Positions 1 to 64,000 of a stretch of 64,000 bases of DNA are shown here, one piece after another. The notes beneath the pieces were generated by a model. That model did no database searches. It saw nothing but the letters and a program-made list of their open reading frames with translations, and was not told the origin of the DNA. The stretch lies in contig OY820905.2 of the NCBI GenBank assembly GCA_963555755.3, positions 3,648,001-3,712,000 of the forward strand, given 5' to 3'. The position numbers and the translations under genes were made by a program. This DNA is from Nitrospirales bacterium (GTDB taxonomy: Bacteria > Nitrospirota > Nitrospiria > Nitrospirales > UBA8639). The first letter of the stretch is position 1; each line of letters opens with the position of its first letter.

Positions 1-193
1 TGTCTGGCGGCGTTGTTCGTCCTTTCCATAGGAGGAGTATGCGCAGTCCTCGCGTCTTGCCAGACAGGTGTCTCAGCACCGAAACAGGGGAAGTTATTTT
101 TGCGCGAACCCTAAGGTGACCACGACTTTTTGTATTTCACCATGCACGCCAATATCTTACACGTCTTTTTTGTGCCCAACTGCCGTTTCTAGG
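1..193. mobile_element. Partial composite MITE: family A (1-111, reverse orientation) nested inside family B (right end at 193)
   Basis: Matches the A copies at 34442, 48999, 53243 and 55315, and the B right arm ...ccaactgccgtttctagg followed by ttgaa. Confidence 0.85.
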
Positions 194-241
194 TTGAAAT
201 TGCTATCGCCATCCCAAGATCTAGTTAACGTGTTAACTTAA

Positions 242-383
242 GGGCACCTCTAAAAACCGTCCTTTTCCGTGATGGCGGCGTCAGCCGCGTGCTCACATCC
301 TCATGTATTCGCCCATACACTCCGGTTTTCCGCGCGCGGCTTCCTTGCCCTCACAAAAAATGCCTGGTTTTTTAGAGGTGCCC
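242..383. mobile_element. MITE family C
   Basis: Terminal inverted repeats gggcacctctaaaaacc/ggttttttagaggtgccc; near-identical copy at 15315-15455. Confidence 0.85.
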
Positions 384-503
384 ATAACATGTTAACGTCA
401 AATGATTAACAGTATATTCCTCCCAAACCGTGAGTCCTACCTTTTAAATGTATAACTCACTGAGATACTGGCACTTTCAGGAACTATCAATTGAAGACAA
501 TTG

Positions 504-519
504 TGGCACTCAATTTGCT
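504..519 (+). promoter_or_regulatory. sigma54 (RpoN) -24/-12 promoter
   Basis: TGGCAC-TCAAT-TTGCT is an exact match to the TGGCAC-N5-TTGCW consensus, about 40 bp upstream of the ATG at 562 (RBS ggagg). Confidence 0.75.
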
Positions 520-561
520 TAATTAAGGTGTAGGAACCCTTTCATCACGGGAGGTGCCAGC

Positions 562-1989
562 ATGATTCTCAAACAATACTATCTTGGTTGCCTGGCTCAT
601 GCGTCGTATTTGGTTGCGGATGAAGGCACAAAGATTGCCGCGGTTGTTGATCCTCAACGAGATATCCAGCAATACCTGAACGAAGCCGATACTCAAGGGT
701 GGCAGATACGGTATGTGTTCCTCACGCATTTTCATGCAGATTTTTTAGCAGGGCATCTTGAATTGCGAGAACGAACGGGAGCGCAAATTTGTTTGGGAGC
801 GAACGCTCAAGCAACCTATCCATTCATGGCGTTGGAACATGACAGTGTTGTAGAATTTGGTCATGTGCGAGTGAAGGTCTTGGAAACACCTGGCCACACT
901 CCGGAAAGCATTTCTCTGGTCGTCTATGATCTTGCCAAAAGCGAAACGGACCCCTACGCCGTGTTCACGGGAGACACCCTCTTCATCGGGGACGTTGGGC
1001 GCCCGGACCTCATGGCCTCGATTGGAATCAGCGACACGGAGTTGGCCGAAATGCTCTACGATTCTCTCCACAACACACTCTTGAAACTGCCAGATGCGAC
1101 CCTGGTCTATCCAGCTCATGGTGCCGGGTCTATGTGTGGACGAAATCTCAGTACCGATACCGTTTCCACCATAGGCACTCAGCGGTCGGAAAATTATGCC
1201 CTTCAACCCATGAACAAAAATACATTTGTCAGCATGATTACCAGAGGGCAACCCGAGGCGCCCGTGTACTTTGGCTATGATGCCAAGCTCAACAAGGAAG
1301 AGCATGCGACTCTCACAGATGTTGTGCGTCGAGGCCTCACACCGCTTTCTTTGGATGAACTGTTAGAGCTGCAAAGCCGCGGAGCTCAAGTGGTTGATGT
1401 GCGTGATCCCATGGACTATGCAGGTGGACATCTTTCCGGGAGTCTCAACGTTGGCGTGAATGGCAAGTTTGCCACCTGGGCGGGAATCATCCTTGATCCT
1501 GAAAAACCCATTGTCCTCATTGCCGAACCTGGTCGTGAGGAAGAGGCCATCATGAGGCTAGGACGAATTGGATATGATCATGTTGCCGGGTACCTCGAAA
1601 CCGGAATGCACGCGTTGGGGACCCACCTCGAACTTGTGCGTGAGACTCAACGAATTACGGTAGCGTCGTTGGCGGCGGAACTCTGCACCAGTCATCCCCC
1701 TTTGGTATTGGATGTTCGAACAGAAAGGGAGTGGGAAGAGGGACATATTGATCACAGCCTCAACATCCCCCTTCCGCATTTAATGGAACGACAGAATGAA
1801 ATCCCGTCTGGGCAGAAATTGGTCGTGCATTGTGCGAGCGGATATCGTTCCTCAATCGCCACAAGTTTATTGGAAAAAGAACATTGGCCCGAGACGATAG
1901 ATCTTATCGGCGGCTACGAAGCGTGGGAGAAAACGTGGGGCAGCCATGGTGTGTCCCCTCAGGTGGCATGCACGACTCACCCCGGGTAG
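562..1989 (+). CDS. MBL-fold persulfide dioxygenase fused to two rhodanese domains (CstB-like)
   Basis: THFHADF, TPGHTPE, GDTLFIGDVGRPDL and HGAGSMCG motifs; C-terminal rhodanese active loop CASGYRS. Confidence 0.9.
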   Translation: MILKQYYLGCLAHASYLVADEGTKIAAVVDPQRDIQQYLNEADTQGWQIRYVFLTHFHADFLAGHLELRERTGAQICLGANAQATYPFMALEHDSVVEFGHVRVKVLETPGHTPESISLVVYDLAKSETDPYAVFTGDTLFIGDVGRPDLMASIGISDTELAEMLYDSLHNTLLKLPDATLVYPAHGAGSMCGRNLSTDTVSTIGTQRSENYALQPMNKNTFVSMITRGQPEAPVYFGYDAKLNKEEHATLTDVVRRGLTPLSLDELLELQSRGAQVVDVRDPMDYAGGHLSGSLNVGVNGKFATWAGIILDPEKPIVLIAEPGREEEAIMRLGRIGYDHVAGYLETGMHALGTHLELVRETQRITVASLAAELCTSHPPLVLDVRTEREWEEGHIDHSLNIPLPHLMERQNEIPSGQKLVVHCASGYRSSIATSLLEKEHWPETIDLIGGYEAWEKTWGSHGVSPQVACTTHPG

Positions 1990-2001
1990 GAGGAGGAAAT
2001 C

Positions 2002-2574
2002 ATGGTAGAGACAACGGTGGAAGAAAGGGTATATCCGTGGGTACGAGCACAGGACATTTTGCAGGATGGAAAAGTCCGAACGGACTTCCAGCTTGTTGAT
2101 GTTCGGACTCCCGCAGAATTTGGCGAGGTCCATGTCCCGGGGACCTTCAATGTTCCTTTGGCAGATGTGGCCAGCCGTCTCTCTGAGCTTAAAGCCAAGA
2201 GTGAACAGGGGCCCATTGTGTTGCTGTGTCGCACCAAAAATCGGATCAAATTGGCCTATGACCAATTGAATCAGTTCGGTGTCAACAATTGCCATCTTTT
2301 AGAAGGTGGCATTGTCGCATGGAAGGTAGCCGGGCATCCGGTCGTGCAAGGGGAACGAGCGATATCCCTCGAAGGTCAGGTGCGGATGGTGGCGGGAGCC
2401 ATGATTGTTCTGGGAGTCATTCTCGGGGTGACAGTCAATCCATGGTTTTTGGCGATCTCTGCTGGTGTGGGCGCGGGCCTGTTCCAGGCCGGATATACGG
2501 ATTCCTGCTTGATGGGAACCATCTTGGCGAAGCTCCCATTCAACAGGGCAAAGGGTCCTTTGATGCGGACTTAG
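2002..2574 (+). CDS. Rhodanese with C-terminal membrane domain (YgaP/DUF2892-like)
   Basis: DVRTPAEF, CRTKNR loop, LEGGIVAW; two C-terminal TM helices ending in C..GTILAKLPFN. Confidence 0.85.
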   Translation: MVETTVEERVYPWVRAQDILQDGKVRTDFQLVDVRTPAEFGEVHVPGTFNVPLADVASRLSELKAKSEQGPIVLLCRTKNRIKLAYDQLNQFGVNNCHLLEGGIVAWKVAGHPVVQGERAISLEGQVRMVAGAMIVLGVILGVTVNPWFLAISAGVGAGLFQAGYTDSCLMGTILAKLPFNRAKGPLMRT

Positions 2575-2590
2575 TCTTGGGACGACTTCT

Positions 2591-2732
2591 AGGTTCAATT
2601 AACTTCCGTTCTCTCTGCTGATGGCGTAAATCCGAATCTCGAATTTCGAAACAAATCCGAAATCTGAAATTCGAATTATTCAATTTGGTCATTTTCATTA
2701 GTTTCGGATTTCGATATTCGCGCTTCGGATTT
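2591..2732. repeat. Heptamer-repeat hairpin (cgaaatc type) with conserved flank
   Basis: Degenerate 7-mers on both arms; flank tcaattaacttccgttctctctgctgatggcg recurs inverted near 48058-48090. Confidence 0.7.
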
Positions 2733-2822
2733 ACCTCCCGAGTTTTTGCCTTGAGGGTCTGTTGAATATTTCGGGGCCATGACCCATAGATGCTCCAGGG
2801 AAGACGGCGCACATCAGTGGGA

Positions 2823-2968
2823 GGGAATGTTCAAAAAAGCATGCCCTGAGTCTTTCCGAAGGGTCTATCCAGCAAGGCCGCAGCCATTTTGACGCGCGGA
2901 GCGTACTCATAGTACGTGAGCACGGCAAAAGGGCGAGAACGCCGCTGGTGGCTTTTTTCAACATTCCC
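2823..2968. mobile_element. MITE family E
   Basis: Inverted repeats gggaatgttcaaaaaa/ttttttcaacattccc; near-identical to 43416-43561. Confidence 0.85.
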
Positions 2969-2995
2969 TTGAGCTAATTCCTTTTTCGTTTTATC

Positions 2996-4138
2996 GTGGT
3001 AGATATGAACTTCTCAATTTCTGTCACGGCATCCCTCTCTCTTCCGGAATCCGACCCCATCATTCATGGACTGTTGATCTTGGCGTTTCTCGTTCATGTG
3101 TTGTTTATAAATCTGGTTTTGGGGGGGACCATGATTACTGTGATGACGGACGCGATCGGAATCGTGACAGGTAGCGCGTATTACCGGCAGTTGGCGACCA
3201 CCTTGGCCAATTGGTTGCCGGGGTTCCTGGGTGTGGCCGTGGTATTAGGCGTATTGCCGTTGGTGCTGGTTCAGATTCTCTATGGTTCGGTGTTCTCGAC
3301 CGCTGCGAGTCTTCTCGGAGAAGTTTGGATTATAGCGGGCGCTGCTCTGGTGTTGGGGTATGGTGGTCTGTATGGATATAAACAGTGGCGTGGATCTCTG
3401 GCGCAACGCCCAGGGCTTCAACTGGCGGTCGGTGCCCTGAGTAGCATCATGTTTTTGGGCGTGGCCTTTGTCTTTGTCCTGGTGAGTGTGCTCATGCTCC
3501 ATCCCGATCAATGGGCCGCCATAGAACACGCCAGCCTCTGGTCCGTGCTGACACTTCCCTCGCTCATTCCCCGGTTTGGGCATTTGGTGTTGGCGTCCGT
3601 GGCAGGGATGGGCATGTTTCTGGTGTGCTATGGACTCTTCTTGGCTTCGGGTGATCAAGCTCTGACAGACGATGAACCGAAAGAACGATATGCAATCTGG
3701 GTGACCCGTTATGGAGTGGCTTGGACGTTGGCTGGGACGTTGCCACAATTTGTGATTGGCCCGTGGTTATTCTTATCCCTTCCCGCAGTTGTACGGGTAG
3801 ACTTGGTGAGTGGACAGAGTTTTGGCTCCTTGGCCTTTTTCGTCGGATTAACAGCGGCCTTGTTGAGCTTGGTGTTACTCAATGCGGCATTGATGGCCCC
3901 ACATGTCCGTGGGTTAGCCATTGGCGGAACCCTGAGCTTAGTGGTCACGGTGTGTTTGATGGTGGTGGTGCGTCATGCCGTGCGTGTCTCTTGGCTGTCC
4001 CAGCATGATGACGCTGCCATGTTGGCGACTCAGGATCAATGGACTGTGATGTTCATGGTTGGCGCGATGCTTCTACTAGGCCTGGCAATCACCGTCTTTA
4101 TCGTGAGCGCGTATAGGACAACACGGATTGTAAATTGA
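2996..4138 (+). CDS. Polytopic membrane protein, possibly related to cytochrome bd subunit I
   Basis: About 9 TM segments; His in the first helix (VHVLFINLVLGG) and in PRFGHLVLAS, positioned like the CydA heme-ligand histidines. Confidence 0.55.
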   Translation: MVDMNFSISVTASLSLPESDPIIHGLLILAFLVHVLFINLVLGGTMITVMTDAIGIVTGSAYYRQLATTLANWLPGFLGVAVVLGVLPLVLVQILYGSVFSTAASLLGEVWIIAGAALVLGYGGLYGYKQWRGSLAQRPGLQLAVGALSSIMFLGVAFVFVLVSVLMLHPDQWAAIEHASLWSVLTLPSLIPRFGHLVLASVAGMGMFLVCYGLFLASGDQALTDDEPKERYAIWVTRYGVAWTLAGTLPQFVIGPWLFLSLPAVVRVDLVSGQSFGSLAFFVGLTAALLSLVLLNAALMAPHVRGLAIGGTLSLVVTVCLMVVVRHAVRVSWLSQHDDAAMLATQDQWTVMFMVGAMLLLGLAITVFIVSAYRTTRIVN

Positions 4139-4172
4139 TGCCATTCACTTTCACGTCAACGATGTTGGTCTC

Positions 4173-4961
4173 TTGATGGATCTTCAACTTGTCCTCGCGC
4201 TCCTGTGCGGTGGTGTGGTCGGTGTGATGCTTGGCGCGACTGGGGCTGGCGGGTCGATGCTCGCCATTCCTCTGTTAGTGTACCTTGTGGGTGTGCCGGT
4301 TCAGGAAGCCATAGTCATCTCGTTAATGGTCGTGGGGTATTCCGCCTTATTCGGCGCGTGGAGGAAAACTCGGGATCATCACGTCAAGGGAAGAGCGGCC
4401 TTGGTGTTTAGTAGTACCGGGTTGGTGGGTGCGTGGGTTGGCGCTCTCGGTCATACTCTGATCAACGAAAATACGATCCTCCTATTGTTTGGGCTTCTGA
4501 TGGTGGGGGTAAGTGCCTGGTCGCTGGGCCGGAGGAGCCGTTCGATTCCAGATCAAACCGAAGGGTGCGCGCGTCAGTTTTCAATCACATGCGTGAGTCG
4601 GGCATTGAGTATTGGATTTGGCGTAGGAATTCTCACTGGGTTTTTTGGCATTGGCGGAGGCTTTCTCATTGTCCCGGCGTTGATGGGGGTGTTGGGATTT
4701 CCGGCATCCATGGCGGTGGGGACGTCGCTCATGATCATCGCGCTGACAACGATCGGAGGCATTTTTGGACACTTGGAAATGGTTTCCATCGAACTTGGGC
4801 TCACGGCCATCGTGGTGACGGGAAGTCTTCTCGGGATTCTTGCCGGAACCTCGTTGAGTCGCAAAATTGATCACCGACGGTTTACCACGGCGTTTGGCGT
4901 GATGACTGGCATCATCGGTACGTTGATGATCCTTGAAAATCTCAGCCACCTTGTGATGTGA
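4173..4961 (+). CDS. TauE/SafE sulfite exporter family permease
   Basis: Duplicated GxGGG...P motifs (GAGGSMLAIP, GIGGGFLIVP) and AVGTSL. Confidence 0.9.
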   Translation: MMDLQLVLALLCGGVVGVMLGATGAGGSMLAIPLLVYLVGVPVQEAIVISLMVVGYSALFGAWRKTRDHHVKGRAALVFSSTGLVGAWVGALGHTLINENTILLLFGLLMVGVSAWSLGRRSRSIPDQTEGCARQFSITCVSRALSIGFGVGILTGFFGIGGGFLIVPALMGVLGFPASMAVGTSLMIIALTTIGGIFGHLEMVSIELGLTAIVVTGSLLGILAGTSLSRKIDHRRFTTAFGVMTGIIGTLMILENLSHLVM

Positions 4962-4996
4962 GATCCGGTAGCGACGAGCAACAACCGACGTACTTC

Positions 4997-7900
4997 CTAG
5001 GCTGGTACGGCTGGTTGGTAGCGCGCGCGCAACGTTTCCGACTGTGCATGAAACAACTCCACGATGGCATTGGCGGGAACAGCGGGACTAAAGAAAAAGC
5101 CCTGGATCTCATCACAGCCCTGTTCTTCCAGATACTGAAATTGCCCTTCGGTTTCGACCCCTTCAGCAATGACACGAAGATCCAGACTATGGCCCAATGC
5201 GATGATCGCTTTGGTGATAGACGCATCCTGCGCGTTCGTCGTGAGATCTTTGATGAATGCGCGATCAATTTTGATTGTGTCGATGGGGAGGCGTTTGAGA
5301 TAACTGAGCGAGGAGTAGCCTGTGCCAAAATCATCAATAGCGAGCCCGATTCCCAGTTTTTTCAAGTAATGCAGGGTTTTCATGGCTTCTTCCACGTCCC
5401 GCATGACCACGCCCTCGGTCAGTTCGAGCTCAAGGTAATTGGGTGCTAACGTGCCCTCCTTCAGGACGTTTTCAATGGTCACGACCCAATCCTGATCTCT
5501 AAATTGCATACTGGATAGATTCACGCCAATACGGATGGGCGGAAGGCCCTGTTCCCGCCATCGTTGATGTTGCCGGCAGGCTGTGTGCAAGGCCCATTCC
5601 CCAATCGTTTTAATGAGTCCGGATTCTTCCGCGAGGGGAATAAAGTCTGCAGGAGAAATGATGCCTCGTTCGGGATGTTGCCAACGAATCAGGGCTTCCA
5701 CCCCAACGATGTGCTGTTGCCGGATATCGATTTGCGGTTGATAGTAGAGGACAAATTCTGACCGTTTGATGGCTTTGTGCAAATAACTTTCCATGGTGAG
5801 CTTGGCCGACGATGACGCATTCATGCTTGGAGAAAAATAGTGACTCGTATTTCGTCCGTTTTCCTTCGCATGCTGGAGTGCTACTTGTGCGTTTTGGAGT
5901 AGGGTTTCTCCGGTTTCCCCATCGTTGGGGGAAAGACTGATCCCAATACTAGCCGTGATAAAGATTTCCTGTTCTCCAATGTGAAAGGGTCGTGCGAGTT
6001 TGGCGAGTACACGTCTGGCGACAGTGGCGGCATTTTCGACTGATTTGAAGCTGGTCAAGAGGATCGTAAATTCATCGCCGCCAAATCGCGAAAGGGTCGT
6101 GGGTGATTCGGTTTCCTGATGGCGGGCCACGGTATCGCTGCGTCGAATCGAGCGAAGGATTCGTGTTCCGACTTCCTGGAGAAGGAGATCGCCGGTTCGA
6201 TAGCCGAGCGTTTCATTGATGCGAGTAAACCGGTCAATATTTAGCAGCAAGACCGCCAATGGTTGATTCTGCCGCTGTCTGATGGCCAGGGATTGTTCCA
6301 GTAAGGTGTGAAACATGACGCGGTTAGGCAGATTGGTCAGCGGGTCATAATGGGCTAACGTGTGGATTTGGTACTCTTTAAACTTGCGTTCCGTGATGTC
6401 CTGAATGACTCCGGTGATTTGAATGGGCTTCCCGAGATCGTCCAATACCAGTTCGCCCACTTCGCACATGATCCGTTCCCGTCCCTCCTCGGCCACTAAC
6501 CGATATTCCAGATTATAGCCCGTTCGGCTGTGGAGAGCCTGCTGGATGGTGTGGGAACGTTCTTCCCGATCGTTGGGGTGGATTGCCTCCTCAAAGGCTT
6601 CAGGGGTGCCGGGAAACGTGTCGAATGTTTGATCGAGCAGGTGACAGGTTTCTTTTGAAAGCTGGAATGTGCCTTTCCGTAGGTCCCATTGCCAGTATCC
6701 GAGTTGCGCCAGATGTTGTGCTTGGGCAAGTTGGCGCTGGCTTTCCCGGAGGGCCGTTTCCGCTTGTTTCCGTTCTAGGAGTTGACCAATTTGACTGCCA
6801 GCCGAATAAAATAAACTAAGCAAATCTTCATCAATTTTTTGTGGTGCCACGCTGTAGAATTCCATGACCGCTACGGTGTTGTTCCTGATCGTGATGGGAA
6901 ATCCAAAGGCGCTGGTGAGTTGTCCGGAATGGCGCGCCTCCCATTCGAGAAACCCCTCGGAGGAATGAAGCTCTTCGATCCACTCGGGCTTGCCTGTGGC
7001 CCAGACGCGGCCAGCCAAGCCCATCCCCAGAGGCAGAGACGTATGTTTGCAGTGGTCGATGAACGAGACGAATTGGGAGGAAGAGGGAGCTTGGGAATCT
7101 TGGAAGGTTAACAGGGTGTGGTCTTGATCCGCTTCCCAGATGAGCCCAAGGTCCCAGTTCAAAATGAGACAAATGGATTCGACAATGCGAGCAAGGGCAT
7201 CCTTGACCGTTTGGGTCTCTGCGAGAATTCTCGTGATGGCATAGTGGGCGCGTTCTCGTTGTTCCATGGCGGTTCGAGCGGTGACATCCCGAAAGACCAC
7301 GACGGCTCCGGTGATGTGATCTCCGAGTTTGGTTGGGGTGCACACATACTCTGCAATAAAATTGGTCCCATCTTTTCTCCAAAATACTTCCTCCGAACTT
7401 TGCTGGACACAGTGGTCCAAAAGGGGCAGATAGATGGGAAAAGCCGAAAGATCCTGCGGCTCAGATGGCTCTGTGGTTTGGCATAAGATGGTGTGAAGGG
7501 GTTCGCCAATGAGCTCGGCTGAATCATAACAGAGAAGTTCTGCTCCCGAGTTGTTCATGAACGAGACTCGCCCAGATGCATCCAGGCCGCAGATGCCTTC
7601 TCCTGCGGAGGTCAAGAGCAATTGGGTTTGGAGGTTGAGTCGTAACACCTCATCTTGGGCTCGTATGCGTTCTTTCTCCTCTCGGCTCGCCCGAAGAAGG
7701 AAATGAATTCGATAGGGGAGCAATTCCCAATTAATCGGTTTCATGAGAAAATCCGAGGCGCCGACTTCAAAGGCTTTCGTGATGGAATCCACGTTATCAT
7801 GACCGGTGGCTATCAGAACCGGTGTACATTCATAGCCAGAAATTTTCCGAAATTCCGCACAGACTTCAAACCCCGACTTTCCCGGCATGGTGATATCTAA

Positions 7901-8077
7901 GATGATCAAGTCTGCCTTCATGACCCGTAGCATGGCCAGGGCGTGGTCACCGTTTTCAGCCTCTTCGATTTGATATCCGGCTCTGCCCAACGATTGACGA
8001 AAGAGGAGACGAATCGTCGGGTCATCATCGGCAATCAGGATAACGGACTTGGCACGAAGGTGAGATTGGGATTTCAT
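4997..8077 (-). CDS. Response regulator REC-PAS-GAF-PAS-GGDEF-EAL (diguanylate cyclase/phosphodiesterase)
   Basis: ILIADDD...LDITMP...KP receiver; intact RFGGDEF; GVEALIRW, DDFGTGYSSLSYL, AEGVET. Confidence 0.95.
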   Translation of the reverse strand: MKSQSHLRAKSVILIADDDPTIRLLFRQSLGRAGYQIEEAENGDHALAMLRVMKADLIILDITMPGKSGFEVCAEFRKISGYECTPVLIATGHDNVDSITKAFEVGASDFLMKPINWELLPYRIHFLLRASREEKERIRAQDEVLRLNLQTQLLLTSAGEGICGLDASGRVSFMNNSGAELLCYDSAELIGEPLHTILCQTTEPSEPQDLSAFPIYLPLLDHCVQQSSEEVFWRKDGTNFIAEYVCTPTKLGDHITGAVVVFRDVTARTAMEQRERAHYAITRILAETQTVKDALARIVESICLILNWDLGLIWEADQDHTLLTFQDSQAPSSSQFVSFIDHCKHTSLPLGMGLAGRVWATGKPEWIEELHSSEGFLEWEARHSGQLTSAFGFPITIRNNTVAVMEFYSVAPQKIDEDLLSLFYSAGSQIGQLLERKQAETALRESQRQLAQAQHLAQLGYWQWDLRKGTFQLSKETCHLLDQTFDTFPGTPEAFEEAIHPNDREERSHTIQQALHSRTGYNLEYRLVAEEGRERIMCEVGELVLDDLGKPIQITGVIQDITERKFKEYQIHTLAHYDPLTNLPNRVMFHTLLEQSLAIRQRQNQPLAVLLLNIDRFTRINETLGYRTGDLLLQEVGTRILRSIRRSDTVARHQETESPTTLSRFGGDEFTILLTSFKSVENAATVARRVLAKLARPFHIGEQEIFITASIGISLSPNDGETGETLLQNAQVALQHAKENGRNTSHYFSPSMNASSSAKLTMESYLHKAIKRSEFVLYYQPQIDIRQQHIVGVEALIRWQHPERGIISPADFIPLAEESGLIKTIGEWALHTACRQHQRWREQGLPPIRIGVNLSSMQFRDQDWVVTIENVLKEGTLAPNYLELELTEGVVMRDVEEAMKTLHYLKKLGIGLAIDDFGTGYSSLSYLKRLPIDTIKIDRAFIKDLTTNAQDASITKAIIALGHSLDLRVIAEGVETEGQFQYLEEQGCDEIQGFFFSPAVPANAIVELFHAQSETLRARYQPAVPA

Positions 8078-8262
8078 GGGTGTTCCTCGGTCATGTTTTG
8101 GACCATTGATTCCGCCCCCGCGGGATGGGAAGAAGGGATGGTGTGTGCCAATTTGAATTCATCCATATCGGGTAAGTTTTGTCTAATAACCATGGCATAA
8201 AGATGTGGGCCTAGGATGTCCTCTTGGTTGAGGGGGCTGAGTGTCTGTGGTGTGCTGATAAT

Positions 8263-8438
8263 GGAAATGTTGAAAAAGGGCGTCAGCGGCGTTCTTTCTA
8301 AACGTGAAGCGTGAACCGTGATACGTGAAGCGGAAGAGTCGTTTTGTCTTTTACCTTCTTGCTTCCTTGACTCATCACGCATTACGCGTCACCCATTACG
8401 AATTAGGCCTTGCTGAACGCACCTTTTTGGACATCCCC
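8263..8438. mobile_element. Family E MITE whose core is replaced by a heptamer-repeat hairpin
   Basis: E ends (gaaatgttgaaaaagggcgtcagcggcgttc ... ggccttgctgaacgcacctttttggacatccc) enclose cgtga/tcacg repeats; downstream flank matches 34420-34640 without the A insert. Confidence 0.7.
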
Positions 8439-8890
8439 TGTTGCTCTGGCGTTTCATAAGATGAGTCACATGTGAACGGCGTTATGAAAATTTTTTTAAG
8501 TAATCAACGTTCCCATAATAAATTTCCCACATGACAAATCATTCCTCTCATTCGTCTTTGGCAGGGGGAGGCACGAAGGTACACTTCCCCTTGAGCCATG
8601 CTTGGCACTGTGGATTCAAGAGGGCCAATAAGCTCAAAACGCTGACATACAGTTCTCTCGCCTGTTCGTCGGGATCTTGGCATCCTTTCTTAAACGATTT
8701 AGGCGGGCTTGAGAGCGAGAATCGGGTTGGCAGATGAAGATTTTTATCATTTATACCTATGGAAGTAAGGCGGATCGGGGAAGAATGGCCCTGGGAGGCT
8801 GTCCTGGATTAGCGATTGTCACGAGGATGTGCTGGTTTGAGTTAGATGTTTCAATCGTGTGAGACGAATAGTTGGGCTATTCAAGGAAAA

Positions 8891-9015
8891 CGGGGAAGGT
8901 TGAAAAAGGCCGTCCAGCAAGGCCGCAGGGCTTTTGGCGCGCGGAGCGTACACGGAGTACGTGAGCACGCCAAAAGCCCGAGAACGCAGCTGGCGGCCTT
9001 TTTCAACCTTCCCCG
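8891..9015. mobile_element. MITE family E (minimal form)
   Basis: Perfect inverted repeat cggggaaggttgaaaaag/ctttttcaaccttccccg around the shared core. Confidence 0.85.
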
Positions 9016-9216
9016 AAAAGGATGGGAAGATCTGGCCGGATCCAGCACCCCCGCAGTAGATTTGTCTAATTTGGGAAAGGCTCCAAAAAAAAACTAATAA
9101 AAGGAGAAAACTATTAATATTTCTCAAAATTGAACCGAAATATATCGAAATATACCGAAATGCATGGATTAAATCGATGCAATCGGACAAGTCCTATAAG
9201 AAAAGGATGACAAAAG

Positions 9217-9894
9217 ATGAAGATGAATAGGAGAATTGGTAAACACGATCAGGGTTTTACCCTGATCGAAATGATCGGGGTGTTGGCGGTGATCGCTGTA
9301 TTGGTGGCCTTAGTTCTCCCCAAAGTGTTTGGTGTCATCGGTGATTCGAAGGTGAATAGTTTCGCGGCCGCCGTAAGGACCTATGAAACAGCCGTGGTAA
9401 ATTATTACGCAGATATCGGATCGCTGCTTCCTTTAAATGCCTCGGGAGTGCCAACAGCGGAAACGGGAGGAAACAGCACGACGACGATCGGGTTGCCTGC
9501 GCGTTTAATGCTTGATGCCTCAGACGCTTTAAACGATGGCACTGGGAAATGGCCAAAGTTCCACGGGCCCTACCTGGCAAAAATCGATACCGTCTCCTCC
9601 CCGGGCCTTGGCGCGGCCATTACAATGCCTGCTACCTCCCCTGTGGCTTATGCGACGGCCACATCCAGCACCAATCTTGGGTGGGATTTAAACAATGATG
9701 GAAATAGTGATATGGCCACCTTATCGTCTGTCGTGTACGTGTCGGTCACAGACGTAAGTGATTCAGACTTCGAAAAAGTTGACGCTATTCTAGATCCAGG
9801 AATTGGGACAACAACAGCATTGAGGGTTCTTCGCGGGCGAGTCAAGTATGATGCGACTTCTGATGTGCTGCTTGTCTATCTGGCTCATGACTGA
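9217..9894 (+). CDS. Type IV pilin, probable major pilin of an MSHA-like system
   Basis: Class III signal QG|FTLIEMIGVLAVIAVLVALVLP; first gene of the cluster. Confidence 0.85.
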   Translation: MKMNRRIGKHDQGFTLIEMIGVLAVIAVLVALVLPKVFGVIGDSKVNSFAAAVRTYETAVVNYYADIGSLLPLNASGVPTAETGGNSTTTIGLPARLMLDASDALNDGTGKWPKFHGPYLAKIDTVSSPGLGAAITMPATSPVAYATATSSTNLGWDLNNDGNSDMATLSSVVYVSVTDVSDSDFEKVDAILDPGIGTTTALRVLRGRVKYDATSDVLLVYLAHD

Positions 9895-10149
9895 TGAAAA
9901 CGTTATCTTAGGTGATCTCTAAGGAGGAGTAACGGGGGATAAATCTTGCTCACGGTATCACCACTCCTACAGTCACCAAATTCCAGGAGGGCCTAATCCC
10001 TCCAGGTTTCCACCCTTTGGCTAAGAGTCAAATCGTTGAGACACGTTCATGCGAGCATGAAGGTTATTCATCCCAAATCCATCTCCACGGAGATGATGGG
10101 GGTGGTGACGATTCCCATCGCTTGATACCTCCCTAAAAAGTCTTTCTTT

Positions 10150-11838
10150 ATGTCTGGCAATCCAGAAACGTCAGCTCTCTCCTCCCTTCCCCTTGGCCAG
10201 CGTCTTCTCTGCGCAGGGTTACTATCAGAAGAGCAATTAGATTTAGCTCTGCGGGAAGAAAAACGGCTGAGCGTGGATCTGGGGGAAGTATTGCAAACCC
10301 TGGGATTTGTCAGCCAGGAAGTCCTGACATTTTTTCTGGCTGGGGAAACGCAGGCGAAACTGGTTAATGTCTCTGACTATGAGATCGACCCTCACGTCCT
10401 CCAACTTCTCTCCTATGACATAGCCAAGAAGTTTCAAGTTCTGCCCATCACACGAGAGGGTATGCGGCTGACCATCGCCTTAAGTGATACGTACAATGTG
10501 ATAGCCGTGGATACGATAGAGCGGATAACCGGCCTGATAACAGAGGTGGTGGCAGCCACACCCATGGCTCTGGCGGAAGCCATTGAAAAATATTATGCCA
10601 AGACCCGATCGATTAATGAAACGGTGGATGAAATTTTATCGGAGGGGGTGTCGACTCTGAGCCAAGCGAAGGGCACAGAAGCGCCGATGATCCGATTGTG
10701 TAATCAAATTGTGTTGCATGCGGTGGATCATCGGGTGACGGATATTCATGTCGAACCAGATGAAAAAGTTGTGCGAATTCGTATGCGAGTGGACGGGATC
10801 CTCCATCAGGAAGTACTCATGCCAAAGTCATTGCAACCTGCACTCACCGCACGATTCAAATTAATGGCAGGTCTCAACGTGACCGAAAAACGGGTCCCAC
10901 AAGATGGACGCATTTCTTTTTCCCTAGGTTCTAGAGCACTGGATCTCCGTGTCTCGACACTACCGACCAATTTTGGTGAGAGTATTGTGCTCCGCGTGTT
11001 GGATAAATCCAATGTGAAGCTGCAATTCCCAGCGTTGGGACTGAGTCCCCCGGATGAGGAAACCGTGCGATCACTCATCACTCGCCCCCATGGCATCATT
11101 TTGGTCACCGGCCCCACAGGCAGTGGAAAAACGACTACCTTGTACACGGCCCTGTCGGCGATCGATGCCCAAGAAAAAAGCGTGTTTACCTTGGAGGATC
11201 CGATTGAGTATCAAATGCCACTGGTGCGGCAAACGCAAGTGAATCCTGAAGTCGGGATGACCTTTGCTGCTGGTCTGCGTGCACTGCTCCGGCAAGATCC
11301 TGATGTCATTTTAGTAGGAGAAATTCGTGATAAAGAGACAGCCGACCTAGCCTTTCGTGCGGCCATGACTGGGCATCTCGTGTTCTCCACGCTCCATACG
11401 ATCGATGCGGTGGGGGCCATTCCTCGCCTGTTGGATATGGGAGTCGAACCCTTTTTGATCCCTTCAGCGTTACTGGCTGTCGTGGGCCAGCGTCTGGTTC
11501 GGTGTATTTGTCCGCATTGTAAAGTTCCGTTGGAAGACCCAACAGCCCTATTACGAAGTCACAACATTGACCCATTTCCAGAAGAGCCCACGCAGCTCTG
11601 GGAAGGGAAAGGGTGTGACGCCTGCCTGCAATCAGGGTATCTGGGCCGACGTGGGATCTATGAAATCCTTGTATTAAATGACCAGTTGCATGGTCCTATT
11701 CAACGTGGACCCAATATTCCAGAAATTCGTCTCCTCGCTCGAAAAGCAGGGATGAAGAGTATGTTTGAAGATGGACTTCTGAAAGCTGGTCAAGGCGTCA
11801 CGACGATCCAGGAAGTCATGCGGGTGATTGGTGACTAA
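10150..11838 (+). CDS. GspE/PilB/MshE-family extension ATPase
   Basis: GPTGSGKTT, TLEDPIE, DPDVILVGEIRD, STLHT, CxxC..CxxC; degenerate MshEN-like N-terminus. Confidence 0.95.
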   Translation: MSGNPETSALSSLPLGQRLLCAGLLSEEQLDLALREEKRLSVDLGEVLQTLGFVSQEVLTFFLAGETQAKLVNVSDYEIDPHVLQLLSYDIAKKFQVLPITREGMRLTIALSDTYNVIAVDTIERITGLITEVVAATPMALAEAIEKYYAKTRSINETVDEILSEGVSTLSQAKGTEAPMIRLCNQIVLHAVDHRVTDIHVEPDEKVVRIRMRVDGILHQEVLMPKSLQPALTARFKLMAGLNVTEKRVPQDGRISFSLGSRALDLRVSTLPTNFGESIVLRVLDKSNVKLQFPALGLSPPDEETVRSLITRPHGIILVTGPTGSGKTTTLYTALSAIDAQEKSVFTLEDPIEYQMPLVRQTQVNPEVGMTFAAGLRALLRQDPDVILVGEIRDKETADLAFRAAMTGHLVFSTLHTIDAVGAIPRLLDMGVEPFLIPSALLAVVGQRLVRCICPHCKVPLEDPTALLRSHNIDPFPEEPTQLWEGKGCDACLQSGYLGRRGIYEILVLNDQLHGPIQRGPNIPEIRLLARKAGMKSMFEDGLLKAGQGVTTIQEVMRVIGD

Positions 11839-13036
11839 GTTTCAATACCGAGCCGTGTCCCGGCAAGGAGCAGTTGTCAAGGGGATACTGGGTGCGAATA
11901 CTCTTCAAGACCTGGAGAGCAAACTGAGTCAAGACGGACTGTGGTTAGTCAAGGCACACGAAACGGCAAAATCCACAGGGTCCTCACAACGCGTGTCCGG
12001 AAAAGTCGACCGGGAACTCGCAGAGTTTGCCATCAGCATGAACGGCCTCATGACCGCAGGCGTTCCATTATTGGATGCCTTGGGCGGAGTGGTTGAACAC
12101 ACCGTACATCCTGGGTTGAAGGCGGTGTTGAGTGCCATGTGGAAAAAGGTGGAATCCGGTGACACCCTTCATGCGGCCATGGCCGAGCACCCCAACGTAT
12201 TTCCAACGATGGTGGTGAACCTGGTGCAAGCCGGTGAAGAAAGTGGAACCTTACCGGAAATATTTTTTGAACTCCATCGGTATTTGGAGTGGATGGAACG
12301 GATGAAGGGTGATGTACGTCAGGCCACACTCTATCCTGCCATGGTGCTCCTGGCCGTCTGTGGGCTTCTTGTCCTGTTGTTTACGTTTGTGATTCCACAA
12401 TTTATTCCGGTATTGGAGTCACTAGAGATTCAACTGCCCTGGTTGACGGATGTGATGTTCAGAGTCAGTGAAACCATGGTGGCTACGTGGTGGCTCTGGA
12501 GCCTGCTGGTGGTGGCAGGTCCGTTGACGTTCATGATCGTGCGATCAAGGGTGCCAAAGATGGCGTGGTGGATCGATAAGGGGAAACTGCAGCTGCCGGT
12601 ATTTGGGGGATTACTGCAGATGTTAGCGCTGTCTCGATTTACCCACAATTTCGCCATGTTGACCCGATCAGGAATTTCGGTGTTGGACTGTTTGCATTTG
12701 TGTCAAGGAGTGGTGGGAAATCAGGTGATGGACCGCGCGCTGGGGGAAACGGAACAAGCGGTGAAAGAGGGGCGTACGCTCAGTGAGTCGCTGGGACGGC
12801 ATGCGGTGTTTCCCCCACTCTTTATTCAAATGGTGTCGGTCGGTGAAAGATCAGGGAAGCTGGAACAAACCATGAGTAAAGTGGCCGCATTTTATAGTGA
12901 AGAAATTCCACGACGAGTCAAAAAAATGTTTGGCGTTCTCGAACCTCTTCTCACCTTGGCTTTGATCAGTATTGTCGGAACCGTGGCCCTAGCCATTTTT
13001 CTCCCCATCCTGACGCTGATGGGTGGAATCCGGTAA
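11828..13036 (+). CDS. GspF/PilC/MshG platform protein
   Basis: AGVPLLDAL, AGEESGTL, ATLYP, VGERSGKL motifs. Confidence 0.95.
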   Translation: MVTKFQYRAVSRQGAVVKGILGANTLQDLESKLSQDGLWLVKAHETAKSTGSSQRVSGKVDRELAEFAISMNGLMTAGVPLLDALGGVVEHTVHPGLKAVLSAMWKKVESGDTLHAAMAEHPNVFPTMVVNLVQAGEESGTLPEIFFELHRYLEWMERMKGDVRQATLYPAMVLLAVCGLLVLLFTFVIPQFIPVLESLEIQLPWLTDVMFRVSETMVATWWLWSLLVVAGPLTFMIVRSRVPKMAWWIDKGKLQLPVFGGLLQMLALSRFTHNFAMLTRSGISVLDCLHLCQGVVGNQVMDRALGETEQAVKEGRTLSESLGRHAVFPPLFIQMVSVGERSGKLEQTMSKVAAFYSEEIPRRVKKMFGVLEPLLTLALISIVGTVALAIFLPILTLMGGIR

Positions 13037-13142
13037 ATCAGGGAAAAGATTACCCATCTCACCTCACCATGTGGCAATACTGAAAGGTATGTACCCACAA
13101 CCTGCCTTAGGATCCCCTAACGGATACCGATAATGAGAAGAT

Positions 13143-14786
13143 ATGTGCTCTTGTCTCAACCGATCCCGGTCGATCAACGGATTTACCCTTCTCGACCTCA
13201 TAGGCATTCTGGCTGCCATGGCTATTCTTGCAGCGGTACTGCTTCCCAACGCCATTAGTCATCTCTACCAACAGTCGCTGGATACGGAGCAGAAGCATCT
13301 CGAAACCATCGCCAAGGGCGTGGAAGTCTATTTCTACAAGAATTTGGCGTTTCCGCCGACACTGGCGTCTCTTACCCCCGACTATGTGCCGTACCCCACG
13401 GCGCAATTAACCGACAATGAGCGGGGGTATGAGCGGTATTACTCTGTACACCCGACCATGGATAGTTTTTCCAATCCCTCCGGGCTTTCGAGCAGTGATG
13501 TGGACGATGCGCGGTTTCTCCTCATTTCCAACCTGACACAGGATGAGGCCCCGGGGATAAACAATGCCGCTCAATTTGAGACCTGGTGGACGACCGATGA
13601 GTCAGCCACCCCGGGGCTGCATATCTATCGCGGCAATCTGGGAGACGGTTTTTATCAGCTGACCATCACAGGCGAGGGGGCTGGGGCCAGTTACCAGCTG
13701 AATGGGACCGCCACCAATTCCGGCGGGACGACGCTCACCACCCATACCAAACATCATTTGATTGGCACCCCGATCAAATTCGACGAAGCCGATACGTATG
13801 CCACCCCTGAAGTGCAGTTTGCCCTCACCACCAACACCGCGTATTGGTTTAATCCGACGTGCACGGTGGGGAAGCAGTGGAATCCGCTAGTTCCGGATTG
13901 TGGATCGGTTCTGTGGCTCTCCGCTACGGGACAGGTAGGTGGAACCCCTGGGCTTTCTTCCTGGAAGGACGCCCAGATTGTGGTGTTCGAGAGCCCGAAT
14001 TTGACCTACCAAAATGGGCCTGCCAGCGCTACTGATGGCACATTTGCTTTGGTGTCGGACATGGAAGATTTTACTCAAACCACGGATGTGGATGGCATGC
14101 ATTACGTGACCCAAAACCTCATGGTGGGGAGCTCCAGCACCATCGATTTATTCGTTGGCGATGTCTTGCTCTCCCTCGATTCCGACGAAACCTTGAACAG
14201 TACGAACTCATTGACCGTGGATAGCAACGATGTCTTTATTTTCCGCCCTGATACAGCAGGAGATTACTCCGCCGGCACGTTCATCATGCTGATCGACGAA
14301 TCGGATATTGGCTATGGGAGTATAATTGGGCTGTCACTGGTTGAAACCACGACATCCGTGGGTGGCATTACTTTGAATGCCGGGGATTTCCTGTTGTCCG
14401 AATCCGGGAGTGCTGCGGTTATCGACCGGTTTGTGCCCGATAACATCGGCACGCCCACTAGCGGAACAGTCACGATGCTAGTCGAGGGGAGTGACATCAA
14501 CATTTCCAGCAATGAGATCAATGGAATTCATCTTGTGACGAGCGATGTCCCAGTGGGGGATGTGAATCTGACAGCCGGTCAAATCTTGACCTCGTTATCT
14601 TCCGCCGACAGTTCTACTGGGGACAACAGCATTTCGACGGACGATTCGGACATTTTCATTCTGGACGTCACCACCGCCGGTTCCAATACCGCGGCGAACG
14701 CCACTTTGTTTTTGGATGGCAGTGACGTAAGCTTGAACGTTAATAACGAAGACGTTGATGGGATCACCTTGATGGGATCACCTTAA
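13143..14786 (+). CDS. Large minor/tip pilin with acidic C-terminal repeat domain
   Basis: NG|FTLLDLIG (Asp instead of Glu5); first ~250 aa colinear with the 15550 pilin; ~295 aa Asp/Ser/Thr-rich extension. Confidence 0.8.
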   Translation: MCSCLNRSRSINGFTLLDLIGILAAMAILAAVLLPNAISHLYQQSLDTEQKHLETIAKGVEVYFYKNLAFPPTLASLTPDYVPYPTAQLTDNERGYERYYSVHPTMDSFSNPSGLSSSDVDDARFLLISNLTQDEAPGINNAAQFETWWTTDESATPGLHIYRGNLGDGFYQLTITGEGAGASYQLNGTATNSGGTTLTTHTKHHLIGTPIKFDEADTYATPEVQFALTTNTAYWFNPTCTVGKQWNPLVPDCGSVLWLSATGQVGGTPGLSSWKDAQIVVFESPNLTYQNGPASATDGTFALVSDMEDFTQTTDVDGMHYVTQNLMVGSSSTIDLFVGDVLLSLDSDETLNSTNSLTVDSNDVFIFRPDTAGDYSAGTFIMLIDESDIGYGSIIGLSLVETTTSVGGITLNAGDFLLSESGSAAVIDRFVPDNIGTPTSGTVTMLVEGSDINISSNEINGIHLVTSDVPVGDVNLTAGQILTSLSSADSSTGDNSISTDDSDIFILDVTTAGSNTAANATLFLDGSDVSLNVNNEDVDGITLMGSP

Positions 14787-14927
14787 ATGGAAATGGATCA
14801 GGTTCTTCGTCGAGCGTTGCCGTGACGATGACGACGAACGTTATAGAGAATCCGACGTTTACCTTCGCTACCGCTACACGGATGGCGGTGTCTGCAGTGG
14901 TGCTTAATCAGGCGGCTGCGACCCACC

Positions 14928-15122
14928 GTGACCGCGGGTGGCGGACTGGTGGTACGAGAGTTCTGGATTGCCGCCAGCTCCGATGATGCCGAGGAAAGGG
15001 CTTCCGGCAGTGTGAGACGCACCAGCAGCGACCGGGAGCTGGTGCTCGACCGAGAGGGCGATCCGACGGTCCGGTTTCATTTCGGGGGACAGTATACTTC
15101 ATTCGATTCAGTGGCGGCGTAA
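14928..15122 (+). pseudogene. Fragment of an extracellular SSDDAEE-motif domain
   Basis: IAASSDDAEERASGSVRRTSSDRELV resembles a motif of secreted/PilY-like proteins; short, with stops upstream. Confidence 0.45.
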
Positions 15123-15314
15123 CGGCGCGGATCTGCCTGTTGGGCCAAGGAGCATTGAGTGACTGTTATGAGGCGAGAAGGGGAGACAGGTTCCAACCTT
15201 CCTGTCGGAGTCGATTAGGCCCAGGAAAATATCGGACAGTCCTGGAGCCCTGTGTGAGTGGATGTGGGGTAAGCCCCATAGACCTACTCCACTGAATCCT
15301 TTCGATTTAGTTAT

Positions 15315-15455
15315 GGACACCTCAAAAAACCGTCCTTTTCCGTGATGGCGGCGTCAGCCGCGTGCTCACATCCTCATGTATTCGCCCATACACTCCGGTT
15401 TTCCGCGCGCGGCTTCCTTGCCCTCACAAAAAATACCTGGTTTGTAGAGGTGCCC
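15315..15455. mobile_element. MITE family C
   Basis: Near-identical to 242-383. Confidence 0.85.
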
Positions 15456-15549
15456 TTATTAATCTTCCCTAACCATCAAGAATTGCCACTTTCCCTCCGA
15501 AACATGAGATGAAGTCTATCTCTAGGGGAGGGATGGCTATATCCGAACT

Positions 15550-16422
15550 ATGCACTCAATCTGGAGCTCGGGCTTAAGGAAAATCAAGGGAGTATTAGAA
15601 AGAAGAAGCCAAGGGATAATGGAACGTGCTAAAAGGAGGGAATTACTTCAGGGGCCGTTTTTTGTTTGCCCCTTGCGGGGGAATAGTGCCTTTACCCTCA
15701 TTGAACTGATTGGCGTCCTCGCCATTATTTCTATCTTGGCCGGAATGATTGCTCCTAATGTCATCGGACGCATTAAGGCAGCAACGCAGGATGCAGAGGT
15801 ACAGAATTTGAAAGTCATTGCCCAAGGCATCGAATTATACTTGCGAAAGAATCGGGATTTTCCGGCTACCTTGTCTGCCTTGAGTCCTGAATACGTTCCC
15901 TTTCCACCGGCCCAATTAACGAGCAATACGAACGATTACCCCCGGTATTATTTTGTTCAACCGAATCTCAGCAGTTTCAGCAATGCCACAGGCCTCACGT
16001 CGAGCGAATTGGCCGATGCTCGGTTTTTAGTGATTTCTCAATTAAACCAAGATGCTGCACCTACTATAAACAACGATGCTCAATTTGAATCCTGGTGGAA
16101 TACTGATGAAACCTCTACCCCGGACCTGAAAATTTATCGCGGGCATGTCGGACATCTCTTTTATCTCATCAGTCTGAGTGCAGATGGAGCCGGAGGAAGT
16201 TATTCGATTGATGGCACCGCGACCAACTCTGGTGGTTCCACCTTATCGCTCCACACGAACTATCATATCGCTGGTACGCGCGTGGCTTTAGATGAAGCCA
16301 ATACCTACGCTACTTCCGAAGTGGAGTTCGCTTTGACGGTTCAGACCGGGTATCAATTTGACCCGGATTGCACTGCAGGGTCCCAATGGAGGGTGATTAG
16401 TAGTGGATGTTATAGCAGCTAG
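15550..16422 (+). CDS. Minor type IV pilin, paralog of 13143 (start may be ATG 15619)
   Basis: SA|FTLIELIGVL; C-terminal Cys pair. Confidence 0.85.
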   Translation: MHSIWSSGLRKIKGVLERRSQGIMERAKRRELLQGPFFVCPLRGNSAFTLIELIGVLAIISILAGMIAPNVIGRIKAATQDAEVQNLKVIAQGIELYLRKNRDFPATLSALSPEYVPFPPAQLTSNTNDYPRYYFVQPNLSSFSNATGLTSSELADARFLVISQLNQDAAPTINNDAQFESWWNTDETSTPDLKIYRGHVGHLFYLISLSADGAGGSYSIDGTATNSGGSTLSLHTNYHIAGTRVALDEANTYATSEVEFALTVQTGYQFDPDCTAGSQWRVISSGCYSS

Positions 16423-16449
16423 AGAAACTCAGGTGCTCGGGAGAAAAAC

Positions 16450-17862
16450 ATGAAGAGGAACAACACTCTTCAAACTGTTCTTGGCGTCAGTCTCATCCAC
16501 GGCCAATTTTTGGCTTCTGCATTTGTCAAAGGGGAGATGACTGGGAGTTGGAGCGCCCCGAGTGTGGTTGAGGGAGTTGATCAAATCCAAATGGCTCTGG
16601 CCGAAGCCATTCGAGCAACCCACTTTCCTGGTCAAACTGTCAGTCTCCTTGTTGAGGATAGACGATTGGTTCATCAATACCATCTTGTCCCACCCATGAG
16701 CAAAAAAGATCTGGACGTGTATCTGGATCGTATGGCTGATCGGGAAAAATGGGGAGAAGGCCCCGCTGTGTGGAGATATCGAACAGCCATGGGTGGACGA
16801 GGCCAGCAGGGGGTGTTGCTTGATGTCTGGCCTCAATCATATGTGGATGAGGTGATCCAGGCGTGTCAAGCCGTGCAATTAACTCCAGTTCACCTCTTTC
16901 CCTTGTCAGCTGTCTTTGTCGATCAGGTGCGAACCTTGGGGGCAGAACCGGATGATGTCTTGCTGCTGGTGACTCGTGCAGTGGGGAAAATCGTGTTGGT
17001 CATTGCGACGGGAGAAGGAAAGCCACTTTTTGATCGATTCCTGAGTGGAAATGTTGAGGAAGCGCAGAGTCCTGCCCGGATAGGACAGGAAATCACCCGG
17101 ACCTTGTTATTTGTCAATCAGCAATTTGAAAAACAGGTTGGCCAGGTATGGGTGATGGGGGAGTCCGAAGGGTTTTCTGCTGAGGCCATCCAACCTCATG
17201 TTGACATGCCTATTTTGGGGTCTCCGATTGTTCCCGATCCTGCCTATTGGATTTTTATTGGAACGAACCTTCCCCCCACTCATGACACGAACTTTATCCC
17301 CAAAGAGATTCGTCAGGGACCGAGGCGGAGAGCCATGGCGAAAATTTCAGTAGCACTCCTTGTTGGGCTCGTCTGTTTTTCTGTGAGTATGACCAGTCTT
17401 ATTGAGGCACTGTTAGCTCGAGGTCAATCCATGGCAGCGATGATTCACGATCAAGTCCAAGACAGGCAACGAGAGAAAGGTGAATGGGTGGGACGGGTTG
17501 AGGCCTATCAATCTCAACAGGCGTGGGCTCAAACGATCCTGACGAATCGTGTCCCTCCATTGGCGGGGTGGTTTCTTGGCTACCTCGGGGAAATTCTTCC
17601 TGATGAATTGGTCTTAGACCGCGTTTCTGTTGTCAGGGATGGTGCTGGTTGGGATGTGGCCCTGAGTGGGACAGGTCCTCAACAGCCTTCGGTCGGTGTT
17701 GACAGGCTTAAGCTCTTTGAAGAGCGTTTGGTTCAAGGCCCCTATCATGTGGTCATGACCAAACGGTGGCAAGATGGGTGGCTGAAAGGGTTTGGGAGTG
17801 GGAGCAGTCATTCAACTGATCGGTCTCGTCATCGATTTGAGATGGAAGGGCGAATTCAATGA
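16450..17862 (+). CDS. PilM/PilN-like (MshI-like) alignment protein
   Basis: Large cytoplasmic part, NFIP motif before a single TM, then coiled coil and small periplasmic domain; position in the cluster. Confidence 0.65.
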   Translation: MKRNNTLQTVLGVSLIHGQFLASAFVKGEMTGSWSAPSVVEGVDQIQMALAEAIRATHFPGQTVSLLVEDRRLVHQYHLVPPMSKKDLDVYLDRMADREKWGEGPAVWRYRTAMGGRGQQGVLLDVWPQSYVDEVIQACQAVQLTPVHLFPLSAVFVDQVRTLGAEPDDVLLLVTRAVGKIVLVIATGEGKPLFDRFLSGNVEEAQSPARIGQEITRTLLFVNQQFEKQVGQVWVMGESEGFSAEAIQPHVDMPILGSPIVPDPAYWIFIGTNLPPTHDTNFIPKEIRQGPRRRAMAKISVALLVGLVCFSVSMTSLIEALLARGQSMAAMIHDQVQDRQREKGEWVGRVEAYQSQQAWAQTILTNRVPPLAGWFLGYLGEILPDELVLDRVSVVRDGAGWDVALSGTGPQQPSVGVDRLKLFEERLVQGPYHVVMTKRWQDGWLKGFGSGSSHSTDRSRHRFEMEGRIQ

Positions 17863-18440
17863 AACCGGCACTCCCTCAATGGGCAGGCGATATCTTGTCA
17901 TATGCCGGAAAACGCGCTCTTGTTGGAATGGTGCTTGTGGGGTCTTTGATCGTAGTCGGGTGGTCTCTCACTGCACGGGTTTCGCTGATTACAGAAGCTC
18001 ATTCCTCCATTCAGTCGGCGTTTCTTCTCGATCGGGAGTTAACGACTCTTCGTACGAAATGGTCGGGACCCGTTCAGGAGGAGATCGATCAAGAAGTGCG
18101 GCAAGCTGATGCGCAACTCATTCAAGGGTTTGAACACACCGTGCGATGGTTGGAAAACGTGCGTGCGCAGTCGTTGAAACTTGGTTTTTCTTGTGAACAT
18201 TCGCTTGGTCAAACACTTCCTGCCCCAGAACATCTGGTGGGGGTTCAACTCTTGCCGGTCAAATTTGTCTTGGGGGGTGAGACCCCCCAGGGATCGTACG
18301 AAGCTATGATCGAACTTCTTCGGGCCTTGGACGAGGGGCAGGTCAGGGTAGATCTTCAGGAAATGATAATAACCGGTGATGGCAATGGGGTTCAGCGTAT
18401 CGTGATTCAGGTATATGTCTGGATGAAACATATAGGATGA
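17859..18440 (+). CDS. PilO/MshJ-like protein
   Basis: N-terminal TM, coiled coil, GSYEAMIELLRALD; overlapping stop/start with neighbours. Confidence 0.65.
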   Translation: MKPALPQWAGDILSYAGKRALVGMVLVGSLIVVGWSLTARVSLITEAHSSIQSAFLLDRELTTLRTKWSGPVQEEIDQEVRQADAQLIQGFEHTVRWLENVRAQSLKLGFSCEHSLGQTLPAPEHLVGVQLLPVKFVLGGETPQGSYEAMIELLRALDEGQVRVDLQEMIITGDGNGVQRIVIQVYVWMKHIG

Positions 18441-19000
18441 AAAATGTTCTGAATAACCCTTGGGTTGTTGGCGGGTTGTGTGTCGCAGCCTTGGTGAGTG
18501 TCTTCGTGAGAGTGGTGTTTCCGTTGTGGGGAAATTCGGTCCAAGCCAGGCCCGCGTCCAGCCAAACGGCTTCCAATATGGAGCAGGTGATTGCCATGCT
18601 AGAAGCGACCACTGAAACCAAAAAGGGGAAGAGGGCGGCGGAGCAAGCCGGGACGCACTTGACTCAAGAACTGGTGGGTTGGGTTGATTCCTTTCCACGG
18701 GATCCTTTTCGACCACCACCCGCAAAACCAACCAAGAAAGAAATACTGACGCAGGTTTCAAAATTTAACCCTCCCCCTAAACCTTTAAGTTCAAGGTTGC
18801 AGCTTCAGGCTGTGTCCATGCAGGGGAGTCAGAGAATAGCCATGATTAATCGAGAGGTGGTCCTTGAAGGGGATCGTGTTGAAGAATTTTTCGTCCTTCA
18901 AATCCAAGCAGATGGTGTCTGGGTAAAAGGGCCACGCGGGAAAGAACTCTTAGGGTTTGAAGCAATTGAGAACGATGCAGACGAACTCGATATTTCCTAA
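18437..19000 (+). CDS. MshK/GspB-like protein
   Basis: RDPFRPP followed by LQLQAV...RIAMINREVVLEGD. Confidence 0.7.
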   Translation: MKNVLNNPWVVGGLCVAALVSVFVRVVFPLWGNSVQARPASSQTASNMEQVIAMLEATTETKKGKRAAEQAGTHLTQELVGWVDSFPRDPFRPPPAKPTKKEILTQVSKFNPPPKPLSSRLQLQAVSMQGSQRIAMINREVVLEGDRVEEFFVLQIQADGVWVKGPRGKELLGFEAIENDADELDIS

Positions 19001-19082
19001 AGCCCTCATGGGTGGCAATGTCGGGGAAGGATTTTTCTGATAGGAGGAGGAGAGCCTTGGACTTTTTGGCGGAATCCTTAAA

Positions 19083-19244
19083 CCTAGAAACGGCAGTTGG
19101 ATCACAAAAGTCCGCGCAAGCCCTTGGCGCACCTGGCAAAATACAAAAAGGTCTCATCACCAGAGAGGTGACACGACTTTTTGTATTTCACCATGCACAC
19201 CAATATCTTACACGTCTTTTTTGCGCCCAACTGCCGTTTCTAGG
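19083..19244. mobile_element. MITE family B (empty, no nested insert)
   Basis: Inverted repeats cctagaaacggcagttgg/ccaactgccgtttctagg; 5-bp duplication ttaaa on both sides. Confidence 0.9.
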
Positions 19245-19255
19245 TTAAAGAAATC

Positions 19256-20923
19256 ATGAAAACGATAACCATTCATTCATCAGTGTATCAGGCTCGATTC
19301 CTGGCCAGGGTTCAAACGGATTGGGTAAAGGATTGGTCGGTCCTTTCCTGGGTCGGACGGGGGACGGAGTTGCGGCTGGATTCTTGCAGGCGAGTTCTCT
19401 TTGTGTCGCTTTTCTGGGGCATGGTTCTCATGGCCTGTGTCTTTTCTGTTGGATGTGCCACGGTGCAAGAATCAGAGACCCCCGTTGATGAATCACAAAA
19501 TCCTATCAAATCTTTGTCGGCACCGAGCTCTACTCTTCCTTCTTCCTTAGAGCCTGAACCTCCTGTTCCTCCCCAGCCATCTCCTTTTACCCTTGAAGAA
19601 CGGATGTCGTTTGGCAATTCTTTGGAAGAGAATGATGCAGAAAAAGAACCAGAGCAACGCTATAGTTTTCGGGCGCAAGAGATGTTGTTGGCTGATGCCC
19701 TTCGGCTGTTTGCTCGAGCGAATTCCCTCAATATCGTAGTGGGGCCTGAAATTAAAGGATCGGTGACCGTCGACTTTCAAGGCCTGTCGCTCAGAAAAGC
19801 TATGGTCGCGCTGCTGGATGTACATGGTTTCTACTGGGTAAAGGAAGGCGAACTGATGATCGTTCGTCGGTTGGAAACCCGAACATTCACTATTGATTAT
19901 ATCCGTTTGGTGCGTAGTGGAATTGGTCGAAGCGTAGCGAAATCGACATCTGGATCATCCTCGGGTAGTTCCTCGGGGGGCGGCGAAGGGACTGTACAAG
20001 TTGGCCAAGAGGACAGCGTCAAATTTTGGGAAGAATTGGAACAACAATTGAAAACCATGATTTCTGAGGAAGGCCGCTTCGTGGTGAATCGCCTGTCAGG
20101 CACAATTCAGGTGACGGATCTTCACCGGCGGGTTGAAGAGATTGCGGAATTCTTAAGTCTCCTTCGTCGGTCTTTATACAGGCAAGTTGAGATCGAAGCT
20201 CGAATTTATGAGGTGGCATTAAATGATGATTACAGCCTTGGCATTGATTGGAGTCGGATCGATCTCGGTACAGTGGATGGCACAACTGGCAGCCTGGCGT
20301 TAGAAAATATTATTGGCATCCCGGCTGGGGGTTTTACCGCTAAGGCGGTGTCTACCACGCTCAGTTTCGTCGGAGGAAGTTTTGAGGCAATGCTCACAGC
20401 GTTGCATGAACAAGGGGAGGTCAGGGTTATTTCCCAACCTCGTTTATTAACAATGAATAATCAGCCGGCTCTCATCAAGGTGACTACGGATGAATCGTTC
20501 TTTACTCAAACTGTTTCACAGGGATCTGGTGGAACAGGCAACGTGATCTCTGAGCAGGTTCAGAGTGTGTCGGTTGGGCTGATATTGTCCATTACACCAC
20601 AAATCTCGGAAGACGGCTGGATCATGTTGGATGTGACGCCGATTATTACCCGGCTGAGTGAAATCGTCGAATCACCACTGAAGACAGCCACAGCACCCGT
20701 TGTTGAGGTCAAACAAATCTCTGCATTGGTGAGGCTTCGGGATAGGGAAATGGTGGTGCTTGGCGGATTGATACAGGACCGCGTCTCCCACACAGAGAGA
20801 AAAGTGCCTATACTGGGTGATCTTCCGTGGTTGGGTCGGATATTTAAAGGGACGTATGATGTGAAGGAAAAAACCGAGTTGGTGATTTTTCTGTCGCCCC
20901 GTATCGTTGGCGTGGACTCATAA
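19256..20923 (+). CDS. MshL-like lipoprotein secretin (true start probably downstream)
   Basis: Lipobox FSVGC; ETRTFTIDYI, Ser/Gly loop, QVEIEARIYEV, KVPILGDLPWLGRIFK, TELVIFLSP. Confidence 0.9.
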   Translation: MKTITIHSSVYQARFLARVQTDWVKDWSVLSWVGRGTELRLDSCRRVLFVSLFWGMVLMACVFSVGCATVQESETPVDESQNPIKSLSAPSSTLPSSLEPEPPVPPQPSPFTLEERMSFGNSLEENDAEKEPEQRYSFRAQEMLLADALRLFARANSLNIVVGPEIKGSVTVDFQGLSLRKAMVALLDVHGFYWVKEGELMIVRRLETRTFTIDYIRLVRSGIGRSVAKSTSGSSSGSSSGGGEGTVQVGQEDSVKFWEELEQQLKTMISEEGRFVVNRLSGTIQVTDLHRRVEEIAEFLSLLRRSLYRQVEIEARIYEVALNDDYSLGIDWSRIDLGTVDGTTGSLALENIIGIPAGGFTAKAVSTTLSFVGGSFEAMLTALHEQGEVRVISQPRLLTMNNQPALIKVTTDESFFTQTVSQGSGGTGNVISEQVQSVSVGLILSITPQISEDGWIMLDVTPIITRLSEIVESPLKTATAPVVEVKQISALVRLRDREMVVLGGLIQDRVSHTERKVPILGDLPWLGRIFKGTYDVKEKTELVIFLSPRIVGVDS

Positions 20924-21750
20924 TGGTCACTGACCTTCAGGAATGTTACCAACCATTGGGTTTTACGGAGCCTCCTTTTCGGATTACTCCAGATACGGAT
21001 TTCTTTTTCCCAGGAGACCGTCACCTTCAAGCCTTAGACCATTTGCGATTTGGGGTGGCGAGCGGTGGATTAACACTCCTGACTGGTGAGGTCGGGACTG
21101 GCAAAACGTTACTCTGTCGCTATTTCCTTCGGCACCCTCCGAAGGGCATTCGGTTCGCCTATCTCCTGAATCCTGATCAATCCTATGTTGACCTACTGAC
21201 CTCTATTTATGAAGATCTGACGGGTCTCATGCCAGAGGATCGAACGATTGGGGCTCTCCAACGTACGTTACACAAGTTGCTCCTTCAGTTGGCGGATGAG
21301 GGAGAGCGGGTCGCCGTGGTGGTTGATGAAGCACATCGGTTGAGTGGAAAGGTGTTGGAAGGCCTGAGACTCTTATCAAATTTGGATACAGAAAAAGAGA
21401 AACTCATGTGTTTGTTGTTCGTAGGCCAGCCTGAATTAGAGCAGACTCTTTCCAGTCGTGCCCTTCGTCCGCTGTCTCAACGAATTAGCAACCGATTTCG
21501 GTTGACACCCTTTAATTGCCGAGAAACCACGAGGTATATTCAACACCGTCTTCGGATTGCAGGGCGTCATTCCAGGTTTCAATTTCCCAAACGTGTCATG
21601 GTGTTAGTCCATTTTATGAGTGGAGGGGTGCCTCGGCGTATCAATCAAATATGTGAACGTGGCCTTCTTGCGGCGTATTCCCAAAAGAAGACTAAACTGG
21701 GTGTTCGGATGATATTGCGGGCCAGGCGTGAAATTCTTGGGCTGGCGTAA
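20923..21750 (+). CDS. ExeA/MshM-like AAA ATPase
   Basis: PFRITPD, GEVGTGKT, VVDEAH, GQPEL, GVPRRIN. Confidence 0.9.
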   Translation: MVTDLQECYQPLGFTEPPFRITPDTDFFFPGDRHLQALDHLRFGVASGGLTLLTGEVGTGKTLLCRYFLRHPPKGIRFAYLLNPDQSYVDLLTSIYEDLTGLMPEDRTIGALQRTLHKLLLQLADEGERVAVVVDEAHRLSGKVLEGLRLLSNLDTEKEKLMCLLFVGQPELEQTLSSRALRPLSQRISNRFRLTPFNCRETTRYIQHRLRIAGRHSRFQFPKRVMVLVHFMSGGVPRRINQICERGLLAAYSQKKTKLGVRMILRARREILGLA

Positions 21751-21759
21751 GCCGGAATC

Positions 21760-21843
21760 CGTGGCTCGTCGCTCGTGAAAAAACGAAATTGGAGCAACGT
21801 GCAACAAGCGACGAGCGACCGTTTTTCTTCACGAAATACGAAC
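21760..21843. repeat. Heptamer-repeat hairpin (tcgt/acga type)
   Basis: ctcgtcgctcgtg ... cgacgagcgac ... acgaaatacga; related to 23045 and 32973. Confidence 0.55.
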
Positions 21844-21844
21844 T

Positions 21845-23026
21845 ATGAGCATTGTCACTGATACGCTTAATCGTCTTCAGATTGAGCGGTCAAGGCTAAC
21901 CAGTCAACCAGAGTCTGCGTCCTCCTTACCTGAGGAATTGTCAGAGTCTGCACCCCCTTCCCCTGAGGAACCTTCACTATTTTCTCCTCCAAAGGAAAAC
22001 CATCTTGCCCCGCAGGCATCCTCTTCAATGTTGAGAAAAGGCATTCGTCTTGTAGCGATTCTCGCCGTACTTGGGGGGATAGGTCTGGGCGCCTATGTCT
22101 GGGGCCTCAGTCTCGTTCCAGAAGTCGTACCGTTCAGCTCGCCCTCAGAGCCAATTGTCGAATCAACTGAATTAGGTTTTCAGCCCGCTGAATTGGCGAG
22201 TGTCGTTCCCGCGGAGGCGACGACCTCAAAGGAAGATCTTGTTGAGGAGCTAGCGACTCAGAGCGTGACGGCTCCGACTTTGGCTGAATCAGGACAGCCT
22301 GCTATTGAAGCCACCCCATCGGTATCAAAGAAAGAAAAACCTAAGTTGGAGCCCCTCTCCACGGCGAAGCCAGTTCCTTCTTCATCAGACAGTCGACAGG
22401 CTCGTTTGAGTTCTCCCTCAGAGAATGGCGTGGCCCCGACCATATCTCAGCCTCCCCCCTCGAGGCGAAGTGCGGGAACAGATGGGAGCCTAGAGACAGA
22501 CAAAGGATCAAAGAGAGCCCAATCCCCAGTCACGGTGCCTCCATCGGCCACCTCGTCGGCAGCCAAGTTAGTACGTGCCCAATACTTGATTAAAAAGCGG
22601 CAATATGGCCAAGCGGTCACGATGCTCCAACCTCTGTTTGTGAAGCCCCCTGATCGTTGGGAACCCTGGTTTTGGCTTGGAACCGCACAGTTAGGATTAG
22701 GACAGTTGGAGGAAGCCGAGGAGTCTTTTGTAGAAGGATTAGCGCGAGATGCCACGGTGCCTCAGTTGTGGGTGCAACGCGCACTTGTAAGTCAACAACA
22801 AGGAAAATTTGGAGAAGCCCTGGAGGCACTTCGTCAGGCCGAACTGATTGCTCCTCAACTGCCGGAAGTCCAACTGAATCTCGCCTACTCCCTCGAAGTT
22901 CAAGGCCACATCGAACCTGCCGTGGACCATTATCACACCTTCTTAGCCCTGACCGAAGGAAACCCTGCCTACTACCCCGCCAGAAGAAAAGTCCTGGAAC
23001 GAGTCATTCGGCTGGAAAAAACCTAG
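21845..23026 (+). CDS. MshN-like TPR protein
   Basis: MSIVTDTLNRL start, one TM, Pro/Ser linker, C-terminal TPRs. Confidence 0.8.
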   Translation: MSIVTDTLNRLQIERSRLTSQPESASSLPEELSESAPPSPEEPSLFSPPKENHLAPQASSSMLRKGIRLVAILAVLGGIGLGAYVWGLSLVPEVVPFSSPSEPIVESTELGFQPAELASVVPAEATTSKEDLVEELATQSVTAPTLAESGQPAIEATPSVSKKEKPKLEPLSTAKPVPSSSDSRQARLSSPSENGVAPTISQPPPSRRSAGTDGSLETDKGSKRAQSPVTVPPSATSSAAKLVRAQYLIKKRQYGQAVTMLQPLFVKPPDRWEPWFWLGTAQLGLGQLEEAEESFVEGLARDATVPQLWVQRALVSQQQGKFGEALEALRQAELIAPQLPEVQLNLAYSLEVQGHIEPAVDHYHTFLALTEGNPAYYPARRKVLERVIRLEKT

Positions 23027-23044
23027 CCCGTCGCTGATGACAAG

Positions 23045-23143
23045 ACCGTCGTTGGTATCTCGCATCTCGTATTTCGTGAAGAAAAAACATTCGCCTTTCG
23101 TTCTTGGACGAAATACGAACGACGGTCTTGTCTACGAGCGACG
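23045..23143. repeat. Heptamer-repeat hairpin, probable bidirectional terminator
   Basis: acaagaccgtcgtt/aacgacggtcttgt inverted repeat between convergent genes. Confidence 0.6.
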
Positions 23144-23171
23144 GATCAAATCTCCAACTCCACATTCGTGA

Positions 23172-23582
23172 TTACAGACGTGGTGTGTTCCACCATTCCC
23201 TGATCCATCCTACAAGCTGTGTGAAGGGATTCTCTGGTTCGGGGTCAGAGTGTTCTTTCCAGAGTTCTTGAGTGCCGAGATACGTGTCACCACGAAAATG
23301 GAGGCGGCTTCGAAGTTGGGTGTAGCCTTTTTTGTGAAGTTGAGCTATGAGATTGAGCAAGGCCTCGGCTTCAGTTACTTGAGAGTCGGCAGACAGGAGG
23401 AGTTTTTCGTACCGAAAAGTAGCTTGATAATGACCTTCGAGGTGGTTCATCTCAACCTGTCGATTGAATCCACGTTCTCGATCATCCAGGCCAGCTATTT
23501 CGTATGTGTTTGTTGAAGGCGGAAGACTCATGAGGTTGGTGTTACTCTTCAGATTGAAAGATGTGATCTTAACATGAGGCAA
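23172..23582 (-). CDS. Hypothetical protein
   Basis: Plausible globular ORF filling the gap; start uncertain. Confidence 0.65.
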   Translation of the reverse strand: MPHVKITSFNLKSNTNLMSLPPSTNTYEIAGLDDRERGFNRQVEMNHLEGHYQATFRYEKLLLSADSQVTEAEALLNLIAQLHKKGYTQLRSRLHFRGDTYLGTQELWKEHSDPEPENPFTQLVGWIREWWNTPRL

Positions 23583-23670
23583 AGCATCCTTTCGAATTTG
23601 TGATAAACTGAGTGAACCAATAAATACCTTAGGAAAGTTTTTGAACCTTCTGCTTCATTCCAATTAAACA

Positions 23671-25341
23671 ATGTCACTCATTCACGGCCTTCATTTCAAC
23701 AACATTCGTGGAGATATCTACGGCGGTGTGGTCGCGGCCGTCGTGGCCTTGCCACTGGCCTTGGCCTTTGGGGTTGCTTCTGGAGCTGGCGCCATTGCTG
23801 GGCTGTATGGAGCCATCTTTTTAGGGTTTTTTGCTGCTGTATTCGGAGGAACTCCTGCGCAAGCCTCAGGGCCTACCGGCCCCATGGTCGTTGTGGTGGC
23901 AGGGCTCTTCTCGCAATTCAGTGAAGAGCCGGCATTGGTGTTTACGATTGTCATGTTGGGCGGGGGACTTCAGGTTCTGTTGGGTGTGTCGGGAGTGGGG
24001 CGGTTTATCGCGTTGGTTCCTTACCCGGTGATTTCAGGATTCATGAGTGGGATTGGCGGGATTATTCTTATCCTACAGGTAGGACCCCTTGTGGGGCATG
24101 CTGCCATGACCGGTGGAGTGTTGGCGAATTTGACTGCGATTCCTGAATTCTTCAGCGCTCCCAATGTTCAAGCCCTGATGGCCGGATTGATCACCCTCGC
24201 CATCGTGTATTTCACCCCGCCTGTCATTGGAAAAATTGTGCCCCCTTCATTATTAGCGCTCATTGTTGGTTCTCTTGCGACCTTTTATGTGTTCCCCACT
24301 GCACCACTGATTGGAGAGGTGCCTGGAGGATTTCCTATTCCTATTGTCCCCACACTCCATATGGATGGCCTGGTATTGGTGATTGAGAGTGCGATGGTGT
24401 TGGCGCTACTCGGAAGCATCGATAGCCTCCTCACTTCCATGGTCGCGGACAATATGACCCGGACCCATCATGATTCTAATCGAGAATTAATCGGTCAAGG
24501 GATTGGCAATATGGTGGCCGGCCTGTTCGGTGGGTTGCCGGGAGCAGGGGCCACGATGAGGACCGTGGCCAATATTCGAACCGGAGGCCGAACACCAATT
24601 TCCGGTGTGTGTATGGCCATGGTGTTATTGGGTGTGTTGTTGGGACTTGGTCCCCTGGCTGAACAGATTCCTTTAGCGGTATTGGCAGCACTGTTGTTCA
24701 AAGTTGGGATTGACATCATCGATTGGCGATTCTTGCGTCATGTGTTTCAGGCTCCGCGGGCGGATGTCGTGATTATGACTGTGGTGTTTCTCATGACGGT
24801 GTTGGTGGATCTAATCACGGCGGTGGGTGTGGGTGTTGTGATGGCGAGTCTGTTATTTGTGAAAGAAATGGCTGATTTGGAATTGGCCAACTTGCGAGTG
24901 ATTTCTGGAACGTCCGAAGAGGTTCCACTGTCGAGTGCCGAACAATCGGTCCTGGATCGAAACAAGGGAAAGATTGTGCTCATTCATGTGGATGGCCCCA
25001 TGAGTTTTGGATCGGCAAAAAATATGGTGCGGCGATTGGAACGGATTCCAGAACTACGCACGTTTAAAAGCGTGGTCTTGGATTTGTCCGATGTCCCGGT
25101 GATTGATGGCACAGCCGCTTTGGCGATTGAAGATATGTTGCGAATGATCAAGTTCAACAAGCAGCACTTGTTCTTTTCCGGCATGCAGCCGAAAGTCGCC
25201 AAGATTCTAGAGGGACTTGGCGTACTCAAAATAATTCGGCCCGGGCATCGATATGCGTTACGACTTGATGCGTTACAACATGCGGCCTATGAAGCCGGTT
25301 CGACCCATCCTGATGATCTATCCAGGGATAGGAACAGGTGA
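23671..25341 (+). CDS. SulP/SLC26 anion transporter with STAS domain (BicA-like)
   Basis: GDIYGGVVAAVVALPLALAFG, SGPTGPM, GAGATMRT; STAS GPMSFG. Confidence 0.92.
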   Translation: MSLIHGLHFNNIRGDIYGGVVAAVVALPLALAFGVASGAGAIAGLYGAIFLGFFAAVFGGTPAQASGPTGPMVVVVAGLFSQFSEEPALVFTIVMLGGGLQVLLGVSGVGRFIALVPYPVISGFMSGIGGIILILQVGPLVGHAAMTGGVLANLTAIPEFFSAPNVQALMAGLITLAIVYFTPPVIGKIVPPSLLALIVGSLATFYVFPTAPLIGEVPGGFPIPIVPTLHMDGLVLVIESAMVLALLGSIDSLLTSMVADNMTRTHHDSNRELIGQGIGNMVAGLFGGLPGAGATMRTVANIRTGGRTPISGVCMAMVLLGVLLGLGPLAEQIPLAVLAALLFKVGIDIIDWRFLRHVFQAPRADVVIMTVVFLMTVLVDLITAVGVGVVMASLLFVKEMADLELANLRVISGTSEEVPLSSAEQSVLDRNKGKIVLIHVDGPMSFGSAKNMVRRLERIPELRTFKSVVLDLSDVPVIDGTAALAIEDMLRMIKFNKQHLFFSGMQPKVAKILEGLGVLKIIRPGHRYALRLDALQHAAYEAGSTHPDDLSRDRNR

Positions 25342-25467
25342 TCAGGTTCCTCTGGGTCTGTGCTTGTGGGTTTTGCCAAATTGCGCACACCGATGACGAA
25401 ACCCCCTTTCCCATTGCTTTTGGTCATTTCCTTGTACACGGACGCATGGTTGTGTTGAGGAGTCATT

Positions 25468-26952
25468 TTGGTCTTTGCTATGGTCTGGACCGCAATACTT
25501 AATTGGGAGGCGGCATTGATTAATTCTAGGTTTTACAACATATTTTCTCTGGGAACAGTGGCCCTTCTTTTGGGCTGGCCCGACCTGCTGTGGGCTTCCG
25601 AAAGTTCTGCCCCCCAACTTGATCTCACCAATTCCGCTGTCGGGTATTTTGCTTTAGCCATATTTGTGGCGGCCTATGCGTTGGTGATGGCCGAAGAATT
25701 TACCCACCTACGCAAATCCAAACCCGTAGTTTTAGCAGCGGGGATTATTTGGGTGCTCGTGAGTCTGGCTTATCCCGGAAGCGACCCACATGCGGTCGAA
25801 CAAGCCATCCGCCATAATATTCTGGACTACGCCGAGTTGATGCTCTTCCTCCTGGTGGCAATGACGTACATCAATGCCATGGAGGAGAGGCTGGTGTTTG
25901 AGAGTCTGCGATCCTGGTTGGTGCGGAAAGGCTTTACCTATCGGCAGCTGTTTTGGATTACCGGCATTCTGGCCTTCTTTATTTCGCCAGTGGCAGACAA
26001 TCTGACGACGGCCTTACTCATGTGTGCGGTGGTCCTCGCGGTCGGGTCAGACAATCCTCGGTTCGTCAGTTTGGCCTGTATTAATATTGTAGTGGCAGCC
26101 AATGCCGGAGGGGCGTTTAGTCCGTTTGGCGACATTACGACCTTGATGGTCTGGCAAAAAGGAATCGTGGAATTTTCCACGTTTTTCTTGTTGTTTGTGC
26201 CCTCGGTCGTCAATTTCCTGGTCCCCGCGGGGATTATGCACTTTGCCGTGCCCCAGGTATCGCCTGCGCCTTCGGATGAAGTGGTGGAAATGAAACGTGG
26301 AGCGCATGTCATCATGTTGCTGTTTCTCTGCACCATTTGTACGGCCGTGAGCTTTCATAACTTTCTGCATCTCCCGCCGATGGTCGGCATGATGACTGGC
26401 TTATCCTATCTTCAATTTTTCGGGTATTACCTCAAGAAGACGCATAACCAGTATGCCGAACCTGGAACGTGGAGTGAGGAAAAAGCCCAAGAACGAATCG
26501 GCGATGTGGTCCCGTTCAATATTTTTCACAATATTTCCCGAGCGGAATGGGACACCTTACTCTTTTTCTATGGCGTGGTTCTTTGTGTTGGGGGGCTTGG
26601 GTTTTTAGGATATCTGGCGGTCGCGTCTCAAGTCATGTACATCCAATGGGGCCCCACCTTGGCGAATACGATGGTTGGGATTCTTTCCGCGATTGTGGAT
26701 AACATACCCGTGATGTTTGCGGTGCTGACCATGAATCCGGATATGTCTTTGGGTCAATGGTTGTTGGTGACGTTAACCGCGGGTGTGGGGGGGAGCATGT
26801 TGTCAATCGGATCTGCCGCAGGAGTGGCACTCATGGGACAAGCCCGAGGCATGTACACCTTCTTCAGTCATCTCAAATGGACTCCAGTCATAGCCCTGGG
26901 CTACGTCGCCAGCATCCTAGTCCATTTGTGGATCAACGCCAGTTACTTTTGA
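25468..26952 (+). CDS. nhaD: NhaD Na+/H+ antiporter
   Basis: EEFTHLRKSKP, SPVADNLTT, AANAGGAFSPFGDITT, SAIVDNIP, GSAAGVALMG. Confidence 0.92.
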   Translation: MVFAMVWTAILNWEAALINSRFYNIFSLGTVALLLGWPDLLWASESSAPQLDLTNSAVGYFALAIFVAAYALVMAEEFTHLRKSKPVVLAAGIIWVLVSLAYPGSDPHAVEQAIRHNILDYAELMLFLLVAMTYINAMEERLVFESLRSWLVRKGFTYRQLFWITGILAFFISPVADNLTTALLMCAVVLAVGSDNPRFVSLACINIVVAANAGGAFSPFGDITTLMVWQKGIVEFSTFFLLFVPSVVNFLVPAGIMHFAVPQVSPAPSDEVVEMKRGAHVIMLLFLCTICTAVSFHNFLHLPPMVGMMTGLSYLQFFGYYLKKTHNQYAEPGTWSEEKAQERIGDVVPFNIFHNISRAEWDTLLFFYGVVLCVGGLGFLGYLAVASQVMYIQWGPTLANTMVGILSAIVDNIPVMFAVLTMNPDMSLGQWLLVTLTAGVGGSMLSIGSAAGVALMGQARGMYTFFSHLKWTPVIALGYVASILVHLWINASYF

Positions 26953-27006
26953 TCCACCGCCCCAGCCCTAACATGGTCATTTCTAAAAGGGTCCTTTACT
27001 TTAATG

Positions 27007-27076
27007 GGGGTCAGACTCGATTTAATAATGAAGCGTGACTGGTCGAGCGTGTGGGGGTATTAAATCGAGTCTGACC
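27007..27076. repeat. REP-like inverted repeat interrupted by the group II intron
   Basis: ggggtcagactcgatttaata (27007-27027) pairs with tattaaatcgagtctgacc|cc (27058-27076 plus 29049-29050). Confidence 0.8.
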
Positions 27077-29048
27077 GTTCGCAGTAACAGCAGTATGTCT
27101 AGCGGGTTAAAGTCCCGTCCAAGGAATTGTCCGTACACCTTGGTAGCATGAGGAAGCGGCGTCGTGGTAACGCGGGGTCGTCAGTTTCCCCACAGCAAAA
27201 GAGCAGGCCGTAACGCAAGTGAACCGATGAGTAGCCTCGTAAACGAAGTGGAGACGCCGACCCTGTGGTCAGAAGGGGAAGGCCGGTGGAAGGGTGCTGG
27301 AATAACGGAAGTGGCATCCCTCGACTCCCGGGGTAGCAAGGATGGCATGTTCTGGAAGACATATAGCCCAGTGCTGGAGACCCGTTGTGGGGGTGGGGAG
27401 GCCACCGACCAATGTGTATAAGGCAACGAAATCACAGCGGCCCGGAACGGGAGTCGGAGGGGTTCATAGTACCGCGTGAGGCCGAGGGACAACACAACCC
27501 CGGTCGAGGGAAGGAACCCTACTTTGTTCAGGCAACCGAAGAGCGGAGGATCAGGGGATTGCCATGGCGCTAACCACCCCGGAGACGATCAGGACGCTAC
27601 AGAGGAAGCTGTATGCCAAGGCCAAGCAAGAACCGGCCTATCGCTTTTACGCCCTCTACGACAAGATCAGCCAGGAGGATATCCTCAATCATGCCTGGCG
27701 GCTTGTTCGAGCCAATCGAGGCAGCCCCGGGAGTGATGGGCTCAGCTTCGAGGCCATAGAGAGTGGAATCGGGGTAGACACGTTTCTGCGGGAATTGCCC
27801 CGTGATCTGCAAGCCAAGACCTACCGAGCCCAACCGGTGCGACGCGTCATGAGACTTAAAGCGGACGGCAGTTTCCGTCCGTTGGGGATCCCGACGATCC
27901 GAGACCGGGTGACGCAAATGGCCGTGAAACTCATCATCGAGCCGATCTTTGAAGCCGACTTCTGTACGAATTCGTACGGATTCCGGCCCAAGCGATCGGC
28001 CCATGATGCGGTGGACGACATTGCCAAGACGCTCTGGGCCGGCTACACCCAAGTCATCGACGCCGACCTGTCGAAGTACTTTGACAGTATCCCGCATGCC
28101 AAACTCCTGGCCGTGGTTGCCGAGCGCATTGTGGATGGGGGCATCCTGCGCCTCATCAAGCAATGGCTCAAAGCCCCGGTTATTGGCGACGACGCGGACG
28201 GCACCCGGAAAAGTGTAGGCGGCGGGAAAGCCAACCGCACGGGGACTCCGCAAGGCGGAGTGATTTCCCCGCTGCTGGCTAACTGCTACCTGCACATTCT
28301 GGATCGAACCTGGCAACGGCGACACTGCAAAGATAAATTGCACGCGCACTTGGTGCGCTACGCAGATGACTTTGTCGTGATGTGTCGAAAAGATGTAGAG
28401 GAACCGCTGAAGGTGGTGCGCCACGTACTGGACCGACTGGGCCTGAGTCTCAACGAGGCCAAGACCCACATTGTGGATACGACCAAAGCGAGTTTCACCT
28501 TCCTGGGTTTTACGCTGCAGATGAGTCGAGGGGCAAAGACTGGAAAGCCGTACCCGAATGTTCGACCGGCAGACACCTCGCTGAAGCAGATCAAAGCGAG
28601 ACTGACCGACCTGACACAGCGGGACCTGACCGCCATTGCCTTGAGCGACCTCGTGGGAACGGTCAACCGCAGCCTCCGCGGCTGGGTGAACTACTTCCAC
28701 TATCGGAACTCAAGTCTGGCAATGAGCAAGGTCAGAAACCATGCGGAGGACCGGTTACGAACCCATTTGATGAAACGCCACAAGATCAAGGACAGAGGCA
28801 CCGGCTTACGCCGGTTCCCGCAGGCCGATCTGTATGAGCGTTACGGGCTATACAAGGTTCCTACAGTAGCGGGCTGGCGCTCGGCGCATGCCTTGGCATG
28901 AAGAACATCGGAAAGCCGTGTGCGGGAAAACCGCATGCACGGTTTGATGAGGGGGCGCTGGTAATTGCTGACTGCTATGGTCCGTGGTAGACGCGTGCGT
29001 CGAAGCGTTCGAGAGCAGCTCCATGTATGCACCAGTGCTCTACTCTAC
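27077..29048 (+). mobile_element. Full-length group II intron
   Basis: 5' end GTTCG; EBS1 ggtcag (27267-27272) complementary to IBS1 ctgacc; D5 aAGCcgtgtgcgg-gaaa-accgcatgcacggttt; 3' end ...ctactctAC. Confidence 0.9.
27564..28901 (+). CDS. ltrA: Group II intron reverse transcriptase/maturase, no endonuclease domain
   Basis: RPLGIPTIRDR, SYGFRP, DADLSKYFD, GTPQGGVISPLLAN, RYADD, LRGWVNYF. Confidence 0.95.
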   Translation: MALTTPETIRTLQRKLYAKAKQEPAYRFYALYDKISQEDILNHAWRLVRANRGSPGSDGLSFEAIESGIGVDTFLRELPRDLQAKTYRAQPVRRVMRLKADGSFRPLGIPTIRDRVTQMAVKLIIEPIFEADFCTNSYGFRPKRSAHDAVDDIAKTLWAGYTQVIDADLSKYFDSIPHAKLLAVVAERIVDGGILRLIKQWLKAPVIGDDADGTRKSVGGGKANRTGTPQGGVISPLLANCYLHILDRTWQRRHCKDKLHAHLVRYADDFVVMCRKDVEEPLKVVRHVLDRLGLSLNEAKTHIVDTTKASFTFLGFTLQMSRGAKTGKPYPNVRPADTSLKQIKARLTDLTQRDLTAIALSDLVGTVNRSLRGWVNYFHYRNSSLAMSKVRNHAEDRLRTHLMKRHKIKDRGTGLRRFPQADLYERYGLYKVPTVAGWRSAHALA

Positions 29049-29191
29049 CCTTTTTAAATGCCTCTTTTAGACTGTTAGATCCCTTTTAGAGGCTGGGGTG
29101 GCCGTGTAAGTTTTCTGTTCCTGCGTTGGTTTGTCTGCTTGCGCGAAGCCAGTGTTCAATCCTGTTGCTTTGATGCAGAATTTTTCTCCTG

Positions 29192-29220
29192 TTGACTTAC
29201 CCACTTCCCATCCTTAGGCT
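29192..29220 (+). promoter_or_regulatory. Putative sigma70 promoter for pgsA-pilB
   Basis: TTGACT-N17-TAGGCT. Confidence 0.5.
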
Positions 29221-29227
29221 TGAGCTG

Positions 29228-29836
29228 ATGGACAAACAAAGACCAGCATCAGATGTGATGAATGCGCGGTTTTCGGTGGCCGGCGTGATTCCTCTGAACA
29301 TCCCCAATGCGCTGACGATTTTGCGGATTTTGTTGATTCCGGTAATCGTCGGGTTTTTGGTATATGGGCATTATGACTATGCGTTGATTACGCTGATTGT
29401 CGCGATGATTACCGATGCGCTGGATGGGACTATTGCCCGACTGGCCAATCAAAAGACGCAGTTTGGCGCGTACCTCGATCCACTTGCGGACAAGCTGCTG
29501 CTCATGACCACGTTCATTACCTTTTCGCTGTTAAGCCTTGTGCCCGTCTGGAGTGTTATTGTAGTGGTCAGCCGCGATGCTATTTTGCTCACGGGTACGT
29601 TGCTTTCTCACGTGACGGACACGAAAATTGATGCTTCTCCCTCCGTGTTGGGCAAAGCGACGACCTTGTTTCAGTCAGCCTACATTATCTTGGTACTTAT
29701 CTTTTCGTCCCGCCAGTTTGATCCCGAGCTCTTGACCCCGCTGTTGTATACGATGTGCATTTTGACTGTCGCATCTGGGCTTCATTATATTATGCGAGGC
29801 GTGAGTAAAATGAATTCCCCGGACGGTAATCCGTAA
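29228..29836 (+). CDS. pgsA: CDP-alcohol phosphatidyltransferase (PgsA-like)
   Basis: NIPNALTILR; DALDGTIAR...GAYLDPLADK signature. Confidence 0.85.
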   Translation: MDKQRPASDVMNARFSVAGVIPLNIPNALTILRILLIPVIVGFLVYGHYDYALITLIVAMITDALDGTIARLANQKTQFGAYLDPLADKLLLMTTFITFSLLSLVPVWSVIVVVSRDAILLTGTLLSHVTDTKIDASPSVLGKATTLFQSAYIILVLIFSSRQFDPELLTPLLYTMCILTVASGLHYIMRGVSKMNSPDGNP

Positions 29837-29854
29837 TTCTATGGTCAATGACGT

Positions 29855-31669
29855 ATGGTTCGCGAGCGGATGGGCAAGTTGTTACTCGAAGCCGGTTGTA
29901 TTTCCGAGGCCCAACTGCATGCTGCGCTTCAAGTCCAACAAGACACCAAGGCCCGGCTTGGCGCCATTCTTGTCGAGCAAGGCGCGATTTCTGAACACAC
30001 CCTTCTGACTTTCCTTGGACAACAGTACGGGTTGCCCGTGCTGCATGATCCTCCCGATTCACCTGATCCTGGTTTAACCCAATTCGTGTCATTCGAATGG
30101 GCCCAACAGCAAGGCATCGTTCCTATCAAAAAAATTGGAAACCGGCTGACGGTGGCTATGGTGAATCCAGCGGATGTGCGTCTGCTCGATGAACTGCGGT
30201 TTCGGACGAACTGTTCGATTATTCCCATGGTAGCGCGTGAAGCCGATGTGTGTAATCGGATTCAGCTCCTGTACGGGAAATCATCTAAAAAATCTCTGCC
30301 TTCCGATTCACCAGTGGTGTCGCGATCAGGAGATAGATTTTCCCATCCAGGCAATGGGGCTGGCGATAACCGACTTCATGACGAAACATCTGAAAATGAT
30401 TCCCTGTTGAATCAGGCGAATATGACTGCCTTACTGGAACGAGCCTCGTCCAGTTTGCTGGATACCCAGCCGACATTACATGGCGAGGTGTTCGTAAAAG
30501 ATGATTCTCCAATTGTTGATTTGGTCACTACCATCGTGGCGAATGCGGCACAGGTCGGGGCGAGTGATATTCACTTTGAGCCATTCGAAACGTCGGTTCG
30601 AGTTCGGTTTCGGTTGGATGGGGTGTTGCAGACACAGATGACCTACCCGCTTCGTCTTCGGAACGCGGTGATTTCACGCCTGAAGATTTTGGCGAAGCTG
30701 GATATTACTGAACGCCGGCTTCCACAAGATGGACGGTTGAGTGTGGATGTGGATCAACAGCGGTCGCTAGATGTGCGGCTGTCTATTTTACCGAGTTTCC
30801 ATGGTGAAAAAGCCGTGTTGCGTTTATTAAACCGGTCAGGACTGACCTTGGATCTTTCAGCCTTGGGATTGGCTGATGCCGAACTTGCGAACTTCCTTGC
30901 CGCGTTAGAGCAACCCGACGGGATGGTTCTGGTTACCGGCCCAACAGGTAGTGGCAAGACCACGACATTGTATTCGGCCTTGCAGGTGTTGAATACTCCT
31001 GATGTCAACATTGTGACCGCTGAAGATCCGATTGAATATCACTTTGCGGGCATTACTCAGGTTCCCATCAAAGAAGAAATTGGCTTGACCTTTGCCACGG
31101 TCCTGCGGGCATTTCTCCGACAAGATCCAGACATCATGATGGTGGGGGAAATCCGTGATTGGGAAACCGCTCAGATTGCGGTGAGGGCCGCGTTGACCGG
31201 GCATCGAGTCCTGTCAACGCTTCATACTGGCGATGCGGTTCGAACGGTCACGCGACTGTTGGACATGGGGGTTGAACCGTTTATGGTGGCATCCTCGCTT
31301 CGTTTGATTGTTGCGCAACGGCTGGTGCGGAAGGTGTGTGCATTGTGCCAGAAGCCTGATCCCATTCCATCTGATCAACTGATGAAGATAGGATTCACCG
31401 AAGAAGAAGCGCACGAGGTGGTGCCGGTACGTGGGCAAGGGTGCCCAGCCTGTCATTCTACCGGGTATCGCGGACGTATCGGGTTGTTCGAAGTCTTGCC
31501 TGTTTCTGAAGCTCTTCAGTCCCTCATCTTGCAGCGGTCTTCGTCGGACCTTCTCCGTCAGCAAGCCCGACAGGAAGGTCTCAAGTCTTTGCGTCAGAAC
31601 GGGTTGAACAAGATTAGGGCTGGGTTGACGACGATTGAGGAAGTAATGAGTGCTTCAACACTGACTTGA
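29855..31669 (+). CDS. pilB: Type IV pilus extension ATPase PilB with MshEN c-di-GMP-binding domain
   Basis: RMGKLLLEAG...LQVQ and RLGAILVEQG motifs; Walker A and B, His box and Zn motif intact. Confidence 0.93.
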   Translation: MVRERMGKLLLEAGCISEAQLHAALQVQQDTKARLGAILVEQGAISEHTLLTFLGQQYGLPVLHDPPDSPDPGLTQFVSFEWAQQQGIVPIKKIGNRLTVAMVNPADVRLLDELRFRTNCSIIPMVAREADVCNRIQLLYGKSSKKSLPSDSPVVSRSGDRFSHPGNGAGDNRLHDETSENDSLLNQANMTALLERASSSLLDTQPTLHGEVFVKDDSPIVDLVTTIVANAAQVGASDIHFEPFETSVRVRFRLDGVLQTQMTYPLRLRNAVISRLKILAKLDITERRLPQDGRLSVDVDQQRSLDVRLSILPSFHGEKAVLRLLNRSGLTLDLSALGLADAELANFLAALEQPDGMVLVTGPTGSGKTTTLYSALQVLNTPDVNIVTAEDPIEYHFAGITQVPIKEEIGLTFATVLRAFLRQDPDIMMVGEIRDWETAQIAVRAALTGHRVLSTLHTGDAVRTVTRLLDMGVEPFMVASSLRLIVAQRLVRKVCALCQKPDPIPSDQLMKIGFTEEEAHEVVPVRGQGCPACHSTGYRGRIGLFEVLPVSEALQSLILQRSSSDLLRQQARQEGLKSLRQNGLNKIRAGLTTIEEVMSASTLT

Positions 31670-31735
31670 CCTCTTTTATCGCTATTTCACTTAGTGTTCG
31701 TTCTCTCCACTGATGGTAAGAAAATAATAGGGTAC

Positions 31736-31821
31736 ATCCGAAGCTCGAATATCGAAATCCGAAACAAAGGAGAATGACCAAATTAAAAATTCGAATTGCG
31801 GATTTATTTCGCATTTCGAGT
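31736..31821. repeat. Heptamer-repeat element (cgaaatc type)
   Basis: atccgaagctcgaatatcgaaatccgaaac is the reverse complement of part of 2690-2732. Confidence 0.65.
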
Positions 31822-31872
31822 TTATGGAACGTATTGGGAATCTATGAAAACGATAAAGGAAATTATTCTGGC

Positions 31873-32967
31873 ATGAGCAATCTCGAAACGTACCTCTCGG
31901 TTTTGGTGCACCGGGGAGGTTCCGATTTGCATCTGGTGGCGAATCGCGTTCCACGGGTTCGGGTGGATGGGCGTCTGTTGGCTCTCAATGAACCGGCGTT
32001 GTCTGTTGAGGATCTGGAAGGTTTGATGAACGAATCCATGTTGTGTCCACAAGGTTCCTCAACAGGTAGATCTGCGCTGACTCAACAGTCTGGAGATGTT
32101 ACCCTTCACCTTGAATCACTCGGTAGATTTCGACTCCATTGTTATTCGCAAGGTGGATTGCCTGCGCTGGCGATTCGATTTATCCCTCTCCATATTCCCT
32201 TGCTCAAGAACTTAGGGCTGCCCCAAGTTCTCGGTGATCTGACGAAAAAATTTCAAGGTCTCCTGATTGTCGCGGGTCCCGCCGGGAGCGGAAAAAGCAC
32301 AACCCTGGCGGCGTTTATCGATAAACTCAATTCTGAACGTCGAGCGCATATCTTGACTCTGGAACAACCCATCGAGTTTCTTCATTCAGATAAAAATGGT
32401 TTCGTGTCACAGCGTGAAATTGCTGGGGATGTTCCCAATATTTCATCGGCCCTTGCGTCTGTCTCACGGGAAGATGCTGATGTGGTCATGATTGGGGACA
32501 GTGGGAATCGTGAGTCAGTCGAGGCCGCGCTTACCCTCGCAGAATCCAGGAATCTTGTTTTGCTGACGATGCAAACGTCATCATGTCTGTTGGCTTTACA
32601 ATGTCTGGTGCAATATTTTCCCGGTGAGGAACAACCATTCATTCGGCATCGCCTCGCCATGGTCCTCGAAGGCATGATTGCGCAAACCTTGATTCCTCGA
32701 ATGAAGGCTGCAGGTCGTGTCTTGGGTCTTGAAATTCTCATGCCGACCGCAGTAATTCGTGGTTTGATTCGAGAAGACAAAATTCGGCAAATTTACTCCA
32801 TCATGCAAACCGGACAAGCCAAACACGGCATGCAGACGATGAATCAAGCCCTTGTGGATCTCTATCGGCGTCGCTTAATTTCTGTTTCGGCGGCACTCGC
32901 GCATTCGAATGTGCCCGATGAATTACAGCAAATGATTCATCGAACGGATGCGAGATTGCGGGGATAA
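31873..32967 (+). CDS. pilT: PilT-like retraction ATPase with degenerate catalytic motifs
   Basis: GGSDLHL, Walker A GPAGSGKST, SQREI, VIRGLIRE, GMQTMNQAL; but TLEQPIE, IGDSGN and TMQT. Confidence 0.85.
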   Translation: MSNLETYLSVLVHRGGSDLHLVANRVPRVRVDGRLLALNEPALSVEDLEGLMNESMLCPQGSSTGRSALTQQSGDVTLHLESLGRFRLHCYSQGGLPALAIRFIPLHIPLLKNLGLPQVLGDLTKKFQGLLIVAGPAGSGKSTTLAAFIDKLNSERRAHILTLEQPIEFLHSDKNGFVSQREIAGDVPNISSALASVSREDADVVMIGDSGNRESVEAALTLAESRNLVLLTMQTSSCLLALQCLVQYFPGEEQPFIRHRLAMVLEGMIAQTLIPRMKAAGRVLGLEILMPTAVIRGLIREDKIRQIYSIMQTGQAKHGMQTMNQALVDLYRRRLISVSAALAHSNVPDELQQMIHRTDARLRG

Positions 32968-32972
32968 AAAAA

Positions 32973-33043
32973 CCGTATCTCGTGATTCGTATCTCGCATC
33001 TCGTTTTTTCTCCACGAAATACGAGATATGAGATACGAACGAC
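32973..33043. repeat. Heptamer-repeat hairpin
   Basis: tcgtatctcgcatctcgt/acgagatatgagatacga. Confidence 0.65.
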
Positions 33044-33062
33044 CTTCTTTTCTTTAAGAAAT

Positions 33063-34274
33063 ATGCCAGTCTTCGTCTATCATGGCCAGTCCCGGCAAGG
33101 TCGGCGGCGGCGTGGAGAAATTTTCGCGACCGACCGTCAGGATGCTGCTCGTGTATTGCGAAAACAGGATATTGTTACCACTTCTATCCGTGAGAAACCT
33201 GCACCAGTTTCGTTCACCCTATTTTCTTTAAGGACCCGGCGGGTGAAGCCTCGTGAGTTGGTGGTGTTCACCCTGCAATTGGCCACATTGGTGAAAGCCG
33301 GCGTTCCGCTTCTGCAAGGTTTGACCACGTTGGCTCGGCATAGTTCTGATTCAACCTTGCGAGATATTCTCTACGATGTGGGGCAATGCGTGAAATCCGG
33401 TAATCCCTTGGGAGCGTCGTTGCGAGCGCATCCTGAAGTGTTTTCTCCCTGGTATGTGGGGATGGTTGAAGCGGGGGAGGCGATTGGGGCGCTCGATGTG
33501 ACACTGCAGCGCCTCGCCGATTCTTTAGAAAAGCGCTTGAATCTTATGCACCAAGTTCGGGCGGCACTCGTGTATCCCTTGGTGGTGTTTGTGGTGGCGC
33601 TTTCCGTGCTCACCGTCCTTGTGATGTGGGTGATCCCCATGTTTGGGCCGCTGTTCACTGATTTCGGTGATGCCTTACCATGGCCAACGGCGGTGGTGCT
33701 TCAGGCCAGTGCCTTCATAAATTCACATATCCTCTTGCTGCTGGGTCTTGGGGTGGGTGTTGGGTTGTTGCTGAAGAAAATCCTGCGTACGGATTCGGGG
33801 CAAGTCTATCGAGAATATCTGTTGCTGAAAGTGCCGTTGATGGGAACCGTGCTGTTTAAAACAGCCTTGGTGCATTTCACCCGTACGTTAAGCGGACTGT
33901 TAAGAAGCGGCGTGCCCATCTTGGAGAGTCTCTCTCTTGCAGGTCGCACCTCTGGGTTGCGTCGGCTGGAGCACGCGCTTCGTGATGCCCAGCGCAGCGT
34001 GGGCGAAGGCCATTCCCTGGCCGATCCTTTACTAGCCAGCGGCGTGTTCCCTCCGTTTGTGACGGAAATGGTGCGAGTCGGTGAATCAACCGGAGCATTG
34101 GATACAACACTGGAGAAAGTGGCGGATCTGTATGAGCAAGAAGTGAATCGGGATATTCTGTCCTTAACAGCTCTGATTGAACCGCTCATCATTGTGGTGT
34201 TAGGCATCGGCATTGGTTTTATTGTGGTGGCCATGTATCTTCCGATCTTTAACATGGCGTCGGTCGTTGGATAG
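33063..34274 (+). CDS. pilC: PilC platform protein
   Basis: FTLQLATLVKAGVPL, AALVYP, VGESTGALD, MYLPIF. Confidence 0.93.
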   Translation: MPVFVYHGQSRQGRRRRGEIFATDRQDAARVLRKQDIVTTSIREKPAPVSFTLFSLRTRRVKPRELVVFTLQLATLVKAGVPLLQGLTTLARHSSDSTLRDILYDVGQCVKSGNPLGASLRAHPEVFSPWYVGMVEAGEAIGALDVTLQRLADSLEKRLNLMHQVRAALVYPLVVFVVALSVLTVLVMWVIPMFGPLFTDFGDALPWPTAVVLQASAFINSHILLLLGLGVGVGLLLKKILRTDSGQVYREYLLLKVPLMGTVLFKTALVHFTRTLSGLLRSGVPILESLSLAGRTSGLRRLEHALRDAQRSVGEGHSLADPLLASGVFPPFVTEMVRVGESTGALDTTLEKVADLYEQEVNRDILSLTALIEPLIIVVLGIGIGFIVVAMYLPIFNMASVVG

Positions 34275-34419
34275 GGGGAATGTTGAAAAAGCATGCCCCC
34301 GCGGAGGCGGGGGGGCGTCAGCGGCGTTCTCGGCCCTTTGTCGTGCTCACGTACTGTGAGTACGCTCCACGCGTCAAAGTGCCTGCGGCCTTGCTGAGCG
34401 CACCTTTTTGAACATCCCC
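34275..34419. mobile_element. MITE family E (reverse), abutting the pilC stop codon
   Basis: gggaatgttgaaaaa ... tttttgaacatcccc; core is the reverse complement of the 2823 copy. Confidence 0.85.
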
Positions 34420-34441
34420 TGTTGCTTTTGGCGTTTCATAA

Positions 34442-34598
34442 GGGTTCGCGGAAGAATAACTTCATCTGGTTGGGTGCTGAGACACCTGTCTGGCAAGGCG
34501 CGAGGACTGCGCATACTCCCCGTATGGAAAGGACGAGCAACGCCGCCAGGCGGGATGGATCGACGCCCAAACAGGGGAAGGTATTCTTCCGCGCGCCC
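34442..34598. mobile_element. MITE family A with TAA target duplication
   Basis: caTAA-gggttcgcg...gcgcgccc-TAAgatgag; empty site gtttcaTAAgatgag near 8451-8465. Confidence 0.9.
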
Positions 34599-34686
34599 TA
34601 AGATGAGTTGCATGTGAACGGCATTATGAAAATTTTTCAATTATTCCACGGTTCCATAGTCTCAAACTGGATTTATTGGGTGGTCT

Positions 34687-35616
34687 GTGACTAATAACGA
34701 ACAACAGATTCGTCTATACCCTCCGGCCAAGGTGAATCTTATTTTGCGTGTTGGAGAGCGTTTGTCCAATGGCTATCATGCTTTGTGGTCGCTCATGCAG
34801 ACGGTGGGGTTGACGGATGAATTGACCATTAGAATTGATTCGTCGTTCACGGGGATTCGGTTTGAATGTGCGGGTCTCGAATTGTCACAAGCAACTGACA
34901 ACCTCGTGTATCAAGCCGCTGACCTTGTATTGCAAGAAACCGGGTCTACTGTAGGGGTGGAAATTTCTTTGCGAAAACACATTCCTGTTGCTGCCGGTTT
35001 GGGAGGCGGAAGTAGTGATGCCGCTGCCACGATTATGGGATTAAATCGTGTGTTAGGATGTGGCTGGTCTTTGTCGGAAATGATTTCTCTCGGTCAGCGG
35101 CTCGGGAGTGATGTGCCATTTTTTTTCGCCGCTCCGACCGCGGTGATTCAGGGCGTGGGTGAACGAATTTCACCAGTCACTCTTGCCGGCGATCGTTGGA
35201 TTCTCTTGGTCAATCCTGGCTTTCCGATCCACACGAAGTTAGCCTATCAACGGTTGGATGAAGGCAGAGGTGCCGGCTTTCAATCTGACAATCACTTCCC
35301 TGATTTGAATGGAACAGCTCCTTTGTCTTGGGATGATGTGTTACCCCTCATCAAAAATGATTTCGAGGATGTGCTGTTGGACGATTATCCAGAGCTGGCT
35401 CATATCAAAACAGCTTTATTGACAGCTGGAGCAGAGGCCGCGCTCGTGTCCGGGAGTGGGGCGACCATATTTGGAATATTTTCTGATGAATCGAAGGCTC
35501 AGCACGCGAGAAGGCAGTTGGCCGATTTACCTCAATGGCGCGTGTTTGTGGTGCCGGTAAAGAGAGTCGGTCTTTTGGAGTCAGGTGAGGAGTCGGGAGT
35601 AAAGAGTGAGGAGTAG
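34687..35616 (+). CDS. ispE: 4-diphosphocytidyl-2-C-methyl-D-erythritol kinase
   Basis: PAKVNL, IPVAAGLGGGSSDAA, GSDVPFF, SGSGAT. Confidence 0.95.
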   Translation: MTNNEQQIRLYPPAKVNLILRVGERLSNGYHALWSLMQTVGLTDELTIRIDSSFTGIRFECAGLELSQATDNLVYQAADLVLQETGSTVGVEISLRKHIPVAAGLGGGSSDAAATIMGLNRVLGCGWSLSEMISLGQRLGSDVPFFFAAPTAVIQGVGERISPVTLAGDRWILLVNPGFPIHTKLAYQRLDEGRGAGFQSDNHFPDLNGTAPLSWDDVLPLIKNDFEDVLLDDYPELAHIKTALLTAGAEAALVSGSGATIFGIFSDESKAQHARRQLADLPQWRVFVVPVKRVGLLESGEESGVKSEE

Positions 35617-35785
35617 AAAGGGACTTCGTGCTTTTCCCTCTGGCTCCTCACTTTGTACTTCTGACTATTTTCTCAGGAAAAGTCATTCAGTTGACAAAAT
35701 CCGAAGGATGACCTAAATACGGGGCTCAACCGAAAAGTTTTCTTTCTTTTGTGCTTGCCATTTCAACCAATTTCTCACCCACGCT

Positions 35786-36727
35786 ATGAATCCTGAATTA
35801 AAGATTTTTTCTGGGAATGCCAATCTGGCGCTGGCTCAAGAGATTTGCGCCTACCTGGAAGTTCCATTGGCAAAGGCCACGGTGTCTACCTTTAGCGACG
35901 GGGAGACTCGGGTCAAAATCGAAGAAAATGTGCGGGGTTGCGACGTGTTTGTGATGCAATCCTGTTGTAATCCAGTGAATACCTCGGTCATGGAATTATT
36001 GATCATGCTCGATGCGCTGAAACGGTCATCAGCCTTTCGCATTACGGCAGTGATCCCGTATTTTGGCTATGGCCGGCAAGACCGGAAAGATCAACCTCGT
36101 GTGCCGATTAGTGCCAAACTGATGGCGGATTTGATTACCATTGCCGGTGCCCATCGTGTCCTGACGATGGATCTGCACGCCGGCCCCATTCAAGGATTTT
36201 TCAATATTCCAGTTGATCATTTGTATGCGCGACCGGTCCTGCTGGATTATGTCAAGAAAAGTGAATTCGGAGATTTGGTCGTGGTGTCGCCCGATGCCGG
36301 TGGTGTGGAACGAGCGCGTGGGTTCGCCAAGCGATTGGAAGCGAATTTAGCCATCATCGATAAGCGGCGCGAAGGGCCTAATCAAGCCAAGGTCATGAAC
36401 ATCATTGGGGATGTGAAAGATCGTCATGTTTTGCTCCTGGATGACATGATTGACACCGCGGGGACTATTGTCGAAACCGGCAAAGCATGCGCCGACAATG
36501 GGGCATCGAGTGTGTGGGCGGTGTGCACGCACCCGGTCCTTTCCGGTCCAGCCATTGAACGAATTGAAGAGTCCTGTCTTACGCAGGTGGTGGCTACCAA
36601 TTCCATTCCCCTTCGAGGACAAGCCCAGCAATGTCCGAAAATTCGGATCCTCTCCGTTGCGCCCCTGTTAGGGGAAGCTATTCAACGTATCCATCAAGAG
36701 CAATCCGTCACATCCTTATTTGAATAA
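35786..36727 (+). CDS. prs: Ribose-phosphate pyrophosphokinase
   Basis: [32 protein letters not shown]. Confidence 0.97.
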
Positions 36728-36865
36728 CCCCCTTTTTATTCAGTGCCCAATTCTGTAGAATACACGGGTCATGTGTCGAACCTACTGAGTTGAAACCAAA
36801 TGAGGCCTTGGGTCGTCATCCATACATTTTATGGATGAGTTCATATTTTAGCGTGAGGGGATCAT

Positions 36866-37567
36866 ATGAAGTTTGTCGCTGAAGCTACAGCACGGAAAGA
36901 AACAGGAAAAGGTGTCGCCCGCCAAATTCGCCGGGCCGGGAGAATTCCCGCCGTCATATATGGCCAAGGGGAATCACACCTGCTGGAATTGGATCCCGCC
37001 GCTGTTCGAAAAATCCTGATTACCCAAGCGGGGAGTACGGGATTAATTTCGCTCCGTATCATGGGTGGTTCGGAGGAAATCCAGAGGACGGCAATCATTC
37101 ATGATTATCAGGTCGATCCTATTACCAGTTCTTTGTTGCATGTTGATTTTCTCGAAGTTGCGATGGATAAAGTGGTTCGCGTTCAAGTCCAAGTCCATGT
37201 GACAGGCAGCGTCCCTGTTGGAGTCAAGATCGATAAAGGTGTGCTGCATCAGTCCATACGCGAATTGCACATCGAATGTCTTCCCAACGCCATCCCCGAC
37301 CAGATCGATGTTGATGCCTCGGAATTAGGCCTTGGTCAGGGGATTCACGTGCGGGAGGTGCATGCGGGTGAGGGCATAAAAATTCTCGACGATCCCAATG
37401 GTATGGTGGTGAACGTGGCTGCGCCAATTTCAGAAGAAAAATTGGCAGCGATGTTGACTGGTGAAGCCGGAGAAGCTGTTGTTGCGCAGCCAGAAGTTGT
37501 CGTGGCAGATACAGTCAAGACTGAAGCGGCTCCTGCCGATACCAAAGCCCCTGAAACGAAAAAATAA
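36866..37567 (+). CDS. rplY: 50S ribosomal protein L25/Ctc
   Basis: GKGVARQIRRAGRIPAVIYG, HVDF. Confidence 0.95.
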   Translation: MKFVAEATARKETGKGVARQIRRAGRIPAVIYGQGESHLLELDPAAVRKILITQAGSTGLISLRIMGGSEEIQRTAIIHDYQVDPITSSLLHVDFLEVAMDKVVRVQVQVHVTGSVPVGVKIDKGVLHQSIRELHIECLPNAIPDQIDVDASELGLGQGIHVREVHAGEGIKILDDPNGMVVNVAAPISEEKLAAMLTGEAGEAVVAQPEVVVADTVKTEAAPADTKAPETKK

Positions 37568-37570
37568 CCC

Positions 37571-38140
37571 TTGCATCTCATCGTTGGTCTCGGGAACCCC
37601 GGTTCCAAGTACGCCGCTACGAGGCATAACATCGGGTGGAATGTTGTTGCCCGAGCCGCTTCGCAATGGTCCATTGGTATTTCTCCCTCCTCTACAGGTT
37701 ATGCGGGACAAGGTCAGTTAGACAAAACTCCTGTTGTCTTGGCCTTGCCGTTGACATGGATGAATCTCAGCGGCGAGGTGGTAGAATCGTTGGTGAGGGA
37801 ATATGGGATTGCCAGCGATCATTTGATCGTGGTCCATGATGATGTTGATTTGCCCGTTGGCCGATTGCGAATAAAGTTTGGTGGTGGTACTGGTGGTCAT
37901 AATGGATTGCTCTCCATCATCTTGGCTTTGGATGTCGAAGGGTTTTACCGTCTGAAATTTGGGATTGGTCGACCGGAACCTAGTCAAGAAACCGCTGATT
38001 TTGTGCTGGCTCCATTTGGGGAGTCGGAACTATCGGCTATTGATACCATGATCGATCAATCGGTTGAGGCGCTTAAATGTTTGGTCGTTGATGGGGCCAC
38101 AGAGGCCATGAATCGATTTAATCCACGAGCACAGGAGTAA
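37571..38140 (+). CDS. pth: Peptidyl-tRNA hydrolase
   Basis: GLGNPG, TRHNIG, MNLSG, HDD, GGHNGL. Confidence 0.95.
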   Translation: MHLIVGLGNPGSKYAATRHNIGWNVVARAASQWSIGISPSSTGYAGQGQLDKTPVVLALPLTWMNLSGEVVESLVREYGIASDHLIVVHDDVDLPVGRLRIKFGGGTGGHNGLLSIILALDVEGFYRLKFGIGRPEPSQETADFVLAPFGESELSAIDTMIDQSVEALKCLVVDGATEAMNRFNPRAQE

Positions 38141-38167
38141 GTGGGGACATAAAGCTCGAAATTCTAA

Positions 38168-38347
38168 GGACCTGCGAGAAAATAACTTGATCAATATCGC
38201 GCCAAGATGTGGGTCGGATTTGGACGGAACGATTGAGAAACACCCGAGGCATAGCACAGCTATGGTGAGGGTGTTTCGATTGAGGCCCGTTCAAAGATGG
38301 CCCGAAGATTGGATGCGAGATTGATCAAGTTATTTTCTCGCAGGTCC
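38168..38347. mobile_element. MITE family G inserted in a heptamer-repeat hairpin
   Basis: Long inverted repeat ggacctgcgagaaaataacttgatcaat/attgatcaagttattttctcgcaggtcc; TAA duplication; flanked by cgaaat-type repeats (38150-38473). Confidence 0.9.
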
Positions 38348-38605
38348 TAAGCACCAATCTCAAACAAATTCCAAATTCGAATAACAAATTTTCCAAGCCA
38401 TCCAGTCAAATTTTTGAGATTGGAATTTTGATCATTGGGATTTTATTCGAATGTCGAATGTCGTGCTTCGGATTGTTCTTACCCTGATTGACATACCATC
38501 TTGTTTGACAGTTATTTCTGGCCTATGATAGGGTCGTTTCCCTTGTGGGAAAGCCGTTCGGTGAAGGTAGAAGTCTGGGACTTTGCTGGGAAATGAGGGT
38601 GATAC

Positions 38606-38947
38606 ATGGCGTTTTATGAGTCGATTTTCATTCTACGATCGTCGCTGTCTGATGAAGAAACTGCTGCGGTCCAGGAAAAAATGAAGGGGGCCTTGGAGAA
38701 GCATGGGGCTTCAATCATCAAAGTAGAAAATTGGGGTAAGAAGAAGTTGGCCTATGAGGTTGCTCATGATCGACGAGGAACCTATACCCTTCTTCAATTT
38801 GAAGCTGGTGGAAATGTCATCAGTGAGTTAGAGCGGATGTATCGGTTAGAAGACTCCGTGTTAAAATTTTTGACCGTCCGTGTTAAAAAAGTAGACCTCC
38901 AAGAAGCAGCCGTTGAAACTGTGGAGTCTGACAGTGGTGGGGTTTAA
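38606..38947 (+). CDS. rpsF: 30S ribosomal protein S6
   Basis: YESIFIL, WGKKKLAYEV. Confidence 0.95.
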   Translation: MAFYESIFILRSSLSDEETAAVQEKMKGALEKHGASIIKVENWGKKKLAYEVAHDRRGTYTLLQFEAGGNVISELERMYRLEDSVLKFLTVRVKKVDLQEAAVETVESDSGGV

Positions 38948-39341
38948 CAAAGTTATTCTGATCGGGAATCTGACCAGAAACCCTGAACTTCGATACACTC
39001 CGAGCGGCACGCCTGTTGCGAATTTTGGATTAGCGGTGAATCGTCGTTTTAAGCAGGCAGATGATCAAAAAGAAGAAGTGTGTTACATCGATATCGTGGT
39101 GTTTGGGAAACAAGCCGAACTTTGCGGGCAATATCTCAGTAAAGGAGACGGCGCGATTATTGATGGTCGACTTCAGCAGCGGCGATGGGAAACAGATGAT
39201 GGACAACGTCGCAGTAAGCATGAGGTCGTGGCTCAATCTGTGACGTTTCTTCCCAAACGACAGGGACAGAGTTCCGACATGGGTGGTGCAGAGGAAGAAT
39301 ACCATCCCGATCCCTCCAATGAGGGCGGAGAGGATGCGTAA
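38934..39341 (+). CDS. ssb: Single-stranded DNA-binding protein
   Basis: FNKVILIGNLTRNPELRYTPSG; lies between rpsF and rpsR. Confidence 0.95.
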   Translation: MVGFNKVILIGNLTRNPELRYTPSGTPVANFGLAVNRRFKQADDQKEEVCYIDIVVFGKQAELCGQYLSKGDGAIIDGRLQQRRWETDDGQRRSKHEVVAQSVTFLPKRQGQSSDMGGAEEEYHPDPSNEGGEDA

Positions 39342-39350
39342 CAGGCTGTG

Positions 39351-39408
39351 AATGTTGAAAAATGGCGTCAGCCTTCGCCAAGGCTACGGCGGGCTTTTTC
39401 AACACCCC
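39351..39408. repeat. Minimal E-type shell enclosing a gccttcgccaaggctacggc module
   Basis: tgttgaaaaa ... tttttcaaca inverted repeat. Confidence 0.6.
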
Positions 39409-39431
39409 TAAAGATGGTAGGAGATTGAAAC

Positions 39432-39662
39432 GTGGAAAGAGGTAGTAGGCTTTTTCAGCGGCATCGAGTGTGTCGGTTTTGTCATGAGCAAACCCCTTTG
39501 GATTTTAAAGATGTGCCGTTATTACGAAATTTCTTGACAGAACGTGGTCGGATTATTCCAAGGCGGACCTCGGGAAATTGTATGCGGCATCAACGGAAAC
39601 TTACCCTTGCAATAAAACGCGCCAGAAGTATTGCTCTGTTGGCCTTTGCCGAGGAGCGATAA
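39432..39662 (+). CDS. rpsR: 30S ribosomal protein S18
   Basis: [31 protein letters not shown]. Confidence 0.95.
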
Positions 39663-39685
39663 ACGCTTCTGAAGGTCCGTGATGG

Positions 39686-39720
39686 CAGCGAGAGGGGTGC
39701 CCCTCGCTGTTCACTTCTTT
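39686..39720 (+). terminator. Putative intrinsic terminator after rpsR
   Basis: cagcgag...ctcgctg GC-rich hairpin with T-rich tail. Confidence 0.5.
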
Positions 39721-39755
39721 AGATTGCGTGTTGGGTTGAATACGTTAAAATGGAA

Positions 39756-39912
39756 GTCACTACTCAGGTTGCTTCCCTTTTGGCTCAGGACAAGCCGTGA
39801 GGAGCGCAGAACCGACCCCTATTGAGCCTGTCCTGAGGTCCGTGAAGGATGAGGATTCGAGTACCACAGCAACGCCGTCATGAGCCAAAAGGGAAGTGAC
39901 CTGGGTGGGTAC
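39756..39912. mobile_element. MITE family H (empty)
   Basis: actcaggttgcttcccttttggctca/tgagccaaaagggaagtgacctgggt; reverse copy at 40797-41280. Confidence 0.8.
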
Positions 39913-39939
39913 AAATGGAATAGCGAGGATACCGGCACC

Positions 39940-40509
39940 ATGGCCTCGCTGGACATCAGTCTTAATGATATTCCCTCCGATGGTCTTGACTATGCCAGTC
40001 AAGTCACTCGTATGGATTTGGATCTGAGGGAAGGCGACCCTGAGTTTCAAGGGGAACTGGAATTCACAGCCACAATTCATGCCGCAGAGCATGAAGCTTG
40101 GGTGGCGGGGGATCTTCGAGGTGTCCTGCTTCAAGAATGCGTTCGGTGCTTAGGTGTCTTTAAGAATGTCGCGAATATTCCGGTGGCGGCCTACTATCAG
40201 AGCCATGATGCCTCTGCAACAAAAGAGAAACCTAAAGGGCGAAAAGGAAAAGAGATTGAACAACAGGGTGAGGAGACTGACAGCTACCCCATTCTGAATG
40301 ATCGATTCAATGTGGCTGAGATGCTTCGGGAGCTGTTGATTTTGTCCATTCCGATTCAGCCATTGTGTCAGGAGCACTGTCAGGGGCTGTGTCAAGTGTG
40401 TGGTCAGAATCTCAACCAGCGACAATGTGGATGTGACTCCCTGATGCCTGAATCACCGTTTGCGGTTTTGCGGGACAAACTGAAATCTCCCCAAAAATCA
40501 CAACGGTAG
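39940..40509 (+). CDS. yceD: YceD/DUF177 family protein
   Basis: CVRCL and LCQEHCQGLCQVCGQNLN; precedes rpmF. Confidence 0.9.
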   Translation: MASLDISLNDIPSDGLDYASQVTRMDLDLREGDPEFQGELEFTATIHAAEHEAWVAGDLRGVLLQECVRCLGVFKNVANIPVAAYYQSHDASATKEKPKGRKGKEIEQQGEETDSYPILNDRFNVAEMLRELLILSIPIQPLCQEHCQGLCQVCGQNLNQRQCGCDSLMPESPFAVLRDKLKSPQKSQR

Positions 40510-40572
40510 TCGTCGAGGTGATTATAAAGAGTTCAGCGAAAATATAGGTGCACGACCATTTGAGGAAATTTT

Positions 40573-40755
40573 ATGGCGAATCCAAAACACAGACATTCAA
40601 AGGCGAGGCGGGATAAACGACGGACTCATATTAAACTCGTGGCCCCGAGTTTTTCAATTTGTCCTCAGTGTCATGAGCGGATGTTGCCCCATCGCACCTG
40701 CCTTTCTTGTGGTTACTACAAGAAAGTAGCCATCATTGCCGTTGCTGAGGGCTGA
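40573..40755 (+). CDS. rpmF: 50S ribosomal protein L32
   Basis: [30 protein letters not shown]. Confidence 0.95.
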
Positions 40756-40796
40756 GACCTTCCTTCTTCAACCCTTATAGGGTCATCCCTTACCAT

Positions 40797-41280
40797 TCAT
40801 GGTCACGACTCAGGTCACTTCCCTTTTGTCTCATGATGGCGCTGCTGTGGTGCTCGAATCGGATCATGCAGAATGTAGGGTTCTGGCAGCACAATACGAT
40901 CAGGTGCCAATAAAGTTATGGCACTCCTCGTGGGTTATGTCGCCTCTCCTTTTGAGCGAATTGCGTCGTCTTTTATTGTTAGGTAGCTGCAGCATCTCAT
41001 GCTGCCTCTTCCTGGCGTCATAGCCCCTTGGTCCGTGGGAAGAGGGCACGATACGATCGTGCAACTACACAAGAAAGAACGCTCACAGGAAGCAACGCCA
41101 TGGCCAAGAAACTCCATGGGGCCAGAATTGGATGGCGGTAGGATAGAACCATATATTCTGTATGATCCCTCGAATCCTCATCATTCGCGGACCTCGGGAC
41201 CAGGCTCAATAGGGGTCGGTTCTGCACGCCTCGCGCCTTGTCCTGAGCCAAAATTGAAGCAACCTGAGTCGTGACCATGA
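40797..41280. mobile_element. MITE family H carrying nested element I (40861-41168, 8-bp duplication ctcgaatc)
   Basis: Outer IR tcatggtcacgactcagg/cctgagtcgtgaccatga; inner IR ggatcatgcagaat/attctgtatgatcc. Confidence 0.85.
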
Positions 41281-42299
41281 AAATTGCAATCGATGCGATG
41301 GGCGGGGATCATGGCCTGACTCCCGTCGTCGAAGGTGCGATTCAAGCGATCAAAGAGCTCGACATCGAGTTGGTCTTGGTGGGTCAAGAAGCCCAGATTC
41401 GAACCGAGTTAGATCGCATGAAATGGACTGACTCTCGCCTCACCGTTCAACATGCCTCCCAAACAGTGGATATGCATGAGTCGCCCGCCCAGGTCGCGAG
41501 GAAAAAACGCGATTCGTCCATTTGGGTGGCCACCAAACTGGTCAAAACGGGGCAAGCCGATGCTGTGGTCAGTGCAGGAAACACTGGAGCGACCATGGTC
41601 TCGGCCTTTTTTTTGCTTGGGGTGATCAAGGGAGTTGAGCGACCTGCCATTTGCGCTACGTTACCAACTTTGCAAGGAACAGCCGTCATGTTGGATGTGG
41701 GGGCAACCGTTGATTGCACGGCCCAGCAACTCTATCAGTTTGGAATCATGGGCCATGAATATGGCAAGCATCTGCTCGGGAAATCCACCCCTCGTGTTGG
41801 GCTGTTGAGTATTGGTGAGGAAGATACCAAGGGCAATGATATGACTAAAGGGGCCTTTCGTTTGCTTCGAGATAGCCCGCTGAACTTCATCGGAAATATT
41901 GAAGGTCGTGATGTGTATAGCGGGAATGCCGATGTCATTGTCTGTGATGGATTTCTCGGCAATGTCGCCTTGAAAATTTCTGAAGGCCTGGCTGAGGCCA
42001 TGAAAAAAATGCTCATGCGAGAAATTATGGCCTCTTGGTTGGGCCGGCTTTCGTTTCTCTTTCTCACGGGACCCCTCATGCGTTTTAAGCGCCGAACCGA
42101 TTACGCGGAATTCGGTGGTGCACCGTTGTTGGGCGTCAACGGCATTAGTATGATTTGCCATGGACGATCTTCGGCTAAGGCGATCAAAAATGCGATTGTT
42201 CGCGCAGAAGCCTTAGCCAAAGGCCGACTCATTGAACTCATTCAGCAGGATATTGCGGAGAATTTGACTGGTTCCGGTCCCAAGATGGCTGCCGAATGA
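41277..42299 (+). CDS. plsX: Phosphate acyltransferase
   Basis: MKIAIDAMGGD, SAGNTGA, GVERPAI, CHGRS. Confidence 0.96.
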   Translation: MKIAIDAMGGDHGLTPVVEGAIQAIKELDIELVLVGQEAQIRTELDRMKWTDSRLTVQHASQTVDMHESPAQVARKKRDSSIWVATKLVKTGQADAVVSAGNTGATMVSAFFLLGVIKGVERPAICATLPTLQGTAVMLDVGATVDCTAQQLYQFGIMGHEYGKHLLGKSTPRVGLLSIGEEDTKGNDMTKGAFRLLRDSPLNFIGNIEGRDVYSGNADVIVCDGFLGNVALKISEGLAEAMKKMLMREIMASWLGRLSFLFLTGPLMRFKRRTDYAEFGGAPLLGVNGISMICHGRSSAKAIKNAIVRAEALAKGRLIELIQQDIAENLTGSGPKMAAE

Positions 42300-43273
42300 G
42301 AAGCCACATTCTTGGGACAGGTTCCTATGTTCCGAAACAGGTGCTGACGAATGTTGACCTTGAACAACTGGTGGATACGTCAGATGCGTGGATTGTCGAG
42401 CGAACCGGAATCCGGGAGCGCCGAAGAGCTGCTCCAGGAGAAGCCTGCTCTGATTTGGGAGTCCAAGCCGCTCAGCAAGCGTTAAGTGCTGCACACATTC
42501 AGGCTGCCGACCTTGATCTCATCATCGTTGCCACGTGTACAGGGGATTCTCCCCTTCCCTCCACTGCATCCCTTATTCAATATCGACTTGGTGCGGCACG
42601 TGCCGCGGCTTTCGATATTTCTGCGGCCTGTTGCGGGTTTGTCTATGCCTTGTCGGTGGCCGATGCCTTCGTGCGATCCGGGCAATATCGTTATGTCTTG
42701 GTCATCGGCGCTGAAGTGATGACTTCTATTACCGACTGGACAGACCGAAACACCTGTGTGATTTTTGGCGATGGGGCGGGCGCAGCAGTGGTGGGGCCGA
42801 CTGAGGAAGACCGGGGGCTGTTATCGATCCACTTGCATGCCGATGGCCGGCTCTCTGATCTCATTTGCGTTCCGGGAGGAGGTTCGTCCGTTCCGGCTTC
42901 GGAATCCATGCTGGCCGAGCGATTGCAATTTGTCAAAATGCGTGGAAATGAAACCTTTAAAATCGCCGTTAAAACCATGGAGGCGGCGGTTCGTGAGGCC
43001 ATGGCTGCCCAGGATTTGACCGTGGCCGATATTGATTTTCTGGTTCCCCATCAGGCGAATATTCGTATCCTCAAAGCCGTTGGTGAACGGCTGGGCTTGT
43101 CGATGGACCAGGTCATTATTAATTTGGATCGTGTTGGCAATACCTCTGCAGCCTCAATTCCCCTTGCGTTAGATGAAGCGGTCAGGGCTGGACAAATTCA
43201 ACCGGGAAGTTTAATAGTTCTTGCGGCCTTCGGGGCAGGGCTCACATGGGCCTCCGGAGTCATTCGTTGGTAA
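42296..43273 (+). CDS. fabH: 3-oxoacyl-ACP synthase III
   Basis: AACCGF, FGDGAGA, PHQANIRI, GNTSAAS. Confidence 0.96.
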   Translation: MRSHILGTGSYVPKQVLTNVDLEQLVDTSDAWIVERTGIRERRRAAPGEACSDLGVQAAQQALSAAHIQAADLDLIIVATCTGDSPLPSTASLIQYRLGAARAAAFDISAACCGFVYALSVADAFVRSGQYRYVLVIGAEVMTSITDWTDRNTCVIFGDGAGAAVVGPTEEDRGLLSIHLHADGRLSDLICVPGGGSSVPASESMLAERLQFVKMRGNETFKIAVKTMEAAVREAMAAQDLTVADIDFLVPHQANIRILKAVGERLGLSMDQVIINLDRVGNTSAASIPLALDEAVRAGQIQPGSLIVLAAFGAGLTWASGVIRW

Positions 43274-43415
43274 AGGCCTGAATCAAAAATATCAATAATC
43301 GGTGACCTGCGATAGAAAAAAATTGTGAAGCAACCTGAGTGACTAGTGGGCATGTTGAATATTTCAAGCCCATGGCCTCGAGATGTTAAAAATACGGTAA
43401 ACAGTGTCAGTTGGA

Positions 43416-43561
43416 GGGAATGTTCAAAAAAGCATGCCCTGAGTCTTTCCGAAGGGTCCGTCTAGCAAGGCCGCAGCCATTTTGACGCGCGGAGCGTACT
43501 CATAGTACGTGAGCACGGCAAAATGGCGAGAACGCCGCTGGCGGCTTTTTTCAACATTCCC
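43416..43561. mobile_element. MITE family E
   Basis: Near-identical to 2823-2968, including a related upstream arm beginning gttgaatattt. Confidence 0.85.
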
Positions 43562-43579
43562 TAGGGAGAAAGGGAAACG

Positions 43580-44389
43580 ATGGCAAATGATCGACCACTA
43601 GAAGGTGAATGGGCCCTAATCTTGGGAGTCTCGAGCGGATTTGGCGAGGCCGTGGCCTTAGAATTAACGGCCCTGGGAATGAATATTTTTGGCGTGCATT
43701 TAGATAGAAAATCCACGCTTCCGAATTCGGAACGGATTGCCCGAGACATTAAAGCACTTGGGCGTGAAGCCGTTTTTTGGAATGTGAATGCTGCCGATGC
43801 GGAAAAACGAAAAGAGGTGATTGAAGGAATACAGGCAAAGTTAAAAGAGGGAAAGGTCAAGACCATCCGTGTTCTCCTTCATTCCCTAGCGTTTGGTACC
43901 CTGAAGCCATTTATTACCAAATCAATTGCCGACATGGTGAACAAAGCTCAGGTAGACATGACGCTGGATGTCATGGCGAATAGTTTGGTGTATTGGACGC
44001 AAGATCTCGTCGCAGCCGACCTTCTAGGCCAGGGTGGTCGAATTTTTGCCATGACGAGTGCGGGAGGAGCCCGTGTCTGGAGGACCTATGGAGCGGTATC
44101 TGCAGCCAAAGCGGCGTTAGAATCCCATATTCGGCAACTGACACTTGAACTGGCTCCTCTAGGTATTACAGCCAATGCGATTATGGCTGGAGTCACCGAT
44201 ACCCCGGCATTGCGGAAAATTCCAGGTTCCGATCAAATGTTGACTTGGGCAAAGCGAAAAAATCCCTCTGGACGATTGACTTTGCCAAAGGATGTTGCCG
44301 AAGCCATTGGACTACTCAGCCATCCAAAAGCCCAGTGGATTACCGGCAATGTGTTGTGTGTGGATGGTGGAGAATTTATCGTCGATTAA
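43580..44389 (+). CDS. SDR-type enoyl-ACP reductase (FabL-like)
   Basis: GVSSGFG; Y-x6-K motif YGAVSAAKAALE; located inside the fab cluster. Confidence 0.75.
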   Translation: MANDRPLEGEWALILGVSSGFGEAVALELTALGMNIFGVHLDRKSTLPNSERIARDIKALGREAVFWNVNAADAEKRKEVIEGIQAKLKEGKVKTIRVLLHSLAFGTLKPFITKSIADMVNKAQVDMTLDVMANSLVYWTQDLVAADLLGQGGRIFAMTSAGGARVWRTYGAVSAAKAALESHIRQLTLELAPLGITANAIMAGVTDTPALRKIPGSDQMLTWAKRKNPSGRLTLPKDVAEAIGLLSHPKAQWITGNVLCVDGGEFIVD

Positions 44390-44510
44390 CAGGTGCTCAC
44401 AAAGCTTGCCAGCGGCGTTCTCGGCCTGTTGCCGTGCTCACGTACAAGAGTACGCTCCGCGCGTCAACAGGCCTGCGGCCTTGCTGGACAAGCATTGTGA
44501 GCACCTGTTA
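44387..44510. mobile_element. MITE with the E-type core but different termini (E')
   Basis: taacaggtgctcacaa/ttgtgagcacctgtta inverted repeat overlapping the upstream TAA stop. Confidence 0.8.
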
Positions 44511-44585
44511 GCAAAGAGGACGATTTTCTGGTTATGAAAATTTTCCCGTTGACATTGGCGACAATTTCACTCATATCTAAACCCC

Positions 44586-45527
44586 ATGTCTGAGAAGATT
44601 GGTTTCCTATTTCCTGGTCAGGGGTCACAATCCCTTGGGATGGGACAAGCACTGGTAGAGAGTCGTCCAGATCTTCGGAAGTTGTATGAGGATGCGAGTA
44701 CGATTCTGGGATATGACTTAGCGGCCCTGTGTTTTGAAGGGCCGGCCGAGCAACTGAATAAAACGGAATTCACGCAACCCGCATTGCTGGTGACCAGTGT
44801 CGTGGCTTTGCGAGCATTGGGGTCTGGACTCGAGCCTGTTGCCGTGGCTGGACATAGTTTGGGGGAGTATTCCGCAATTGTCGCGGCGGGGGGACTTGGG
44901 TTTCAGGAAGCGGTCCAGCTGGTTCAAAAACGAGCAAAATTTATGGCGGAAGCGGTTCCTCCAGGTAGCGGACTCGTTGCTGCGGTTCTAGGATTAGCCC
45001 CAGAAGTGGTCCAAGAGGCTTGTCAGGAAGCGCAATCTGAAGGTGTCGTTTCGGCGGCAAACTTTAATGCCCCTGGGCAGGTTGTCATAGCGGGAGAGAA
45101 AGGTGCGGTAGAGCGGGCGATCGAATTAGTGAAGGCCAAAGGGTGTCGGCGGGTCATGCCCTTACCCGTGAGTGTGCCGGTCCATACCGCTCTGATGAAA
45201 CCAGCCGCCGATCGTTTGCTTCCTTTTGTTGAGACGGCGTCTCTATCTGACTTACACGTACCGTTGATCAACAATGCCGATGCGAAGCCTTTAACCACGG
45301 TGGCTGAAATTCGAGAATCCCTGATTCGCCAATTACCTTCGTCCGTTCTCTGGGAACAATCGATTCGGATCATGGGTAAGATGGGCGTCACGACTTTCGT
45401 GGAGATTGGCCCTGGAACTGTATTAACCGGTTTGGTTAAACGTATTTTGCCTGAGGCTACATTGTGCCATGTCCACAATCCAGAATCGCTTGAGGCTACG
45501 TTGTCGACACTTGGAAAAGCCGCGTAG
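44586..45527 (+). CDS. fabD: Malonyl-CoA:ACP transacylase
   Basis: FPGQGSQ, TQPAL, GHSLGEY. Confidence 0.96.
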   Translation: MSEKIGFLFPGQGSQSLGMGQALVESRPDLRKLYEDASTILGYDLAALCFEGPAEQLNKTEFTQPALLVTSVVALRALGSGLEPVAVAGHSLGEYSAIVAAGGLGFQEAVQLVQKRAKFMAEAVPPGSGLVAAVLGLAPEVVQEACQEAQSEGVVSAANFNAPGQVVIAGEKGAVERAIELVKAKGCRRVMPLPVSVPVHTALMKPAADRLLPFVETASLSDLHVPLINNADAKPLTTVAEIRESLIRQLPSSVLWEQSIRIMGKMGVTTFVEIGPGTVLTGLVKRILPEATLCHVHNPESLEATLSTLGKAA

Positions 45528-45551
45528 GATCATTTATTGATGTGAACAACT

Positions 45552-46295
45552 ATGGTGCTTGAAGGAAAAAAAGCGGTGGTGACTGGAGCGGCCCAAGGTA
45601 TAGGGCAAGCAATTGCCGAATCTTTAGCCCAAGCAGGAGCTGATGTGGTGGTGGCAGATCTTGATGTCACACGTTGTCAGGATACTGTCGATCGGGTCAA
45701 GAAGCATAAACGGAAAGCCTTGGCGGTCTCGACTAATGTCGCGCAATGGGATGAGGTGAAGGCCATGGTTGATCAAGTGGTCAAGGATTGGGGCCGTATT
45801 GATATTTTCGTCAACAATGCCGGCATCACTCGTGATGGGCTCGTGGTCCGCATGAAAGAAGAGGATTGGAATGCCGTCATTCAAGTCAATTTGACTGGGA
45901 CGTTTTATTGCACCAAGGCGACCTTAGGGCCAATGTCCAAGCAGCGGTATGGCCGGATTATTAATATGGCTTCCGTCGTCGGAGTCATGGGGAATGCGGG
46001 ACAGGCCAATTACGCTGCGTCGAAAGCCGCGGTGATTGGGTTGACCAAGACGATTGCCCGTGAGTATGCGAGTCGGAATATTACGGTGAATGCGGTGGCT
46101 CCTGGATTTATCAACACGGCGATGACTCAAGGGTTGGGTGAGGATGTGAGAGAGATGCTTTCGAAACAAATTCCGCTTGGACGCTTGGGCGAGCCAGGTG
46201 ATATTGCGGAAGCCGTGCGATTTCTGGCATCAGATGCAGCCAGTTACATCACGGGCCAGGTGTTGCATGTGAATGGTGGGATGCATATGGCGTGA
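45552..46295 (+). CDS. fabG: 3-oxoacyl-ACP reductase
   Basis: TGAAQGIG, NNAGITRD, GQANYAASK. Confidence 0.96.
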   Translation: MVLEGKKAVVTGAAQGIGQAIAESLAQAGADVVVADLDVTRCQDTVDRVKKHKRKALAVSTNVAQWDEVKAMVDQVVKDWGRIDIFVNNAGITRDGLVVRMKEEDWNAVIQVNLTGTFYCTKATLGPMSKQRYGRIINMASVVGVMGNAGQANYAASKAAVIGLTKTIAREYASRNITVNAVAPGFINTAMTQGLGEDVREMLSKQIPLGRLGEPGDIAEAVRFLASDAASYITGQVLHVNGGMHMA

Positions 46296-46297
46296 GC

Positions 46298-46379
46298 CGT
46301 AATGCGTGATGTGTGATGCGAAAAACATCAAGACGCGTTCACGCTTTACGCGTTACGGCTCATGCATCACGGATTACGG
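46298..46379. repeat. Heptamer-repeat hairpin (cgtga/ttacg type)
   Basis: ccgtaatgcgtgatg/catcacggattacgg; related to 8301-8402 and 49920-49989. Confidence 0.6.
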
Positions 46380-46407
46380 ATCTACAAAATAGGAGGTGGT
46401 AACTTCG

Positions 46408-46638
46408 ATGGCCGTTGAAGAGAAGATTAAAAAAATCATTGCAGAGCAGTTGGGCGTGGAAGAGGATGAAGTCGTGCCTGAAGCCTCATTCGTCGAGGAT
46501 CTGGGCGCGGATTCCTTAGACACGGTAGAGCTCGTCATGGCGCTTGAGGAAGAATTTGATGTCGAAATTCCGGATGAAGATGCGGAAAAGCTTCAAAAAG
46601 TCTCTCAAGCCGTTGAATATATCAAAGAAAAAACCTGA
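46408..46638 (+). CDS. acpP: Acyl carrier protein
   Basis: [20 protein letters not shown]. Confidence 0.97.
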
Positions 46639-46655
46639 TCTCGCGGGGTTGAGTG

Positions 46656-47933
46656 ATGGTTGAGTCAAACCGACGCCGAGTGGTGATCACGGGTTTGGGC
46701 GTGGTGACGCCATTAGGGATTGGTGTGGAAAAAACCTGGCAAGCCTTAATTGCCGGGGAATCCGGGATCGCGACGATTACACGGTTTGATGCCTCCGAGT
46801 ATGTCTGCCAAATTGCTGGTGAAGTGAAAGACTTTAATCCTGGCGACTACATCGACAAAAAAGAAATCAAAAAAATGGATAGGTTCATCCACTTTGCTGT
46901 GGCGGCCAGCCAGGAGGCTGTGGATGATGCCGGATTAAAAATTACTCCTGACAATGCGGATCGTGTGGGCGTGTACATCGGTGCCGGAATGGGTGGACTC
47001 CCGGCCATCGAGCATTATCACGATGTGCTGAAGGAAAAGGGGCCTGGCCGAGTATCACCATTTTTTATCCCGATGGTCATCATCAATCTGGCTTCGGGGC
47101 AAGTCGCTATTCGGTTTGGCGCACGAGGACCAAATTCTTGCGCGGTGACGGCATGTGCAACGGGCAATCATTGTCTTGGCGATGCCCTTCGGATTATTCA
47201 ACGCGGCGAGGCGGATGTCATGTTGGCCGGGGGAGCGGAATCCGTAATCAGTCCGTTAGCAGTGGCTGGGTTTGCTGCAGCCAAGGCGTTGTCACGTCGA
47301 AACGATAATCCCGAAGGTGCGAGTCGGCCGTTCGATCGAGATCGCGACGGGTTTGTCATTGGTGAGGGAGCGGGTGTCGTGGTATTAGAAGAGCTGGAAC
47401 ATGCTCAGCGGCGGGGGGTTCGGATTTATGGTGAATTGGCCGGATATGCCATGACCAGTGATGCATTTCATATCACGGCTCCGCCGGATGAGGGGGCGGG
47501 TGCGGTCATGTGCATGGAAAAGGCCATTCACGATGCCGGGGTAGACAAGTCGGACATCGGGTATGTTAATGCCCATGCGACATCCACCTTTGCGGATAAA
47601 ATTGAAACCACGGTGATTAAAACAGTATTTGGTCAGCAAGCCTATCAGCTTCCTGTTAGTTCCACGAAGTCGATGACGGGGCATCTTCTGGGTGCGGCTG
47701 GAGGGATTGAATCGGTCTTTACGACATTGGCCTTGTACCATGGATTGCTTCCGCCGACCATTAATTTGGAAAATGCGGATCCTGATTGTGATTTGGATTA
47801 TGTTGTTGGACGGGCTCGTTCTACGCCAATCAATGTTGCGATCTCCAACGCCTTCGGTTTTGGAGGTGTCAATGCCTGCCTGGTGATGAAAAAACTTCAA
47901 ACCAGCCATCCCAATTATAGTGATTCCAAATAA
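46656..47933 (+). CDS. fabF: 3-oxoacyl-ACP synthase II
   Basis: RRVVITGLG, TACATG, NAHATST, KSMTGH, FGFGG. Confidence 0.96.
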   Translation: MVESNRRRVVITGLGVVTPLGIGVEKTWQALIAGESGIATITRFDASEYVCQIAGEVKDFNPGDYIDKKEIKKMDRFIHFAVAASQEAVDDAGLKITPDNADRVGVYIGAGMGGLPAIEHYHDVLKEKGPGRVSPFFIPMVIINLASGQVAIRFGARGPNSCAVTACATGNHCLGDALRIIQRGEADVMLAGGAESVISPLAVAGFAAAKALSRRNDNPEGASRPFDRDRDGFVIGEGAGVVVLEELEHAQRRGVRIYGELAGYAMTSDAFHITAPPDEGAGAVMCMEKAIHDAGVDKSDIGYVNAHATSTFADKIETTVIKTVFGQQAYQLPVSSTKSMTGHLLGAAGGIESVFTTLALYHGLLPPTINLENADPDCDLDYVVGRARSTPINVAISNAFGFGGVNACLVMKKLQTSHPNYSDSK

Positions 47934-47944
47934 GTTCCATGCAC

Positions 47945-48092
47945 TAAACTCGAAATCAGAATATCGAAATCCGAAACAAACCATAAATCCTAAATTCGAA
48001 ATCTTCCATTTGGTTATTTTAATGTGTTTCGCATTTGGAAATTCGAGATTCGGATTTTCGCCATCAGCAGAGAGAACGGAAGTTAATTGAAA
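47945..48092. repeat. Heptamer-repeat hairpin with conserved flank (inverted relative of 2591-2732)
   Basis: cgaaatc repeats followed by cgccatcagcagagagaacggaagttaattga. Confidence 0.7.
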
Positions 48093-48188
48093 TAACTATA
48101 GTTTCAACGCCAATATGTGCCTGATGTTTCCCGCTCCGTTTCATACTTGCCTGGATCATCATTATTAACTTTTAGGTTTTTCCCAATT

Positions 48189-48920
48189 ATGTCCGTCCTT
48201 GAAGAAGCTCAAAAGACCATTCAGTATGTATTTACCCACCCGACGTTATTGGAAGAAGCCCTGACCCACAAATCCCATCTTCAGGGAAAGCAAGGCGAGT
48301 CCCTGAAGGATAACGAACGGCTCGAATTTTTGGGGGATGCGGTTCTGGGCTTGATCATCAGTGAATATTTGGCCAGAACCTATCCAGATGTGACCGAAGG
48401 CGATCTTTCGCAGACGCGGGCACAGTTGGTCTGTCAATCGTCACTGGCGCAAGCTTCGCGTCGGCTGGAACTTGGGTTTTTGTTGCGTTTGGGAAGAGGT
48501 GAGGAACTGACGCGTGGGAGGGAAAAAAGCTCACTCCTGGCTAACACCCTCGAGGCAGTCATTGCGGCCATCTTTTTGGATGGAGGGCTGGCCCCTGCTC
48601 GGGTCTTTGTCCTGAAGGCGTTGGAGGACAACCTAATGGCCTTAGATCAATCAAACCTCTTGGCCAACCGGCAGGATTATAAGAGTCAGCTTCAAGAATG
48701 GTGTCAGCAACAACGTTCCACTATTCCGGAATATCATCTAGTGAGTGAGTCGGGTCCTGATCATGAAAAAGTCTTTGAAGTTGAAGTGAGTATTCAGGGT
48801 GCGATACAAGGGCGAGGCGTTGGGTGTAATAAGAAATCGGCCGAGCAAGAGGCTGCAAAACATGCCTATTCACGGGTTGGCGATGATGATTCTGAAGAGA
48901 TGGCCTCTCCCATGGTATAA
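48189..48920 (+). CDS. rnc: Ribonuclease III
   Basis: NERLEFLGDAVLG; dsRBD DYKSQLQE...GPDH...KKSAEQEAA. Confidence 0.96.
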   Translation: MSVLEEAQKTIQYVFTHPTLLEEALTHKSHLQGKQGESLKDNERLEFLGDAVLGLIISEYLARTYPDVTEGDLSQTRAQLVCQSSLAQASRRLELGFLLRLGRGEELTRGREKSSLLANTLEAVIAAIFLDGGLAPARVFVLKALEDNLMALDQSNLLANRQDYKSQLQEWCQQQRSTIPEYHLVSESGPDHEKVFEVEVSIQGAIQGRGVGCNKKSAEQEAAKHAYSRVGDDDSEEMASPMV

Positions 48921-48925
48921 TACAA

Positions 48926-49237
48926 CTTAGAAATTGCAGTTGGATTACAAAAGTCCGCGTGCACCTGGCAAAATAAAAAACTGTCTTATCACCACTAAGG
49001 GTTCGCGCAACAATAACTTCCCCTGTTTGGGTGCTGAGACACCTGTCTGGCAAGGCGCGAGGACTGCGCATACTCCTCGTATGGAAAGGACGAGCAACGC
49101 CGTCAGACGGGATGGATCGACGCCCAAACAGGGGAAGTTATTGTTGCGCGAGCCCTTAGGTGACCACGACTTTTTGTATTTCCTCATGCACACCAATATC
49201 TTATACGTCTGTTTTGCGCCCAACTACCGTTTCTAGG
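48926..49237. mobile_element. MITE family B containing nested family A (48999-49155)
   Basis: B arms as at 19083; A sits at the central caccac|ggtgac site. Confidence 0.88.
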
Positions 49238-49304
49238 TTAAAAAATTTGAAAGGTGATCAGAAAATCAAAAGGTGGACACAGGTAAACAGGTAAGGAGGT
49301 TTCA

Positions 49305-49907
49305 ATGAGGAAGTACCGATTTGTGATTCTATCGATGCTGGTATTAAGCGTTTTCATTTATAGTGGAAATGGCCAAGTATGGGCGAAGGATCCCCAGATC
49401 GTTCTCGCAGCGGATGGGGCGGGGAAGGCTCCCCGTGCAGTGTTGAAAACCAAGTTTGGAGAGATGGAAATCGTGTTCTTTCCCGAGTTGGCCCCGAAAC
49501 ATGTGGAAAGTTTTTTGACGTTGGCGAAAAAGGGATATTTTAATGGCACAATTTTTCATCGGGTGATTCCGGGTTTTATGATTCAAGGCGGTGATCCGAA
49601 TACCAAAGATCCCACAAAAAAGAATGCCTATGGAACGGGAGGCCCCGGATATACCGTGCCCGCGGAATTCAATAAAATTCCACATGAAAAGGGAATTTTG
49701 TCTGCGGCCCGAACGGCTGATCCCAATAGCGCGGGCTCACAATTTTTCATCATGGTGGCCAGATCCAAGAGTTTAGATGGGCAGTACACGGTTTTTGGAG
49801 AGGTGGTCAAAGGGATCGAAGTCGCGGATAAGATCGTCGGTCAGCCTCGGGATCGACGGGATATGCCGTTGGAGCGGATTGAAATGACCATTGAGGTGAT
49901 GGAGTAG
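49305..49907 (+). CDS. Exported cyclophilin-type peptidyl-prolyl isomerase
   Basis: Signal peptide; FHRVIPGFMIQGGD, SAGSQFFI, YTVFGEV. Confidence 0.93.
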   Translation: MRKYRFVILSMLVLSVFIYSGNGQVWAKDPQIVLAADGAGKAPRAVLKTKFGEMEIVFFPELAPKHVESFLTLAKKGYFNGTIFHRVIPGFMIQGGDPNTKDPTKKNAYGTGGPGYTVPAEFNKIPHEKGILSAARTADPNSAGSQFFIMVARSKSLDGQYTVFGEVVKGIEVADKIVGQPRDRRDMPLERIEMTIEVME

Positions 49908-49919
49908 AAAGAGAAAAAA

Positions 49920-49989
49920 CGTAATCCGTGAAGCGTAATGCGTGATCCGTAGGAGGGAGTTTTTACGCATTACGCTTTACGTATCACGG
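49920..49989. repeat. Heptamer-repeat hairpin between convergent genes
   Basis: cgtaatccgtgaagcgtaatgcgtga/ttacgcattacgctttacg. Confidence 0.6.
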
Positions 49990-50640
49990 CATTGAAGGGT
50001 CTTCCATCTTCGCGCCGCTGGGTATAATGATGCGGTCGTTTGTTTCGCTTAACTGTTTGAGCTGTTCGGCGACATCCGGATGATGACTCTTGAGAAATCC
50101 GGTCAGGCCATCCAAAAAGCGAGTGGAACGGAGGCCGGTGCCGGAAAACTCGGTAATAAAAATCAATCCTCGATCTAATACCTCTCCGGCCATGTCGGTG
50201 TCGATTTTTTCGCCTTCCATAAAGGCTTTGTATTCTTTTTTTAAGGTTTCCGTAAATGCTGGGGCCATGCCTTCGGGAACGTGGATCGGGCTAAACGAAC
50301 GCCGCAAACCCTGAATCGCGGCGATCACTTCGCCATCTTGTCCATCTCGTCGGGAATGGAAATGTTTGAAGGTAACCGCCTCCAGGAAATAAAACACCTC
50401 CGCCGCTTTATCGCCCCATTTCTCCAGTAATTCCCGATACAGCGCGCGACGGCCCTGATCAAATTGATCCCCAACACGTTTTTGTTGATACTCGACATTG
50501 GCATCGAGGTATACGCAATCCGTATGGCAGGCGATGTCGACGACTCGGTGGGTTCCACAGCATTGGCTGCAAATAGACCCGCTGAGGGCCGGGCAAGGCC
50601 GTTTCCCTTTTCGGGCATGGCAGTAGATGCATTGACTCAT
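49984..50640 (-). CDS. Hypothetical protein with Cys-rich N-terminus
   Basis: CIYC...CPAL...CSQCCG...C..DC; overlaps the upstream stop. Confidence 0.75.
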   Translation of the reverse strand: MSQCIYCHARKGKRPCPALSGSICSQCCGTHRVVDIACHTDCVYLDANVEYQQKRVGDQFDQGRRALYRELLEKWGDKAAEVFYFLEAVTFKHFHSRRDGQDGEVIAAIQGLRRSFSPIHVPEGMAPAFTETLKKEYKAFMEGEKIDTDMAGEVLDRGLIFITEFSGTGLRSTRFLDGLTGFLKSHHPDVAEQLKQLSETNDRIIIPSGAKMEDPSMP

Positions 50641-51665
50641 TGTTTGCGGGTGTCTCCTCCCATCATCCCTAGCCCATAATCCGAAAGCGTTCGTTGTTTC
50701 TTTTTCCCCTTATTTTTGGCGTTGGCTGGTCGCTCTAACCCATTCATCTCCGCCCCTTTGGCGTAGAGATAGGGAACGAGAATCATATGCTTGGCTCGAT
50801 CAATCTTCACAGTGGATGGAGATATGAGAAACTCAGCAATCACCCGCATTTTTTTATTCGGCTGAACCCGCCAAATTTTTCCTGCGGTCAAGTCCGAGAG
50901 GTACATGTTGCCGTATTGGTCGAAGTCCACCCCACTTAAATTCCGAAATCTACCGGTAAAAAAAGAATTGGAAATGATTTCGTTGATCGAACGGTTTTGA
51001 TCAATTTCGAGTACGGTTCCTTTCTCAAGGCTGACTACGACGAGTCGCCCGGATTTTGGATGAACGGCTAATCCGCGAGGCGAGGCCAAGTCGTCATTGT
51101 GCAAATAGAGCGAAACGATATGGTCCTGAGTGGTATCGATCTGATAAATGGCATTGCCTTCCGTGTCCAACACAAACAGTTGCCCGCTGCCGTCCGCGAT
51201 AAGGTCGGTGAGTTCCGTGACATGGAATTGGCTGAAAGACAACGTAACGGTCGATTGCCCTGTGTTGATATCGAATCCGCGCACGGAATCGAGGTCGGCG
51301 ACGTAGAGGGTCTTCCCGACAATAGCCATCCCATTTGGAGAATGAAGAAGGGTGCCCCTTGTGCCGCCATGAATGAAATGCAGGTCAATGAGCTCTCCGT
51401 CGGTGTTTAGTTTCGAGATAAACCCATTGTTATCCCGTTTGCCCGGATCGCCATTGGCATTGGCAATGAAGTAGTGTTGCCCTGAGGGAGAAACAATAAA
51501 GCATTGGGGCGTCTTCAAATCGCCAATTGGTTGCCCATTGATGATTGCTGGCCAACCAGACAGGCAGATGAGGAGAACAAGAAAAGAAAGAAGGGGAGGA
51601 ACTGATGGAGAAAAGTGGTATCGTGACACCCTCGCATCGTACGAGACCATTTTTTGCACTGTCAA
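50637..51665 (-). CDS. Secreted beta-propeller protein (SMP-30/NHL-like)
   Basis: DNNGFISK, PNGMAI..LYVAD, PRGLAV, GVDFD..GNMYLSD; start uncertain. Confidence 0.75.
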   Translation of the reverse strand: MTVQKMVSYDARVSRYHFSPSVPPLLSFLVLLICLSGWPAIINGQPIGDLKTPQCFIVSPSGQHYFIANANGDPGKRDNNGFISKLNTDGELIDLHFIHGGTRGTLLHSPNGMAIVGKTLYVADLDSVRGFDINTGQSTVTLSFSQFHVTELTDLIADGSGQLFVLDTEGNAIYQIDTTQDHIVSLYLHNDDLASPRGLAVHPKSGRLVVVSLEKGTVLEIDQNRSINEIISNSFFTGRFRNLSGVDFDQYGNMYLSDLTAGKIWRVQPNKKMRVIAEFLISPSTVKIDRAKHMILVPYLYAKGAEMNGLERPANAKNKGKKKQRTLSDYGLGMMGGDTRKQ

Positions 51666-51689
51666 GGAAATGGCCGGGTTCGGCTCTTA

Positions 51690-51848
51690 GGGTCCGTCAC
51701 GAAATAACCCGTACAATTGGGAGGCCCATCTTTGGCCCAGGGCGTCGTTGCTCATCGGTCACATAGTACCTCTATGCTCCCTCGTCGCGCCTTGCCCTGA
51801 TCACTAATTTGGACCTCTCAATGGCACCGGTTATTTCGTGACGGAACT
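51690..51848. mobile_element. MITE family D (short form)
   Basis: gggtccgtcacgaaataacc/ggttatttcgtgacggaac; long form at 52937-53199. Confidence 0.85.
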
Positions 51849-51986
51849 TTACATTGACTTGAATTTCTCACCCTTGTTATCGTCGCTCCTTGCGGGTTGC
51901 TCGTCGCTAGTATTTGGGGATATTTCATACCCTCTTTTTTCCGAGCAACTAGCGACCAGCAACAAGTAACAAGTAAGGAGGTTCCT

Positions 51987-52853
51987 GTGCCCGCTCAGTT
52001 GATTGATGGAAAAGCGCTAGCCCAAGACATTCGTCAGTGTATTGCTCAGGATATCGAGGCGTTAGTGGGGCAGACTGGAGTTCGTCCCGGCCTCGCAGTG
52101 GTGCTGGTGGGTGAGGATCCGGCCTCGGCAGTCTATGTTCGGAATAAAAAGAAAGCGTGTGATACGGCGGGATTGTATGTGGATGACCACACCCTTCCCG
52201 CTACGACAACGCAAGAAGAACTGCTTAAGCTGATTGATCAATTGAATGCCGATCCAAAGATTCATGGTATTTTGGTCCAGCTTCCGCTTCCCTCTCAAAT
52301 CGATAGCCAAACAGTGTTGAACGCCGTGTCGCCGGATAAGGATGCCGATGGGTTTCACCCCTATAACATTGGCAGGTTGGTGGCGGGTGACCCGTTGTTT
52401 GTACCGTGTACCCCTAAGGGCGTGATTCGGATGATCGAATCCACCGGACAAACCCTTGAGGGGAAACGAGCGGTAGTGTTGGGGCGCAGCAACATCGTCG
52501 GAAAGCCAGTCGCGATTTTATTGATGCACCGTCATGCCACGGTGACAATCTGTCATTCGCGAACACAAGATTTGCCAGGGATGTGTCGGGAAGCGGATAT
52601 TCTCGTGGCGGCTATTGGAAAAGCGCAATTTGTCAAAGCTGATATGGTGAAGCCCGGGGCCGTGGTGATTGATGTGGGTATCAATCGGTTGGGTGATGGC
52701 CGGTTAGTCGGCGATGTGGATTTTGAACCCGTCAAGGAACGGGCCGGCTGGCTTTCACCGGTTCCGGGCGGGGTGGGGCCCATGACGATTGCCATGTTGC
52801 TGGCCAACACGTTGGAAGCCGCCAGACGTGTTGTAAGGCCTGTGATAAAATAA
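51987..52853 (+). CDS. folD: Methylene-THF dehydrogenase/cyclohydrolase
   Basis: [35 protein letters not shown] start after aaggagg. Confidence 0.96.
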
Positions 52854-53608
52854 CTTGGACATCTCGCATCCCATCTTCGGGCCATCATTGAACCTAGAAG
52901 CAGCAGTTGGATCACAAAAGTCCGCGCAAGCTCTCAGGGTCCGTCACGAAATAACCGGGACAATTGGCCGAGACGATTTTGGAGCGAGCCAAGGAGCGAA
53001 GAGCGCGCATACCGGGAGTATGGAAGCGATGAGCGACGCCGGCGGAGCCCAAAAGCGTCCGGCCCTCCGGGGAGGCCCATCTTTGGCCCGGGGCGGCGTT
53101 GCTCCTCGGTCACAGAGCCCCGCTCTGCTCCCTCGTCGCGCCTTGCCCCGATCACAAATCTGGGCCTCCCAATTGTCCCGGTTATTTCGTGACGGACCCT
53201 TAGCGCACCTGGCACAATACAAAAAGGTCTCATCACCACGGAGGGTTCGCGCAAGAATACCTTCCCCGGTTTGGGTGCTGAGACACCTGTCTGGCAAGGC
53301 GCGAGGACTGCGCATACTCTCGGTATGGAAAGGACGAGCAACGCCGCCAGGCGGGATGGATCGACGCCCAAACCGGGGAAGGTATTCTTGCGCGAACCCT
53401 AAGGTGACCACGACTTTTTGTATTGCACCATGCACACCAATTTCTTACACGTCTTTTTTGTGCCCAACTGCCGTTTCTAGGTTGAACGGGTCTCAATCGA
53501 AAAAGCCTCAACATAGCTGGGCTATGCGTCGGTTTTTTCTCAGTCGTTCCGTCCAAATCCGACCCAAATCTGGGCGCGATTTTGCCAAAGTTATTTTGTC
53601 ACAGGCCC
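52836..53608. mobile_element. Four-element nest: G containing B (52893-53481), which contains D (52937-53199) and A (53243-53399)
   Basis: Removing the inner elements restores the stand-alone copies at 19083 (B) and 38168 (G, reverse complement); B is flanked by a ttgaa duplication. Confidence 0.9.
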
Positions 53609-53635
53609 TAAAATGATGAAAGCCATGAAGCCGAA

Positions 53636-54526
53636 ATGAATGATGGACGACACACATTGCGGCGAACCTTGGAACAGGGAGAGTTCGCCATCACCGTTGA
53701 AATGAATCCTCCCAAGGGCACAAATGTTTCGGCCTTACTCGAGACCGCCAAGGCCTTGGTCGGCCATGTGCATGGCATCAATGTCACGGATAACACCGCT
53801 GCGGTGATGCGCGCGAGTTCCGTCGCTGTGTCGCGGCTGTTGTTTGAGCAGGGGCACGACCCGGTTTTGCAAGTGACCTGTCGGGACCGAAACCGAATGG
53901 GGATTCAGTCGGACTTACTGGGCGCACATCTTCTAGGCATTGGCAATGTTCTGTGCTTGACAGGGGATAGCCCACAAGTCGGGGATCACAAAGAGGCTAA
54001 ACCCGTGTATGATATAGATTCCGTTCAGGTCATGCGGACCATCGGTTTATTGAATCAAGGGCGAGACATGGCTGACAAACCGTTAGATGGCGCCACGGAT
54101 TTTTTTATAGGTGCTGCGGTGGCTCCTGGCGCCGACTCTGCTGACCTCATGCATCAGAAATTGAGCGCAAAGGTCCAAGCCGGTGCACAATTTTTCCAAA
54201 CTCAAGCCCTATATTGTTCCGATTTGTTCCAGGGATTTATGTCGGAAGTGCGGAAATACCCCTGTAAGGTCTTGGCCGGGGTGTTGGTTCTCCGCTCGGC
54301 GAAAATGGCGGAATATTTGAACGCGAATATCCCGGGGATTGATGTGCCCAAAGAACTCGTATCTGAAATGAAGGATGCCGGAGAGTCTTGTGAAGCGGAT
54401 GTTGGCGTGGATATTGCGGTACGCCTTATTAAAGCGGTTCGTCCGTACTGCGATGGCGTTCATATTATGCCTGGTCGTTTGGGCGATCGAGTGCTCGAGA
54501 TTATTCGAAAGGCGGAATTGAACTGA
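53636..54526 (+). CDS. metF: Methylenetetrahydrofolate reductase
   Basis: EMNPPKG, NVTDN, TCRDRNR, LTGD, FFQTQ. Confidence 0.9.
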   Translation: MNDGRHTLRRTLEQGEFAITVEMNPPKGTNVSALLETAKALVGHVHGINVTDNTAAVMRASSVAVSRLLFEQGHDPVLQVTCRDRNRMGIQSDLLGAHLLGIGNVLCLTGDSPQVGDHKEAKPVYDIDSVQVMRTIGLLNQGRDMADKPLDGATDFFIGAAVAPGADSADLMHQKLSAKVQAGAQFFQTQALYCSDLFQGFMSEVRKYPCKVLAGVLVLRSAKMAEYLNANIPGIDVPKELVSEMKDAGESCEADVGVDIAVRLIKAVRPYCDGVHIMPGRLGDRVLEIIRKAELN

Positions 54527-55314
54527 TGACGGTCCCGGAGTTCCAACGTCAAAAAGAAAAAGGAAAGAAACTGGTCGTGGTCACAGCCTACGATGCGTTG
54601 TTTACGCGAATTGTAGAACAATCCGGCATCGAAGCGATTCTGGTTGGGGATTCCCTTGGCGTGGTGGTTCAGGGAAAACAGGACACACTGTCCGTGACCA
54701 TGGAGGATATGATCTATCATACCCGACTCGTCGCTGGTGCACGGGAACAGGCTCTGGTCATTGCCGATATGCCGTTTATGTCATACCAAATCAGTATCGA
54801 AGAGGCCCTCCGGAATGCCGGACGTCTGATTCAGGCTGGAGCTGGAGCGGTGAAGCTGGAAGGTGGAATCCCCATGATCGATCGTGTGCAAGCACTCACG
54901 CGAGTGGGCATTCCCGTGATGGGGCATATTGGGATGACGCCTCAGTCCGTCAATCAGTACGGTGGATACAAAGTGCAGGGCCGGGACGAAAATCATGCGG
55001 AGGCTTTGCTCGCCGATGCTCGGGCGTTAGAAGCCGCGGGAGCCTTTTCACTCGTACTCGAAGCCATGCCGGCTGATCTTGCGAAAGCCATCACCCAAGC
55101 GGTCTCCATCCCAACGATTGGGATCGGCGCGGGTCCTGATTGTGATGGGCAAGTGTTGGTGCTCTATGACCTTCTTGGACTCTTCGATGATTTTACCCCG
55201 AAGTTCGTGAAGCCGTATGCCCACTTAAAAGCCGATGCCCTACAAGCCCTCCGCCGATTCAAAGAAGAGGTGGAATGCCAAAAATTTCCCTCTGATCTCG
55301 AAAGTTATCACTAA
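54526..55314 (+). CDS. panB: 3-methyl-2-oxobutanoate hydroxymethyltransferase
   Basis: TAYD, LVGDSLG, ADMPF, VKLEGG, GHIGMTPQS, IGIGAG. Confidence 0.97.
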   Translation: MTVPEFQRQKEKGKKLVVVTAYDALFTRIVEQSGIEAILVGDSLGVVVQGKQDTLSVTMEDMIYHTRLVAGAREQALVIADMPFMSYQISIEEALRNAGRLIQAGAGAVKLEGGIPMIDRVQALTRVGIPVMGHIGMTPQSVNQYGGYKVQGRDENHAEALLADARALEAAGAFSLVLEAMPADLAKAITQAVSIPTIGIGAGPDCDGQVLVLYDLLGLFDDFTPKFVKPYAHLKADALQALRRFKEEVECQKFPSDLESYH

Positions 55315-55473
55315 GGACTCGCGCAAAAATAACTTCCCCTGTTTGGGCGTCGATCCATCCCGTCTGGGCGGCGTTGCTCGTCCTTTCCATACCGAGGAGT
55401 ATGCGCAGTCCTCGCGCCTTGCCAGACAGGTGTCTCAGCACCCAAACAGGGGAAGTTATTCTTGCGCGAACCC
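55315..55473. mobile_element. MITE family A (reverse) inserted at the panB TAA stop
   Basis: TAA duplicated on both sides. Confidence 0.88.
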
Positions 55474-55564
55474 TAAACCCTGGGTCTGTTTTTTTTGATT
55501 ATTCTGCCGGCGAGAATGCATGATTTCGACCATTCCACTTTGGCGGCTTTAAGTTGTCGTTCTA

Positions 55565-55593
55565 TTGACAATTCACCAAACGGAGCCTAACAT
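55565..55593 (+). promoter_or_regulatory. Putative sigma70 promoter upstream of purA
   Basis: TTGACA-N17-TAACAT. Confidence 0.6.
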
Positions 55594-55606
55594 TCATCTC
55601 CGGTTG

Positions 55607-55638
55607 GCTCTGACTTTGTGTGAGTCGGGGCTTTTTTT
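55607..55638 (+). terminator. Intrinsic terminator between the putative promoter and purA
   Basis: gctctgact-ttgtgtg-agtcggggc followed by T7. Confidence 0.65.
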
Positions 55639-55694
55639 ATGACATTTTCGAGTGGGTGTCTTCACAGGATTCTTTAGGAATATAGAGAGTTGAA

Positions 55695-57023
55695 ATGGCA
55701 AATTTAATCGTCATTGGATCGCAGTGGGGGGATGAGGGGAAAGGGAAAATTGTCGATATTCTTTCCCGTGATGCTGATGTGGTCGTTCGTTTTCAGGGTG
55801 GGTCCAATGCCGGTCATACGGTGGTGACCAGAAAAGGAACCTATATTTTCCATTTGATTCCGTCCGGCATATTATCGAAGGGGAAATTGTGTATTTTGGG
55901 AAGCGGAGTCGTGATTGATCCTGGTGCACTAATTGGGGAATTGGATCAACTGCAAGCTCAAGGGATCAAAATTGGGCGGAATTTTTTGATTAGTCAGCGG
56001 GCTCATGTGATCATGCCGTATCACAAGGCCATTGATAAGGCGGCGGAAAAAGCGAAAGGGTCTCGTCGCATTGGCACCACGGGGAAGGGTATTGGTCCGG
56101 CCTATGTGGATAAAATGGCTCGTATTGGCATTCGAATGGGTGATCTTCTCAACCCTGATGTTTTTCGGGGCAAAGTGGAAGACAATCTGGTCGAGATCAA
56201 TAATTTCCTTCGGCACGTGTATAAAGCTCGAGGGTTTACTCCAGATCGTATTGTCGAGGAATATATGAAGTATGCCGACCGGTTGCGTTCTCATGTCGCT
56301 GATGACTCCTTGCTACTGCATAAGGCCACAGAAAATGGGCGCCATGTCTTATTTGAAGGGGCGCAAGGTACGCATTTGGATGTTGACCTTGGGACCTATC
56401 CGTTTGTGACGTCGTCAAGCTCTTGTGCCGGGGGCGCCTGTACTGGAACGGGGATTGGCCCAACAAAAATCGATGCGGTGCTTGGCGTCACGAAAGCCTA
56501 TTCCACACGCGTTGGGAGTGGGCCGTTTCCCACGGAATTGTCCGATGCCGTTGGGGAGGGTTTGCAAGAACGCGGTCAGGAAATTGGTGCGACTACGGGA
56601 CGCGCCCGCCGGTGTGGTTGGTTGGATGCTGTGGTGTTGCGGTATGCCGTGCGCGTGAACGGATGTACGTCATTGGCCGTTACTAAATTGGATGTGCTGG
56701 ATGGCTTGCGCCAAATAAAAATTGCCGTTGGGTATCGGCATAAAGGGAAACTCTATCGGGACATGCCCGCTGACCTTCAGGTTCTTTCAGAATGCGAACC
56801 GGTGTATGAAGTGATGCCTGCGTGGACGGGAACGACTACAGCGGTTACGTCCTATAAAGATCTTCCCCGAGAGGCCAAACGCTATTTAAGTCGGATTGAA
56901 GAATTAACCGCTTGCCCCATTGATATTGTGTCAACGGGCTCCCATCGGGAACATACCATCATGCTGAAAAACCCGATGACCGCTATCCGTCCGCGCACCA
57001 GAATTCCCAAAGTCAGCGCGTAA
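55695..57023 (+). CDS. purA: Adenylosuccinate synthetase
   Basis: QWGDEGKGKIVD, GGSNAGHT, EGAQG, GATTGRARRCGWLD. Confidence 0.97.
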   Translation: MANLIVIGSQWGDEGKGKIVDILSRDADVVVRFQGGSNAGHTVVTRKGTYIFHLIPSGILSKGKLCILGSGVVIDPGALIGELDQLQAQGIKIGRNFLISQRAHVIMPYHKAIDKAAEKAKGSRRIGTTGKGIGPAYVDKMARIGIRMGDLLNPDVFRGKVEDNLVEINNFLRHVYKARGFTPDRIVEEYMKYADRLRSHVADDSLLLHKATENGRHVLFEGAQGTHLDVDLGTYPFVTSSSSCAGGACTGTGIGPTKIDAVLGVTKAYSTRVGSGPFPTELSDAVGEGLQERGQEIGATTGRARRCGWLDAVVLRYAVRVNGCTSLAVTKLDVLDGLRQIKIAVGYRHKGKLYRDMPADLQVLSECEPVYEVMPAWTGTTTAVTSYKDLPREAKRYLSRIEELTACPIDIVSTGSHREHTIMLKNPMTAIRPRTRIPKVSA

Positions 57024-57040
57024 CGGAACCCTACTCTTGT

Positions 57041-57069
57041 TTGACAAGCCGGAGGGCGGTTGCTAGCAT
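57041..57069 (+). promoter_or_regulatory. sigma70 promoter for tRNA-Lys
   Basis: TTGACA-N17-TAGCAT, 12 bp upstream of the tRNA. Confidence 0.7.
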
Positions 57070-57080
57070 CGCGCCTCGGT

Positions 57081-57156
57081 GAGCCGCTAGCTCAGTTGGT
57101 AGAGCATCGCCCTTTTAAGGCGAGGGCCGAGCGTTCGAGTCGCTCGCGGCTCACCA
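57081..57156 (+). tRNA. tRNA-Lys(UUU)
   Basis: Acceptor stem GAGCCGC/GCGGCTC, D-arm tagctcagttggtagagc, anticodon loop CT-TTT-AA, GTTCGA, encoded CCA. Confidence 0.97.
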
Positions 57157-57360
57157 TATTTCAATAACTTACGAGCCTCTTCATCTCGTTCAACTAAACC
57201 ATAGGACAAACCATAGGACAAAAAAGTCTTTTCCAGACTTGTGACTGCCTGTCTTAGTTTCCTTTCCCATTTTGGCCATTCATGAGAATAGTAAGCGGTC
57301 ATCCCTGGCATTTTGTGACCTAAGAGGGTCTGTCTGACCTCGTAATCAACCCCAAGTTCT
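57157..57360 (-). pseudogene. C-terminal remnant of a tyrosine integrase facing the tRNA
   Basis: RQTLLGHKMPGMTAYYSH catalytic box; truncated by IS6; tandem aaaccataggac repeats at 57196-57219. Confidence 0.75.
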
Positions 57361-58152
57361 GTTATTGTCAATTTAAGTTGCACTTGGCAGACTGGGCTGC
57401 ATGAAAAATAAACCACCCAGTTACCAACGCCATCGCTTTCCTTCTGAAATTATTAGCCACGCCGTCTGGTTGTACCATCGTTTCTACCTCAGTTTCCGTG
57501 AAGTCGAAGAATTGCTGGCCGAACGTGACCTCACCGTCACCTATGAAACCGTTCGTCAATGGTGCCGAAAGTTTGGGCCAGCCTATGCGCGGAAATTGAA
57601 GAAACGACAAGGTCGTCTCGGTGCTACGTGGCAGCTTGATGAAGTGTTTGTGTCCATCCAAGGCGAACAGCAGTATCTCTGGCGAGCCGTGGATCAAGGC
57701 GCCGACACCATTGATATGTTGGTGCAACGCCGCCGTAATACACAAGCAGCGGTGCGCTTCTTCCGCCGCTTACTGAAAGGCCAAGGCCGTGAGCCGCGCT
57801 GGATGTTCACCGACACACTCAAAAGCTACGGCGCCGCACACCGGGCCGTCATGCCTACCGTCGAGCCTATCAATGCGGTCTACGCCAATAACCGAGTTGC
57901 AGTGTCACACCAACCCACGCGGCAACAAGAATATCATATGCGAGGGTTCTCTTCAGCAACTCACGCTCAACGGTTTTTGACGTTCCACGGACTTACACAG
58001 AATCTCTTTCGTCTCGGCCGCCACCTCATGCAGGCGGTCCATTATCGACTGTTGCGCCCCAGGCCTTTCAGGTCTGGGAGGAAGCGGTGTACGCATAAGC
58101 AGCTTGGCTTAGCTGGTTCAATGTGCCCATCAATCGTTAAGTTGACAATACC
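57361..58152 (+). mobile_element. IS6-family element, inactive
   Basis: Inverted repeats gttattgtcaatttaa/ttaagttgacaatacc; no flanking duplication. Confidence 0.85.
57401..58098 (+). pseudogene. IS6 transposase with C-terminal frameshift and apparent loss of the catalytic Glu
   Basis: HRFPSEII, WQLDEVF, YLWRAVDQ; NNRVAVSHQ where NNRxExSH is expected; native tail AFQVWEEAVYA* lies in another frame. Confidence 0.8.
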
Positions 58153-58382
58153 CATCAATGCCGTAGTCGGCAAACCAGACAACCCACCGTACAAATGGTC
58201 TAGAAAAGGGAGGCCCTACTCGCAGGGTGAATTCCCACATGTCAGACGGCGGAGTTCCGCGGATTGACCTTCAACGGGTTCCTTGGTACTTTGCTGTCCA
58301 GTCAAACAGGCCTTTTAAAATTCCTATTCTCAATTGATGACAGGGAGATTCATGAGGACTGACCTACTTAATTATATAGATA

Positions 58383-60224
58383 GTGTCTGAGAGAAAACAC
58401 CGGTTTTATCGGGCATGGTCCGGGATATTTTTTCCACACCTCTCTTCGGCCTCCTCTGTCGTGCTCACGAACGGCTTTTCTCGTCCACCATTCGTGCCAT
58501 GTCCTGGATGGGAGCCCTCCCCAGGACGTCGCAGTCGATTCGCGACAGAGGTCTCCCTCGGGTGCAGGATTCCTTTCGGCCGCTTGCCGCGCTAGGCCGC
58601 TTGCTTGAGTTGCGGCTTACGGCGTCGGTGGTGTTCCAGCAACCGATGGCCAATCTTGTGGAGATTGTACGCCAAGATCCCAAACCCGACGTAGCGCTGA
58701 AACCCCGCCCCTCCTTTGTCAGGACACCGATTCAACCCATGGTGTTCCAAGGCAGTGATGTCCGATTCAATCGCACGGTGCTGCTGCCGTAAGCGGCGAA
58801 AGGTCGGCTGCGTTTCCCGGGCCTGATCGGCTTGGGAGCGCCGCCCTTTTTTGGGCATGATGACTTCGGGAATAAACAGTTCGAGGAGTTCGCGATCCTG
58901 TTGTGCGCTGAACCCCTTATCCACACTCCAACGCTGGATCTGTCCATCCCCAAATCGGGCCACCAGCCGATCGGCGAGAGGCAGGGTTTCCTTCACATCA
59001 CTGCCCTGGGTCATGATCTTATAGTCCAGGATCAAACGATGTTGATCCGTGGTGATGAGTAATTTATGGCCGAGTTCCACCGCCGGGGCGACTTTCCCCT
59101 TGTTGATCCATTCGGTATGCGGTTCAAACAGGGACAAGAGTGTGTCGGCATGGGGAATCGTTTCCCCCTGCAAGACCCGTCGGTCGATAAGATCCAGATG
59201 CTTGATGAGCATCTCGTGATAGTATTCCACCTCGGCCAGGATGTTTTGCTCCAGTAGGGAGCAGGTCTGGGGCCGACGCACCAGTAGGCTGGCAAAGACT
59301 TTCTGCTCCAACGCGTAGGCTTTCTGCAGATAGGCCGTGACCGCCGCGTCGAGCCGCTCGCGCTTCTTGGCGCCCCCGCCATGGGAGATTGTCCCACAGG
59401 TTCGAAGCAAGGTCTTCAGTTGCTTCCGCCACGTGGAGGCCTTGCGCCACCCCGAGGGCTCCAGGTGCTGCGCCAGCCGCGAGAGCAAAACCAAACATTT
59501 CCGACAGGCATCCCACAGCAGATTCAAATCCGTGGGGAAATGGACGGTGGTCTCCAGCACGTAGGTGTCACTTTTGGCGTGAATGGGCTCGGCGGCTTTT
59601 TTTTTAAACACCGCCCGTCCCGCCGCCACCACGATGGCATTGATCTCGGCCAAGAAGGCTTCGTCCACGTGACACACATTCTCACTGATCGTCTTGTGAT
59701 GAAACCCGTGGCCAAATTCCCCCCGGAAGGAGGACTCCAAGCCCATGATCTGCCGCAGTAACTTGTCATAGTGGACCAGGTATTCCAGCCGATCATAGTC
59801 ACAATCCAACGCTAAGCGAACGACCCCCAGGACCAGGACATGCCACAGATCCATCCCGGGTCGTCCGGTCGCCTGCTTGGCCCCCGTGACCTTCTGTTCC
59901 AGCACGGCAAAGATTTGCTCATTGACGTCGGGAGTCTGAAAAATCCACTGGAGCCCCCGCAACACCGGCGGCAATTCATCCCGACTCTTGGGGGGAATGG
60001 GTACTTCCTCAATCGGGGTCTGGCCTCACTCCACCTGCCGTTCAAATCGTTGCCGCATCGTCTCGATCCTCCCTCACCAACCCGGTGCACTGTGAATGTT
60101 GAGGCAGTTTACACGAAAAACACGCTGTTTTCAGGAATTTCGTTCACATACCGTGAAAGATTCGCATCCCGAAAACCGAGAAAACCCGCGTCACGCTTGG
60201 CCAATCTAGCTTTATCTCAGACAC
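58383..60224 (-). mobile_element. ISNCY (ISDol1-like)/IS5-related element
   Basis: Inverted repeats gtgtctgagagaaa/tttatctcagacac; 6-bp duplication tagata. Confidence 0.85.
58592..60058 (-). pseudogene. DDE transposase with a nonsense codon at position 11
   Basis: MRQRFERQVE*GQTPIEEV...SRDELPPVL; GRPGMDLW, VHFPTD, VDKGF, AIESDI. Confidence 0.8.
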
Positions 60225-60560
60225 TAGATAAGGAAATTGAGATTGGGGATGGTCTATCGATTAGAAGCATTTTACCAACCAGTATTACATCCGAAGATAT
60301 CACCAGGCTTGTAGAGCATCATTTCGATGTATACCGTTCCAAAGAATCATTTGAACTTGTAAAGGCACATTACTCGTGTAGATTTTTGAATAATCCCGCC
60401 GGCGGGGCTATTATTTCCGTTGTCCAGAACGATGAAGGAAAGATCGTGGGTGCTTACGGAGGAATACCGCTTCGACTGAAATTAGGTGAGAATTCAGAGA
60501 TTTCTTACCTCATCTGCTGCGACAGTGTTTCACCGCAATTTACTGGCAGCAATCTTATTA

Positions 60561-61866
60561 GGCTCTTCCCCTGATCGAGTGGGTCCGTTACCCTATGGGG
60601 TATGAGAGACAAAGATCTATACAAGGAGATTCTCGGGATTCAGATGCCGTGGACGGTCACCAAGGTGGAGCTCTCCATGGCTGCCGGCGAAGTGACGGTC
60701 CATGTCAAACAATAAGCCGGAGAGCCACAACCCTGTCCCCATTGCGGGACACCTTGTCCTGGCTATGACCAGCGCTCCCGGACATGGCGGCATCTGGATA
60801 CCTGTCAGTTCAAAACGCTCATCGTGGCTAAGGTGCCGCGAGTGACCTGTCCCACCCACGGGGTGGTGACGGTGAAGGTGCCTTGGGCGGAATCGGGGGC
60901 AGGGTTCACCGCCCTGTATGAAGCGCTCGTCCTGGACTGGCTCAAAGAGGCGTCGATTCAAGCCGTGGCCCGTCAATTGTCCTTCAGCTGGAATGCCATT
61001 GCGGGCATTATGCAGCGAGCGGTCACGCGGGGGGTGGCGCGCCGAACCCAAGAAAGCCCGACCCGCATCGGTGTTGATGAGACCTCCTTCCGCAAGGGGC
61101 ACGACTCTGTCACGGTGGTGACGGATCAGAAGAAGGGCCAGGTGCTGCATGTGGCGGAGGAGCGCAAGACCAGCAGCTTGACCAGCTATTATGACACCCT
61201 CACCGCGGCGCAGAAAGCGGAGATAGAAAGCATTGCGATGGATATGTGGCCCGCCTACATCACGGCCACCCTGGAGCAGATTCCCGCGGCGACGCAGAAG
61301 ATCGCCTTTGATAAATTTCATGTGGCCAAGTACCTGGGAGGGGCCGTCGACCAAGTGCGGAAGCAGGAGCATAAAGCCTTGATGGGAGAAGGCTGCGACG
61401 ATCTCAAAGGCACCCAATATGATTGGTTAACCAACCTGAGCAACTTATCCCGCCCCCGGCAGTGTACATTCAAGGTGTTGCGAGCCAGCACGCTGAAAAC
61501 GGCTCGGGCGTGGGCGATCAAAACGCTGGGCATGCAGCTCTGGCACTATGTCAGTCGCACCTGGGCGGAGAAAGGCTGGAAGCAATGGTATGCCTGGGCC
61601 ATTCGCAGTCGCCTGGGCCCGATCAAAAAGGTGGCACGAACCATCAAAAAACATCTGTGGGGCATTCTCACTGCCGTACTCTTGCAGGCCAGCAATGGGG
61701 CGTCGGAGAGTATGAATAGCCGCATTCAAGGCATCAAAATCCGGAGTCGTGGCTTTCGCAATAAAGCGCGATACATCCAAGCCATCTACTTCCATTTCGG
61801 GGGTCTGGACCTCTATCCGGAAGGAGTTCGTCGATAGAATCGACCCACTCGACTTGATGAAGCTCC
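60561..61866 (+). mobile_element. ISL3-family element
   Basis: Inverted repeats ggctcttcccctgatcgagtgggtc/gacccactcgacttgatgaagctcc; no matching duplication. Confidence 0.85.
60602..61837 (+). pseudogene. ISL3 transposase with an early stop
   Basis: MRDKDLY...HVKQ* then CPHCG; IGVDETS, MDMWPAY, FDKFHV, SESMNSRIQ. Confidence 0.85.
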
Positions 61867-61899
61867 ATATTTCTTACCCCTGTGTGCTGGGTGTATTTT

Positions 61900-62286
61900 C
61901 TAAAGAAGGTGTGCAACTTTGTGGATATGAGGGACCACGACCTCGTGGCTTGCCACTGATGGCGTGGAGTTGTCATCAGGCTGCCACCGTATCACCAACG
62001 CGCGTTGGGCCTCTGTTTCGAGTACCATCTCTTGCAACATTCGATTCACGACCACATCACGCTGGGCCCGACTCAGATCAGGGGAAGCCACCTGTCGAGG
62101 TTGGTTGGCTGTGGGTTCCTGAACATCATGGATTGTGATATCTATCGACATGGCGATTTCTATGGGCTTGTCAACATCCAACTTGACCCTTGGTTCGCAA
62201 GCCGAAAACACCATTGGCAGAAGGACTAGAAACCCCATCAACGCTATTGCCAGTAAGAGCCCTTCCCTAGGTCGAAAATTTTTCAA
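61900..62286 (-). CDS. YnbE-like lipoprotein (possibly degenerate)
   Basis: FSAC lipobox followed by EPRVKLDVDKPIEIAMSIDI. Confidence 0.55.
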   Translation of the reverse strand: MKNFRPREGLLLAIALMGFLVLLPMVFSACEPRVKLDVDKPIEIAMSIDITIHDVQEPTANQPRQVASPDLSRAQRDVVVNRMLQEMVLETEAQRALVIRWQPDDNSTPSVASHEVVVPHIHKVAHLL

Positions 62287-62584
62287 AAAATTAGAGCAAA
62301 CAATAGAAACTTTGGGTAGACAAGATTTGGGAATCAGGTCTAACCAAAAGATATACAGTCAGAGAAGCGAAAGTGCAGCCGCCCTAGCCGGACCACCCTT
62401 TTCCCCTCCCTTTTTTCCTAACGCCACCACATGTGGATTCTTTTTCTTCATGGGTGGAATCTACCTGGGCGGTGAAAAAGATCCAAGCCTACCCAACTAG
62501 GGGTTGACCAATACTTGATCGTTCAAGACTCAAATTTTTTTGTTTCTCCTGAAAAACAATAGGGAAATTCGTTTGCCAACAGGG

Positions 62585-63232
62585 TCATGGGTGTTCGGAT
62601 TTGATTTCGACATAATGCTTCACCGATTCAACCCCTTTGGTAGCTTTGATAATGTCTAAGACCTTTGCCAGTTCCGCCGAACTATTTGCCCGGCCGATGA
62701 GAGAAACATTATTTCGCACTGATCGCCAACGGTAATTTACCGAGGTGACACCCTTCTGCGCAATCAGTTGGGCTTCAATTTTGGTGTTTATCCAGATGTC
62801 ATCCACGGTCTGGCCTATTCCCTCTTTGGAATTCTTGTTACCCCCTTCAGCTTTTTTCCGGCGGGCTTCTTTTTCGGCCTTGGTCACGATTTGAATGTCG
62901 TTGGAGATCTTCGTGATACGGGAATCGCTGTTCACCAATTCGGCAACAGCTTGTTTTTCTTGTGGATTATCAAGGGTCCCCGTCAACAAGGCGCGTTGTT
63001 CCCAGACATCGACATTCACGTCGAGGAGAAGGCTTTTATCGCGATCCGATAACCGGGACAAAACTCCAGTGGCAATTTTGGTATCGGTGATTTGGTCTTC
63101 GGTGTTCCGATCCTCAAAGGCTTTCTTGCCTGTTTCTATCATCACGGTGGCACACCCGGAGAATAGAATCCCGACCATGAGTACCGCATACATTGAATGA
63201 TTGAATTTAATTTTCCACATGTCGTTCATCAC
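62585..63232 (-). CDS. Dual BON-domain lipoprotein
   Basis: LFSGC lipobox; two D..I...I..L / L.G repeats. Confidence 0.85.
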   Translation of the reverse strand: MMNDMWKIKFNHSMYAVLMVGILFSGCATVMIETGKKAFEDRNTEDQITDTKIATGVLSRLSDRDKSLLLDVNVDVWEQRALLTGTLDNPQEKQAVAELVNSDSRITKISNDIQIVTKAEKEARRKKAEGGNKNSKEGIGQTVDDIWINTKIEAQLIAQKGVTSVNYRWRSVRNNVSLIGRANSSAELAKVLDIIKATKGVESVKHYVEIKSEHP

Positions 63233-63456
63233 GCCTCCTTGTGTCTTGTGTTGTCATTCTTGTGTGGACCAATTCGAGCACACATTTATGAGTCAAAGCA
63301 ATCCCCCAAATTAAAAAGGTATTGGAAGTCTGATGCTTTTTTCCCCGCCGACGGAGTGTTGTCGTATCGTCAGTTGGTTTGAAAACGGGTGGTAAGGTTA
63401 CCCATGGTCTTCATGCGGATTCCCTGCTGGGACGTGGTAATCGGCGAAATCTTCGG

Positions 63457-63711
63457 TCAATGGAAATCCAAGGTGGCCTTGGCCTTCAGGGTTCCATCGA
63501 CCATGGAAATTATTTCCCCATGAAGTTTGCTTCCATCTTTTAAATGAATGTGCCCTGGAGTCGAAGCACCGTGGCCCGCCCCAGACAAAACCACGACCAA
63601 TGTGGCGAAAGAGACCAAAATCTTTGGGCACATGAAATTCCGTATCTTCGTTGAAAGTACTAAGGGGCGTTGTAAGGGTGCAAACATAAGAGCTCGTTCA
63701 TGATGTGACAT
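63457..63711 (-). pseudogene. N-terminal fragment of an exported protein (DUF481-like start)
   Basis: Signal-like segment then IHLKDGSKLHGEIISMVDGTL; ends prematurely. Confidence 0.4.
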
Positions 63712-63805
63712 GGGAATAGGAATTTAAAGGGCCTTTTTGACTAGACAGGAAATTATCAAAGAAGTCACTGGGGGGTCATTCGCACCAATCAGGGAATGAA
63801 TACCG

Positions 63806-63877
63806 CATCTGTCAGGTGAGCCATTGAAGCCCCCCCGATTCGCCTGACAAGTGGACACATTATTTTGTGACAAGTCC
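63806..63877. mobile_element. G-like MITE end directly after a stop codon
   Basis: attattttgtgacaagtcc resembles the G terminus gttattttgtcacaggccc; adjacent hairpin tgtcaggtga/tcgcctgaca. Confidence 0.45.
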
Positions 63878-64000
63878 TTAATAGGGTGGCCGGCTGTTGC
63901 TGAGGCACAGGTCTACCAAGTCGTCGAGGCGCGCGGTCCCGGCACACATCACGGTGTCTGCGCCACCCCAGTAAATCTTTACGCCGCCCTCGTCATCCGC
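63878..64000 (-). CDS. C-terminus of a GH130-family glycoside phosphorylase/hydrolase (partial, runs off the window)
   Basis: Own translation: ADDEGGVKIYWGGADTVMCAGTARLDDLVDLCLSNSRPPY*. Confidence 0.7.
   Translation of the reverse strand, partial: ADDEGGVKIYWGGADTVMCAGTARLDDLVDLCLSNSRPPY

Follow-up and report, generated by a model that had tools for sequence, protein, structure and literature searches.

Several MITE families of this Nitrospirales genome share one core, and the evidence supports that this core is a conserved, strand-specific fold under selection which rides the ends of different transposase families. The sharing of the core was confirmed and extends further than the preliminary description of this DNA had stated, and the core corresponds to the centre of the already known ERIC repeats. 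We read it as an ERIC-type module selected at the level of the element, likely a one-strand (RNA or DNA) site for a shared host protein that would aid mobilisation in trans, and we put the probability of this reading at about 0.45. The window is the whole stretch analysed, 64,000 nt of contig OY820905.2 (positions 3,648,001–3,712,000).

A descriptor of the internal loop gave 18 matches in the window, the mean expected from 30 Markov simulations being 1.8, and with stems of at least 5 bp the figures were 8 and 0.2. Fourteen of the 18 matches are element cores and the remaining four resemble chance. The whole genome yielded 486 matches vs. 78 in the reversed genome, with spacing peaks at 44 nt and 63–64 nt, and the cores sit inside MITEs. 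In the covariation test of the short cores, which comprised only nine distinct rows from three core types, both sides changed in 8 of 16 pairs, a value reached by none of 500 shuffles; these cores were 96.5% paired vs. 16–42% in slid controls. These results agree with the preliminary description, which had proposed that the same internal loop is enclosed by covarying stems and whose example cores (E, A, D, C, H, and E′) were all located in the sequence. Three of its details were corrected, one of them, on the ends of A, D, and G, being taken up below. E′, listed there with a terminus of its own, is an ancient copy of E with ends that have diverged at the site, and the H example does hold the loop but with an atypical AAGC, as typical H copies read AAGG. 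Decay by neutral change from one recent ancestor, which it had named as a refutation, does not fit the data.

Core-bearing elements of the window (positions and strand refer to the 64,000-nt stretch)
Element	Position	Strand	Core and remarks
Family A MITE, truncated by window start, in F4	1..111	-	Core 1–66; outside the span of the preliminary description
Family C MITE, IS5-type ends	242..383	-	Long core 274–349, loop AAGGA/GACGC
Long family E MITE	2755..2968	+	Outer left end, inner pseudo-end 2823, long core 2869–2948
E-type element	8268..8438	-	Repeat-armed insert replaces inner stem; basal loop kept, 8283–8416
Short E inside diverged F7 MITE (IS1182-type ends)	8794..9084	+	Short E ~8891–9015, core 8914–8993
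Family C MITE	15315..15455	-	TTAT duplicated; core 15347–15422
E-type element, approximate ends	34300..34419	-	Core 34318–34397
Family A MITE	34441..34599	+	Short core 34490–34549, 5x5 loop present twice
Family G MITE	38168..38347	+	TAA duplicated; apical hairpin 38246–38268; loop by eye
Family H MITE, IS66 ends	39756..39912	+	Perfect 8-bp duplication; core 39789–39879, insert replaces apical part (GGAG/TGA hairpin)
Long family E MITE	43348..43561	+	Core ~43462–43541
E′ (old E copy)	44390..44509	-	Begins at enoyl-ACP reductase stop codon; core 44409–44487
Family A MITE nested in F4 element	48998..49156	+	Core ~49047–49106
Short family D MITE	51690..51848	-	Core D2 alone, 51738–51799
Long family D MITE	52937..53199	.	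Cores D1 (52986–53045, +) and D2 (53089–53150, -), opposed
Family A MITE in same F4 (52891–53483)	53243..53399	+	Core 53291–53350
Family A MITE	55314..55474	-	Core 55367–55423

Most sites are empty in relatives, the insertions being lineage-specific, and filled/empty pairs were observed. The G and H sites are both empty in relatives G002 and G003, and the E copy at 43348 is missing at its site in four of five relatives. E′ is present or left as a remnant in all four same-genus genomes. The G copy carries a flipped loop, AACGA (38228–38232) and GAGGC (38282–38286), which was read by eye; its T·T closing made the rule scan overlook it. E-type cores with the repeat-armed insert number four in the genome, and composites of a short E within F7 number 25. 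Such nesting is common (A in F4, D in F4, E in F7); the F4 element that holds the long D MITE lies itself within a G-type element.

The elements consist of terminal inverted repeats (median arms 18–34 bp) and a short interior without transposase gene. Family H has IS66 ends, shared with the resident IS66, and an 8-bp duplication with at most one mismatch in 9 of 14 copies. The ends of family C are of IS5 type and were also found on elements with an IS5 transposase in relatives; a 4-bp duplication flanks 82% of the 88 C copies in the genome. F7 has IS1182 ends. Long E showed 5-bp duplications at 8 of 10 copies by eye and at filled/empty pairs, whereas D and short E gave no clear duplication; the ends of E bear only a resemblance to the IS5 of L010. 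A 3-bp duplication was found in 56% of 108 A copies (control 32%) and in 66% of 58 G copies (control 31%). The claim that the families have different termini was upheld for the IS66, IS5-type, and IS1182 ends and not for A, D, and G, whose ends are similar (AGG...AATAAC, TNA targets). No autonomous IS with A, D, or G ends was found in this genome, nor the A-type end pattern on an autonomous IS in 60 other genomes. The most similar pair of cores is that of C and H (61 of 81 positions identical), despite their IS5-type and IS66 ends.

Among the eight largest clusters of MITEs, all but one are loop-bearing families (G by eye), and these seven hold 569 of the 627 elements. The core was found inside none of 16 full-length IS loci, the single match being an adjoining C MITE. 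Among short elements with IS66 ends, 20 of 35 hold another interior; genome G154 has a core-less hairpin between C-type ends; the full loop is absent from F4 (58 copies); and in one E variant an insert breaks the loop in eight of nine copies. Since core-less MITEs with the same ends and loop-broken E variants both occur, the latter in multiple copies, the core is dispensable, which argues against an obligatory mobility signal.

The most fitting description of the basal loop is that of a pseudo-dyad, RANGM/RAN′GM, with covariation from A·C to G·A. Loops obeying this rule made up 671 of 734 matches within short repeats and 1011 of 3509 outside them, copies not being independent. The statistics that follow were obtained from 54 non-redundant cores, after row L109 had been dropped as a chance match. 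A·G accounts for 226 of 329 mismatches (69%), tandems of 5′-GA polarity outnumber the opposite 70 to 4, and only one of the two strands is rich in purines at the mismatches. In 29 cores the own arms were the best pairing among all 54, with a mean of −16.1 kcal/mol vs. −7.7 when swapped. The core strand was the more stable one in 52 of 54 cores with RNA parameters and in 47 of 54 with DNA parameters; in the A core of the window the opposite strand folds better (−22.1 vs. −26.0). The spacing from basal loop to apical hairpin is constant, 23–24 nt, or 13 nt in short cores, which are about one helical turn shorter, and it stays fixed while the middle stem turns over completely. Loop length is anticorrelated with arm length (rho −0.53), which also fits a linear spacing rule. 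Finally, the lowest pair of the apical stem is a G·U conserved in 65 of 69 rows, partly forced by the search pattern, and is present in E, C, H, D2, and ERIC.

The preliminary description knew of no named family for the core; this does not hold, as it is the centre of the enterobacterial ERIC/IRU/RU-1 repeats (reviewed in PMC2229807 and PMC10969869). A model built only from this genome matched the E. coli ERIC copy at aceF-lpd with E 5e-6 and 32 bits; in K-12 its top five matches are all of ERIC type. In this model, R1, MAFFT placed H and A one column off, so that it includes one misregistered row and only 11 pairs; it does not recover core D1. The kinship with ERIC shows up only when structure is modelled. 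With reference to the ERIC consensus (PMC2759123, Table 1a), the basal loop and the GGAG-stem-TGA apical hairpin are the same, and the spacings are 25/24 nt in ERIC and 23–24/21–23 nt here. ERIC has TA-ended termini and duplicates TA, whereas the present elements have IS66-, IS5-, and IS1182-type ends with 8-, 4-, 5-, and 3-bp duplications. ERIC measures about 127 bp; here short E measures 123–124 bp while A, C, D, G, and H are longer, the overall range being 123–265 bp, and there are also short (one turn less), doubled, and flipped cores.

RPE-5 of Rickettsia conorii carries the core too, as judged by eye, without model score, from entries 1, 15, and 35 of the supplement of PMC2267715. Their reverse complements read AAGG[A/C], 23 nt, a YGTAY/RTACG hairpin, 21–22 nt, and a right word of [A/G]ACG type; unlike the present elements they are AT-rich, about 115 bp long, have other ends and a more variable right word. 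Salmonella Sal-1 (same supplement) and the E. coli copies L048 and L050 share an apical part of 47–49 nt, with 35–38 positions identical to C/H, but Sal-1 is without the basal AAGGC/AACGC loop. BoxC of E. coli is a different repeat in that supplement, and the two-armed structure given for CIR of Caulobacter in PMC2229807 does not match the core. Pneumococcal BOX has a GCAAGGCG word, but its fold could not be matched to that of the core. RPE1 may resemble family H. REP/BIME, palindromes of 20–40 nt flanking a RAYT-type gene, were rejected, the present elements exceeding 120 bp and having TIRs and duplications. Rfam, a hit in which had been proposed as a refutation, gave no core hit at gathering level in the window, and when 20 core loci were searched with E up to 1 no credible one appeared. 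An interior helper sequence reportedly affects mobility in the rice Stowaway MITE of Yang et al. Correia/NEMIS MITEs have an interior IHF site (PMC2229807). In both, as may be the case here, a non-terminal sequence would influence mobility; however, theirs are double-stranded sites within one family, and here a strand-specific fold extends across transposase families and phyla. No description of the shared core was found in the openly readable literature searched.

The core was found in many bacterial phyla with a patchy distribution, and 10 of 19 cross-phylum elements are 122–127 bp long. BLAST of the E and C cores against plasmids gave no match. In viral contigs the strict full-core pattern had no matches, and 7 of 120 matches of a looser pattern look real, the others being chance. 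For a half-core pattern, 61 genomes belonging to the same class as G087 showed no excess: the hand count came to about 98 matches, and the reversed pattern gave about 155. The genes neighbouring the cores are mutually unrelated. No gene family was enriched beside cores except IS110, inserted in E, and no dedicated helper gene was found adjoining them. Replication orientation of the cores has no overall bias (230 vs. 257).

If the core is a site for a shared host protein, its loop would be formed by a sheared tandem on either side of a single Watson-Crick pair; such a pseudo-dyad would suit a dimeric protein, and the spacings of 23–24 and 13 nt would place basal loop and apical stem on one helical face. 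The partner would be a host factor because the transposases differ. The gain would go to the source copy, whose folded DNA strand or extruded hairpin may join close ends or whose nascent RNA may stay tethered, and for this reason daughter copies would land in random orientation. The core may swap ends by nesting of MITEs and later loss of the inner ends, and it would be an enhancer of copying success, not a requirement. DDE transposases act on double-stranded DNA, and the single-strand step is thus an assumption.

Tolerance at the RNA level was judged unlikely; here the rod, once transcribed, would be bound by a host RNA-binding protein or would determine RNase processing, and insertions with a core, being less costly to the host, would be retained. 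It is favoured by the conserved apical-base G·U, by a strand asymmetry that is larger with RNA than with DNA parameters, and by a weak local skew of 53 sense vs. 28 antisense cores at 31–100 nt before start codons, which in family C is 14 vs. 1 (several bins having been tested). According to PMC2229807, Yersinia ERIC is co-transcribed and has orientation-dependent effects on mRNA stability (De Gregorio 2005). However, sense and antisense cores are equal overall (152 vs. 161), the old, retained E′ carries its core in antisense to the genes on either side, and the long terminal stems of A, D, and G (median arms 32–34 bp) speak against avoidance of RNase III by the whole rod. Skews of orientation measured 120 nt away from the core were no longer seen at 200–300 nt, and the extra left end of E, which falls outside the cluster as measured, probably accounts for the excess of antisense E copies at stop codons (59 vs. 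13). RNA runs, available as assembled contigs without ends or strand, gave no sign of abundant free core RNA in summed depth, a poor measure, and no RNA-only excision among the 15 joints listed (65 more exist).

It is quite improbable that the core is an old inherited hairpin without specific function, its stems covarying by template switching or gene conversion and its mismatches persisting as perfect palindromes are unstable. Arm-to-arm copying in quasi-palindromes yields paired changes, such as those seen in the core stem and TIR of E′ at one orthologous site; the multiplication of core-less and loop-broken MITEs and the patchy distribution also point this way. Nevertheless, such copying erases mismatches and cannot keep invariant unpaired words or the swap from A·C to G·A, and it leaves the 70:4 GA polarity and the spacing kept despite middle-stem turnover unexplained. 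That the core is a host regulatory RNA or RNase site which was domesticated and spread by benefit to neighbour genes is very improbable, even though E′ has persisted throughout the genus beside a stop codon inside a fatty-acid operon, as 0 of 11 syntenic sites from G002 and 4 of 10 from G006 are filled in this genome (loci chosen as best matches, which favours young copies), neighbours are unrelated, orientation is unbiased, and E′ is partly deleted in G003.

Typing with ERIC repeats goes back more than 30 years, and to our knowledge their conserved centre has had no explanation so far. A review states that MITE cores of different taxa show no sequence or motif similarity (PMC3184786). A wider proposal, which we regard as doubtful, is that ERIC, RPE-5, and hundreds of unnamed repeats of many phyla form one superfamily defined by the pseudo-two-fold motif rather than by the ends, two sheared tandems round one base pair that would be separated from a TA-centred apical stem by an integral number of helical turns, and that a widely conserved host protein reads it as a mobilisation passport for IS66, IS5, IS1182, and IS630-type transposases. 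A shared fold with an exact covariation rule, fixed geometry, and unrelated ends brings the question within reach of experiments in E. coli K-12, and many unannotated intergenic repeats absent from Rfam would become one structural class.

The conserved core, a hairpin with a basal 5x5 loop, a middle stem and an apical GGAG-stem-TGA hairpin, is real and widespread. The source genome (4.62 Mb; the window being G000:C1:3648001-3712000) contains many IS elements and repeats. The named records with the closest cores of family E type belong to Nitrospira/Nitrospirales, so the host is probably a member of this order. The descriptor stem-AAG[GC]...[AG]ACG[CA]C-stem gave 18 matches in the window versus 1.8 in Markov simulations (n=30). 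Fourteen of them were element cores, among which all the examples of the preliminary description were recovered. The same descriptor produced 486 matches in the whole genome versus 78 in the reversed sequence. Clustering of 617 genomic matches separated families E (195), A (112), C (107) and H (5), the two cores of family D, D1 (32) and D2 (28), and the cluster K6 (8), the remainder consisting of some minor groupings, an unrelated cluster (12) and 101 singletons. The short cores A, D1 and D2 aligned without gaps, with both sides changed in 8 of 16 pairs. The covariation claimed for the stems was borne out in this sample of nine distinct rows and three core types, the observed values being reached by none of 500 shuffles.

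It had been stated that no named family was known for this core. That statement has to be withdrawn, as R1, a covariance model of the core (86 positions and 11 pairs, from 12 sequences of the source genome only), finds the ERIC of Escherichia coli. An ERIC copy is located between aceF and lpd in strain K-12, and R1 scored it at 32 bits (E 5e-6). Over the whole K-12 chromosome, the best five of 11 matches were ERIC-type (E 3e-4 to 6e-3). They agree with the RU-1/ERIC consensus as given in Table 1a of PMC2759123. Two weaker K-12 matches, with only the apical part in common, correspond to the Sal-1 family and not to BoxC. Core words and spacing are also alike by eye in the RPE-5 entries of Rickettsia conorii in the supplement of PMC2267715. 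Among held-out short cores, R1 found A and D2 (E 4e-4 to 0.18) and gave no match on D1. No Rfam family matches the core. The core is the centre of ERIC. The elements are MITEs built around that centre and not ERIC members, since their ends and duplications are not those that define ERIC. In PMC2229807, PMC10969869, PMC2759123, PMC3184786, PMC2996986, PMC11602168 and PMC2267715, ERIC, RPE and others are handled as separate families, and no account of a shared core was found in the literature covered, key subscription papers lying outside that coverage.

The MITEs carrying the core have differing ends. Those of H match the resident IS66 (full copies of 2413 bp; Pfam and NCBIfam assignment), and 9 of 14 H-type elements were flanked by an 8-bp duplication containing no more than one mismatch, the window copy having a perfect one. 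A 4-bp duplication was present in 82% of 88 copies of C (control 2%), whose end is shared with elements carrying an IS5-family transposase in relatives (L393 and L397), and the F7 ends match a full-length IS1182 element. On the left, long E elements possess an outer end, and a duplication of 5 bp was seen at 8 of 10 copies read by eye and at filled/empty site pairs; the likeness of their ends to the IS5 of locus L010 is a resemblance only. TNA was duplicated in 56% of 108 A copies (control 32%) and 66% of 58 G copies (control 31%), and a search for an autonomous partner of these two ends found none. The ends of A, D and G resemble each other and E', a copy at the stop codon of the enoyl-ACP reductase gene, is an old E copy without a terminus type of its own, so that the preliminary description had counted too many unrelated end types, but at least three transposase families still remain.

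MITE sites are polymorphic among relatives. In both G002 and G003, the sites of the window's G and H copies are empty; a third genome had no usable anchor. The E copy at 43348 is missing from 4 of 5 relatives. From G002 and G006, 38 E loci were fetched; the 21 syntenic ones were filled in the source genome in 0 of 11 (G002) and 4 of 10 cases (G006). The core is not tied to a particular end. The most similar cores (61/81) are those of C and H, whose ends are unrelated, IS66 ends surround a repeat-armed interior in 20 of 35 cases, and the core was inside none of the 16 IS loci examined. MITEs are nested in one another at fixed sites and D elements carry D1, D2 or both, which may offer a route for the exchange of ends. 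Family F4, which lacks the full 5x5 loop (58 simple copies, TTNAA sites), is the site at which A, D and F7 preferentially insert.

Other mobile elements were noticed as well. In E, an IS110-family element always occupies the same position of the left arm, within a small added hairpin, and a second one (L003, three copies) is inserted in the end of F4; RNA-guided IS110s use MITEs as targets. Group II introns have many copies in the source genome, and the F29 ends also flank longer elements with reverse transcriptase genes. An interior similar to that of the intergenic hairpins with short-tandem-repeat arms lies inside IS66 ends in 20 copies. In the resident IS66, a gene with a DruA match stands in place of the usual accessory genes.

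Location of further elements and repeats (window positions unless indicated).
Feature	Location	Remarks
IS110 in family E	L001 (G000:C1:2334765-2336123) plus some ten others	11 loci in cluster
Group II intron	27109-29048	reverse transcriptase gene 27564-28901
Resident IS66	L002 (G000:C1:3889991-3892404)	transposase and 295-aa gene with Pfam DruA (Druantia) match; 12 full copies
Family F29 repeat	40861-41169	TIR-bounded, ~310 bp
Tandem-repeat-armed hairpins	2626-2734, 31747-31790, 47959-48002, 46290-46365, 49920-49988	
Small-hairpin inserts	39810-39850, 2840-2865, 34295-34315; G002 L395; family F15	
Four-level nest	52870-53611	G-type element > F4 > D and A; between folD and MTHFR gene
Family F4 copies	19074-19255, 48917-49242	
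E' site	44390-44509; L330-L333	

The anatomy of the fold was studied in 54 cores below 80% identity, selected by a filter that favours the motif. The middle stem could not be aligned between families; a core's own right arm was the best partner of its left arm in 29 of 54 and among the top three in 38. A·G accounted for 226 of 329 mismatches and pyrimidine-pyrimidine for 11, tandems had 5'-GA polarity 70 times (43 sequences) versus four of the opposite one, and the core strand was more stable than its opposite in 52 of 54 cores as RNA and 47 as DNA. Left word and apical stem were 23-24 nt apart in 46 of 55 rows (14-40 permitted by the search) and 13 in A and D, about one helical turn shorter. 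For the basal loop, a pseudo-dyad RANGM/RAN'GM built around a central pair is the best reading: the alternative Watson-Crick register is broken by natural variants. Position 1 faces the partner's position 5 as A·C or G·A, and all four combinations were found: AAGGC/AACGC (E, A, H, D2 and ERIC), AAGGA/GACGC (C, D1 and locus L070), GAGGC/AACGA (F7, and G in flipped form) and GAGGA/GACGA (within A, as its additional copy). The central pair covaries in D1 and D2. The sheared G·A and its A·C replacement are isosteric in RNA and DNA alike, so this rule fits either polymer. Such loops made up 671 of 734 descriptor matches in short repeats versus 1011 of 3509 outside, from few independent families. 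In the R1-fitted alignment (69 distinct rows) both sides changed in 8 of 11 pairs, a value biased by the fitting. Small hairpins of ~22-60 nt are inserted in cores or arms at recurring sites, and some replace the apical hairpin or break the basal loop.

The spread of the core is patchy. Of 31 relatives, 24 hold E-like DNA, and R1 found matches in 21 of the 61 genomes covered from the phylum; 61 genomes of the class of G087 showed no excess of a half-core pattern over the reversed control. The species collection was surveyed with apical stem and right word only, and an estimated 19,000 stretches matched (extrapolated from 1/64; 120 loci listed). Although it was no part of the query, the left word AAGG closed by a stem of at least 3 bp was present in 74 of the 124 survey matches listed, about one being expected by rough estimate, and in 7 of 120 viral matches. 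By record title, core-bearing loci include Nitrospirota, Desulfobacterota, Acidobacteriota, NC10, Planctomycetota, Bacteroidota, Bacillota, Coriobacteriales, Bdellovibrionaceae and Gammaproteobacteria; many of the records are MAGs, in which an individual assignment may be a binning error.

By crude gene calls, the cores lie between genes, with 9 of 496 inside one, and their orientation genome-wide showed no overall bias with transcription (152 versus 161) or replication (230 versus 257). Local skews were weak or due to E's asymmetry, except for C, whose cores within 100 nt of start codons were sense in 20 cases versus 3 (several bins tested). No helper gene clustering with the cores was found. 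The core is not required, as core-less MITEs with the same ends exist and an E variant (8 copies) has a broken loop.

Since the loop is carried by seven of the eight largest clusters and full IS elements lack it, we favour, with a probability of roughly 45%, a putative enhancer selected by the elements, one folded strand of which would be recognised by a host protein common to them. Tolerance at the RNA level seems a doubtful explanation. Descent without function, accompanied by template switching, is improbable, and a domesticated regulator very unlikely.

The tests of this analysis contribute the attribution of the ends to elements of IS66, IS5-type and IS1182, the loop rule with its four combinations and its flipped and doubled variants, a spacing that differs by one turn, the connections with RPE-5 and Sal-1, and evidence for a dispensable core. 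At the E' site, one orthologous copy has paired changes between species in both core stem and terminal repeat, and this copy offers a clean case for separating selection from template switching.
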